Origin: Caldimicrobium thiodismutans
Lineage (GTDB): Bacteria > Desulfobacterota > Thermodesulfobacteria > Thermodesulfobacteriales > Thermodesulfobacteriaceae
Assembly (NCBI RefSeq): GCF_001548275.1
Contig: NZ_AP014945.1
Location: 390,001-422,000 of the forward strand
DNA length: 32,000 nt
Direction of reading: 5' to 3'
Shown here in pieces: positions 1 to 32,000 of this stretch (within the stretch, counting starts at the first letter, position 1; each line of letters starts with the position of its first letter). The notes beneath the pieces were generated by a model. The model did no database searches. It was not told the DNA's origin and saw only the letters and a program-made list of their open reading frames with translations. The position numbers were made by a program, and so were the translations under genes.

Positions 1-504
1 GGGGCTGAGATAGCCTTGGAGGGCCTTAAGAAATATCAAGAGGACCCTGATCTCTCCCTTGCTCTGGCCTCAAATTATGCCTGTTTAGAGGATTATCAAA
101 AGGTGCTTGAGGTTGTCTCTCCACTTTTGAAAAAGTTACCTGAAGATGCCTATATCTTAAATTTTGTTGGTTATAGCCTGGTTGAGCTTGGGCGTGAATT
201 TGAAAAGGCTGAAGAGCTTCTTCTTAAAGCAGAAAAAATCAAACCCAATGATCCCTATATTGAGGATAGCCTTGGCTGGCTCTATTTTAAAAAAGATGAT
301 TTAGAAAAAGCTAAGGCCTATCTGGAAAAGGCCTTTAAAAATGCCAAAACAGATGAACCTGTTATCTGGGAACATTTAGGTGACCTATACCTCAAGTTAC
401 AAAAGAAGAAAGAGGCCTGTGAGCTATATAAAAAGGCCCTGGAAAAGACCGTTCACAAGAGAGAGAAAAATAGACTTTTAGAAAAGGTTAAGGCATGTCC
501 TTAA
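1..504 (+). CDS. TPR-repeat protein, C-terminal part (5' end lies outside the window)
   Basis: The frame is open from base 1, and the listed ORF 16..504 starts at an internal TTG. The translation shows repeated TPR-like helix pairs (ALASNYACLEDYQKVLEV, DSLGWLYFKKDDLEKAKAYLEKAF, LGDLYLKLQKKKEACELYKKAL). Confidence 0.8.
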   Translation, partial: GAEIALEGLKKYQEDPDLSLALASNYACLEDYQKVLEVVSPLLKKLPEDAYILNFVGYSLVELGREFEKAEELLLKAEKIKPNDPYIEDSLGWLYFKKDDLEKAKAYLEKAFKNAKTDEPVIWEHLGDLYLKLQKKKEACELYKKALEKTVHKREKNRLLEKVKACP

Positions 505-1073
505 AAAGATTTATAATTTTCTTTTTATTTTTTCTTTTAACAAGTTGTGCCTACAAAGAAGTTCAAGTCCCCTCAGTCTATTTAACTCTTGCTACAGAGG
601 GATTTCAGGGGAGAACCCTTAAAGGCAGGGTCTTTTTCCAGGGGGAGTTATTTTTTTTAAATGATAATAATTCAAGTGGTGGATCCTATGGAACCTTTTA
701 TACTACAGCGGATGAATTGATCTTAATTTTAACTCCCCCTCTTTCCACAGAGATTTTTATCTATTGGAAAAGAGGAGAAGAAGTGAGGGTTTTAAATACT
801 TCTAAAAAAAAGGTCTATACCATTAAAATAAAAGAATTAAGAGATATTGATTTCCCTTCCTATTTTTTGGGTTTAAAAGAAAGGGAGCGCTCCTTTAAGA
901 AGGGCTTTTTCTCGGGAGAATATCGCTTTTCGGATAAAGATCTACAGGGGACTCTGGAAAGTAATTTACTTAAACTTAACTGGAAGATAAAAGAAATAGC
1001 CTTTACAGAAGAGACTTTGCCCCGTCCTGATTGGAAGGACTTTAAAGAAAAGGATATTAAGTTAATCTTTTAA
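495..1073 (+). CDS. Lipoprotein, possibly LolB/DUF4292-like (function uncertain)
   Basis: The N-terminal signal peptide has a lipobox (FFLFFLLTSC|AYK). The start overlaps the TPR gene stop by 10 nt. Size (~190 aa) and position after a TPR gene fit LolB-like lipoproteins, but I cannot confirm the family. Confidence 0.7.
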   Translation: MSLKRFIIFFLFFLLTSCAYKEVQVPSVYLTLATEGFQGRTLKGRVFFQGELFFLNDNNSSGGSYGTFYTTADELILILTPPLSTEIFIYWKRGEEVRVLNTSKKKVYTIKIKELRDIDFPSYFLGLKERERSFKKGFFSGEYRFSDKDLQGTLESNLLKLNWKIKEIAFTEETLPRPDWKDFKEKDIKLIF

Positions 1074-2282
1074 TTTAAGAATTACCTCTTCTACTCTCTG
1101 AGGAACCGCTCGGTGAATTATAATCTTTAAATTTTTATAATTTATGATTTCTCCCCTTTCAGGAATCCTTTTTAAGATGTGATAAATAAAGCCATTTAGG
1201 GTTTCATAATCTCCTGAAGGAATGGGTAGGCCCAATTCCTGAAGCTTTTCAATCTCTATCCAGCCTTTTACCAAAAATTCCTCTGGAGAGAGTCTTTTTA
1301 ATTCAGGCTCGTGATAGTCTAAGGCATCTCTAAATTCCCCCAGCACCTCCTCAACAAGGTCTTCTATAGTAAGTATTCCAGTAACTAAGCCATACTCATC
1401 TACAACAATGCTTATTTCCTGAGCACCTTCCTGCATCATCTTTAAAGCCTGATGGGCAGGGATAAGTTCAGGTATAAAAAGAGGAGCTCTTGCTAAGCGG
1501 ATGAGGGGAATCTTTTTTTCTGTAAGAACTTTCCCCAGAATGTCCTGAACCCTTAAGATATACTTTATCTTGGATGGATCTCCCTCATAGAGAGGAATAT
1601 AGGAAAAATTATATTTACTTGTAAATTCAAGGGCCTCCTCTAAGGTTGCATCAAGGGGTAGGGCTTTGACCTTGGGAAGGGGAATCATAACTTGAACCAC
1701 TTTTTTTCTTCCAAATTCAAGAATACTCTGCATGAGTCTTTTTTCCATAAGATCAATTTCCCTTTCATAACTTATCATGGTGAGAAAGACCTCTCTGAAT
1801 CTGGTCAAAAAATAGGGGCGATTGTGGTCTTCATTTTTTAAAAAAAGGCCCAAAAATCTTTGATTGAGAAAGTAAATTGGATAAAAAAGATAAGAAATAA
1901 AGTAAAGCGGTGGAGCCAGATACAATACCAGAGGATAGGCTAACTTTTTACCAATACTCTTAGGCAGGATCTGTCCAAAGAGAAGGATAAAAAAGGGTAA
2001 TACAAAGGAACTTAAAAATATTCCCCAGCCCTTAAAGACACGGATTAATAAATAAGAGGTAAAAATACCGTTACCGGCAATACTCAGGGTAATGCCAAGT
2101 GTAGTTGTGGTAAAAAGCCTTTCTGGATCCTGCCAGAACCTCAGACATATCCGTGCAGAGCGATTCTTAGCGCTAATTCGTTCTATGAGCATTTTTTCAG
2201 CAGAGACAAAGGAGATCTCACTTAAGGCAAAAAAGGCCTCTAAAAAACTGAAAACTGCTAAAGATATAAGGGCCTCAAACAT
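1062..2282 (-). CDS. CNNM/HlyC/CorC-family membrane protein (DUF21 TM domain + CBS pair + CorC_HlyC C-terminal domain)
   Basis: 406 aa. The N-terminus is hydrophobic with multiple TM segments. CBS-like segments follow (VMIPLPKVKALPLDATLEEALEFTSKYNFSYIPLY; ISIVVDEYGLVTGILTIEDLVEEVLGEF), then a C-terminal transporter-associated domain (ETLNGFIYHILKRIPERGE). Confidence 0.9.
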   Translation of the reverse strand: MFEALISLAVFSFLEAFFALSEISFVSAEKMLIERISAKNRSARICLRFWQDPERLFTTTTLGITLSIAGNGIFTSYLLIRVFKGWGIFLSSFVLPFFILLFGQILPKSIGKKLAYPLVLYLAPPLYFISYLFYPIYFLNQRFLGLFLKNEDHNRPYFLTRFREVFLTMISYEREIDLMEKRLMQSILEFGRKKVVQVMIPLPKVKALPLDATLEEALEFTSKYNFSYIPLYEGDPSKIKYILRVQDILGKVLTEKKIPLIRLARAPLFIPELIPAHQALKMMQEGAQEISIVVDEYGLVTGILTIEDLVEEVLGEFRDALDYHEPELKRLSPEEFLVKGWIEIEKLQELGLPIPSGDYETLNGFIYHILKRIPERGEIINYKNLKIIIHRAVPQRVEEVILKLKD

Positions 2283-3549
2283 TTCTTTTTCTTACAGCCT
2301 CAACAAAGAGAATTTTTCTACCTCTAATTTTTTGAATTATAAATTCCCAGTTTTTATAAGATGCCCTTTCTCCTTCCTTAGGAATCCCCTTAAAAAGCGC
2401 AAGAATAAAGCCATTTACAGTTTTCAAATCTTCAAATTCTTCATCTAATATTAAATTTAATTCTTCCTTTACTTCATCCAAAAGAGCCCGACCCGAAAGC
2501 AGGTATCTGTCTTCCGAGAGTTTTTGAAGGCTTTGAACAGGTTTCTCTTTTTCACTGAGAATTTCCCCAAAAAGCTCTTCCAGAATGTCCTCAAGGCTAA
2601 TTAGGCCCTTGAGAGTCCCATATTCATCTACAACAAGGGCAATTTTTTGATGTCTCTTCTGAAATTCAAAGAGCAGATCCCTTACCTTAAAATTTTCTGG
2701 AATAAAATAGGCAGGCCTGACAAGTTCAGAAAGGTATTTGGTTTCAAAAGAAGAGGGCTTGAAAGTTTTAAGGATATCTTTTACATAGAGGATTCCAATT
2801 ACCTCGTCCAAAGATTCTTTATAGATAGGAAATTTGTTATATGGATAGATTCTTAGTTTTTCCATAAATTCTATAGTTAAGGGTTGATCCTTAAAGGCTA
2901 TGATCTCAGATCTCGGGGTCATAATGGCTGAAACAGGAATCTTCTCTGAGAGAAAGAGCCCATAAATGAATTCTTTTTCGGTCTCGCTGATTTTTTTCTC
3001 CTGATAAGCAAGCTCCAAGGAGTGAAGAATAATTTGTTCTACAGGGGTAAAAGTTTCTTTTTCGGTATCCTTTTCCCACTGAGGAATAAATTGTTCTATT
3101 AAGAGATAGATTTTATAAATGAGGCCTCTTACAGGGAGTAAGAGTAGATAAAAAAAATAGGTTAAGGGAATGATTTTAAGGACAAGGGTTGCTCTTAATC
3201 TGAAACCCAGAACTTTTGGAAAAAAGTCAGCCAACCAGAAACTAATAAGGGCATATATGAAAAAGGCTGGTGTGCGGATTTCTTCTGAAAAAAGGAGAGT
3301 AATAGCTCCAGCAAAGGAGAAACTTGCAAAATAATCAGCCAGTTCGTTTCCTGAAAGGAGGGCAAAGAGAAGCTGATCTGGATTCTGAAGCATTTTTAAA
3401 TACCTTTCCTTCAACCCTAAGCTTTGAAGACTTGCAAGATCCATTCTTGAAAGAGAAAATATACTTGCCTCACTTGCAGAAAGGAGCATAGAAAAAAGTA
3501 AACCCAAAAGGGCTAAGAAAAGATAAATTTCTGCCATTTCAGGCAACAA
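2275..3549 (-). CDS. CNNM/HlyC/CorC-family membrane protein, tandem paralog of 1062..2282
   Basis: 424 aa with the same architecture (IALVVDEYGTLKGLISLEDILEELFGEI; TVNGFILALFKGIPKEGE). It overlaps the downstream paralog by 8 nt. Confidence 0.9.
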   Translation of the reverse strand: MLPEMAEIYLFLALLGLLFSMLLSASEASIFSLSRMDLASLQSLGLKERYLKMLQNPDQLLFALLSGNELADYFASFSFAGAITLLFSEEIRTPAFFIYALISFWLADFFPKVLGFRLRATLVLKIIPLTYFFYLLLLPVRGLIYKIYLLIEQFIPQWEKDTEKETFTPVEQIILHSLELAYQEKKISETEKEFIYGLFLSEKIPVSAIMTPRSEIIAFKDQPLTIEFMEKLRIYPYNKFPIYKESLDEVIGILYVKDILKTFKPSSFETKYLSELVRPAYFIPENFKVRDLLFEFQKRHQKIALVVDEYGTLKGLISLEDILEELFGEILSEKEKPVQSLQKLSEDRYLLSGRALLDEVKEELNLILDEEFEDLKTVNGFILALFKGIPKEGERASYKNWEFIIQKIRGRKILFVEAVRKRNV

Positions 3550-4330
3550 AAAGAATTTGTTGAAAAAGAGGAAAGTCCCCTGATTTAGGAAGGCCTATTT
3601 TTTTATTAAGGTTTCCTTTAATTTTTAGAAGATTTAAACCTGAAGTAAGGTCAATATCCTCTATAAGTTCCTCTCCATCTTTTAATTCTTCAAGAATACT
3701 GGCCTCAGTTATAAGGAGGGTTTTTAAATCTTTAGCCTCTTGCCAGTTTAGGAAGGGTAAAAGAGTTTGGAGCGCTCTTATGCGTTTTTCTATTTCCCAT
3801 AGCTCCTCTACTTCTATTTCTTGTAAGGCCCCTTCAGAAGACAAATCCTCCATGGTCTCATCTTTAAAGAGAATCTTTTCTTCAAAAAATTCCTGCCATT
3901 TGGTGATAAAGTTCTTTAAAGAGAAGGCGACCTCTAAAAGGTTTTCATCTAACTCTTCCGCTATGCTTAAAAGTAAATAGGCCTTTTCAATTGGGGAGTT
4001 AAAGGCCTTCTTCTTGGGGAAAAGGGGATAGGCCTCTTCAAAGAGGTCTTGATGAAGATGATAAAGTCTTAAGGCATCAGGAGTTCTGAGATAAAGAGCA
4101 AGATTTTGCATCTCCTCAAGCACTCTTGATAAAAGCTCTTCAGATAACTGGATCTTCTCCGAAAAATTCAGGAATTTTATTTTTGATAAGAGCTGAGGGA
4201 ATCTTTTCTGAATGCGCTCCCTGGTTTTTATAAGTTTTATCAGAAAGAATTCTTCTACATGGTCAAGGCTTTTCAGAATCTTGGGTGGATAAAAAAGGCT
4301 TTGAGGGTAGAGAAAGACTTTAAGTTTCAT
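3539..4330 (-). CDS. Hypothetical acidic helical protein
   Basis: A 263-aa ORF in an operon-like arrangement, overlapping the next gene by 11 nt. I recognise no family. Confidence 0.65.
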   Translation of the reverse strand: MKLKVFLYPQSLFYPPKILKSLDHVEEFFLIKLIKTRERIQKRFPQLLSKIKFLNFSEKIQLSEELLSRVLEEMQNLALYLRTPDALRLYHLHQDLFEEAYPLFPKKKAFNSPIEKAYLLLSIAEELDENLLEVAFSLKNFITKWQEFFEEKILFKDETMEDLSSEGALQEIEVEELWEIEKRIRALQTLLPFLNWQEAKDLKTLLITEASILEELKDGEELIEDIDLTSGLNLLKIKGNLNKKIGLPKSGDFPLFQQILFVA

Positions 4331-4338
4331 AGAGAAAA

Positions 4339-4941
4339 CTATGCAAAGATTTTAAGTAAAAGGGCCTTAATGTATTCAAGTTGCCTTTCGTATTCTTGAT
4401 CAAGGCGATCTTTAATTTTTCTCCATTCCTCTTGAAATTGAGGATGTGCTTCTGGCGAGAGCTTTACCTCTGTCCCCATTTGTTGAGAAACTGCCTTTTC
4501 TAAGGCATTCAGGCTTGCAGAGAATCTTCTTACCATCTCCTGATAGAGAGCCTCCTTTTGAAAGAAATATTCTTGAAGCATTTTCTGCGTCTCCTCTAAT
4601 AATTTATCCACTTGAGGAATCTGATTTAAAAAGTCCTTGAGAGTTTTCAGAAGTTCCTGGCTATCCTTTAAGTGGTATTCTTCCTTAGGTAGAGTGAGAT
4701 TTTTTAAAAGAGCCTCCAGCACAACCTTCAAAACTTTTTTCTTATGCCTTTCAGGAACCTTAGCTAAGAAGGTTTTAACTTCGCCCTTAAAATCCTGAGT
4801 CTCCCTTTTTAGATATTTTCCAACCAAAGACAATGCCCTTTCCTTTAATCTCTCCCATTCCAGCTCTTCAGGGGAGGCCTTACCTATCTTTTCAGCCTTT
4901 TCCAAAGCGATCTCTAAAGCACTCTTTATAATATCACCCAT
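4339..4941 (-). CDS. Hypothetical coiled-coil protein
   Basis: A 200-aa ORF. GGAGG (plus-strand CCTCC at 4947-4951) lies 5 nt upstream of the ATG. The sequence is K/E-rich and helical, with no family recognised. Confidence 0.7.
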   Translation of the reverse strand: MGDIIKSALEIALEKAEKIGKASPEELEWERLKERALSLVGKYLKRETQDFKGEVKTFLAKVPERHKKKVLKVVLEALLKNLTLPKEEYHLKDSQELLKTLKDFLNQIPQVDKLLEETQKMLQEYFFQKEALYQEMVRRFSASLNALEKAVSQQMGTEVKLSPEAHPQFQEEWRKIKDRLDQEYERQLEYIKALLLKIFA

Positions 4942-4985
4942 CTAAGCCTCCTAACACCACTATTTGCCCTTTTTAGACATATTAA

Positions 4986-5013
4986 AAGATACTCATTTTA
5001 AAAGATTTGTCAA
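4986..5013 (-). promoter_or_regulatory. Putative sigma70-type promoter for the 4941..1062 operon
   Basis: Read on the minus strand: TTGACA (5013-5008), a 16-nt spacer, then TATCTT (4991-4986). The -35 box lies 5 nt from the left terminus of repeat copy 1. Confidence 0.45.
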
Positions 5014-5018
5014 TTCTA

Positions 5019-5298
5019 TGTATGCGTCCTTATCTTTCCTGCTTACGCAGGCAGGTGAGAATTAATATAGTAGGGATAAACCTATGTGTTTGCCCATTAT
5101 GTGTTCCTCGTAATGCCTCATTTAATTTTCTAAAGGAAATTATTTTACTTTCCCCTCCTTTTTATGATCAATTTTTTCCCGATAATAATTCCCTTTTTTC
5201 TATAAATATGCTCTCTCAAGCATTTTCTGATAACTCCTTATCTTTCTGCAAAGCTCCTTTACCTTTCCACCTATTCTTTCCTTGAAATAAGCTTTGTG
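5019..5298 (+). repeat. Intergenic mosaic element, copy 1 (long and degenerate)
   Basis: It starts TGTATGCGTCCTTATCTTT. It contains a degenerate B hairpin (GTAGGGATAAACCTATGTGTTTGCCC, 5071-5096), a CT-rich tail (CTTTACCTTTCCACCTATTCTTTCCTTGAAATAA) and a truncated right end. Confidence 0.7.
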
Positions 5299-5453
5299 AA
5301 AGAACTAAGCTCTTAAATTCAAGATGGGCGAAATAGATAGTTTTTTCGTGAAGGTTCAAGAGAGGAGCTGAGATTTTTTATATGAGGCAACGATAAATTT
5401 CGAATAGATTTTTAATGAGGCAATTCGTCCTTTGCATTATTGGGGCAGATATT

Positions 5454-5981
5454 TTATTTTTTTAGTTTTTCCAAAAGTAAAAAGATGGCAACTCCAAAGG
5501 CTATGGAGACATTTAGGGATTCCTTTTTGCCAAAAAGGGGTATCTCTAAGATTAAATCCGAGGCTGAAAGAGCTGCTTCTGAGACACCGGAGACCTCGTT
5601 TCCTATAATGAGGGCTAAAGGGAAATGCTCTTTTTTTATTTCCTGCACCGGGATGCTTTGATTTGTAATTTCTAAGGAGGCTATTGTGTAGCCCTTATTT
5701 TTAAAAGCCTCTATTGTGCTTAGCACGGAAAGGGCATACTCCCAGGGCACGGATTTAGTTGTGCCAAGGGCAGTCTTTTCTATTCCACCGTGAGGAGGAG
5801 TCGGAGTAATTCCGCAGAGAATAAGCTTTTCAATATGGGCACACTCTGCCGTGCGAAAGATGGAGCCTACATTATAGGCGCTTCTTAAATTATCAAGAAT
5901 TGCTACTACTGGAAAAGGTTGCGCTCTCCTGTTTTTACTCCAGCGAGCCAGAATTTCATCTGATTCTAATTTCTTTAGCAT
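5454..5981 (-). CDS. SpoU/TrmH-family RNA 2'-O-methyltransferase
   Basis: 175 aa with SPOUT motifs (LDNLRSAYNVGSIFRTAE; ALIIGNEVSGVS; IPLFGKKESLNVSIAFGVAIF). Confidence 0.9.
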   Translation of the reverse strand: MLKKLESDEILARWSKNRRAQPFPVVAILDNLRSAYNVGSIFRTAECAHIEKLILCGITPTPPHGGIEKTALGTTKSVPWEYALSVLSTIEAFKNKGYTIASLEITNQSIPVQEIKKEHFPLALIIGNEVSGVSEAALSASDLILEIPLFGKKESLNVSIAFGVAIFLLLEKLKK

Positions 5982-6439
5982 GCACCATAGGGAATTGAGG
6001 AGTGATGGGCAATAATTTTTATTAAACCCCCTTCAAATTTTTTATAGACAAAGGTAAACTCAACATCCCTTGCTTTCTCGGAATTTTTCAAATAAAAGAG
6101 ATATTTTCCCTGAGATAGAGCTATGTCCTGAAAATATAGCTCTCCTGCTATTTCAAATTCAATCTCCCTAAAATTTTGCAGAGCAAACCCAATGTCTTCA
6201 GGATATTTTCCACCTATAAAATAGGAAAGAGCTGATTCAAAATTTAATCTAAAGGGCACTTCTCTGGCTAAGGTAGGTTTAAAAAGCACTATTCCATAAT
6301 CGTATGCATAAAGCCTTTTTAAAAAATTTTCTGCAAGTTCCCTGTAATTCTGCCCCATCTGATAGGCCTTACTTATCTCAAGAATCCCTTTTTTCCATTC
6401 TTCTTGAATCTTGCGAATCTCTTCAGGGGTAATACTCAT
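5975..6439 (-). CDS. NTF2/SnoaL-like fold protein (function unknown)
   Basis: A 154-aa ORF with GGAGG upstream. Size and sequence pattern resemble DUF4440/SnoaL-like proteins. This assignment is tentative. Confidence 0.6.
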   Translation of the reverse strand: MSITPEEIRKIQEEWKKGILEISKAYQMGQNYRELAENFLKRLYAYDYGIVLFKPTLAREVPFRLNFESALSYFIGGKYPEDIGFALQNFREIEFEIAGELYFQDIALSQGKYLFYLKNSEKARDVEFTFVYKKFEGGLIKIIAHHSSIPYGAC

Positions 6440-6476
6440 AGTAGCCTCCTCTCTTTAAGGTTTTATATGAAAAATT

Positions 6477-7733
6477 TTAAACCAGGCTTACCGGTAATAA
6501 GGGGATTTTAAGAGCCCTTCCTTTGACAAGGGGTTTTTCCTTGGTTACAGGTAGGCTCGTTCCATGTATAAGAGTTGTTCTTCCATATTTCAGGTTAATC
6601 TCATCAACAGTTTTATAAAGGCCTTTTAAGTCCTTTGTGCCTTTGTTTTTCTCAAAAAGACCCAGTTGAAGTCTTTGCTTGGAGGTAAGATCCTTTAAAA
6701 TAACCCCCACTTGCCTGAAAAGAAGCCCTTCTCTATAGAGTTCCTCAAAGGCCTTTCGCAAAAGGGGAAGCAAGTCTCTGGGATAGGCAGAAGGGTAGGG
6801 AAGTTTTAATTCCATAGCATGCACCTTAAATTCCTGGTCCTTTAAAAAGTAAAGGAGCCTCTGAGCTGAAAGCCCATAAGCCCTGGCTTTAAAACAGGCC
6901 ATTTCAAGGTTAAAGGCGCTTTGGGCTAAGAGAAATTCCTGATTATCCGTTGGTGTAAAGGAAAGGGCCTTGCTAATGCTTTTGTAATTTGCCTTTATAT
7001 CAGGTATAACGGGATAGACCTGAACCCCTCTTAATTCAAGCCAAATCTCGTAATGGGGTTTAGTAAAGTGTTTTTTTATAAAATTCTCGCTGGCTTTTGC
7101 AAAGTCAAGGGCTGAATAAATTCCAAGTTTTTCACAGAGGGCTGAGGTCTGAGGACCAATTCCCCAGATCTCTGAAATTGGTAAATTTTTGAGATAATGA
7201 TGAATTTCTCTTCCAGCTATCAAAGTTAGACCATCGGGCTTGCGAAATCCTGAGGCAACCTTAGCCAGCACTTTGGTAAGGCTTATGCCTACCGAAACAG
7301 TTATCCCCAGCTCTCTCTTAATGGTTTCCTTTATTTTTAAGCCCAGCTCTTCATAGCTTGACCGATAATATCTCCTCAGACCCTTTAAATCAGCAAAAGC
7401 CTCATCAATGGAATATTCCTCAACCATAGGGCTAAATCTCTTTAAAATTTCAAAAAGCCTTAAGGAAAAGAGGGAATACCTTTCGTAATCCGATTCAAGG
7501 ATTACACATTCAGGGAATTTACGAGAGACCTCAAGGATAGTCATTCCCCGTTTGATTCCTAAGGCCTTGCCTTCATAACTTACCGCAGTAACAATCCCTC
7601 TTTCTTTACCTACTACAACGGGCTTCCCTTTAAGTTCAGGATTGACTGCCTGTTCTACCGAGGCGAAAAAGGCATTGGCATCAAGGTGAAGAATAGCTTG
7701 AGGAAACCCATAAATATTCAGGGGATAATCCAT
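6477..7733 (-). CDS. Y-family DNA polymerase (UmuC/DinB type)
   Basis: 418 aa with the motifs LDANAFFASVEQ and YSIDEAFADLKG (closest to the UmuC YSIDEAFCDL motif), plus the little-finger region. It sits directly downstream of a UmuD-like gene. Confidence 0.92.
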   Translation of the reverse strand: MDYPLNIYGFPQAILHLDANAFFASVEQAVNPELKGKPVVVGKERGIVTAVSYEGKALGIKRGMTILEVSRKFPECVILESDYERYSLFSLRLFEILKRFSPMVEEYSIDEAFADLKGLRRYYRSSYEELGLKIKETIKRELGITVSVGISLTKVLAKVASGFRKPDGLTLIAGREIHHYLKNLPISEIWGIGPQTSALCEKLGIYSALDFAKASENFIKKHFTKPHYEIWLELRGVQVYPVIPDIKANYKSISKALSFTPTDNQEFLLAQSAFNLEMACFKARAYGLSAQRLLYFLKDQEFKVHAMELKLPYPSAYPRDLLPLLRKAFEELYREGLLFRQVGVILKDLTSKQRLQLGLFEKNKGTKDLKGLYKTVDEINLKYGRTTLIHGTSLPVTKEKPLVKGRALKIPLLPVSLV

Positions 7734-7742
7734 ACCCTTATT

Positions 7743-8126
7743 TTAACGATACTTTCTAATAACTGCAATAACTACCCCGAAGACCTCTCCATCTCTTTCC
7801 TGAGAGAGAATAAGGGGTTGATATTGAGGATGGGCAGGTTTAAGAAGAATTTTTCCCTTTTCGCGAAAAAAATACTTCATGGTCCATTCATCTTCAATCC
7901 TTACAACAACAATGTCATTATTCTTAGGGGTTAGAGATCTATCCACTAAAACATAATCTCCGGGGAGGATACCAGCTTCTAACATAGATTCTCCAACTAC
8001 CCGAATAAGAAAAGTGGAGGAGGGATTGGAAATGAGCCACTCCTCCATACTAATGCTCTCTAAAAGGGTATCTTCAGATTGAGAGGGAAAGCCTGCTGAG
8101 ATGTATCCGAGAAAGAGTATCTCCAA
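7743..8126 (-). CDS. UmuD-like S24 peptidase (LexA C-terminal domain only)
   Basis: Alignable by eye to E. coli UmuD: an Ala-Gly cleavage motif (ISA|GFPS), the catalytic Ser in GESM, the Lys in TMKYF, and a C-terminal FGVVIAVIRK. The start is uncertain: TTG at 8126, only 6 nt after the ahcY stop, with no SD. Confidence 0.85.
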   Translation of the reverse strand: MEILFLGYISAGFPSQSEDTLLESISMEEWLISNPSSTFLIRVVGESMLEAGILPGDYVLVDRSLTPKNNDIVVVRIEDEWTMKYFFREKGKILLKPAHPQYQPLILSQERDGEVFGVVIAVIRKYR

Positions 8127-8132
8127 GGTAGA

Positions 8133-9401
<1,269 letters not shown>

Positions 9402-10565
9402 TTATCTGTCAAAACCAGCAAGTTCCTTAATTTTTTCCACCATATCTACCTTTTCCCAATTAAATTCAGGCTCAGGTCTTCCAAAGTGTCCGTAGCAGGC
9501 AGTTTTTCTAAAAATGGGGCGCCTTAAGTTAAGATAATCAATCATGTGTTTGGGCCTGAAGCAAAAGAGTTTGTTTATGATCTCAAGGATTTTATCAACG
9601 GGTATAGCCTCTGTCCCATAGGTATTAACATTTATAGCTAAGGGTTCCGGAACTCCAATGGCATAAGCAACCTGAACTTCAAGCTCCCGGGCTACTCCTG
9701 CTGAAACAAGATTCTTGGCTACATAACGGGCATAATAAGAAGGAGTTCTATCAACCTTAGTGGCATCCTTTCCAGAAAAGGCTCCTCCTCCATGGTGGCC
9801 CCTTCCTCCGTAGGTATCAACAATTATTTTTCTTCCTGTCATTCCACAGTCTGCTAAGGGACCTCCGATAACAAATCTTCCAGTTCCATTGATTATAATT
9901 TTGGTATCTGATCTTAAGTGTTCAGAGGCAATGACCTTTTTGATCACCTCTTCATAAATAGCCTCTCTGAGTTCTTTTAAGGTAACGGTTGGATCATGTT
10001 GAGCAGCAATGACAACCGTGTGAACATCAACAGGGCGTCTATCCTCATATCTTACAGTTACTTGCGTTTTCCCATCTGGCCTGAGGAAGGGGAGTATTCC
10101 CTTTTTTCTAACCTCTGCAAGCCTCATGGCCAGTTTATGGGCATACCATATAGGCATGGGCATAAGATCAGGGGTCTCATCACAGGCATAACCAAACATC
10201 AACCCCTGGTCTCCAGCTCCAATCTCTCCATCCCTCTCAATTCCCATGGCAATATCAGGGCTCTGGCGGTCAATACTAATTAAAACAGCACAGGTTTGAT
10301 AGTCAAAACCAAGATCTGAGTGGTTATAACCTATTTCTTTGACTACACCTCTGGCAATAGTCGGATAATCCACACGGGCCTCTGTGGTAATCTCACCAGC
10401 AATGAGAATCATCCCTGTGTTCACCAGCGTCTCACATGCCACTCGGGCATAAGGATCCTTTTCCAAAATGGCATCAAGCACAGCATCAGAGATCTGATCT
10501 GCAACCTTATCCGGATGCCCCTCGGTTACAGATTCTGAGGTAAAAAGAAAGTTTTTTACAAGCAT
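9402..10565 (-). CDS. metK: S-adenosylmethionine synthetase
   Basis: 387 aa with the motifs [33 protein letters not shown] and [16 protein letters not shown]. Confidence 0.98.
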
Positions 10566-10601
10566 TTTTTAGCCCTCCTTCCACAAAATTCTTGAAAAAC
10601 A

Positions 10602-10629
10602 AATTTACTATAAATTTTTTTATTATCAA
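10602..10629 (-). promoter_or_regulatory. Putative promoter of the metK-ahcY-umuD-like-polY-NTF2-spoU gene string
   Basis: Read on the minus strand: TTGATA (10629-10624), a 16-nt spacer, then TAAATT (10607-10602). The -35 box lies 6 nt from the left terminus of repeat copy 2. Confidence 0.45.
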
Positions 10630-10635
10630 CTCAAC

Positions 10636-10848
10636 TGTATGCGTCCATATCTTTTAGGACTCTATAGGATTTTTTCTACCACTTAGTTGTTGGAAAAGGA
10701 ACCTGTATTTTGTAAAGTCAAACCTCTGTATTTGCCCTCTTTTGGCAAATCTATGTGTTTGCCTGTTAATTAAAATATCCTTCTAAATCTAATTTAGCAC
10801 ATCTCTTAAACATCCAATGTTTAAGAGAGCTTTTTTAGTGCATTATGC
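10636..10848 (+). repeat. Intergenic mosaic element, copy 2 (right boundary uncertain)
   Basis: It starts TGTATGCGTCCATATCTTTTAGGAC. The A module resembles copy 6 (..TATAGGATTTTTTCTACCACT). The B region is at 10730-10763 (ATTTGCC..GGCAAATCTATGTGTTTGCC). Clear homology ends near 10763. A possible degenerate right end is CATTATGCCAAAAAA at 10841-10855. Confidence 0.65.
10802..10836 (+). terminator. Rho-independent-type terminator on the plus strand, with no plus-strand ORF upstream
   Basis: An 11-12 bp perfect stem (CTCTTAAACAT at 10803-10813 pairing with ATGTTTAAGAG at 10817-10827), loop CCA, then AGC and TTTTTT (10831-10836). The minus-strand reading has no downstream T-tract. Confidence 0.6.
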
Positions 10849-10954
10849 CAAAAAATCTAAGATTTGTTCAATCAGGAGACCTGGTTTAAATTTTAAAAAG
10901 AATTAAGTAAGAGTCACAAATTGAAAGATATGCAATTTATAATGAGAGGGATTT

Positions 10955-10973
10955 CCCCCTCATTAAGAGGGGG
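10955..10973 (-). terminator. GC-rich stem-loop downstream of rubrerythrin (candidate terminator)
   Basis: CCCCCTC-ATTAA-GAGGGGG lies about 30 nt after the rbr stop. An alternative pairing with GAGAGGG (10944-10950) is possible. No clear U-tract follows on the minus strand. Confidence 0.35.
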
Positions 10974-11002
10974 CAGTATGTTTATCAAAGAAACTTGAAA
11001 AG

Positions 11003-11503
11003 TTAAAATTTTTTAAATTTTTCACCCGGGACCCCACAAATTGGACATCTTTCTGGTGCTTTACCTACCGCTGTATGTCCACAGGTGGGGCAGATGTAGA
11101 TATCTCCGATATCAAGGTCTCTTCCCATTTTAACGGATTCCTTGGCCTCAGCAAAAAGAGCAGCATGGATCTTTTCAGCCTCAATAGCATAATGAAAGGC
11201 TCTTAAGGCTTGCTTTTCTCCTTGTAATTCAGCTACAGCTTTATAAGCAGGATACATCTCCTCAACCTCAAAGTTTTCCCCTTTAATAGCGGTCTCAAGA
11301 TTATCCAGCGTTCCATTTCCATTTAGGGCTTTCAAGTGGTTTTCAGCATGCACCCTTTCGGCATAAGCAACTGCTCTAAAAAGTCTTGCAATCTGAGGAA
11401 AGCCCTCTGCCTCAGCCTTATCCGCAAAAATCAAGTACTTTACACAGGCCTGAGATTCACCAGCTAAAGCTCCCTTTAAACACTCCTTTGTCATCTCCTT
11501 CAT
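11003..11503 (-). CDS. rbr: Rubrerythrin
   Basis: 166 aa. It has a ferritin-like di-iron domain (E..E..H motifs: YAERVHAENH, AIEAEKIHAALF) and a C-terminal rubredoxin-like CPTCG...CPICG. GGAGG lies 7 nt upstream of the ATG. Confidence 0.95.
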   Translation of the reverse strand: MKEMTKECLKGALAGESQACVKYLIFADKAEAEGFPQIARLFRAVAYAERVHAENHLKALNGNGTLDNLETAIKGENFEVEEMYPAYKAVAELQGEKQALRAFHYAIEAEKIHAALFAEAKESVKMGRDLDIGDIYICPTCGHTAVGKAPERCPICGVPGEKFKKF

Positions 11504-11532
11504 AATTACACCTCCGAATTTAATTTAAAACT

Positions 11533-11560
11533 ATTATAAAAAGAAAATTATTTTTGTCAA
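11533..11560 (-). promoter_or_regulatory. Consensus sigma70-type promoter of rubrerythrin
   Basis: Read on the minus strand: perfect TTGACA (11560-11555), a 16-nt spacer, then perfect TATAAT (11538-11533). The -35 box lies 5 nt from the left terminus of repeat copy 3. Confidence 0.75.
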
Positions 11561-11565
11561 TAGTT

Positions 11566-11816
11566 TGTATGCAGCCATATCTTTTGAGACTTAAAATTTA
11601 CCTCTTTTGGTAGACAAATTGGATTTTTTTAGTAGGGGCAAAACTATGTGTTTGCCCCTTTGTGGCGTTTGCCTGTTATATGTTCCTTTAAGTTATTGGG
11701 CAGACAGACAAAGATTTGGCAGACACGCAAGGGCCTCCCTCTACTCTCCCCTTTCACCTCTCCCCTTTCACCTCTTATCACCCTTTATTTTTCTTGAAAT
11801 AATCAGAACCTATGCG
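11566..11816 (+). repeat. Intergenic mosaic element, copy 3
   Basis: It starts TGTATGCAGCCATATCTTTTGAGAC. The A module is ~88% identical to copy 4 over ~66 nt. The B hairpin is GGGGCAAA..TTTGCCCC (11635-11658), with a second GTTTGCC at 11667-11673. It also has a GGCAGACACGCAAGG module, a CT-rich tail with a perfect 14-nt tandem duplication (11746-11773), and the right end CTTGAAATAATCAGAACCTATGCG. Confidence 0.85.
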
Positions 11817-11904
11817 AAAAGACCACTTTTTCCAAAATAATCTGATAAATCTGACAAAGGAATTCTATACTTTTCAACTAAAACTTGTAAATTTTTTGCT
11901 TCTC

Positions 11905-12654
11905 TTATAATCCTTCTTCTCTATCAGGGACATCAGTGTAAAAGGTTATCTCAAGACTTTTGCAAAAGTTCTTTGCCTCACGATCAAGTATAGGAGAAAT
12001 AATTATCTTTCTTGTGACTTTTTTCCCTTCTTTTTTCTCAAAAAACTTTACCTTTCTCTCAAAAAGCAAAACATCTCCAGGACTAACGGAAGATTTAATC
12101 TCAGCTACAATAAGCTCACCATCTCTAATAATAAGGTCAATTTCAACCCTTTTTCCAGGAAAACCTTCAAAGACCTCACCTTCTAAATCAGTTGTTTCAT
12201 AATGTTCTACCTTAACCCCAAAGGTTTCCTCAAGAAGCCCTTTTACTGCATTGCGAAAGGTTTTTTCTGATTTAATTCCCCATCTTGCCCCGAGGGCACC
12301 AATCTGCACATCCTGTCTCTTTCTTAAGGCAAGGATTTCTTCCATCAGGATTTTATTGCCTTGAGAGAGTTCTTCAAGCTTCTTTGAATGCTCTTTCAGT
12401 ATCTGAGAATGTTCCTCAAGCCTCTTTGAATGTTCTTCCCATCTTTTTTCACTCTCAATTCTTAGGTTCTTAATCTCCTCTAAAAGGGCTTTAATCTCTT
12501 CTTCAGTAGTTTTTTTGTCTGCAAAATTTTCTTTGAAAAGACTTGCTACATAATCCTTAAGAAGGGGATCTTCCTTTAAAAGCTCGGGGAGATCCCGAAT
12601 TAACATTTCCTTTAAAGCTACTTTGGATATGATACTTTTTTTAGCCCTTTGCAT
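11905..12654 (-). CDS. DUF3782-type protein: N-terminal coiled coil + C-terminal PD-(D/E)XK nuclease-like domain
   Basis: 249 aa. It has heptad-like repeats (EEHSKRLEEHSQILKEHSKKLEEL) and a C-terminal D...E-x-K signature (VEIDLIIRDGELIVAEIKSS). The family assignment is from memory of similar multi-copy proteins in thermophiles. Confidence 0.75.
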   Translation of the reverse strand: MQRAKKSIISKVALKEMLIRDLPELLKEDPLLKDYVASLFKENFADKKTTEEEIKALLEEIKNLRIESEKRWEEHSKRLEEHSQILKEHSKKLEELSQGNKILMEEILALRKRQDVQIGALGARWGIKSEKTFRNAVKGLLEETFGVKVEHYETTDLEGEVFEGFPGKRVEIDLIIRDGELIVAEIKSSVSPGDVLLFERKVKFFEKKEGKKVTRKIIISPILDREAKNFCKSLEITFYTDVPDREEGL

Positions 12655-12679
12655 AAAAAATTCCCCCCATTAATTCCTA

Positions 12680-12707
12680 AACTTAAAAGAAAAAGGAAAA
12701 AAAACAA
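12680..12707 (-). promoter_or_regulatory. Weak putative promoter of the DUF3782 gene
   Basis: Read on the minus strand: TTGTTT (12707-12702), a 16-nt spacer, then TAAGTT (12685-12680). The geometry relative to repeat copy 4 matches the other copies (6 nt offset), but both hexamers are poor. Confidence 0.3.
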
Positions 12708-12713
12708 GAGGGT

Positions 12714-12982
12714 TGTATAAGTCCATATCTTTCAAGATTTAAAATTTACCTCTTTTGGTAGATAAATTGGATTTTTTTTATCTTAAACTATAAAACCTTC
12801 CCTGTATAAATATTCTAAAACCTTTGGTAGGGATGAATGATTGTTTATCTCCCTGTCTATCCCAGGCAGATACATTCGACTCCAGTCGAATAATTTTAAT
12901 GGGGCAGACTCGTAAGGACTTCCCATACTCTCCCATCTCACCTTTTACCACCATTTTTCTTGTAAGGATATGAACTTATGCA
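12714..12982 (+). repeat. Intergenic mosaic element, copy 4 (best-preserved terminal inverted repeats)
   Basis: The left end TGTATAAGTCCATATCTTT matches the reverse complement of the right end, TGCATAAGTTCATATCCTT, at 16 of 19 positions. It has a degenerate B module (12828-12853), a private 8-bp hairpin ATTCGACT/AGTCGAAT (12874-12891), and a GGCAGACTCGTAAGG module shared only with copy 3. Confidence 0.88.
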
Positions 12983-12996
12983 GTTAGTCAAAACTT

Positions 12997-13716
12997 TTAA
13001 GAACTCAAAAATTGGGAGAGAAGTTCTGTTAGTTTGATAATTAGCTGTTCAGTAATTATCTTTCCCTTTTCTGGGGTGGCTTTAAGCGGATTTCCCCAGA
13101 TGCCAGAGGCCCAAAAGAGCTTTTTTTCAGGGACAACCTGATATTTAGGAAAGGCTGGATAATCCTCAAAGGCCTTATCAAGGGGCTTTACTAATTCATT
13201 TTTCAGATAAAGTATAAGAGAGGTTTCCCACTCTCCTGCATGGGAATCATTCTCAGGGATCCCCAGTTCTTTTAAAGTATCCTTAAGTAAATTGATAATA
13301 TCTGCTACAAAAAAGCGTGTTTGCGGATATTTTTCTATGAATTGTTCTGCGGTATCAATAATAAAGGCATTGTGCGTCCCTCCAGCATGTCCAGAAAGAA
13401 TGATGAATTTTCTCAATCCCTGACGATAGAAGCTTTCTAAAAGATCAAAGAGCAAGCTTTTAAGGGTTTCACCGCGAAGAGAAAGAGTGCCTGGTATATC
13501 CCGGGTGCTTCTGCAGAGGCCAAAATAGAGAGGAGGAGCAAGAAAGACCTCTATTCTCTTTATTACTCTTTTGCAGATTTCGTAAATAGTGAAAAGGTCT
13601 GTTCCTAAGGGGAGATGGGGCCCGTGGGCCTCAATTGACCCCACTGGAAGAATAACCCCCTTGATCCTTTTAGAGAGCTCTTCAAACTCATAAGAGGTTA
13701 ATTCTTCAATTTGCAT
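12997..13716 (-). CDS. Creatininase-family amidohydrolase
   Basis: 239 aa with the motifs GSIEAHGPHLPLGTD, LSGHAGG and a downstream SHAGEWETS, typical of the creatinine amidohydrolase family. Confidence 0.88.
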   Translation of the reverse strand: MQIEELTSYEFEELSKRIKGVILPVGSIEAHGPHLPLGTDLFTIYEICKRVIKRIEVFLAPPLYFGLCRSTRDIPGTLSLRGETLKSLLFDLLESFYRQGLRKFIILSGHAGGTHNAFIIDTAEQFIEKYPQTRFFVADIINLLKDTLKELGIPENDSHAGEWETSLILYLKNELVKPLDKAFEDYPAFPKYQVVPEKKLFWASGIWGNPLKATPEKGKIITEQLIIKLTELLSQFLSS

Positions 13717-13779
13717 ATTTTTAATATACTGGGAAAACTTGAAAATTGGAAGATAATTTTTAAATTTGAGGATAAAAAG

Positions 13780-16700
13780 ATGAGATTCAAAAGGCTCTCA
13801 GGGGTTAATCCCTCTTTTTTAGGGTATTATTTAGGGGCAGAGAAAGTGCCTGATCTTGATGGATATACTTTGATTGCCCTTTTTCCCAATCAAGAAAGTG
13901 CCAAGGACTTTTTATCTGTTTACAAGGCCTTTTCGCAGAATAGGGCATCTTTTTATCCTGCCTTAGGGATCCCTCCCTTTGCAGAAGTCTTTACCCTCAA
14001 TGAAGAAGAAAGGGAACGCCTTAAGGTCCTGTGGGAGCTTCCTACTTTAAAGGTAATTGCCCTTGAGATCAAAAGTTTTCTCAGAAGAACCATTTCCAGA
14101 GAACAGCTTAAGCTAAATTATCTGTATCTTTTGCCAGGTGAAAAGATTGATCGTGAGACCTTGATTGAAGACATAGTAAGACTTGGTTATGAACGGGTAG
14201 GGGTGGTTAGAAGTAAAGGAGAGTTTACCTCTAAGGGAGCAGTTCTTGATCTCTTTTCTCCTCAGAATGATTATCCCACAAGAATTGAATTTTTTGGAGA
14301 TGAGGTTATAAGCCTTAAAGCCTTTGATCCTGAAACTCAGAGGAGGCTTGGATATCTTGAGGAATTAAGTATCCTTCCCGCAAGGGAACTTTTTTTTCCA
14401 AAGGATTCCCAGCCTCTTTATGAAAAAATCTTAAGCTATAAGGATAAACTTTCTGAAAAAAGAATATCCGAACTTTTGCAAATGGTAGAAAATAAAATAA
14501 TCCTTGAAAATCCTGACTTTCTTCTTCCCCTCCTTTGGGAAGATTTGAAACTTTTGCCTGAAAATCTCGGAGAAAAGATCTGTTTTGTCCTCTTTGAAAG
14601 AGAAAAACTCTTAAAAGAGATGGAAGTTTTTTGGGATAGAATCTATAATTCTGCCAAGAAGGCTAAGGAGAAAGAAAGGCTATTAGTGGCTGAGGAAAAA
14701 CTTTATGCAACTATTGAAGAAGTAACGGCCTTTTTTGATAGATATCCAACTCTTGAGGCCTTTGAGCTTCCTCTGGCTGACAGAGATACCCTTTTATTTC
14801 CTTTGCAGAAATATGAAATTTCCCGGGAAGCTTCCCGGCTTGAACAGGCCTTTAATTTTCTTAAAGAACACCTTTCTGCAGGAAGAGAAATTTTTTTATT
14901 TGTGCAAGATGAAAAAAATTCCAGGGCTATTCTTGATGGTTTAAGATACAGGGGTATTGAGGATTTTGATCATTTGAGCATTCTTACAGGAGACCTCCAA
15001 GATGGTTTCTTTTTTCCAGATAAAGGACTTGTCCTTACCTCAGATTTTGAACTCTTTGGAAAGAGAATTTTTAAAAAAGAGGAAAAACAAGCCTTGAAAC
15101 GGGTCAGGGGCTACTTTAGAAAGTTTGAGGACCTCAAACCCGGTGATTATGTGGTGCATAAGCTTCATGGTATAGGAAGGTTTCAGGGATTGATCTCACT
15201 TAAAGTGGATGGTTTTGAGGGGGAGTTTCTTCAGATTGAATATGAAGGGGGAGACAAACTTTATGTGCCTGTGACCAAACTTGAAGAACTCTATCCCTAT
15301 GTGGGAGTGGAAGAAAAGATTCCCCAATTAGATAAACTGGGGAAAAAGACCTTTCTTAAAAAGAGAAAGGAAGTAGAAAAGAAATTAACTGAGGTGGTTG
15401 AAGAAATCCTGAGGCTCTATGCTGAAAGAAGAACCCTTAAGGGATTTTCTATTCCTGTGGATAATCTCTCCTATGCAGAATTTTCCCAGACCTTCCCCTA
15501 TGAAGAGACCCCGGATCAGCTCTCAGCTATTGAAGAAGTCCTGGAGGATCTTCAAAGTTCAAAGCCAATGGAAAGGCTTGTGGTAGGAGATGTAGGCTTT
15601 GGAAAAACGGAGGTAGCTCTGAGGGCCATTTTTGTTACTGCAAGGGCAGGAAAACAAGTAGCTTGCCTTACTCCCACAACTCTTCTTGCTGAACAACATT
15701 ACCGCAATTTTAAAGAAAGACTGGATTCCTTTGGTATAAAAGTGGGGATTCTCTCACGGTTAAGAAGTGAAGGAGAACAAAGGGCTGTTCTCAAAGCCTT
15801 GCAAGAAGGTGAGATTCAGGTAGTAGTTGGGACCCATAGACTTCTTTCTAAGGATGTCCAGTTCAAAGACCTTGGACTTCTTGTAATTGATGAAGAGCAC
15901 CGCTTTGGAGTAAGGCAAAAGGAGCGTTTAAAACAACTTAAAAAGGCTGTAAAGGTTCTATCTCTTTCAGCTACTCCTATTCCCAGGAGCCTTCAATTAA
16001 GCCTTCTTGGAATTTTTGATCTTTCTTTGATTGAAACACCTCCTTTGGGAAGAAAAAGTATTAAGACCTTTCTTACCCCCTTTGATCCTGAAGTCATAAA
16101 AGCAGGCCTTGAGGAGGAGCTTTCAAGAGGAGGTCAGGTTTATTTCGTTCATCCACGCATTCAGGGTCTTACAAGCCTTGCAAAATTTCTTGAGAAACTT
16201 ATGCCCTCAGCCCATATTGAGATTGTGCACGGTCAGATGGATTCATCTCAACTTGAAAGGGCTATCTTTAATTTTTTAGAGAGGAAGGTAGATATCCTTG
16301 TCTGCACCCCTATCATTGGGAGTGGAATTGATATTCCTTCAGCTAATACTATTTTTATCAATCGGGCAGACATGTTTGGACTTGCGGATATTTATCAACT
16401 TAGAGGAAGGGTAGGGCGGGGACAGGAAACAGCCTATTGTTATCTTCTTGTGCCAGATCTAAAAGGTTTAACAGAAAATGCTCAGAAGAGATTAAAGGCC
16501 CTTATGAAGTTTGTTGAACTTGGCTCAGGTTTTAAACTCTCTTTAAGTGATCTAAAGATAAGAGGTGCAGGGGAGCTTCTCGGAATAAATCAATCAGGAC
16601 ACATCAATAAAGTGGGCTATGAACTCTATCTGGAACTCCTTGAGAACACCATTCGTAGTTTAAAGGGGGAGGAGATTGAGGATTGGGAACCTGAGGTTAA

Positions 16701-17115
16701 TATCAAGGTGCCAGCCTTTATTCCTTCTAAATATGTGCCAGAGACTGAAGAAAGATTGAGTCTCTATAGAGAACTTGTGCTCATTAAGTCCTTTTCAGCA
16801 CTTGAGGATTTTATGGATTTTTTAAAGGATAAGTATGGAGCCCTACCAAAGGAGGCTGAAAATCTTATTAAGATTTATCAATTAAAACTTTATATGAAGA
16901 GCCTAAAAATTTTATCAATTGAGGAAAAGGGAAGAAATCTTCTTTTTTATATTAAAGATCTCTATCTTCTTCCGAAATTTAGAAAGGCTTCTCAGAATGA
17001 AAGTTATCAGCTTTTAAAAGTTAAGGATGAAAAGGAAAGGGCAATTTTAATCTATAAAGTGGACGGACCTTTTCTCGATTCTGCCTTAAAGATTTGTCAG
17101 ACTATTAAGCAGTAG
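13780..17115 (+). CDS. mfd: Transcription-repair coupling factor
   Basis: It has a UvrB-homology N-terminal region, a CarD-like segment (GDYVVHKLHGIGRFQGL), superfamily-2 helicase motifs (GDVGFGKTEVA, DEEHRFG, SATPIPR, QLRGRVGRG) and a TRCF C-terminal domain. I prefer the ATG at 13780, preceded by GAGGA at 13768-13772, over the listed 13711 start. Confidence 0.95.
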   Translation: MRFKRLSGVNPSFLGYYLGAEKVPDLDGYTLIALFPNQESAKDFLSVYKAFSQNRASFYPALGIPPFAEVFTLNEEERERLKVLWELPTLKVIALEIKSFLRRTISREQLKLNYLYLLPGEKIDRETLIEDIVRLGYERVGVVRSKGEFTSKGAVLDLFSPQNDYPTRIEFFGDEVISLKAFDPETQRRLGYLEELSILPARELFFPKDSQPLYEKILSYKDKLSEKRISELLQMVENKIILENPDFLLPLLWEDLKLLPENLGEKICFVLFEREKLLKEMEVFWDRIYNSAKKAKEKERLLVAEEKLYATIEEVTAFFDRYPTLEAFELPLADRDTLLFPLQKYEISREASRLEQAFNFLKEHLSAGREIFLFVQDEKNSRAILDGLRYRGIEDFDHLSILTGDLQDGFFFPDKGLVLTSDFELFGKRIFKKEEKQALKRVRGYFRKFEDLKPGDYVVHKLHGIGRFQGLISLKVDGFEGEFLQIEYEGGDKLYVPVTKLEELYPYVGVEEKIPQLDKLGKKTFLKKRKEVEKKLTEVVEEILRLYAERRTLKGFSIPVDNLSYAEFSQTFPYEETPDQLSAIEEVLEDLQSSKPMERLVVGDVGFGKTEVALRAIFVTARAGKQVACLTPTTLLAEQHYRNFKERLDSFGIKVGILSRLRSEGEQRAVLKALQEGEIQVVVGTHRLLSKDVQFKDLGLLVIDEEHRFGVRQKERLKQLKKAVKVLSLSATPIPRSLQLSLLGIFDLSLIETPPLGRKSIKTFLTPFDPEVIKAGLEEELSRGGQVYFVHPRIQGLTSLAKFLEKLMPSAHIEIVHGQMDSSQLERAIFNFLERKVDILVCTPIIGSGIDIPSANTIFINRADMFGLADIYQLRGRVGRGQETAYCYLLVPDLKGLTENAQKRLKALMKFVELGSGFKLSLSDLKIRGAGELLGINQSGHINKVGYELYLELLENTIRSLKGEEIEDWEPEVNIKVPAFIPSKYVPETEERLSLYRELVLIKSFSALEDFMDFLKDKYGALPKEAENLIKIYQLKLYMKSLKILSIEEKGRNLLFYIKDLYLLPKFRKASQNESYQLLKVKDEKERAILIYKVDGPFLDSALKICQTIKQ

Positions 17116-17935
17116 TTAGAAGATTTCTTAAGGCCTTCCAGAAATCCTCTCTCAATTCTGTTAGATAAGCCATGTGAAAAAAGGTAAATCCATCTTTATA
17201 ATCAAGGTCTCTTAAGTGAACAAAAAGGGCAAATTTGAAAATTTTATCTGAAAATTGGAGATTGTATTTTACATAAAATACTCCAAAATCATCAGAAAGG
17301 TGGATCTGGGTTGGGATTTTAGCAGAAAAACCTCCTTTAGAAAAATCGATAAGTTCTCCTGTGATGAAAGTCTTCTGGATTAATTTTTTGAAATTTTCAT
17401 CTATATTGTGATTAGCATTTAAGACAAGGTCATAGAGATGAATTTCCTCTAAGGTAGGAAAAGCTTCAAGGGTAAAATTGCTTTCTCTTAAAAGTTGATA
17501 TTCAGGATTTTGAATAAATGACTGAACATATTGAGGAGGAATGTAAGAGAAAAAGACATGCACCTTGTTTTTTACAAAAATTCTTTCATATTTTCTGGGA
17601 TCAAGAATTTCTATGTTATAGCCTGTTTCATTTACCTCTCCTACCTTTACTTGAAAGACATATCTTATTTGAGAAAAAGGTAAAATTAAGAGAAGAATCT
17701 CACCTTTTTTTAAATTCGGAAGATCTGGAGTTTTGTGAATAAAAAGAGTTCTATCTGAAAGAACATCAAGTTTAGTTTTGAAAAGATTGCCTCCATAAAG
17801 GAGGAGAAAATTCTTAATTAAATTTGGTAGGTTTTTATAAATATCAGATGGGAGTTTATCTAAGGACATTAATGAAAGATTTTTGACTAAAACCCTTTCT
17901 TTAAGTTTAGCTGAAAGATTGATTTTTTCTTTCAT
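17105..17935 (-). CDS. Hypothetical protein with a possible divergent PilZ (c-di-GMP binding) domain
   Basis: 276 aa. It has an RxxxR-like motif (PRKYERIFV) and a very PilZ-like GELIDFSKGGFSAKI (DxSxxG), but the two are ~85 aa apart rather than ~20-30. The start overlaps the uvrD stop (ATGA). Confidence 0.6.
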   Translation of the reverse strand: MKEKINLSAKLKERVLVKNLSLMSLDKLPSDIYKNLPNLIKNFLLLYGGNLFKTKLDVLSDRTLFIHKTPDLPNLKKGEILLLILPFSQIRYVFQVKVGEVNETGYNIEILDPRKYERIFVKNKVHVFFSYIPPQYVQSFIQNPEYQLLRESNFTLEAFPTLEEIHLYDLVLNANHNIDENFKKLIQKTFITGELIDFSKGGFSAKIPTQIHLSDDFGVFYVKYNLQFSDKIFKFALFVHLRDLDYKDGFTFFHMAYLTELREDFWKALRNLLTTA

Positions 17936-20085
17936 AGAAGCCTCTCAAGTTGAGTATATTTAAGATGCAAAATAGTTGGCCCTTTACTGATAAAATTGAC
18001 CTTAATTTTTTCTCCCATTACTTCAAGAACCTCTCCTTCTCCAAAATGAGGGTGTTTAACAAAGTCTCCGATTTTAAAAGAGCTTGTTGAGGAAAGCTCA
18101 GTTGAATAATGAGTATTCATATAGTTTTCTGTAACAGGTTTGATATGGGAGCTTTTTTCCTCAGGGGTAGTATAATTGACCTCCTCATATAGGGTCTTTG
18201 GAAGCTCGGTTAAAAATCTGGAGGGTTTAGCAAAGGTTTTCCCTTCTCCGGGCAAATAAACCATAAGGGGGGAGAGAAGAAAGAGTTTTTCTCTGGCTCT
18301 GGTTACCGCAACATAGAAGAGCCTTCTTTCCTCTTCAAGGTCATCGGTATTTTTTAGACTATATAGCGAGGGAAATCTACCTTCAATTAAAGAGAGGATA
18401 AAGACTGTATGCCATTCCAAGCCTTTGGCAGAATGAATGGTAGATAAAATAAGGGGATCCTCATCTAAGGTCTCACCCTCTAATTCAGTAATTTCAAGGG
18501 GTTCAAGAAGGAGATCAGATACAAACTCATCAAGGCTTTTGTATTTAAGGACTAAGGAAAAGAGCCCCTCTAAATCTTTTACTCTTCTATGATAGTCCTC
18601 AGAATAGATGCGTTGAAATAGGGGTTCATAAAAATACCAGATTTTTTGCAAAATCTCGGAGGGGCTTTCTTCTTCATAGGGCTTTATGGTAGTATATAAT
18701 TCAAGCCATCTTTTGAGCTCGTGAGAAGGGCTAAGTCCCAGAATTCGATTTAATGAGGTGGGTAAAGCTTCTCTTTTCAGGGTCTGAATAATTTTTTCTG
18801 CAGTGCGAGGGCCAATTCCCTCCATAAGAAGAAGCACCCGGTTCCAGGAAAGAAAATCCCGAGGATTTAATATAATTTTTAAAAAGGCAAGGAGATCCTT
18901 TATATGAGCAGACTCAAGAAGTTTTAAGCCTCCATATTTAACAAAGGGTATGCCCCGTTTAGCAAGTTCCACCTCAAGTTCGTAAGAGTGATAGGCTGAG
19001 CGAAATAAAACCGCTATTTGAGAGAGTTTAATTCCCTTTTCTCTCAGTTCTAAAATCTTATCAACCACAAATTTGCTTGTTTCTGCTTCATCCTTGGCTC
19101 TGAAAAGCACAGGTTTTGCTCCCTCTTTTTTAAGGGTAAAGAGGGTTTTGGTATATTTTATTTTAGAATTAGCAATAATGACATTTGCAAGATCAAGAAT
19201 AGGTTGGGTGCTTCTATAATTTTGTTCAAGCTTGATAATTTTGGTTTGGGGGAAAATTTTAGGGAAATCAAAAATATTCCGATAATTAGCTCCTCTGAAC
19301 CGATAGATACTTTGTGAATCATCCCCTACAACCATAACATTTTGATGGGTAGAGGCCATATATTTTATAATCTCGCCTTGTAGGGTATTAGTGTCCTGAT
19401 ACTCATCCACCATAATGAAATGAAATCTTTTTCCCATCTCATCTCTGATTTGAGGATAATTTTTTAATATCTCAAGCCAATTAAGCAGTAAATCGTCGTA
19501 ATCCATAAGTTGGTGTTCTTTTTTGTAAATCTTGTATTCTACAAAAAGCCTTTGAATCTCAGGTAAGAACTCTAAGAATTGTGGATATTCCGAGTCAAGA
19601 AGTTCTTCCAGGGATTTTTCCTGATTAAGGGTCTTGCTGTATAAGTTTGCTAAGGTATCCTTTTTAGGAAACCTTTTTTTATTATCACTTAAGCCAAGGC
19701 TTGTTTTAAGAAGATTAAAGAGGTCTTCGGCATCGGTTCTATCTAAGAGAGTAAAGTTTGGGCTGTAACCTATCAGAGTTCCATATTGTCTGAGCATGGT
19801 ATGGCAGAGGGAGTGAAAGGTCCCACCTGTAACTTTATGAAAGTCCCTTTTTAAAAGGAGGCTTGCCCTTTCAATCATTTCTTTGGCTGCTCTTCGGGTA
19901 AAGGTAAGAAGAAGAATTTTTTCCGGAGGGATTCCTTTTTCAACTAAATGAGCCATTCGGCAAACCAGGGTTTTCGTCTTCCCTGAGCCAGCTCCTGCAA
20001 TGACAAGGAGGGGTCCATAAAGGGTCTCTACAGCTTCTCTCTGGGCTGGATTTAAATCTTGAAGATAATTCTTGGATTCCCTCAT
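17932..20085 (-). CDS. uvrD: UvrD/PcrA-type superfamily-1 DNA helicase
   Basis: 717 aa with the motifs AGAGSGKT, MVDEYQDTN, VGDDSQSIYRFRGA, QNYRS, TIHSAKGLEW and YVAVTRAR, plus a C-terminal Tudor-like tail (GDFVKHPHFGEGEV). Confidence 0.95.
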   Translation of the reverse strand: MRESKNYLQDLNPAQREAVETLYGPLLVIAGAGSGKTKTLVCRMAHLVEKGIPPEKILLLTFTRRAAKEMIERASLLLKRDFHKVTGGTFHSLCHTMLRQYGTLIGYSPNFTLLDRTDAEDLFNLLKTSLGLSDNKKRFPKKDTLANLYSKTLNQEKSLEELLDSEYPQFLEFLPEIQRLFVEYKIYKKEHQLMDYDDLLLNWLEILKNYPQIRDEMGKRFHFIMVDEYQDTNTLQGEIIKYMASTHQNVMVVGDDSQSIYRFRGANYRNIFDFPKIFPQTKIIKLEQNYRSTQPILDLANVIIANSKIKYTKTLFTLKKEGAKPVLFRAKDEAETSKFVVDKILELREKGIKLSQIAVLFRSAYHSYELEVELAKRGIPFVKYGGLKLLESAHIKDLLAFLKIILNPRDFLSWNRVLLLMEGIGPRTAEKIIQTLKREALPTSLNRILGLSPSHELKRWLELYTTIKPYEEESPSEILQKIWYFYEPLFQRIYSEDYHRRVKDLEGLFSLVLKYKSLDEFVSDLLLEPLEITELEGETLDEDPLILSTIHSAKGLEWHTVFILSLIEGRFPSLYSLKNTDDLEEERRLFYVAVTRAREKLFLLSPLMVYLPGEGKTFAKPSRFLTELPKTLYEEVNYTTPEEKSSHIKPVTENYMNTHYSTELSSTSSFKIGDFVKHPHFGEGEVLEVMGEKIKVNFISKGPTILHLKYTQLERLL

Positions 20086-20093
20086 AGTTTAAA

Positions 20094-20121
20094 ATTATAA
20101 TCTTAAACTTTTACTTTCCAA
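20094..20121 (-). promoter_or_regulatory. Putative uvrD promoter (implies a leaderless or near-leaderless mRNA)
   Basis: Read on the minus strand: TTGGAA (20121-20116), a 16-nt spacer, then perfect TATAAT (20099-20094). Only 8 nt separate the -10 from the ATG at 20085, and there is no SD. The -35 box lies 7 nt from the left terminus of repeat copy 5. Confidence 0.5.
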
Positions 20122-20128
20122 GAGCAAA

Positions 20129-20244
20129 TGTATGTGTCCATATCTTTATTTATGATGAAATGTATATGGTTTCACATTATTTCTTCCTTTCACCTCTTAC
20201 CTCTTCCAACCTTTCTTTTTCTTGTAAGGATCTGAACTTATGCA
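20129..20244 (+). repeat. Intergenic mosaic element, copy 5 (minimal version, lacks the B hairpin)
   Basis: TGTATGTGTCCATATCTTT ... CTTTCACCTCTTACCTCTTCC ... TTTTTCTTGTAAGGATCTGAACTTATGCA. The ends match as inverted repeats at 14 of 20 positions. Confidence 0.85.
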
Positions 20245-20305
20245 AAAAAAGCAACCTGATCCTCCTTTAAAGAGCCAATTAAATCTTCTTTTCTTTTTAT
20301 ATTTT

Positions 20306-20319
20306 TTGATTTAAATCAA
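20306..20319 (+). promoter_or_regulatory. Perfect CRP/FNR-family consensus box TTGAT-N4-ATCAA
   Basis: TTGATTTAAATCAA is a perfect 14-bp palindrome. A candidate -10 (TATCAT, 20342-20347) puts the box centre about 41-42 nt upstream of the expected TSS (~20354). AGGAGG is at 20358-20363 and the ATG at 20372. Confidence 0.6.
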
Positions 20320-20371
20320 GGATTAATTTAGATTTAGTTTTTATCATATTAGTAGGCAGGAGGAGAAAAAG

Positions 20372-20902
20372 ATGAAGTGTCCAGGGCAGGATTGGAGATA
20401 CTGGAGAGAGGATGCCATTTTTGAAGTTAAATGTCCCTATTGTGGAGCCTCAATTGAATTCTTTAAGGATGATACTGTTAGAAAGTGTTCACAATGTAAA
20501 AAGGCTGTTCCCAATCCACGGATGGATTTTGGGTGTGCCGCTTATTGTAAATATGCTGAGGTATGTTTAGGAGAGCTTCCTCCAGAGCTTATTCGTGAAA
20601 AGGCTAATCTTTTGAAGACGCGCCTTTTGACCCTTCTTCAGGAACTTTTGGACAAAGAGAGTTTTTCCCGCATAGAAAAAGGGGCTGAACTTCTGGAAGA
20701 AGAACTTAGGTCCAAAGAGCAATCTCCAGGCACAAAGCTTTTACTCTTTTATTTTTATTTTTTAACACCTGATCAGAGGGAAGAGCTTTATAAAAAAGCT
20801 AATCTTCCCGAGACCCTCTGGGAGGAGATACGCCACATGTTAAAAGGTTTACCAGCTGATTTAACTCAAGATGCCTTGATAGAAACATTAATAAAGGACT
20901 AA
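20372..20902 (+). CDS. Cys-rich zinc-ribbon protein with a helical C-terminal domain (function unknown)
   Basis: 176 aa with N-terminal CPxxxx..CPYCG..CSQCK..C..C..C cysteine clusters. A strong SD lies 8 nt upstream. Confidence 0.75.
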   Translation: MKCPGQDWRYWREDAIFEVKCPYCGASIEFFKDDTVRKCSQCKKAVPNPRMDFGCAAYCKYAEVCLGELPPELIREKANLLKTRLLTLLQELLDKESFSRIEKGAELLEEELRSKEQSPGTKLLLFYFYFLTPDQREELYKKANLPETLWEEIRHMLKGLPADLTQDALIETLIKD

Positions 20903-20921
20903 ATCAGAGGGAGGTATAAAT

Positions 20922-21659
20922 ATGGCCAAAATTAGAAGAAAAATTATTGAAATTGATGAAACCCTTTGTAATGGCTGTGGTAAATGTGTGACTGCTTGTG
21001 CTGAAGGAGCTCTTGCTATAATTGATGGCAAGGCAAGGCTTGTAAGTGAGATTTACTGTGATGGCCTGGGAGCATGTCTTGGAGAATGCCCAACAGGGGC
21101 TTTAAAAATTGTGGAAAGAGAGGCTGAGGAATTTGATGAGCAGGCTGTGGAAGAATACTTAAAAAGAATGAAGGCTGAGCTTTCTTCACCATTTACTTCT
21201 CAACTGGCTTGTGGTTGTCCTTCCCACCAGTTAAGAGAGCTTGAACCAGAAAGCAGGTCCTCTATTGAAGCTAATATACCCTCTGCTCTTTCTCACTGGC
21301 CAGTCCAAATTAGACTTATTCCACCCAGTGCTCCTTTTTTGAGAGAGGCTAAACTCCTTATTTGTGCAGACTGCGTCTCAGTTGCCTATCCTAAGCTTCA
21401 TCTTGAGCTTCTTCCTGAGAGAAAAATTATGATAGGGTGTCCCAAATTTGATCCCGCCGAACTATATGTAGAGAAGTTTGCCGAGATCTTTGAAAAGGTA
21501 CCCCTTCAGAGTGTTGAAGTAGCTATTATGGAAGTTCCATGTTGTAAAGGGTTAGTTTACATTCTCAATGAAGCAAGAAAGCTTGCTAAAAAGGAAATTC
21601 CCTTTAAGATTTATACCATCGGGGTTAAAGGAGAAATCCTTAGAGAGGAGGTCTTTTGA
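20922..21659 (+). CDS. 4Fe-4S dicluster (ferredoxin-type) domain protein
   Basis: 245 aa with two CxxCxxC...CP motifs (CNGCGKCVTACAEGA; CDGLGACLGECPTGA) and a Cys-containing C-terminal domain (CGCP, CADC, CPKF, PCCKG). Confidence 0.85.
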   Translation: MAKIRRKIIEIDETLCNGCGKCVTACAEGALAIIDGKARLVSEIYCDGLGACLGECPTGALKIVEREAEEFDEQAVEEYLKRMKAELSSPFTSQLACGCPSHQLRELEPESRSSIEANIPSALSHWPVQIRLIPPSAPFLREAKLLICADCVSVAYPKLHLELLPERKIMIGCPKFDPAELYVEKFAEIFEKVPLQSVEVAIMEVPCCKGLVYILNEARKLAKKEIPFKIYTIGVKGEILREEVF

Positions 21660-22456
21660 GCTATATGGAGTGGGAAAGGGAGGCTGAAGAGTATCTTAAA
21701 AAAGTTCCCTTTTTCGTAAGGGGAAGAGTGAAAAGAGAGATTGAGAAATACCTTGCTGAGAGAGGCTTGAAAAGGGTTACCTTAGATGGGGTGCTTTCTG
21801 CTAAAAGTGCCCTTATAGATAAGATGTCTCAGGCAGAAAGAGCCTTTGAGGTAAGTGGGTGTTTTGGTCTTAATTCCTGCCCTAATGCCCTTACTACTTC
21901 TGAGGAGTTACTCAAAAAGCTTGAGCAGGTTCTTGAGGAGGAGAAAATATCCGATTTATTGAGAGAGAAGGTGAAGGGCCCTCTTAAAGCACATCACAAG
22001 TTTAAGGTTCTTCTTTCGGAATGTCCCAATGCCTGCTCCCAGATTTACATCGCGGACTTTGCTCTTCATGGTGTGGTAAAAGTAGATGTGGATCCCAAGG
22101 CCTGTTCCTTTTGTGGGTCCTGTGTAGAGGTCTGTGAGGAGTCTGCTATTAACCTTACTGATTTCGGGCCTTTAGTGAATGAAGAAAGGTGTGTGGGCTG
22201 TGGGCATTGTATAAAGATCTGCCCTGAATCCGCTCTAACTGAGGCTTTCAGAGGATATAAAATCTATCTGGGAGGTAAGCTTGGCAGACATCCAAGACTT
22301 GCAACCTTTCTAACTTATGCAAAAGAGGATGAAGTAATAGCTCTTTTTAAAAAAGTTGTGCAATTTTATAAAGAGAATAATATAAAAGGGGAACGCTTAG
22401 GAACTATCCTTGAGAGAGTTGGCTGGGACAGGGCTAAAGAATTGCTTCTGAGGTAG
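21656..22456 (+). CDS. Fe-S protein: PCP-reductase-like N-terminal domain + 2x[4Fe-4S] ferredoxin domain
   Basis: 266 aa with EEYLKKVPFFVRGRVKREIEKY (PCP_red-like) and the motifs CSFCGSCVEVCE and CVGCGHCIKICP. The start is ambiguous: TTG at 21656 overlaps the upstream stop, and an ATG follows at 21665. Confidence 0.8.
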   Translation: MSYMEWEREAEEYLKKVPFFVRGRVKREIEKYLAERGLKRVTLDGVLSAKSALIDKMSQAERAFEVSGCFGLNSCPNALTTSEELLKKLEQVLEEEKISDLLREKVKGPLKAHHKFKVLLSECPNACSQIYIADFALHGVVKVDVDPKACSFCGSCVEVCEESAINLTDFGPLVNEERCVGCGHCIKICPESALTEAFRGYKIYLGGKLGRHPRLATFLTYAKEDEVIALFKKVVQFYKENNIKGERLGTILERVGWDRAKELLLR

Positions 22457-24065
22457 TATTTTCAGAGGAGGGATTGGTTAAAGATTTTTTTGAGGAATTA
22501 TCTTTTTGAGCCTTATTCAGATAATCCTGAAAATATTCCAGCACCTCACCATTTAACACTCTTTTGGCTCCTGCATATCTCTTTTGAAAGTATGGATCAT
22601 CCAGAACATCAATGGAGACCCTTTTGCGAGAAGATGAGATGTGAATAAAACGATTGTCCCCAATGTAGATACCCACATGGGAGATTCTTTTGCCATTGGT
22701 CTTGAAGAAAACAAGATCTCCTGGAATTAGCTCCGATCTTTCTACAGGAACTCCAACTTGATATTGCTGTAAGGAACTCCGAGGAAGATTTATCCCTAAC
22801 TCTTCGTAAACAAGTTTTACAAAGGCAGAACAGTCCAAATATCCATTGCCTGTCCCTCCTAATTTATAACGGGCATCGGCAAGATTGGCGGAGAGTTCAA
22901 TAAACTTTTGTTGTAAGGCCTTTTCCCCTTCCTTGGAAAGCATGGCTGGGGTAAGAATTTTATTTTTCTTGTCAAGTATATTTTTTTCAAATTTCTGGGA
23001 TAGGCTCTCTTCTTTTGATTCTAAGGACTCCTTTGGACTCTGCAAGACAAAGGGTTTTTCAGCAATCTCTAATTTGGGTGGGATGCGCAGTTTTTGACCA
23101 ACAACTATAATATTATTTTCAAGGTGATTGGCCTCCATCAGTTTCTCAAGGGGAACCTGGTAAAGCAAAGCAATGCTATAAAGAGTTTCCCCGGGTTTAA
23201 CAATGTGATATTTGTCTTCACCGGCAGCAGGAAGCTCTCTTTCTTCTGGTCTTACAGGAGGAAGGATCTTAACCAGAAGTTTTTGACCAGGTTTAACCCT
23301 TTTGGCGCTAAGGTGATTAAGTCTCTTTAATTCCTCAAGGGTGATACCATTCTTTTTAGCGATTTTTTGAAGGGTATCCCCCTTTTTGACGATATAATAA
23401 ATTTTTTGGGGTTCTTGAGGTAAAGCTTGCTTGGTCTTTTCTGGTTTTAAATTTTGGACCTCATAGGAGGGTTTACTTTTTGGAATTTTCAAGGTCATAC
23501 CAGGTTTTAATTGCTGTGGAGAAACCTGGTTAATCCGCAGGATTTCATCAAGAGGAACAGCATATTTCTTGGATATTCTATAAAGATTCTCACCCTTAGC
23601 TATCTGATGGGTAATATAAGATTCCTCCTTAGGAGGTTCTGAAGGGATAGCAGTTTTTTCATGGACTAAAGGATGCCCTTCTTCTACTGGAGAAGGAGAT
23701 AGATTTTTCCCAGGAATAATAAGTTTTTGTTTCAAAGACAATTTTTCAGAGGTGAGATGGTTTGCTTTTTTGATTTCTTCAGGGCTAATACCATAGAGTT
23801 TTGAGATTTTATAAAGGGTCTCTCCTTTTTTGACTATATGAATTTTACCTTTTTCTTTACGCTCTAAGGAATGAGATGAATTGATTGCCTTAGAAGGTTT
23901 TTTTTTCTTGGATTTTGAGGAGACCTTATGAGTAGGTACTTTTGTCTTTTGGGCTTGAGATGAATTCTTATGCTTTTTGGTTGAAGCATATAAAGAAGAT
24001 GAGCTACAAAGAAAAAGAAGGAAAAAAATAATCCAAAATATATTTTTAGAAGACAAAGATTTCAT
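22434..24065 (-). CDS. Secreted or lipoprotein peptidoglycan hydrolase: 4 LysM domains + C-terminal NlpC/P60 endopeptidase
   Basis: 543 aa. It has a signal peptide with a possible lipobox (LFLCSSS), four LysM repeats (HIVKKGETLYKISKLYGIS.. and similar), and the NlpC/P60 catalytic Cys and His context (GYLDCSAFV ... ISHVGIYIG). Confidence 0.92.
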   Translation of the reverse strand: MKSLSSKNIFWIIFFLLFLCSSSSLYASTKKHKNSSQAQKTKVPTHKVSSKSKKKKPSKAINSSHSLERKEKGKIHIVKKGETLYKISKLYGISPEEIKKANHLTSEKLSLKQKLIIPGKNLSPSPVEEGHPLVHEKTAIPSEPPKEESYITHQIAKGENLYRISKKYAVPLDEILRINQVSPQQLKPGMTLKIPKSKPSYEVQNLKPEKTKQALPQEPQKIYYIVKKGDTLQKIAKKNGITLEELKRLNHLSAKRVKPGQKLLVKILPPVRPEERELPAAGEDKYHIVKPGETLYSIALLYQVPLEKLMEANHLENNIIVVGQKLRIPPKLEIAEKPFVLQSPKESLESKEESLSQKFEKNILDKKNKILTPAMLSKEGEKALQQKFIELSANLADARYKLGGTGNGYLDCSAFVKLVYEELGINLPRSSLQQYQVGVPVERSELIPGDLVFFKTNGKRISHVGIYIGDNRFIHISSSRKRVSIDVLDDPYFQKRYAGAKRVLNGEVLEYFQDYLNKAQKDNSSKKSLTNPSSENTTSEAIL

Positions 24066-24094
24066 TTTTGCTTAAAAACCGACTTTTTTATTCT

Positions 24095-24122
24095 TTTATA
24101 CCTTAAAAAAATAAAAAGTCAA
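24095..24122 (-). promoter_or_regulatory. Putative promoter of the LysM/NlpC-P60 gene
   Basis: Read on the minus strand: TTGACT (24122-24117), a 16-nt spacer, then TATAAA (24100-24095). The -35 box lies 6 nt from the left terminus of repeat copy 6. Confidence 0.55.
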
Positions 24123-24128
24123 GGCTGT

Positions 24129-24272
24129 TGTGTAGGCCCATATCTTTTGAGACTTATGAGGATTTTTACTACTACTTTTATTGCTTGCCTTTGCAGATTT
24201 ATGTAGGGGCAAACCTATGTGTTTGCCCTCTTACAACCCTTCCTTTTTCTTGTAAGGATCTGAACTTATGCA
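24129..24272 (+). repeat. Intergenic mosaic element, copy 6 (compact A-B-C version)
   Basis: TGTGTAGGCCCATATCTTTTGAGAC ... perfect B hairpin GGGCAAAC-CTATGT-GTTTGCCC (24207-24228) ... CTTACAA-N13-TTGTAAG stem ... GGATCTGAACTTATGCA. Confidence 0.88.
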
Positions 24273-24393
24273 AAAAAAGGAAATTTTTATGTTCTTAGAC
24301 CTATTTTGAATGAAAAAAGCATTTGTTTTGTCATATAAAAAGCCTCCATTTTGGTTTACACCTACTGGGTGATATTATATCATCCAGAAATCT

Positions 24394-24419
24394 AAATACA
24401 AAAGCCTTCTTTTGTATTT
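24394..24419 (-). terminator. AT-rich hairpin just after the parA-like stop (candidate che-operon terminator)
   Basis: An 11-bp perfect stem, AAATACAAAAG (24394-24404) pairing with CTTTTGTATTT (24409-24419), with loop CCTT. The stem is AU-rich and the minus-strand trailing sequence is only weakly T-rich. Confidence 0.4.
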
Positions 24420-24429
24420 TTGATTGTTT

Positions 24430-25209
24430 CTATTGGCAATTAAGTGATTTTCTCATTTCAATTTCTACCAATATCTCATCAGCCAAAATTTTATAGTCTA
24501 TAGCCCCACGACTATGAGGGGAATAAAACCTAACAGGTGCATGATTTTCAAAGGCTTCAACTAATTTTATATCTGTCCTGATACCGTGAAATACCCTGTT
24601 TTTTCCAAACTGAGTGGCTATTAAATCAAATATTTTTTTGTGCTGCTTAATTCTCTCATTCATCATTATAGGAACAAATCCAAGTATTTTTAGTAACGGA
24701 TTGTAGGAAACTGCGATTTTAAAAAACACCCTTACTAAACTTTTTATCCCCTCTGTGGATAAAAAATGTGGCAAAAAGGGAATCAATACATAATCAGAGG
24801 CTGAAAGTGCATTAATCAGTAAACTGTCAAAGGATGGAGGTGTATCTATCAGGATAAAGTCAAAGTCATTGCGAAATCCTGCTGTTTCAATTAGCTCTTT
24901 TAACGCTCCGTGATTTAAAACCTTTCCATGTTCAAATAAAGGATCAGCAGGGATAACAAATAAATTTTCCCACTCTGTCTTTAATAAAGCTTTTAAATCA
25001 AAATTTTTATGGTCACATAAAAGAGAATGAATGGTATATTGACTTCTATTCAGAGGACAATTTAACCCAATAGTGGCATGCCCTTGTGTATCAAGGTCAA
25101 TGACTAAAGTTTTTTTTCCTCTAAAGGCAAATTCTGCAGAAAGATTAACAACAGTGGTGCTCTTACCTGTTCCACCTTTTCTGTTGGTTATTGTAATTAC
25201 AGTGCCCAT
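24430..25209 (-). CDS. ParA/MinD-family P-loop ATPase encoded at the end of the chemotaxis operon
   Basis: 259 aa with the deviant Walker A NRKGGTGKST, then VIDLDTQG, then Walker B ILIDTPP. The start lies 2 nt after the mcp stop. Confidence 0.9.
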   Translation of the reverse strand: MGTVITITNRKGGTGKSTTVVNLSAEFAFRGKKTLVIDLDTQGHATIGLNCPLNRSQYTIHSLLCDHKNFDLKALLKTEWENLFVIPADPLFEHGKVLNHGALKELIETAGFRNDFDFILIDTPPSFDSLLINALSASDYVLIPFLPHFLSTEGIKSLVRVFFKIAVSYNPLLKILGFVPIMMNERIKQHKKIFDLIATQFGKNRVFHGIRTDIKLVEAFENHAPVRFYSPHSRGAIDYKILADEILVEIEMRKSLNCQ

Positions 25210-25211
25210 TA

Positions 25212-26444
25212 TTAAAATAATTCAATCTTTGGAGATTCCTCCTTTTTATATGACGCATTACCTATAAATTTTGCATGAATGTCTCTCTGTGCTTGCATTA
25301 CATATTTCTGATAAAATGAATCAAAAAACTTCTCTATTTCAATCGGTTGTTTTTCAACTTCAAGACTTAAGAGCCAATTTATAAAAGATTTATTATATTC
25401 AGAAAGGTCCTTTAAACCAGTTATTATAGTTTCAATCCTCTGCCTTATTACATCCTGAAATTGAATATTTCCTAATAAATCGGTAACAACTTTAAAAATT
25501 TGTTCATTCTTCTCCTGAATTTTTTTAGTAATATCATGTAGTAAATTCACAATATTCTTGAATGATTCTTGTGTTTGTATTTTACTTTCTATTTGTAATT
25601 CTTGTAACATTTTATCAAGTTTAGATGATTCCATATTTAAGCTTTCAAATTCTTTATTTATTCTATCTGATAGTTTTATAATATTACTTATGATTTGATT
25701 TGAAATCTTTTCTGTTTCCATTGCAAGCTTTCTTATTTCGTCAGCAACTACAGCAAATCCTCTTCCATGTTCACCAGCTCTTGCTGCTTCAATTGCTGCA
25801 TTTAATGCTAAAAGATTAGTGTTCTCTGCAATATCTTTTATATTAGATATAAAATTAGACACTTTATTTACTTCATTAACCAAGGATCTTAAGCGATTAA
25901 TATTATTTTCGGTGTCTTTCCTATATGAAAGATATAGGTTCTGCAAAATTTTTATTAGTTCATCACTCTGCCTTTCTTGTTTTTCAAATTCTGAAATAAG
26001 ATTTAATCCAGATGAAGCAGAACTGTTAATGAGTTCCGTTTGTATTGTGCTATTTTCATGTAAATAGGAAAGTTTGTTTATAAGTTCCATACTCATTTCT
26101 TCTGTAAATTTAACTATTGATAAAAGATGTTCTGATAAAAGATTATATATCTCACTTAAATTTGAAAGTTGTGTATGTAGAGTGTTGGTAACTGACTTTT
26201 CTGTCATAAAATCTATGAACTTATTTTTTATTGTTTTGCAATGTTTTTTAAAAGGACATCCTCTTCTTATTATAAGATATCCAAAAATGGAGAGGAATAT
26301 AAAATTTAGTATAAGAAATGTAAAAAATACCTTCCATTGTATATCAAAAAATGGAAAATATTTATATGCTATACTACCAAATAAGCTAACTGTAAATGTA
26401 AATGGAGGAATATAAATCCAACTATGTTTAATTGCTTCTCTCAT
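25212..26444 (-). CDS. Methyl-accepting chemotaxis protein (two closely spaced N-terminal TM helices, no obvious periplasmic sensor domain)
   Basis: 410 aa with the highly conserved signalling tip [32 protein letters not shown]. The two hydrophobic segments (aa ~10-60) are separated by only a few residues. Confidence 0.93.
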
Positions 26445-26519
26445 TTTGCTCTATCCTCTTTAATAAATATTTTATTTATCACTTAAAAAAATTGTTAATA
26501 AAAGAGTTTTCATTCAAAC

Positions 26520-26882
26520 TTATGGCAGAAATTTTTTTACTACATTTATCAAATCTGTTCCAGATACAGGTTTTACGAGCCATCCTGCTGCACCAAGTTT
26601 TCTCGCTTCTTCTCTTTTTTTCTGCTCACTTTCAGTAGTGAGAATGAGTATAGGAGTAAATCGTAATAGGGGTTTAACATTTTTTATAAACTCAAGACCG
26701 TCCATAACAGGCATGTTTAAATCTGTAATTATAAGATTAGGTTTTAGGCCTGCTTTTATTTTATCAAGTGCCATTAATCCGTTTGAAGCTGTCTCAACTT
26801 TATATCCATGCAGTTCCAAAACTGATTTAAGGCTTGTTAACATTGTTGATGAATCGTCTACTATAAGAATTATTTTATTCAT
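26520..26882 (-). CDS. cheY: CheY-like single-domain response regulator
   Basis: 120 aa with the receiver signature: DDS acidic pocket (LIVDDSSTM), the phospho-acceptor D in IITDLNMP, T in LTTE, and K in VKP. Confidence 0.92.
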   Translation of the reverse strand: MNKIILIVDDSSTMLTSLKSVLELHGYKVETASNGLMALDKIKAGLKPNLIITDLNMPVMDGLEFIKNVKPLLRFTPILILTTESEQKKREEARKLGAAGWLVKPVSGTDLINVVKKFLP

Positions 26883-27117
26883 TTGAGATCCCTCCTCTCT
26901 CTATCCATTTTTTTAAATCATTATCTTCGGGAAGCTTTTCAATTTTTGGTTTAAAAATCATTAAAAGCTGTAAAATAGCTGTGTGAATATGTCTGCACTT
27001 GCTCATGTCAATTTTACCTTGCTTCTTCTCTAAGAACCAGTTAAACAAAGTTTCTGTATCTTCAATTGTTACTATATCAATAAATTTAACTATTCTGTTT
27101 TTAATCTGCAGTGGCAT
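26875..27117 (-). CDS. Small (80 aa) protein, possibly STAS-like, translationally coupled between cheA and cheY
   Basis: It overlaps the cheA stop by 17 nt and the cheY start by 8 nt. The weak resemblance to STAS/anti-sigma-antagonist-like modules (IDMSKCRHIHTAILQLL) is judged by eye only. Confidence 0.6.
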   Translation of the reverse strand: MPLQIKNRIVKFIDIVTIEDTETLFNWFLEKKQGKIDMSKCRHIHTAILQLLMIFKPKIEKLPEDNDLKKWIERGGISNE

Positions 27118-29734
27118 ATATTAACTCCTCTGGATTTATTATTAATAAAACTGAACCATCACCCATTATTGCTGTTCCTGAAAATATCTTGAGATTTGCC
27201 AAGTATCCTGCAAAGGGTTTAAGAATTATATCCATAGTGCCAAGAAATTTATCCACTATTATGCCGATTAACTCTCCTGTAGTATTGACAACAACACCAG
27301 CATATTCTCCACTTTCATTTAAAATTTGGGGTTTTTCTATATCCAGCAGTTTATTAAGATAAAACAGAGGCACCACTTTGTCCCTTAAAACAGTTGTCAT
27401 CTTTCCTTTAATGGTGTGAATTCTTTCCCTTGGTATTCTTACTGTTTCAACTACAAAATCCATAGGAATCCCAAATTTTTTCTCTCCAGACTCTATTATT
27501 ATTATATGAGAAACAGCCATTGAAAGAGGCAAGGATAGCGATACTGTTGTTCCCTGGTTTTTAACAGATTTTACTTTAACTGAACCTTTAAGATTTTCCA
27601 CAGTTGATTTTACTACATCCATTCCAACACCTCTGCCTGAGAGGTCTGAAGCGGATTCTTTTGTTGAAAAACCTGGATGAAAAATGAGATTTAAAGCCTG
27701 TTCATCGGTAATTTTCTCAAGTTCTTCCTCTGTTATAACTCCCTTTTTATAGGCCTTTATCTTAATTTCATTTGGATCTATGCCCTTTCCATCATCAATA
27801 ACCTCTATTAACAGATGATCTCCTTCATGTTTGGCTCTGAGAATAACTGTTCCAGTTTCTGGTTTACCTTTTTTAATTCTTTCTTCAGGTGATTCAATAC
27901 CGTGATCAATGCTGTTTCTTATTAAATGAATAAGCGGATCAGAAAGCGCCTCTATGACATTTTTATCTGCCTCTGTTTCTTCTCCTTCCATAATAAGATT
28001 TACTTTTTTGTTAAGTTTCTTTGATATATCCCTTACAAGTCTTGGATATCTCTGAAAAACAAAAGAAACAGGAATCATTCTTACCTGCATTATTGCACCA
28101 TGCATCTCCTCAGATAACCGGTTGATGACGCTATACTGTGCTTTAATATCTTTAACAATTTCTGGTATTTGGTAAACATTTTCAACCTTACTTGCAAGAT
28201 AAAGAAGAGCATTTTTGGCAACCACAAGCTCTCCAATTAAATTCATAAGCCTGTCAATCTTTTCCTCATCAACCTTTAAAACTTTTGTCGAAACAGCAGG
28301 ACTGGCTTTCTTTTGATCAATCTCTTCTGATACTTTGGAAGTAATTTCTTTAGCTAAAGATTGATCTTTCGGCAATTCAGGTTTAACTGAGACTGTTTCT
28401 TCCTTATAAAGATTACTCAAGAGTATATTATCAATCCATTTTATGATTAAATCAATATCCTTTGATTCTTTTATTGTTTTAAAATCATTTAAAAGTTCAG
28501 AATTTTTTATTGATAAAATTGCATTTTCTATAACAGAAATAACAGCTATAATAATATTGTTTTTAAACATACTGTTTTCCGAAAGCTTTGCTCTCTCCAA
28601 AACTTCTTTTTGAGTTTTTAGAACTTTTATGAAATCATCTGGAAATTTTGCTGTTCTTGCTGTCTCATAAACTACTTCTTTTTTTTCTACTGTGAACACA
28701 GGCATTGACATTGTTATTATAGATTCAAGAAGTGGTTCTATATAGACTTTTGCTATAGGCAAATGTTCAATGAGGACTAAAATCCATCTTAATGATGAGG
28801 CAATATACAACGTAGGAGAGGTGAATTCCAAAAGTGCGTTTATAGCAGTCTTTAATGAATCTATATTTCCTTTGTTTAAGTATCTTTTTGCTTCTATTAT
28901 GAAATCTTCATACACAGGACCACCGTTTTTATCTCCATGTGGAAATATAAGAGAACTTACTTCAATCTCAGCAAGTTTAACCTGATCCAATACATACTTA
29001 AAATGTTCAACAAGGTCTTCTTTTTTTGCTGTTGATAAAATTTCAAAGTTAGTAATGCATTTATAAATATCTATCAATGATGGATCAAGAACTTCTTCTC
29101 TTAAATAATATCTTGCCCAGATTATATCAGGAACATTTCTCACATAATAAAAGGGATCTTCGCCTTTATAAAAACATTCAGCTTCAAGAGAGTATTGAAT
29201 TAAAATAATTTTTTTTCCATTAAAAAACTCTTTTACTGCTTTCATGCGATATTCTTCAGGAATAATGGAAAAATCAAAATCAAGTTTTGATTGTATCGGT
29301 TCCTTTTTTTGGTGTTTTTCTTCCATTTCTGCTTCTTTTTTTTGAGTTGACTTTAAAAAATTCTCTCTTATTTCTTTAGACTTTTGTTCAGCTAATTGTT
29401 CTATGGAAGAAGATAATGAACCATGCTTCTCAATCTCTTCAATCATAAATGAGACTAAATCCATTCCATCAAGTAGGATGTCCGCTATCTGTGAACTGTA
29501 ACTTAATTCATTTTCCCTTATAAGACCCATTAAATCTTCTAATGCATGTAAAAGCTTTGTCATAGAGTAAAAATTAAATAAGCCAGAATTACCCTTCAGT
29601 GTATGAACAAGACGGAAAAGTTCATTTATGAGAGTTTTGTCTTCTTTTTCTTCAAGTTCAATAATTATCTTACTTGCACTTTCTAAAAGTTCTCTACTTT
29701 CTATAATAAACTGTTTAAGTAAAGGATTACTCAT
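27101..29734 (-). CDS. cheA: Chemotaxis histidine kinase CheA, with an unusually long region between P1 and P3
   Basis: 877 aa. It has Hpt with the phospho-His context (FRLVHTLKGNSG), P3 (IDRLMNLIGELVVAKNAL), HATPase boxes (HLIRNSIDHG, DDGKGID, GRGVGMDVV) and a C-terminal CheW-like P5. Confidence 0.96.
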   Translation of the reverse strand: MSNPLLKQFIIESRELLESASKIIIELEEKEDKTLINELFRLVHTLKGNSGLFNFYSMTKLLHALEDLMGLIRENELSYSSQIADILLDGMDLVSFMIEEIEKHGSLSSSIEQLAEQKSKEIRENFLKSTQKKEAEMEEKHQKKEPIQSKLDFDFSIIPEEYRMKAVKEFFNGKKIILIQYSLEAECFYKGEDPFYYVRNVPDIIWARYYLREEVLDPSLIDIYKCITNFEILSTAKKEDLVEHFKYVLDQVKLAEIEVSSLIFPHGDKNGGPVYEDFIIEAKRYLNKGNIDSLKTAINALLEFTSPTLYIASSLRWILVLIEHLPIAKVYIEPLLESIITMSMPVFTVEKKEVVYETARTAKFPDDFIKVLKTQKEVLERAKLSENSMFKNNIIIAVISVIENAILSIKNSELLNDFKTIKESKDIDLIIKWIDNILLSNLYKEETVSVKPELPKDQSLAKEITSKVSEEIDQKKASPAVSTKVLKVDEEKIDRLMNLIGELVVAKNALLYLASKVENVYQIPEIVKDIKAQYSVINRLSEEMHGAIMQVRMIPVSFVFQRYPRLVRDISKKLNKKVNLIMEGEETEADKNVIEALSDPLIHLIRNSIDHGIESPEERIKKGKPETGTVILRAKHEGDHLLIEVIDDGKGIDPNEIKIKAYKKGVITEEELEKITDEQALNLIFHPGFSTKESASDLSGRGVGMDVVKSTVENLKGSVKVKSVKNQGTTVSLSLPLSMAVSHIIIIESGEKKFGIPMDFVVETVRIPRERIHTIKGKMTTVLRDKVVPLFYLNKLLDIEKPQILNESGEYAGVVVNTTGELIGIIVDKFLGTMDIILKPFAGYLANLKIFSGTAIMGDGSVLLIINPEELIYATAD

Positions 29735-30101
29735 ATGGTTCTCCCGAAAAGAGTTTACATATTTTTATAAATTCATTAGGTTTAACAGGTTTTACGATGT
29801 AAAAGTTTGCTCCATTTTTATATGCTTTTTCTATGTCATTTTCTTCTGCTTCGGTTGAAACCATTATTACAGGTGACTGTTTAAGACTTTCGCTACTTCT
29901 AATCTCTTTAACAAAATTATAACCATCAAGTTGTGGCATATTAATATCAACAATGTATAGGTCATAATAATTTACGTATGCTTTTTCAAGGGCTTCATAA
30001 CCATTTATAGCTTCATCAACCTCAAAACCAGCATCCTCAAGAAGTTTTCTATGATACATTCTTACTGTTGCTGCGTCATCAACTATCAGAACTTTCTTCA
30101 T
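29727..30101 (-). CDS. cheY: CheY-like single-domain response regulator
   Basis: 124 aa with VLIVDDAATVR, YIVDINMPQLDG, VSTE and VKP. It overlaps the cheA start by 8 nt. Confidence 0.92.
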   Translation of the reverse strand: MKKVLIVDDAATVRMYHRKLLEDAGFEVDEAINGYEALEKAYVNYYDLYIVDINMPQLDGYNFVKEIRSSESLKQSPVIMVSTEAEENDIEKAYKNGANFYIVKPVKPNEFIKICKLFSGEPYE

Positions 30102-30973
30102 TCCTCCTCCTCAAGAGGTTTTTGATAAACAATGGCTTCAGGGAACTTTCTGATTTTAAAAAGTGGAGATATTCTGCTCATGGATTCGGAATGACCAAGA
30201 CAAATAAATCCCCCTGGATTTAAAGCATCATAAAGGTTTTCTACAGCCAATTTTCTTGATAAATCATCAAAATATATAAGAAGATTTCTACAGAATATTA
30301 TATCAAACCCTCGGTATTTTTTCATCTCTGTTTCATCAACTATATTTACTATCGTAAACCTAATAGATTCTCTTAATTCATCAGAAATTTGAAAAGTTCC
30401 ATCACTAATGTGATTAAAATATTTTTGAAATATATCCTTAGGTAATGTATCCAGAGAACGCTTAGAGTAAATACCTTTTCTGGCTTTCTCAATAACAGAG
30501 GTATCAATGTCTGATCCTATTACTTCCACATCCCATTTATCAATATCCTTCCAGTATTCAAGCAAATATATGCATATTGAATATGGCTCTTCACCAGAAG
30601 AAGATGGTATAGACCATATTTTTATGGTGCTTCCAGGTTTCTTCCTTGATATTATTTCAGGTAACATGCTATTTACCATACATTTAAACTGATACTCTTC
30701 TCTGAAAAAATAAGTTTCATTAATTGTTAGAGTATTTATCAGTTCCTGTAGTTCCCTACCTGAGTCTTGATATCTTAAAAATAGAAAATAGTTTTTAAAG
30801 CTGCTGAATTCTCCTGATTTAATTCTCTCTATAAGTCTTCTTTCAACAAAATATCTTTTACTTTTATCAAAATAAATCCCACTTTTTCTGTAAAAAAACT
30901 CTACGAATCTTTCAAAGTCAGTATCAGATATTATTACTTCAAATTCAGTTTTTAACATACAATCAGCTTTCAT
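30098..30973 (-). CDS. cheR: Chemotaxis protein methyltransferase CheR
   Basis: 291 aa with the N-terminal helical domain, TINETYFFRE, the SAM-binding IWSIPSSSGEEPYS, and IFCRNLLIYFD. Confidence 0.94.
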   Translation of the reverse strand: MKADCMLKTEFEVIISDTDFERFVEFFYRKSGIYFDKSKRYFVERRLIERIKSGEFSSFKNYFLFLRYQDSGRELQELINTLTINETYFFREEYQFKCMVNSMLPEIISRKKPGSTIKIWSIPSSSGEEPYSICIYLLEYWKDIDKWDVEVIGSDIDTSVIEKARKGIYSKRSLDTLPKDIFQKYFNHISDGTFQISDELRESIRFTIVNIVDETEMKKYRGFDIIFCRNLLIYFDDLSRKLAVENLYDALNPGGFICLGHSESMSRISPLFKIRKFPEAIVYQKPLEEEE

Positions 30974-31595
30974 TGATCCTTTTCAAAGCTAAATCTGCTA
31001 CAAATTGAATATATTGTTCATCTTTGAATTTTTCTTTAACTTTTTTTATAGCTGGTATAGCATCCTTTGTTTCTACCTCAGCAAGTAAATTAAGAGCTAC
31101 TCCGCAAACATTTACATTATTATCTGTTTCAATAACATAAGTAAGCCATTTAACTACATCAGGATGTTTGAAATTCTCAAGAATATTTATGGCGAAAATT
31201 CTCATGTCAGGTTCTGGGGAATTAAGTAGCTTTTCTATATATGGAGATACTTTTTCAGGTAATTGACTTAGGGCAAATATTGCAGAGTTCCTCAAATGGG
31301 CATCATCACTTTTTAAGCAATTAATTAGTCCTTCAATAGCTAATTCATCGCCTATTGTAATTAAAGAGCTTATTATTATTTCACGAACTGAGATGTCTTT
31401 TTCTTTCATAAGTTGGGCTATTAAATAACCTGATGCTTTTTCTTTGTATTGTATTAAGTCTCTTACAGCCCATCTTCTTTCTTTTGGATTTTCGCTTGAA
31501 AGCTGAACTATTAAATTCTCAAAATTTCTCTCAATACTTCGTCTTTCTTCTTTTATATCAAATACTTCACTCTCTTCCTTCCTTTTTATTGGCAT
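30963..31595 (-). CDS. HEAT-repeat (PBS-lyase-type) protein inside the che operon
   Basis: 210 aa with repeated ~30-aa units (ERRWAVRDLIQY.., SVREIIISSLITIGD.., AHLRNSAIFALSQL.., PDMRIFAINILENF..). Confidence 0.85.
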   Translation of the reverse strand: MPIKRKEESEVFDIKEERRSIERNFENLIVQLSSENPKERRWAVRDLIQYKEKASGYLIAQLMKEKDISVREIIISSLITIGDELAIEGLINCLKSDDAHLRNSAIFALSQLPEKVSPYIEKLLNSPEPDMRIFAINILENFKHPDVVKWLTYVIETDNNVNVCGVALNLLAEVETKDAIPAIKKVKEKFKDEQYIQFVADLALKRINES

Positions 31596-31606
31596 ACTCT
31601 CTCTCC

Positions 31607-32000
31607 TTATACCTTGTTATTTGCCCATAAAATAAGCTGTTCTGCTATTTTTTCTGAGGGAAGCACAACTTCTGCTCCACCTTTTTCAATAAGTTCTCTT
31701 GGCATTCCGAAAACAACTGCTGATTCTTCTGATTCAGCAATTGTTTTTCCACCTCTCTTTTTAATCTCAGTAAAGGCATCAGCTCCGTCATACCCCATTC
31801 CTGTAAGCATAACTGCAATAACTTTTTTAGGATCACAGTGTTCAAGCACAGAACGCCCAAGTATTTCCACCGAGGGATGCCATAGAAAAGAGGGATTTTC
31901 TGGTTTTGGGTGAACAATAAGTTTGCCAGACCTTCTTGAAACAACAACATCAGTTCCACCTTTGCCGATGTATATTTTGCCTTTTTCAACTGGTAAAGGT
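31607..32000 (-). CDS. cheB: Chemotaxis methylesterase CheB, C-terminal catalytic part (5' end outside the window)
   Basis: My translation of the minus strand stays open to the window edge: ..GKIYIGKGGTDVVVSRRSGKLIVHPKPENPSFLWHPSVEILGRSV..VMLTGMGYDGA..ESEESAVVFGMPRE. The listed 31607..31870 ORF merely starts at an internal GTG. Confidence 0.93.
   Translation of the reverse strand, partial: PLPVEKGKIYIGKGGTDVVVSRRSGKLIVHPKPENPSFLWHPSVEILGRSVLEHCDPKKVIAVMLTGMGYDGADAFTEIKKRGGKTIAESEESAVVFGMPRELIEKGGAEVVLPSEKIAEQLILWANNKV

Follow-up and report, generated by a model that had tools for sequence, protein, structure and literature searches.

A MITE/BIME-like family of non-coding repeats with unusual promoter-proximal placement in Caldimicrobium thiodismutans

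What kind of sequence recurs at six intergenic sites of a 32,000-nucleotide stretch of the Caldimicrobium thiodismutans chromosome (here called the window), with an interior that differs from copy to copy? A previous sequence-only reading had described a mosaic, non-coding, dispersed repeat bounded by inverted repeats with TG...CA ends, and this description is supported by the present analysis. The repeats, here named family A, are an undescribed, non-coding, inverted-repeat-bounded family, MITE/BIME-like with an unusual promoter-proximal placement. Family A is probably a lineage-specific, non-autonomous mobile repeat family of C. thiodismutans.

Modules and ends of the six copies

Related sequence is present at all six sites reported by the sequence-only reading, on the minus strand in every case, as indicated by box matches and reciprocal nhmmer searches. 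Matches to the terminal box AAAGATATGGACGCATACA (minus strand) with at most 3 mismatches number five in the window and 0 in 100 shuffles; the box of the sixth site (copy 6, 24129-24147) has 4 mismatches to this sequence. Each copy, used as nhmmer query, recovered the other copies on the minus strand only, and nothing beyond the six sites within the window. Three parts had been proposed as shared by the copies. Of these, the terminal box is found at 6/6 sites, the distal end TGCATAAGTTCAGATCCTTACAAGAAAAA is restricted to copies 3-6, and the hairpin GGGCAAAC-N6-GTTTGCCC is restricted to copies 1, 2 (where it is degenerate), 3 and 6. Of all modules the box is conserved best, also in the decayed copies 1 and 2. 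In the interior, REP-like palindromes headed by GTAG, a purine-rich microsatellite and nested copies of family B, a second repeat, occur in varying combinations. Members of family A are 75-370 nt long and have no conserved ORF.

Copy 6 (24129..24272, minus strand, 144 nt) is the cleanest full element: its distal end TGCATAAGTTCAGATCC... is followed by a purine-rich stretch, a REP-like hairpin (GTAGGGGCAAACCTATGTGTTTGCCC on the plus strand, 24203-24228) and the proximal end ...TAAGTCTCAAAAGATATGGGCCTACACA. Copy 5 (20129..20244, minus strand, 116 nt) lies in the divergent spacer between uvrD and a zinc-ribbon gene and points at uvrD; it has both ends and, as already noticed, no hairpin. Copy 4 (12714..12982, minus strand, 269 nt), which starts 14 nt past the creatininase stop codon, has the best terminal inverted repeat. 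Copy 3 (11566..11816, minus strand, 251 nt) has a degenerate distal end (CGCATAGGTTC) and contains a 13-nt purine-rich tandem repeat, a GCAGAC-type module, a REP-like hairpin (11632-11657, plus strand) and the box. The other two copies consist of the proximal part only. Copy 2 (10636..10768, minus strand) is composed of the box and two degenerate hairpins and has no distal end; it had been extended to about 10848, and nhmmer relates only the part up to 10768 to the family. Copy 1 (5019..5108, minus strand) is composed of a degenerate REP-like hairpin (5070-5095, plus strand), a CCTGC-GTAA-GCAGG hairpin and the box. The interval 5019-5298 first assigned to it is a chimera, because from 5109 onward, that is for most of the claimed copy, the sequence belongs to family B. 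Family B (5109..5427, minus strand, about 320 nt, inverted ends CGAATTGCCTCATTAAAAATC ... GAAAATTAAATGAGGCATTACG) is unrelated to family A and is a second MITE, nested inside some family A copies.

The core unit of family A measures 75-115 bp and has imperfect terminal inverted repeats of about 24 bp, with the distal end consensus 5'-TGCATAAGTTCAGATCCTTACAAG and the proximal end consensus CTCAAAAGATATGGACGCATACA-3'. Aligned without gaps, the two consensuses match at 14/24 positions, a value reached by no more than 0.11% of the background, which comprised every 24-mer on both strands of 257 kb, and the inverted repeats seen by the earlier reading are thus above background. Within single copies, identity between the ends over 24 nt is 17 in copy 4, 14 in copy 5, 13 in copy 6 and 10 in copy 3. 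Inspection of 11 junction pairs confirmed that there is no consistent target-site duplication, two pairs having 3-nt matches only (AAC, TTT); the duplications of old copies may have been lost by decay. The domain scan of window ORFs also agreed with the earlier reading in finding no transposase, and none is listed in the gene tables of the same-species loci (about 128 kb), where no transposase with matching ends was found. Y1/HUH transposase domains are absent from the same gene tables and from the window ORFs scanned, and no RAYT gene was seen in the window and the same-species loci. No tRNA and no Rfam family, the latter even at E <= 1, was detected on the elements.

Orientation and distance to the next promoter

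In all 15 intergenic cases the box points at the next gene, and downstream of 14 of the 15 boxes, at a distance of 5-7 nt, lies a TTGNNN -35 hexamer that a 16-nt spacer separates from a -10 hexamer. This fixed position just upstream of promoters is a new finding, missed by the earlier note. The box occupies about -60 to -41, in fixed orientation, at 14 promoters, which are predicted from their hexamers to be of the sigma-70 type and which include those of two tRNA operons, serS, a DAHP-synthase gene, a DsbC-like gene and an SLH-domain gene. A sigma-54 promoter (TGGCAC-N5-TTGC, -24/-12) was rejected by inspection, because TGGAC in the box is never followed by TTGC at the required spacing and sigma-70-type hexamers follow.

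All window promoters concerned are on the minus strand. The DUF6657 gene promoter (TTGACA-16-TATCTT, 4986..5013) starts 5 nt after the box of copy 1 and is conserved in the sister species, there without a box. Conserved in the sister species are also the metK promoter (TTGATA-16-TAAATT, 10602..10629), 6 nt after the box of copy 2, and the uvrD promoter (TTGGAA-16-TATAAT, 20094..20121), 7 nt after that of copy 5; at the LysM/NlpC-P60 gene promoter (TTGACT-16-TATAAA, 24095..24122), 6 nt after the box of copy 6, the sister species has the same hexamers. The rubrerythrin promoter (TTGACA-16-TATAAT, a 12/12 match, 11533..11560) lies 5 nt after the box of copy 3, and the promoter of a DUF3782/PD-(D/E)XK gene (TTGTTT-16-TAAGTT, 12680..12707), conserved among paralogues, lies 6 nt after that of copy 4. 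The 5-7 nt between the element end and the TTG motif are different in every copy.

A strand or replication bias does not account for the uniform orientation of the copies: they follow the direction of the downstream gene, and plus-strand copies before plus-strand genes and a minus-strand copy before a minus-strand gene are found on the same contig. The uniform orientation in the window is therefore due to the box pointing at the downstream gene and not to strand bias. Moreover, family B copies share these spacers and lie there in either orientation, 8 to about 41 nt away from the -35 hexamer, so the spacer alone does not force the geometry of family A. The genes downstream of the copies have unrelated functions, and for 5 of the 6 copies the gene upstream runs in the same direction and has the copy in its 3' region.

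Other loci of the species and the sister species

About 20 members of family A are present in about 128 kb of C. thiodismutans DNA. One same-species sequence (L089), with 99.2% identity to the window across 20.8 kb, contains copies 1-5 at their places, and about 14 further members lie at unrelated loci (L085, L088, L090, L091 and L092). Three copies at unrelated loci constitute a subfamily with 89-90% identity over 205-225 nt. Minimal copies, with both ends and no palindrome, are copy 5 (116 nt) and L090 9870-9944 (75 nt). Pattern scans across the whole sequence collection found no other copy.

The sister-species contigs (L086/L087) have 76-86% nucleotide identity to the window and conserved gene order. 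Copies are lacking in the sister species at 3 of 5 orthologous promoters (those of copies 1, 3 and 5, where nhmmer found none), and the alignment ends 2-4 nt from the box end, at window positions 5015 (copy 1), 11564 (copy 3) and 20126 (copy 5). These three sites are occupied there by other repeats, so that no clean empty site is available; GTAG-CCGCAAGC-TTTA-GCTTGCG units, single and in alternating orientation, are found at the same intergenic sites. The metK box (copy 2) is common to both species with the same spacing, and copy 2 is therefore ancestral. Box-like and distal-like motifs occur at two sister-species sites; together with the metK copy they indicate that part of the system is old, and this part could be maintained by function rather than mobility. 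The sequence-only reading would have taken the same sequence at the same loci in distant relatives as a sign of ancestral regulatory DNA; the sharing of the metK box with the sister species partly agrees with this for one copy. In Thermodesulfobacterium, nhmmer found no copy upstream of metK.

Copies 3 and 4, together with the DUF3782/PD-(D/E)XK gene between them (11905-12654), make up a block of 1,417 nt (11566..12982, minus strand), which recurs in C. thiodismutans at L085 9648-11088 with about 97% identity. The homology starts and stops at the outer element termini, GCATAAGTTC and GCATACA. That the block is bounded by family termini had been overlooked in the earlier note. The duplicate could have arisen by gene conversion if two loci of element-gene-element structure existed beforehand. 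An integron attC or cassette array was rejected by inspection, as the ends TGCATAAGTTC and GCATACA do not fit R''/R' cores (RYYYAAC ... GTTRRRY); promoterless cassettes were also discarded, each downstream gene having its own promoter.

Mobility, alternatives and related systems

Family A is dispersed, has inverted ends and subfamilies of about 90% identity, and appears to have been gained or lost between species at conserved promoters. In the mobile reading, a transposase whose gene lies elsewhere would mobilise the copies in trans; the ends point to a DDE enzyme and the interior hairpins to a RAYT. The interior, filled differently in each copy by REP-like palindromes, the microsatellite and the second MITE, would give the family its mosaic, BIME-like look. 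Integration may be specific in target and in orientation relative to the promoter, with a selector reading the -35 region, and/or only copies with the correct box-to-promoter geometry may survive, the proximal end then being an upstream promoter element that spans about -60 to -41 and is UP-like or bound by a factor. We tentatively propose, as a rather doubtful extension, that the machinery selects sigma-70 promoters and inserts in fixed orientation 5-7 bp upstream of -35, for example via a selector reading the -35 region or bound RNA polymerase, and that the proximal end is a portable upstream promoter element. If true, family A would represent, in a bacterium, targeted insertion of the Ty3 or Tn7 kind, and the same upstream module would have been acquired by a large share of the promoters in a 1.8-Mb genome.

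A different origin, which we retain as a minor possibility, is that of REP/BIME sequences: mosaics around GTAG-tagged palindromes, spread by a REP-associated tyrosine (HUH) transposase on ssDNA, whose TG...CA ends would be BIME-type flanking motifs and not DDE ends. REPs are short stem-loops tagged by GTAG, often organised as BIMEs and linked to RAYTs, and TIR families take their place at the flanks of some RAYT-like genes (PMC3733652, PMC2817692). Family A has four palindrome types, each with a 5' GTAG (GGGCAAAC, CACAGAC, GGGTTTAA/GGGTTCAA and GGGCAGAC), and the sister-species units at the same intergenic sites are classical GTAG REPs. However, the minimal copies make the palindromes look like cargo or secondary insertions, GTAG with a hairpin is barely above control tetranucleotides overall (17/461 vs 1.3-3%), and the Y1/HUH domain is absent from the gene tables and ORFs mentioned above. 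The C. thiodismutans palindromes are mostly single, both orientations occurring only in L092. To judge from their sequence, the interior GTAG hairpin modules may involve HUH/RAYT activity. Derivation from IS200/IS605, the alternative offered by the sequence-only reading, failed on folding of the ends and inspection of the junctions: the ends form no subterminal hairpins, TIRs are present and the nucleotides next to the ends include no fixed tetra- or pentanucleotide. A role of the repeats as small-RNA genes or as cis-acting RNA, for example in stabilising the 3' UTR of the upstream gene or terminating its transcription, is hardly probable at all. Their frequent location in the 3' region of the upstream gene and the copy 6 hairpin module, which folds better than shuffles (z = -2.5), would agree with such a role, but copy 5 has no structure (z about 0), the hairpin arms of copies 1 and 2 decay with no compensation, no T-run follows the hairpin on the gene strand and Rfam gave no match.

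Several results count against mobility: target-site duplications are lacking at the 11 junction pairs, a transposase having such ends is missing from the 128 kb, the collection-wide scans gave no other copy, and the fixed spacing to -35 is also expected of a transcription-factor or UP site. The repeats might then not be mobile: the box would be a conserved upstream promoter element (a global-regulator operator or UP-like), the distal inverted copy a second site and the shared flanks duplicated regulatory DNA ("promoter propagation"). The constant position and orientation of the box, its preservation in decayed copies and at metK of the sister species, and the tRNA operons and housekeeping genes downstream, as growth-rate-type control would predict, speak for this explanation, which is nevertheless unlikely. 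In fact, the downstream genes are functionally unrelated, orthologous promoters lacking the box function in the sister species, the box is not clearly palindromic, and the copies have in common 75-340 nt of non-box sequence, uncompensated hairpin decay, nested insertions and subfamilies, which is the signature of selfish repeats and not of convergent operators. It is very unlikely that the 1.42-kb block is the autonomous element, with the DUF3782/PD-(D/E)XK protein as mobility nuclease and the short copies as deletion derivatives. The idea draws on the two 97%-identical blocks with family termini, on the at least 8 DUF3782/PD-(D/E)XK paralogues in the 1.8-Mb genome, most of them adjoining family A copies, and on a 26%-identical homologue in the same position in the sister species. 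Against it, complete internal ends inside the block identify it as element-gene-element and not as one element enclosing a gene, flanking copies are different or absent at other paralogues (L091; a tandem array in L092), the sharp boundaries are accounted for just as well by gene conversion between paralogous loci, and the best match of the protein is no transposase but a type III CRISPR accessory-gene profile (PADLOC C3a181, 6.8e-13), together with a Csx1-type nuclease.

Family A resembles several known systems in part. BIMEs are mostly located at 3' ends or within operons; unlike them, family A has one orientation relative to the next gene and abuts its promoter, and it is bounded by non-palindromic inverted ends of about 24 nt that are kept without any palindrome. 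Correia elements of Neisseria (NEMIS/CREE) are non-coding, 100-160 bp long, with inverted ends, abundant in intergenic DNA and near genes, and influence promoters. Family A is similarly non-coding, with inverted ends, and abundant near genes in the intergenic DNA of a small genome. In Correia elements, however, the TIRs measure 26 bp, a TA is duplicated, insertion occurs in both orientations and the promoter hexamers are carried or created by the element itself, whereas family A has no duplication, a fixed orientation and -35/-10 hexamers native to the target. BOX elements of Streptococcus pneumoniae and NIMEs of Neisseria are intergenic modular mosaics with no known dedicated transposase and no known promoter-distance rule. 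Family A likewise has intergenic modules present or absent in varying combinations, but its sequences and module logic are unrelated to theirs; BOX has the order boxA-boxB(n)-boxC and lacks comparable terminal inverted repeats. Tn7 at attTn7 and Ty3/Ty1 at Pol III genes insert with a single orientation and at a constant short distance from a feature that is recognised by a selector and left intact. Their likeness to family A is a functional analogy only, with no homology: the selector protein of family A is hypothetical, and the Tn7 site is unique per genome, whereas family A lies at many promoters. With the BIMEs/REPs of Enterobacteria and Pseudomonas, family A shares a dense, extragenic, mosaic organisation of GTAG palindromes and other motifs (PMC2817692, PMC3733652). 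The palindrome type is species-specific, as in BIMEs, the sister species having a different REP at the same sites. Homologous upstream sequences before unrelated genes of one genome, as found in family A, were reportedly described as putative mobile promoters by Matus-Garcia et al. in 2012 ("promoter propagation in prokaryotes"). Unlike these, the family A repeat stops 5-7 nt before -35, and the hexamers are locus-specific and conserved with the sister species.

Structure and make-up of the repeat family

The six intergenic sites of the window had been grouped by eye as copies of one element, and this grouping is confirmed, with amended boundaries. The terminal motif of the proximal end (formerly the left terminus; here, the box) is AAAGATATGGACGCATACA on the minus strand; five of the six sites match it with no more than 3 mismatches, as none of 100 dinucleotide shuffles does, and the sixth site carries it with 4 mismatches. 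When each claimed copy was used as an nhmmer query, the other copies were returned, all on the minus strand, with no further match in the window, and direct-repeat detection gave the same modules that the sequence-only reading had listed. We refer to this repeat as family A. Copy 1 belongs to it in its proximal 90 nt only; its remainder is part of family B, a second, unrelated repeat bounded by inverted repeats, at 5109-5427 (minus strand).

Each copy lies immediately upstream of a minus-strand gene: the DUF6657 gene (copy 1), metK (copy 2), the rubrerythrin gene (copy 3), a DUF3782/PD-(D/E)XK gene (copy 4), uvrD (copy 5) and a LysM/NlpC-P60 gene (copy 6). Read in the direction of the gene, family A begins with a distal end (TGCATAAGTTCAGATCCTTACAAGAAAAA), continues with a purine-rich stretch and a middle part that varies, and finishes in the proximal end ...TAAGTCTCAAAAGATATGGACGCATACA. 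No tRNA or Rfam family was detected on the copies, with Rfam at the gathering threshold and at E <= 1, and, in keeping with the earlier view that the window lacks a transposase, no window ORF has a transposase domain.

When the consensus of 10 distal ends is compared, from the termini inward, with the reverse complement of the consensus of 13 proximal ends, 14 of 24 positions agree, and a match to the distal consensus as good as this is reached by 0.11% of 24-mers (257 kb examined on both strands, true copies included). The termini are thus imperfect inverted repeats above background, as had been proposed; the best match within a single copy is that of copy 4 (17/24), and variants like TGTATAAGTCCATATC are intermediate between the two consensuses. 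The whole element is not folded into a long hairpin by pairing of its ends, copy 5 shows no folding above shuffles, and no consistent target-site duplication was found at the family A junctions, as the first inspection had already indicated. An origin of the IS200/IS605 type, formerly considered as an alternative, finds neither subterminal hairpins nor a fixed target abutting the ends. Among other candidates, an abutting CTTG/GTTC target of the IS91 type was rejected by eye, the frequent CTTG being the C that precedes the -35 hexamer, and a GCATA core common to the two junctions, of the kind that a site-specific recombinase would use, was rejected because the sites of the sister species have no GCATA; a sigma-54 promoter, an IHF site (WATCAANNNNTTR), a CRP/FNR-type palindrome and attC cores were rejected by inspection.

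The smallest members, at 9870-9944 of the same-species locus L090 (75 nt) and copy 5 (116 nt), consist of both ends and nothing else. Larger members carry four types of palindrome, each with GTAG in front: GGGCAAAC, CACAGAC, GGGTTTAA/GGGTTCAA and GGGCAGAC. In published descriptions, REP sequences are marked by just such a GTAG-tagged palindrome (PMC3733652, PMC2817692). In copies 1 and 2 the stems decay without compensatory change. Family A is a mosaic of a core bounded by terminal inverted repeats and REP-like cargo, resembling BIMEs in its make-up and MITEs in its ends; the MITE-like reading remains the best supported one but is incomplete.

Family B comprises six copies of about 320 nt, in both orientations and about 90% identical, with the ends CGAATTGCCTCATTAAAAATC / GAAAATTAAATGAGGCATTACG, also given as AATTGCCTCATTAAAAATC / GAAAATTAAATGAGGCATTACG. 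Besides the window copy, they lie in the same-species loci L085 (about 7960-8247), L088 (about 3700-4048 and 16545-16880, minus strand), L090 (about 10800-11033) and L091 (about 12110-12460, minus strand), often nested in or adjoining family A. Spurious ORFs are called in family B, at 5007-5285 (plus strand) of the window and, with 106 aa, in L088, and annotators should be aware of such calls within these repeats.

A fixed position upstream of promoters

Small intergenic repeats are common in bacteria; what is unusual here is that one repeat family occupies most of the larger spacers examined, faces the next gene and ends 5-7 bp before the -35 hexamer. Past the proximal end, 5-7 unrelated bases are followed by TTGNNN, a 16-nt spacer and TANNNT. 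The box scan gave 16 matches, the window's own duplicates being left out, one of which lies inside a gene with 4 mismatches and was discarded as a chance match. All 15 intergenic boxes face the next gene, and for 13 of them the best-scoring -35 lies 5-7 nt away. At copy 2 the best -35 match is at 1 nt, and an alternative at 6 nt (TTGATA-16-TAAATT) is conserved in the sister species; counting copy 2 through this alternative, the rule fits 14 of 15 boxes. A degenerate copy at L085 20625 has its -35 at offset 0, and at L085 9621 a partial box precedes another member in tandem, inside which the hexamers scored after the box fall. The spacer between -35 and -10 is 16 nt throughout.

Limited room in the spacers does not explain this rule, because copies of family B sit in these spacers as well, facing either way and with distances to the -35 that range from 8 to about 41 nt. 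Judged from sequence alone, either family A would integrate at a specific position and orientation, or only copies in this geometry would survive; in the latter case the proximal end, at about -60 to -41, would act with the promoter. If the placement reflects target choice, a bacterial mobile element would here select its targets in a new way; if it reflects selection, a selfish repeat would have been adopted by a deep-branching thermophile as a standard upstream promoter module. In both cases the family provides a ready-made promoter map for an organism without transcriptome data. What distinguishes family A is that its position directly upstream of promoters is fixed and oriented, and the promoter-targeting reading is the aspect worth pursuing.

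At 5007-5036 and 11554-11583 (plus strand), the native -35 is TTGACAA, and its reverse complement TTGTCA stands 18 nt from a TATCTT inside the box; this promoter-like match on the opposite strand reads into the element and may be coincidental.

Dispersal within the species and comparison with the sister species

Among the proteins encoded in the window, one is 100% identical to THC_0403 of C. thiodismutans and another to Mfd of that species. Same-species DNA was represented by contigs of the MAG GCA_017880035.1, reached through paralogues and orthologues. One of them, L089, aligns with window positions 22651-1932 over a single 20.8-kb stretch at 99.16% identity, with copies 1-5 in place. Five other loci (L085, L088, L090, L091, L092) add about 96 kb of genome and hold about 14 additional members at unrelated sites, which bears out the reading as a dispersed repeat; they precede two tRNA operons, serS, DAHP-synthase, HAD-family, DsbC-like and SLH-domain genes, and likewise several DUF3782 paralogues. 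Three copies at unrelated loci form a subfamily with 89-90% identity over 205-225 nt. In the window, 6 of about 9 promoter-bearing spacers have a member, and about 20 members occur in about 128 kb of same-species DNA; by extrapolation we infer roughly 100-300 per genome, a figure biased by the use of DUF3782 paralogues to reach these loci.

A 1.42-kb block composed of copy 4, the DUF3782/PD-(D/E)XK gene and copy 3 (window 12981-11566) is about 97% identical to L085 9648-11088, where its neighbours are an aminotransferase gene and a tRNA operon, with the box 5 nt before the -35 of the tRNA genes (TTGAAA-16-TAAAAT). The alignment begins at GCATAAGTTC and ends at GCATACA, with unrelated flanks, which demonstrates the copying of a segment whose limits are the outer termini of family A. 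Transposition is not proven by this, since gene conversion, acting between two loci of like layout, would leave identical boundaries. The purine-rich stretch beside the distal end at 11740-11790 (minus strand) is a short tandem repeat (GGTGAAAGGGGAGA twice in copy 3) that behaves like a microsatellite, since its length differs by a 26-nt indel between the two blocks (window 11740-11790 versus L085 9676-9705).

The gene in the block (11905-12654, minus strand; DUF3782 with PDDEXK_10) is multi-copy in the 1.8-Mb genome, with at least eight paralogues that are 75-98% identical; they lie in L085, L088, L090, L091 and L092, three of them in tandem in the last. Its homologue in the sister species is 26% identical and has the same position, between genes about 80% identical in DNA. 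The best profile matches of the family are a type III CRISPR accessory cluster (PADLOC C3a181, 6.8e-13) and a Csx1-like nuclease rather than a transposase, and the gene is treated here as a passenger; no paper characterising DUF3782 was found. Local differences in gene order, for example the presence of rubrerythrin and DUF3782 genes beside metK, are also explained by family A.

The sister species is represented by two JGI metagenome contigs (L086, L087) in which gene order is preserved and nucleotide identity is 76-86%. Its promoter alignments end at window positions 5015, 11564 and 20126, within 2-4 nt of where the boxes of copies 1, 3 and 5 end, beyond which homology is lost and no family A member was found by nhmmer. 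Both species share the -35 and -10 hexamers at these promoters, which therefore pre-date the copies. The sister-species sites are not empty, and hold classical GTAG-CCGCAAGC REP units, single and alternating in orientation. REP/BIME-like arrays stand at orthologous intergenic sites (L086 1403-1787, 6677-6897, 8945-9202, 16362-16600 and 21400-21500) with units GGTAGCCGCAAGC-TTTA-GCTTGCG and the inverse TACGCAGGCTAAAGGTCTTGCGGCTACCAAAAAA, a palindrome type unlike that of C. thiodismutans. At metK and a DUF3782-like gene of the sister species, a box-like TCTAAAATCC(T/A)(A/G)TGGACT... lies 5-6 nt from the -35, and CTGCATA(A/G)GTTT directly follows two upstream stop codons; the system is therefore at least as old as the genus. 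The same sequence at the same loci in distant relatives had been named by the sequence-only reading as the mark of an ancestral regulatory region; in the sister species this applies in part, to the metK copy, which is ancestral, and the remaining copies differ between the two species.

Thermodesulfobacterium loci, with MetK 92-93% identical and different synteny, gave no family A copy upstream of metK by nhmmer, and a MetK probe for related genomes gave at most 65% identity among the matches listed. Pattern scans with the distal end found no match in the genome or metagenome collections, nor did hairpin plus box in metagenomes, and those of viral contigs gave three chance matches in one and zero in the other. 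No paper was found that ties Thermodesulfobacterium or Caldimicrobium to such repeats.

Observations on neighbouring genes

At 20086-20100 (minus strand) the uvrD ORF starts 8 nt after its TATAAT with no Shine-Dalgarno sequence, which suggests a possibly leaderless mRNA, and at 24066-24095 (minus strand) the LysM/NlpC-P60 ORF has no obvious ribosome-binding site at its first ATG. In L089 (12138-13300, orthologous to window 9402-10565) metK is called as two pieces of 168 and 181 aa, suggesting a frameshift or assembly error in the 99%-identical MAG and not in the window. Directly downstream of ahcY-metK, an S24 peptidase (UmuD/LexA-like, 127 aa) and a Y-family polymerase (418 aa) are encoded at 6477-8126 (minus strand), a pair conserved in the sister species. 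A 154-aa ORF at 5975-6439 (minus strand) had no Pfam match in our scan, and PF27546 (MICAH) is recorded for its MAG orthologue; it matches the NCBIfam "metal-independent carbonic anhydrase" at 4.3e-23, far under the curated cut-off.

Follow-up and report, generated by a model that had tools for sequence, protein, structure and literature searches.

Why does every copy of a short intergenic repeat end a few nucleotides from the -35 box of the next gene, and always in the same orientation? An earlier note on the 32-kb stretch of DNA analysed here (the window) described six such copies. We asked what the repeat is, to whom the adjoining promoters belong and how the fixed arrangement could have come about.

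Six copies of a repeat adjoin promoter-like hexamer pairs at a fixed distance

Searching the window with the 19-nt motif AAAGATATGGACGCATACA returned five matches at three or fewer mismatches, all on the minus strand, where none is expected by chance. A sixth copy, at 24129, was found by a profile search built from the copies, and the same search of both strands of the window yielded no copies beyond these six. Downstream of all six come a linker of 5-7 nt, a TTGNNN hexamer, exactly 16 nt and a TANNNT hexamer; direct reading and recomputation both reproduce this layout, as the earlier note had it, and the neighboring genes are those named there. The features are listed below, with the promoter-side end of the element called the F-end and the far end the A-end.

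5019 to 5100, minus strand: element copy c1; F-end at 5019-5041, hairpin D at 5074-5095, far boundary uncertain
4986 to 5013, minus strand: promoter-like pair of the operon starting at 4941; TTGACA-16-TATCTT, linker 5 nt, 10/12 consensus matches
10636 to 10765, minus strand: element copy c2; F-end at 10636-10660, an E-like module and two D hairpins
10602 to 10629, minus strand: metK promoter, host-owned; TTGATA-16-TAAATT, linker 6 nt, 9/12
11566 to 11817, minus strand: element copy c3, 252 nt; IRR-type F-end at 11566-11590, IRL-type A-end at 11791-11817
11636 to 11657, minus strand: hairpin D within c3, which also holds a purine-rich stretch
11533 to 11560, minus strand: rbr promoter, host-owned; TTGACA-16-TATAAT, linker 5 nt, 12/12
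12714 to 12982, minus strand: element copy c4, 269 nt; 12714-12732 is 84% complementary to 12964-12982
12680 to 12707, minus strand: weak promoter-like pair of the DUF3782/PDDEXK gene; TTGTTT-16-TAAGTT, linker 6 nt, 6/12
20129 to 20244, minus strand: element copy c5, 116 nt, in the divergent gap that separates uvrD from the gene starting at 20372
20094 to 20121, minus strand: uvrD promoter; TTGGAA-16-TATAAT, linker 7 nt, 10/12
24129 to 24272, minus strand: element copy c6, 144 nt; hairpin D at 24207-24228
24095 to 24122, minus strand: lysM-NlpC/P60 promoter, host-owned; TTGACT-16-TATAAA, linker 6 nt, 10/12

The -10 boxes lie 9-45 nt ahead of start codons, most of which have a Shine-Dalgarno sequence. 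Five of the six pairs are good by consensus (9-12 of 12 matches), and the DUF3782 pair, with 6/12, merits the weak grade it had already been given. The pattern TTGN3-N16-TAN3T at an offset of 5-7 nt follows only 0.16% of window positions, so its presence at all six copies is not due to chance. An independent consensus scan for promoters recovers four of the six pairs; the scan demands a T at the last -10 position, which is why the lysM pair was left out. Promoter-like hexamer pairs in general are not commoner in this AT-rich DNA (37% G+C) than in shuffled sequence, so that the argument for real promoters has to rest on their conservation in relatives, presented below.

Taking the start site to be 7 nt after the -10 box, the F-end spans about -40 to -58, close to the -42 to -60 estimated in the earlier note, with the core AAAGATATGG at about -49 to -58. 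The linkers between element and -35 box are not homologous among copies, and on the other side the A-end stands anywhere between 15 and 158 nt from the upstream gene. The orientation bias that the earlier note had reported is real; its figure of 1/64 is right for an orientation specified in advance, but the two-sided value is 1/32. Most window genes lie on the minus strand, and the element occupies six of the seven intergenic gaps longer than 40 nt. In the window's only divergent gap, that of uvrD, the F-end of c5 points toward uvrD and alone adjoins a -35 box, with the A-end about 60 nt from the -35-like box of the other promoter, that of the gene starting at 20372.

The repeat is a MITE derived from an IS481-like insertion sequence

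Alignment of the six intergenic regions revealed a mosaic in which modules are present, absent or duplicated depending on the copy. Their order on the minus strand is the A-end TGCATAAGTTCAGATCCTTACAAGAAAAAG, a purine-rich stretch, hairpin D (GGGCAAAC-ACATAG-GTTTGCCC), an E module and the F-end. Read inward, the F-end is TGTATAAGTCCATATCTTT-CAAGA and forms with the A-end imperfect terminal inverted repeats of 24 nt; the best preserved of these, over 19 nt, belong to c4. Both ends are found in four of the six copies (c3-c6; 116-269 nt), and c1 and c2 have the F-end only; the far boundary of c2 is uncertain because no A-end is detectable. Among copies the F-end is the best conserved part of the element. 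Near 5280-5305, a degenerate A-like stretch was seen at c1.

To look for a parent, we scanned the E-F junction pattern across 185,579 species genomes and also ran one metagenome scan. The genome scan returned two true relatives, L001 and L004, both in metagenome-assembled genomes (MAGs) of Thermodesulfobacteriaceae; its other matches and all those from the metagenomes are chance matches (seven in unrelated organisms). In both relatives a C-terminal transposase remnant (...ERFNKRLMEYLIWYNGERPHFGLKNKP*) precedes the F-end by about 45 nt. A protein search with the transposase fragment led to an N-terminal remnant, P0242, on the L019 contig, where TGCATAAGTTCCATAATTTTTTAGA, of A-end type, stands 50 nt ahead of the transposase ATG. 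All three insertion sequence (IS) copies are decayed, and a search with the composite fragment for a full-length parent transposase returned two short remnants only and none intact.

The composite of these three decayed copies, which lacks the catalytic core, scored 49.6 bits (E 3.8e-13; cut-off 224 bits) against the IS481 model NF033577, compared with 30.3 bits (2.4e-7) against IS3; Pfam rve_3 gave 2.7e-4. With the catalytic core missing, the score falls far short of the curated cut-off, hence the label IS481-like. The remnants carry an NG..ERFN(R/K) motif followed by YN..RPH, which we take to be the IS481-type motif. IS481 family members have inverted repeats that begin 5'-TGT and make a short target duplication; here the right inverted repeat (IRR) begins TGT and the left (IRL) begins TGC, and no duplication was seen.

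The ends tie the repeat to this IS. All ten ends in the window align with the L019 IRL and the L001/L004 IRR, and all 14 ends align to one consensus, TGTATAAGTCCATATCTTTTnAGA. The promoter-side end is thus the IRR (TGTATAAGTCCATATCTTT...) and the far end the IRL (TGCATAAGTTC...). Where the earlier note saw a repeat with a "left terminus", alignment to the L001 and L004 IRR makes that terminus the right inverted repeat of an IS481-like IS, while the copies themselves and their place at promoters are real. The former transposase direction is the direction of the downstream host gene.

No transposase remnant was found in the window, and the two open reading frames that overlap elements have no Pfam match. 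Together with the lack of Rfam matches and of tRNAs in the corresponding searches, this makes the element a MITE-like deletion derivative. Like a MITE, it has inverted repeats at both ends (in four of the six copies), is small and non-coding, shares its ends with a transposase-bearing IS and occurs in multiple dispersed copies (six in 32 kb). It departs from one in the flanking target-site duplication, since by eye and by alignment no consistent duplication of at least 3 nt flanks c3-c6; the sole candidate is a shifted TTGCT at c5. Judged on these alignments, the repeats are a mosaic non-coding MITE of 116-269 nt that stems from an IS481-like (rve/DDE) IS of Thermodesulfobacteriaceae.

Two other identities were considered and rejected. 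A structured RNA, small RNA or terminator does not fit the absence of Rfam and tRNA matches, the fold z-scores of -0.6 to -2.5 or the lack of a terminator on the sense strand. A REP/BIME-type element does not fit a hairpin D that occurs inside elements only, in a single orientation, and not free-standing at gene 3' ends.

The three IS copies have no TTG-16-TAnnnT pair 5-7 nt from their ends. As a separate observation, an IRR-like end on L019 reads, together with its flank, TTGTAA-16-TAATTT.

The adjoining promoters belong to the host

By its MetK and UvrD homologues the window belongs to Thermodesulfobacteriaceae. Among named UvrD matches the best, from Caldimicrobium, are about 75% identical, with 91% and 84% found in other relatives. 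Synteny with the window extends from lysM to ahcY in the 84% relative (L016/L017) and from lysM to rbr in a Caldimicrobium MAG (L021; UvrD 76% identical). Between the window and L016 or L021, neutral intergenic DNA is saturated and only promoters align; proof of empty sites by contiguity of flanks was therefore abandoned, and absence of the element in relatives was judged from gap length together with a lack of inverted-repeat matches.

Four loci could be compared in this way. At rbr, the window, L016/L017 and L021 share ACT(A/C)TTGACAA-AATAATTTT----TATAAT, with -35 box, -10 box and a 16-nt spacer identical in L016/L017 and L021, and the creatininase-rbr gap of L021, 106 nt in total, is element-free. 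The lysM TTGACT/TATAAA pair is kept in L016 (16-nt spacer) and in L021 (17-nt spacer), where the 71-nt gap is again element-free: the L021 site reads TTTTTTT-CTC-TTGACT, and the window has CCTTTTTT, the element, then ACAGCC-TTGACT. At uvrD, CTTGGAAAGT..AGTT.A.G.TTATAAT is kept in the window, L016, L017 and L018, and L021 has TTGGAA-16-TATATT. For metK, TTGNNN-16-TAAATT is kept in L016, next to a diverged F-end, in L023, and also in the element-free Thermodesulfobacterium TA1, T. hveragerdense and a MAG, where alaS lies upstream; in all, five genomes that lack the element keep it. For the pair of the 4941 operon there was no orthologous locus to compare, and the conservation evidence covers rbr, lysM, uvrD and metK.

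It is on this conservation that the hexamers are taken for real promoters. The check proposed earlier, comparison with orthologous promoters that lack the element, gave the same -35 box in each case (rbr and lysM in L021, metK in Thermodesulfobacterium), so that the -35 box predates the element. By these alignments, the pairs at rbr, lysM, uvrD and metK are pre-existing host promoters with conserved 16-nt spacing, and the suggestion that the spacers are not homologous and the hexamers are host-owned holds up. Of the proposal that the element "supplies or targets" the -35 region, supplying is refuted by the identical -35/-10 pairs in element-free relatives; targeting survives and is the reading we prefer.

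The idea that the element brings promoter parts, as an outward or hybrid promoter giving the -35 box or as a terminator/insulator-plus-promoter cassette, has precedent, since IS481 and many other ISs carry outward promoters or a -35 box in their inverted repeats (PMC6161684; PMC9208149), and the L019 end with its flank would look the part. Here, however, the -35 box lies 5-7 nt outside the terminus, behind non-homologous linkers, and element-free orthologous promoters have the same box; a -35 box within the inverted repeat (a TGGACT-type hexamer) or a junction promoter was rejected for misfit of the spacing. The cassette version fares no better. On the minus strand, which is the sense strand, hairpin D is followed by TACTAAAAAAA, an A-run and not a T-run, so that the element lacks a sense-strand hairpin with T-tract. 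A scan for terminators found sites within elements on the plus strand of c2 only, Rfam gave no matches, and the sense-strand folds are unremarkable (z -0.6 and -1.9). The upstream gene rbr moreover has its own conserved hairpin directly after the stop codon. A terminator role is accordingly unsupported, and we regard either form of this explanation as highly improbable.

Related genomes carry diverged copies at the same sites

Some relatives carry the element at the sites occupied in the window. L016 has both element ends at the DUF3782 site, where TTGATG-17-TATTTT follows at an unchanged offset, and at metK it has an F-end; the F-ends at these two sites are a genome-specific variant, AAAATCCnnTGGAC. 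At uvrD, L016 keeps a remnant (CTTACA-TGCCC-TTGGAA), L018 a short copy of about 65 nt, and L021 reads ...GCAAACTTATACA-CTTTC-TTGGAA. The 5-7 nt linker holds at these diverged copies too (metK, DUF3782 and the uvrD remnant in L016; uvrD in L018 and L021). Internal modules differ among genomes, and L016 and L021 hold an unrelated REP-like repeat in their place; differing interiors at shared sites point to concerted evolution or, alternatively, to insertion more than once at one position. A possible short decayed copy was also seen in L016, 88 nt from the rbr -35 box.

Persistence at shared sites raises the possibility that selection, not insertion, made the pattern. Insertion into intergenic DNA would then be nearly random, and copies would be kept only where the IRR at -40 to -60 serves as a UP-like element or as the site of a regulator, transposase-derived or host, which would place rbr, uvrD, metK, lysM and others under common control. 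The position of the core AAAGATATGG fits, being that of a distal UP subsite or a class I activator site for the assumed start site. Several genomes share occupancy at three sites, no other part of the element is as well conserved among copies as the F-end, and the outermost ACTTATACA, 5 nt from the uvrD TTGGAA, persists even in L021, where the remaining intergenic region is unalignable. Yet orthologous F-ends are only about 70% identical, against 90-100% for the adjoining promoter and 5' UTR, and F-end variants follow the genome, not the site. L021 keeps the same core promoters at rbr and lysM without the element, and random insertion followed by selection leaves unexplained why the window holds no copies or relics at other distances. 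The regulator-binding platform of the earlier note is neither favored nor disfavored by these data. On balance we hold this explanation, the main rival of the reading that follows, to be doubtful, though it deserves to be taken seriously.

Insertion may be targeted to the upstream edge of promoters

We favor a reading in which insertion is target-selective and occurs in one orientation at about -40, the upstream edge of the core promoter. Landing would often be just downstream of a T-tract, as at c3, c5 and c6 (compare the empty lysM site in L021), and the IRR would always be directed into the promoter, with the former transposase direction co-oriented with the gene. Such a site may act as a safe haven because genes and core promoters stay unbroken. 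Each insertion would displace the prior -40 to -60 sequence and bring the IRR core to about -49 to -58, and older copies would be pushed upstream whenever a new one landed at the same spot; stacking of this kind would account for the mosaic structure and for the best-preserved copy end being the one beside the -35 box.

Several observations favor targeting. If insertion were uniform, a rough hand calculation from gap lengths puts the chance of six of six copies falling within 7 nt at the order of 1e-7; the IRR alone adjoins a -35 box in the divergent uvrD gap; and the distance between IRL and upstream gene is variable. A search of the window also found no F-end away from the six promoter sites, and the 5-7 nt offset recurs at the diverged copies of L016, L018 and L021. 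The insertion of ISAba32-group ISs near XerCD sites, described below, provides a precedent. Against targeting stand the absence of a target-site duplication at the four complete copies, the small number of independent sites (six), the failure to recover an intact transposase, the possible decayed copy in L016 at 88 nt from the rbr -35 box and the decayed IS copies L001, L004 and L019, which do not follow the rule. Gene-relative and replication-relative orientation are inseparable here because all six copies lie on one strand, and long-term retention by selection could mimic the picture, given that the uvrD, metK and DUF3782 sites are occupied in several genomes. Taken as one statement, a MITE identity that the alignments establish and an orientation-specific insertion at about -40 that we infer from site geometry, we give this reading a probability of about one half.

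The same geometry might instead be left by passive survivorship, through a shortage of tolerated gaps, a replication-strand bias of transposition and deletion of the DNA between element and promoter. The window does have only seven gaps longer than 40 nt in 32 kb, most of its genes are on the minus strand and the six copies share one chromosomal strand. Element-free relatives, however, have about 35 nt (lysM) to 140 nt (rbr in L016) of dispensable DNA upstream of the -35 box into which copies could have fallen, and the estimate of about 1e-7 for uniform insertion applies here as well. Deletions that halt exactly at a transposon terminus six times over would be unexpected, and a crowding of this kind sits poorly with the variable spacing (15-158 nt) on the A-end side. 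We judge this explanation quite unlikely, though for the shared orientation it keeps some weight.

Several narrower ideas were examined alongside targeted insertion. Between c5 and c6 the A-ends share 96% identity, including 11 nt past TGCA, and the F-ends about 79%; this weakens c6 as a proven recent insertion, and the likeness, being confined to the A-end, may reflect recombination rather than recent transposition. The linker was dismissed as a target duplication of the ISAba32 kind, as it is not repeated at the other end, and mimicry of the inverted repeat by the target (TGTCAA versus TGTATA) was dropped with only 4/10 matches.

A bolder version of targeted insertion would have a family of bacterial DDE transposons recognize occupied sigma-70-type promoters, perhaps by way of RNA polymerase, of sigma or of the bend in the DNA at their upstream edge, and always enter at about -40 and in the same orientation. 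Such a family would be the prokaryotic equivalent of Ty3 and Tf1, and repeated hits in different lineages would stack copies, the youngest lying beside the -35 box. We offer this as a speculative and, on present evidence, unlikely extension.

Comparison with known elements

The Correia elements of Neisseria and the RUP and BOX mosaics of Streptococcus pneumoniae resemble the present element in being short, non-coding, multi-copy and intergenic only, in sharing terminal inverted repeats with an IS, in their modular mosaic interior and in their potential effect on the expression of neighbors. To our knowledge, none of them keeps a fixed distance and orientation to host -35 boxes. Correia elements also bring promoter parts of their own and a TA duplication, whereas the element here adjoins a host promoter and shows no duplication.

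IS481 of Bordetella pertussis is comparable in that the remnants score best on the IS481 model and the inverted repeats start TGT/TGC. It affects flanking transcription (PMC6161684), and does so via Pout, Pin or a -35 box in the inverted repeat (PMC6161684; PMC9208149). It has these promoter parts itself and targets NCTAGN, whereas the element end described here has no -35 box and lies beside an existing one; here, too, transposase genes are found in decayed form only, and none in the window. ISs of the ISAba32 group place a defined end 5 bp away from XerCD sites (bioRxiv 10.1101/2022.12.17.520857). This subgroup of the IS1202 family resembles the present element in geometry, in that one particular end is repeatedly seen about 5 bp from a functional site bound by protein, in fixed orientation, but its transposase is of another family, its target is xrs/dif, it is the IRL that adjoins and the 5-bp linker is a target duplication, as opposed to an adjoining IRR without duplication here.

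In eukaryotes, Ty3 inserts at Pol III start sites, Tf1 at Pol II promoters and mPing upstream of genes, and targeting has been shown to act via tethering factors. The concept of a safe haven at the upstream edge of a promoter is common to these elements and ours, but kingdom and enzymes differ, and targeting is here deduced from six sites. The IRR shares its position (about -40 to -58) with UP elements and with the class I activator sites found at sigma-70 promoters, and its A-rich core falls on the distal UP subsite; the sequence in question is, however, a transposon end that is about 70% conserved at orthologous sites, and the likeness is one of position.

IS-derived MITEs, the effects of IS481 on its neighbors and ISs that insert 5 bp from XerCD sites are known already. 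As far as we can tell, a MITE family whose IRR lies 5-7 nt from a pre-existing -35 box at every copy has not been described. Should the 5-7 nt rule hold genome-wide, a bacterium would provide a clear example from nature of transposition that is directed to promoters and specific in orientation, which could reveal how a DDE transposase reads promoter architecture and show mobile DNA rewiring or buffering the upstream regions of many promoters at once; should it fail, the element would be an ordinary new MITE family of an IS481-like element. For annotation, most long intergenic regions in the window are MITE insertions superimposed on promoters that are short, conserved and built with 16-nt spacers.

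A minor observation concerns uvrD, whose mRNA is probably leaderless, because the -10 box lies only 8 nt ahead of the ATG.

Gene order at the element-bearing gaps

The gene order upstream of metK in the window (10566-11002) differs from that in three relatives (L010, L012 and L014): rbr occupies this position in the window and in the syntenic relative L016, and a divergent alaS occupies it in Thermodesulfobacterium. Because this breakpoint falls in the same gap that bears the element, the repeats may mark rearrangement junctions.

10940-10973: G/C-rich hairpin (CCCCCTC...GAGGGGG), immediately past the rbr stop codon
11566-12982: element copies c3 and c4 with the DUF3782/PDDEXK_10 gene (11905-12654)

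The DUF3782/PDDEXK_10 gene is flanked on either side by like-oriented copies, c3 and c4. It is found in the relatives syntenic with the window (L016/L017) and is missing from L020 and from the Caldimicrobium genome L021, where creatininase is directly followed by rbr. The gene may be the passenger of a composite unit whose limits are the c4 IRL and the c3 IRR. The hairpin behind rbr, kept in L016, is not followed by a T-tract and may be the true 3' end structure of this gene.

Promoter-like sequences

11862-11891, minus strand: promoter-like pair TTTACA-18-TAGAAT, 10/12 consensus matches
20083-20099: uvrD -10 to start codon, 8 nt from the end of the -10 to the ATG
L019 578-605: IRR-like end of a decayed IS copy with its flank, TTGTAA-16-TAATTT

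The TTTACA-18-TAGAAT pair lies directly upstream of the c3 A-end (the IRL-type far end), and transcription from it would cross c3 in the direction of rbr. At uvrD, the closeness of the -10 to the ATG, together with the absence of a Shine-Dalgarno sequence before it, implies that the mRNA is probably leaderless, and this arrangement is kept in four genomes. At L019, a locus elsewhere in Thermodesulfobacteriaceae with a decayed IS481-like copy, the pair lies ~40 nt upstream of the next gene's ATG; here the IRR-like end and its flank form a hybrid-promoter-like arrangement, unlike the window geometry, in which the end stands 5-7 nt from the -35 box of a host promoter.

Other repeats near the elements

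5109-5141 and 5396-5427: second imperfect inverted-repeat pair, ~33 nt (CGTAATGCCTCATTTAA...)
L016 4082-4128, 8043-8117, 9084-9204, 16494-16529 and 18829-18872, also L017 and L021: REP-like intergenic repeat ACGCAGGCTGAAGGTCTTGCGGCTACC
L004 48-450: CRISPR-repeat-like tandem units (GTTGAAACCTGCCCTGGTTCTCAAGGGATTGC...)

The CGTAATGCCTCATTTAA pair sits within the long intergenic region of c1 and may be a separate, nested MITE; a search across the window found no further copies. In related genomes, the same intergenic regions often house the ACGCAGGCTGAAGGTCTTGCGGCTACC repeat, which occurs in both orientations with a partner hairpin, is distinct from the window element and has no copy in the window. 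At L004, another locus with a decayed IS481-like copy, the GTTGAAACCTGCCCTGGTTCTCAAGGGATTGC tandem units are in direct contact with that copy, and the spacer between some of them is nearly nil.

Follow-up and report, generated by a model that had tools for sequence, protein, structure and literature searches.

How did a predicted nuclease gene of Caldimicrobium thiodismutans come to stand between two direct copies of an intergenic repeat? Within the window (the whole stretch of 32,000 nucleotides analyzed here), positions 11566 to 12982 hold, in this order, repeat copy 3, a gene with DUF3782 and PD-(D/E)XK domains, and repeat copy 4, with the two repeats in direct orientation. These limits are an exact match to the outer termini of both repeats, as the initial annotation had placed them, and the neighbors it named were found on the outer sides, that is, rubrerythrin (11003 to 11503) and a creatininase-family gene (12997 to 13716). 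The gene itself (11905 to 12654, minus strand) is an open reading frame of 249 amino acids (aa), 100% identical to THC_0403. The reading that we favor, with a probability of roughly 55%, is that the segment is a gene cassette within a family of MITE-like repeats and owes its movement or duplication to homologous recombination through those repeats.

The repeat family was represented by six copies in the 32 kb, all non-coding and modular, ranging from 115 to 430 bp and uniformly oriented on the plus strand, and further copies were present at loci of a sister strain. Copies 3 (11566 to 11816) and 4 (12714 to 12982) are complete elements, and copy 5 (20129 to 20244) is a minimal element of 116 bp. 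The remaining ones are copy 1 (5019 to 5445, with an approximate right boundary), copy 2 (10636 to 10770, which has no recognizable right end), and copy 6 (24129 to 24272). The interior of copy 1 matched, at 91% identity, the repeat found downstream of the THC_0343 paralog in the sister strain. The 19-nucleotide (nt) left end gave five matches in the window at three mismatches or fewer, against 0.01 expected by chance, and the sixth copy had four mismatches. Copy 3 consists of the left end TGTATGCAGCCATATCTTT, a module ATTTACCTCTTTTGGTAGA, a hairpin (GGGGCAAAAC..GTTTTGCCCC), a second module (GGCAGACACGCAAGG..TACTCTCCC), a 14-nt tandem repeat, and the right end CTTGAAATAATCAGAACCTATGCG. The termini follow the form TG...CA. 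In copies 4 and 5, the left end agrees with the reverse-complemented right end at 13 to 16 of 19 positions (16 of 19 for the ends of copy 4, TGTATAAGTCCATATCTTT and CTTGTAAGGATATGAACTTATGCA), and the match is weak in copy 3 (ca. 10/20). Short, non-coding, and modular, with these imperfect terminal inverted repeats, the elements look like MITEs. An insertion sequence (IS) with ends matching the repeat termini would carry ends that start with TGTATGCGTCCATATC.

We also considered the repeats as structured RNA. The predicted fold of copy 4 pairs its termini (z = −3.6), while copy 3 had no such fold (z = 0.1), and no Rfam family matched the repeats. The idea was dropped because the left ends are more similar to one another than to the right ends of their own elements. 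Correia, ERIC, and REP sequences are short, abundant, non-coding intergenic repeats with inverted ends near promoters, and the elements described here are alike in all of these respects. However, their sequence is unrelated (Rfam gave no match), and they differ in having one strict orientation, a fixed offset to the −35 box (see below), and a modular interior.

The initial annotation held that the gene is flanked by the most similar pair of direct repeats, and this was confirmed. The left modules of copies 3 and 4 (11565 to 11630 and 12713 to 12778) were identical at 58 of 66 positions without gaps, while no other pair of left modules in the window exceeded 38/66. Its count of one mismatch in the last 41 nt became two in 41 and one in 40 in ours, a trivial difference. 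The module starting with GGCAGAC was indeed exclusive to this pair, with GGCAGACNCGYAAGG and TACTCTCCC found nowhere else in the window. Copies 3 and 4 have the ATTTACC and GGCAGAC..TACTCTCCC modules in common, and their interiors differ.

Irrespective of which gene is downstream, the distance from each left end to the −35 box that follows it is 5 to 7 nt. Next to copy 3, the rubrerythrin promoter TTGACA-16-TATAAT (11533 to 11560, minus strand), which agrees with the consensus at 12 of 12 positions, begins 5 nt past the left terminus. This strict placement, together with the uniform orientation and a small palindrome (TATG-N4-CATA) inside the left end, is in keeping with a reading of the left and right modules as regulatory DNA, for example, sites of a global regulator upstream of promoters, in which case the unit would be a segmental duplication of a gene along with its control regions. 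The lack of any consistent target-site duplication at the repeat copies inspected, and of any insertion polymorphism between the two strains, also fits. We regard this explanation as highly improbable, given that the elements are mosaics of 115 to 430 bp whose interiors vary and whose ends are paired and inverted, that their right ends are located at the 3′ ends of genes and away from promoters, and that the downstream genes (metK, rbr, a UvrD-family helicase gene, serS, tRNAs, and nurA) are functionally unrelated.

The protein assignment in the initial annotation was supported at several levels. THC_0403 passed the Pfam gathering thresholds for both DUF3782 (PF12644; aa 90 to 163, 67.3 bits, cutoff of 24.4) and PDDEXK_10 (PF07788, earlier named DUF1626, COG5493; aa 169 to 236, 64.9 bits, cutoff of 21.2). 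A helical N-terminal region is followed by a long coiled coil (aa 47 to 117) and by the PD-(D/E)XK domain (aa ca. 126 to 240; 11935 to 12279 on the minus strand), with candidate catalytic residues E130, D173 (codon at 12136 to 12138), E185 (12100 to 12102), and K187 (12094 to 12096). Among 41 homologues, E130 and K187 were invariant and D173 and E185 were conserved in at least 90%, and the motif E ... D ... (D/E)xK is intact in every C. thiodismutans paralog. The AlphaFold model (pLDDT of 81 to 93) displayed helices at residues 130 to 145 and 192 to 209 and strands at 148 to 156, 168 to 177, 180 to 186, and 215 to 219, and the top Foldseek matches of the domain were the PD-(D/E)XK nucleases EndoMS/NucS, AF1548, and MspJI. 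Together, the profiles, conservation, and model show THC_0403 to be a predicted coiled-coil PD-(D/E)XK nuclease of the DUF3782/PDDEXK_10 family, whose substrate is probably DNA.

The nearest solved fold was that of NucS/EndoMS (PDB 5gkj and 2vld; Foldseek E value of 3e-4, probability of 1.0). However, the NucS model NF003270 of NCBIfam matched weakly and in the C-terminal domain only (aa 173 to 240), with 15.4 bits against a cutoff of 216, and THC_0403 is therefore not a NucS ortholog; a coiled coil takes the place of the N-terminal DNA-binding domain of NucS. The Rpn/YhgA-like (Transposase_31) proteins are multicopy, recombination-promoting PD-(D/E)XK proteins of bacterial genomes with suspected mobility functions. 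They share the multicopy condition with the THC_0403 paralogs, but their domain architecture differs, and THC_0403 had no Pfam match to this family. PADLOC returned C3a181 (E value of 7e-13) and the Csx1 “ARF+Nuclease” model (E value of 6e-5), and no CRISPR-cas or other defense partner gene adjoined any of the six paralog loci. Compared with the Pfam families, THC_0403 shows no family-level difference. The combination of PDDEXK_10 and DUF3782 has no characterized member (PMC1913061). What is new within it is that one small genome has six nearly identical copies with varying numbers of heptads. In the window gene, these are encoded by a tandem array of 21-nt units (3.3 units at 12369 to 12438, minus strand; heptads EHSKRLE and EHSQILK), which sets the length of the stalk and varies in unit number among paralogs and strains.

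Evidence on the origin of the unit came from Caldimicrobium sp. GCA_964436655.1, in which, as the synteny check in the initial annotation asked, rubrerythrin and the creatininase-family gene are adjacent. The two genes are separated by 558 nt, and the gap is occupied by one related element with no nuclease gene. The right-end junction of this element with the 3′ end of the creatininase gene is orthologous to the outer side of copy 4. On its other side, which adjoins the ortholog of the rubrerythrin promoter, the ATTTACC-like module and left end of the element can be aligned to the outer side of copy 3. By the alignment of these outer junctions, then, the unit is shown to stand where a congeneric species has a single repeat element. 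Since the junctions are orthologous, the gene would have entered an existing element instead of bringing both ends with it. The change at this locus could also have run the other way, with loss of the gene in the relative through recombination between direct repeats, an event that would remain repeat mediated.

For loci outside the window, we used a sister-strain metagenome-assembled genome (GCA_017880035.1, ca. 97% DNA identity) and the adjacency of GenBank accessions. A second copy of the entire unit was found in this way: window positions 11566 to 12981 align at 96.9% identity with positions 11088 to 9648 of locus L001, a site between an aminotransferase gene and a tRNA cluster. Strain TF1 also has a second copy, THC_1627 (BAU23991), between the aminotransferase (BAU23990) and S21 (BAU23992), while the aminotransferase locus of a relative has no such nuclease gene. 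On one side, the homology to L001 breaks off at the right terminus of copy 4, and on the other it runs 5 to 6 nt past the left terminus of copy 3.

Such limits are what a true composite transposon would leave, in which the MITE-like repeats provide outer inverted termini (5′-TG...CA-3′) and a transposase encoded elsewhere moves the 1.4-kb unit whole. The imperfectly inverted ends and the TG and CA termini agree with this, and composite transposition accounts more simply than a crossover within a resident element for the sharing of both repeats, out to their outer termini, at the second locus. A possible 3-nt duplication (AAC) also surrounds the unit at the rubrerythrin locus of TF1 (GACTAAC|TGCATAAG ... 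GCATACA|AACTATT). However, the junctions at L001 (TCCCTTTA|unit|TTGAAA) had no target-site duplication, no transposase was seen in the ca. 100 kb of C. thiodismutans examined, nor any insertion polymorphism between the two strains. Furthermore, the gene-free site in the relative carries a resident element and is not empty, with ends orthologous to the outer junctions of the unit, and the other paralogs have only the inner repeat ends in common. Without a target-site duplication, a true composite transposon is therefore not shown, and we consider it quite unlikely. In integron mobilization units and TIME-COMP elements, two miniature inverted-repeat elements surround a cargo. The C. thiodismutans unit likewise has a cargo between two small elements and is present at more than one site, but neither a target-site duplication nor, in the sequence examined, a cognate IS was found for it, and its outer ends were in place before the cargo at the rubrerythrin locus. 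Of the two routes proposed in the initial annotation, a composite element or recombination between repeats, the second is thus favored by the same lack of a target-site duplication.

C. thiodismutans has six paralogs (THC_0343, THC_0403, THC_0711, THC_0947, THC_1521, and THC_1627) with 92 to 99% protein identity that are distinguished chiefly by how many heptads their coiled coils contain. The dN/dS ratios among them (0.08 to 0.19), with dS values of 0.08 to 0.25 compared to 0.082 for the ortholog pair, show from sequence comparison that all six are under purifying selection. Repeat sequence was present on each flank of the gene at four or more of the six loci. Beyond the duplicated unit, only the gene and the inner ends of the repeats are common to the paralogs; the outer portions of the repeats are specific to each locus, as predicted by a crossover inside the repeats. 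The region upstream of THC_0403 (12655 to 12713, minus strand; ACCCTCTTGTTTTTTTTCC...GGGGGGAATTTTTT-ATG), in which a promoter is weak or doubtful, is kept at all six loci. The 88-nt spacer on the 3′ side (11817 to 11904, minus strand), which holds a promoter-like TTTACA-18-TAGAAT (11891 to 11862), accompanies the gene at four of them. In some paralog pairs, the coding dS (0.08) equaled that of orthologs even though their flanks were unalignable, an indication that exchange was confined to the cassette. The gene-free, single-repeat site in the relative, the second copy of the unit, and the repeat-flanked paralogs together support the proposal in the initial annotation that a cassette was gained or duplicated through the repeats.

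The outcome of the paralog search that it had suggested was mixed. Apart from the repeat-flanked copies, the ortholog of THC_0947 retains only a 10-nt remnant of a left end upstream, and mdh begins 10 nt past its stop codon; repeats are therefore not needed around every copy. At the loci of THC_0711 and THC_1521, an additional ca. 60 nt separates the spacer from the repeat, and because of such differences between junctions, some of the flanking repeats may be independent insertions. Taken to its limit, this would make the bracketing a coincidence, with the nuclease family spread by other means and abundant, promoter-seeking repeats inserted later and independently beside each copy. Repeats are certainly abundant, occupying six of the eight intergenic gaps of at least 60 nt in the window, and rubrerythrin is itself bracketed by copies 2 and 3. 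The constant distance to −35 boxes irrespective of the downstream gene, the variation in repeat subtypes and junctions among paralog loci, the nearly repeat-free THC_0947 ortholog, and the absence of repeats around distant homologues all agree with this explanation. Nevertheless, it appears unlikely, since the entire unit was duplicated at 97% identity with both repeats and their distinctive interiors, and a left-end variant (GGACTTATRCA) accompanies the nuclease gene at four loci or more. In addition, a hand count found repeats in 8 of 8 gaps flanking four paralog loci and in 5 of 13 other gaps of at least 60 nt (hypergeometric P of ca. 0.006, or 0.02 with the two unit copies taken as one); adding the THC_0947 ortholog to this count would weaken the contrast.

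Under the favored reading, in which homologous recombination through the repeats moved or duplicated the cassette, a crossover between the direct repeats flanking one copy would release a circle with the gene and one hybrid repeat; equally, the flanked copy could act as a template for ectopic gene conversion. Circle or template would then recombine with a resident repeat at another site. The expected product is the resident right side joined to the traveling left end, the gene, and the traveling right end joined to the resident left side. The gene would then stand between two direct “sister” repeats, with no target-site duplication, and the reverse of this reaction would delete it and leave one repeat behind. 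The repeats would thus be the vehicles and the nuclease the cargo. In IS26-type translocatable units and in Campbell-type circle integration, a gene moves with one repeat and ends up between two direct repeats. The end structure is the same here, and the reverse reaction likewise leaves a single copy. In contrast, IS26 has its own transposase, while host homologous recombination is what we infer for the C. thiodismutans unit, whose repeats are non-coding and short (115 to 430 bp).

The mechanisms invoked are already familiar, and current ideas are not overturned. The locus would be a natural example of short intergenic repeats that supply a gene cassette with portable homology and so allow it to multiply in a 1.8-Mb thermophile genome. 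An uncharacterized nuclease family is also marked for study, with its unusual expansion here to six selected copies that differ almost only in coiled-coil length. Separately, the repeats may inform promoter architecture in Thermodesulfobacteriota, given their single orientation and the location of one end, 5 to 7 nt from the −35 boxes of unrelated genes.

The initial annotation also raised a functional tie between nuclease and repeats. In the most far-reaching version, the repeats next to promoters would be cut or recombined by the DUF3782/PD-(D/E)XK proteins, which would mobilize them or home into them, and the units of gene and flanking repeats would represent the autonomous form of the repeat family. 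If true, this would be a new nuclease-driven mobile cassette system with neither a DDE nor a tyrosine transposase, in which the varying number of heptads in the stalk would adjust spacing or the choice of partner. An intact predicted catalytic site, strong purifying selection on six copies, the embedding of at least four loci in repeats, and the precedent of the Rpn/YhgA family are consistent with such a role. We nevertheless find it very unlikely. The gene lies outside both repeats and not between the termini of one element, repeats are common at sites without a nuclease gene (rubrerythrin is bracketed in the same way), and one paralog is nearly repeat free. Moreover, the gene-free site in the relative is a single element with no tandem junction usable as a homing site. 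Homologues at 52 to 60% identity in other organisms lie in compact loci without flanking repeats. In all, 867 clusters at 50% identity matched the family at an E value of ≤0.001. No homologues were found in viral, phage, and plasmid collections, and a metagenome scan recovered only homologues at 60% identity or less, none of them with repeats.

An apparent cassette swap between strains, in which the protein at another locus was 98% identical and that at the syntenic locus 95% identical, was rejected as the effect of a one-heptad indel. At the DNA level (1,412 aligned columns), the syntenic copies were the closer pair, with a divergence of 2.4% compared to 3.2% for the non-syntenic pair.

The nuclease-like gene THC_0403 of Caldimicrobium thiodismutans TF1 (window 11905-12654, minus strand; the ORF is 100% identical to THC_0403 of C. 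thiodismutans) lies between two complete intergenic repeats, copy 3 (11566-11816) on one side and copy 4 (12714-12982) on the other. Its neighbors on the same strand are the rubrerythrin gene (11003-11503) and a creatininase-family gene (12997-13716). The left modules of these two repeats are identical at 58 of 66 positions, versus at most 38 of 66 for any other pair in the window, and among the six window copies, only they have in common the GGCAGAC..CGYAAGG..TACTCTCCC module. This bears out the proposal of the initial annotation that sister copies bracket the gene, and the span given there, 11566-12982, corresponds exactly to the outer termini of copies 3 and 4. A promoter-like sequence (TTTACA-18-TAGAAT, 11862-11891, minus strand) is located within the conserved 88-nt spacer directly 3' of THC_0403, directed into copy 3, and might drive a transcript of this repeat. 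The interior of copy 3 contains a 14-nt tandem repeat (CTCTCCCCTTTCAC, 2.3 copies, 11744-11775), a region that differs in length by 16 nt in the sister strain, MAG GCA_017880035.1 (rubrerythrin locus L005, ca. 5900-5950).

The repeats are noncoding and modular, with sizes from 115 to 430 bp. Between a left end (TGTATGCGTCCATATCTTT) and a right end (CTTGTAAGGATCTGAACTTATGCA) lie a TCACCT-rich stretch and optional interior modules, among them a hairpin (GGGGCAAAC..GTTTGCCCC). The 19-nt left end had five window matches at three or fewer mismatches (0.01 expected by chance), and the sixth left end showed four. When the left end is compared with the reverse complement of the right end, copies 4 and 5 agree at 13 to 16 of 19 positions, whereas copy 3 shows a weak match of about 10 of 20; the termini are 5'-TG...CA-3'. 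With these paired inverted ends and termini, the repeats look, at the sequence level, like MITEs. A search of the repeats against Rfam gave no family matches, and since copy 4 alone folded better than shuffled sequence, we favor DNA sites over an RNA stem as the reading of the inverted ends. A 92-aa ORF wholly within copy 1 (5007-5285, plus strand) is probably spurious. The related element of another Caldimicrobium species (GCA_964436655.1, locus L018, 5880-6200) is built internally of repeated hairpins (tacgcaggctaaagcccgcggctacc/ggtagccgcaagcttaagcttgcg) that the TF1 copies lack. Repeats occupy six of the eight window intergenic gaps of at least 60 nt, and rubrerythrin also lies between two directly oriented repeats, copies 2 and 3 (10636-11816); therefore, bracketing is not special to the nuclease gene. 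That repeats inserted independently, and only by coincidence, beside the nuclease copies is a reading that we regard as doubtful.

All copies surveyed, the six of the window included, share a single orientation. In the window and the sister strain, nearly all gene-facing left termini (..GCATACA) precede a -35-like hexamer by 5 to 7 nt, and a TATAAT-like box follows ca. 17 nt past that hexamer. The termini surveyed were 5019, 10636, 11566, 12714, 20129, and 24129 in the window and, at other loci, L001 11070 and 20625, L004 6060, L006 4925 and 6099, and L022 ca. 1690 (sister strain) and L018 ca. 6252. One exception was a solo left end adjoining the next repeat (L001 9621-9639); in the other, at rubrerythrin in the sister strain, 10 inserted nucleotides make the distance longer. 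The genes served by these promoters are co-oriented and unrelated to one another: metK, rbr, serS, nurA, the nuclease gene, those for a UvrD-family helicase and a LysM/NlpC-P60 protein, and a tRNA cluster. The repeats either seek promoters or contribute to forming them; that their ends are purely regulatory appears highly improbable.

The initial annotation had asked whether rubrerythrin adjoins the creatininase gene elsewhere. In the other Caldimicrobium species, whose creatininase has 81% identity, this is the case: the two genes are adjacent without the nuclease gene, and the 558-nt gap between them holds one related element. Where the right end of this element meets the 3' end of the creatininase gene, the sequence can be aligned to the outer part of copy 4; its ATTTACC-like module and left end, at the orthologous rubrerythrin promoter, can be aligned to the outer part of copy 3. 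With both outer junctions aligning to one element, the TF1 unit (copy 3, THC_0403, and copy 4) would, judging from them, stand in the place of a single ancestral element. Window 10501-13800, both repeats included, has a collinear counterpart at the rubrerythrin locus of the sister strain (97.3% identity). There, metK appears as two ORFs (168 and 181 aa, L005 7138-8300), versus an intact 387-aa metK in the window; the split reflects either a frameshift or faulty assembly of the MAG. The 10 additional nucleotides (GGGTGCAAAC) between the copy 3 left terminus and the rubrerythrin -35 box of the sister strain (L005 6120-6135 versus window 11560-11566) were probably lost in TF1.

A second copy of the unit is found in the sister strain with an aminotransferase on one side and a tRNA cluster on the other (L001; 96.9% identity to window 11566-12981) and also in TF1, where, by accession order, THC_1627 lies between the aminotransferase and S21. 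The aminotransferase locus of a relative is without the nuclease gene. Homology ends at the copy 4 right terminus and 5 to 6 nt past the copy 3 left terminus; the second unit copy shares RGGTGC next to that terminus (L001 11088-11094), so that the duplicated segment reaches 5 to 6 nt beyond what is recognizable as repeat. In a three-way comparison of 1412 columns, orthologous copies differed by 2.4% and paralogous copies by 3.2%, and thus the duplication is older than the strain split by only a little.

TF1 has six paralogs (THC_0343, 0403, 0711, 0947, 1521, and 1627) that are 92 to 99% identical apart from a heptad array (EHSKRLE/EHSQILK, 21-nt units, window 12369-12438). Among paralogs and orthologs of the two strains, the array ranges from 2 to ca. 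25 units, giving proteins of 235 to 385 aa. The sister strain has a counterpart for each copy, confirmed as being at the same locus for four of the six through accession adjacency. Heptad counts differ between strains at most loci (249/256, 256/249, 277/263, 298/312, and 326/368 aa), making the length of the coiled-coil stalk hypervariable. The dN/dS ratios of paralog pairs were 0.08 to 0.19 (dS, 0.08 to 0.25), and therefore all copies are selected; by dS, some paralogs are as alike as orthologs of the two strains (ortholog pair, 0.082). The components are all of known kinds (a Pfam-defined uncharacterized nuclease family, MITE-like repeats, and repeat-mediated duplication); new are the growth of this family to six selected copies, the hypervariable heptad number, and the uniformly oriented repeats that abut promoters.

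The expectation that paralogs would be flanked by the element held on both sides for THC_0343, 1521, and 1627 and downstream for THC_0711, and failed for THC_0947, where the upstream left-end remnant is just 10 nt and mdh begins 10 nt past the stop codon. At THC_0343, a short repeat ends at the upstream region of the gene and a different one starts 18 nt past the stop codon. THC_1521 has a truncated copy-5-like repeat upstream and, downstream, the 88-nt spacer followed by a left end at the serS promoter. THC_0711 is followed by the spacer and a copy-3-like repeat, its upstream side being read for only 52 nt before the start codon owing to a contig break. Homologous among these loci are the gene, the 60 nt upstream of it, the inner repeat ends, and, in most cases, the spacer; the outer repeat parts are specific to each locus.

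Neither of the two loci inspected showed a target-site duplication around the unit, save for a possible 3-nt AAC at the rubrerythrin one; the roughly 100 kb of DNA examined from this species revealed no transposase; and the outer repeat ends at the rubrerythrin locus are older than the cargo. Composite transposition of the unit, for which these three observations are unfavorable, is possible for the second-locus copy, where both repeats are shared out to their termini, but overall we consider it unlikely. Recombination through the repeats fits better, and we give a probability of roughly 0.55 to the cassette having spread in this way. Along similar lines, the suggestion of a cassette acquired or duplicated through the repeats gains support from the gene-free single-element site, the second unit copy, and the shared inner repeat ends. 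A circle with the gene and one hybrid repeat might integrate into a resident repeat, or ectopic gene conversion might be primed by the repeat ends; with both routes, the gene would end up with a chimeric "sister" repeat on each side, the two directly oriented, and reversal of the process would leave a single repeat behind. Such recombination would explain why paralogs have only inner repeat ends in common and why the coding divergence of some is as low as between orthologs despite unalignable flanks.

THC_0403 had above-threshold Pfam matches to DUF3782 (aa 90-163) and PDDEXK_10 (aa 169-236). The top Foldseek matches in the PDB were EndoMS/NucS (5gkj, 2vld), AF1548, and MspJI, all PD-(D/E)XK nucleases, and among the candidate catalytic residues, E130 and K187 show no variation in the homologue alignment and D173 and E185 almost none, which is consistent with the predicted PD-(D/E)XK fold and active site. 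For DUF1626/PF07788, this fold has been predicted and a coiled-coil stalk remarked upon, with no function reported (PMC1913061, PMC4786415). PADLOC gave weak-to-moderate matches to C3a181 (E value, 7e-13) and Csx1 "ARF+Nuclease" (E value, 6e-5), models that derive from type III CRISPR accessory clusters; no cas or partner genes were seen near any of the six paralog loci, and no homologues were found in viral, phage, and plasmid collections. Distant homologues in other organisms (52 to 60% identity) had no flanking repeats. The functional tie between nuclease and repeats, put forward as a speculation, was left unsupported, and we judge such coupling to be quite improbable. The family is broad, with 867 clusters (50% identity) matched at an E value of ≤0.001. 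The THC_0711-like paralog of the sister strain is the next gene upstream of a NurA-HerA (DUF87) pair, from which two repeats separate it (L022 1790-4159).
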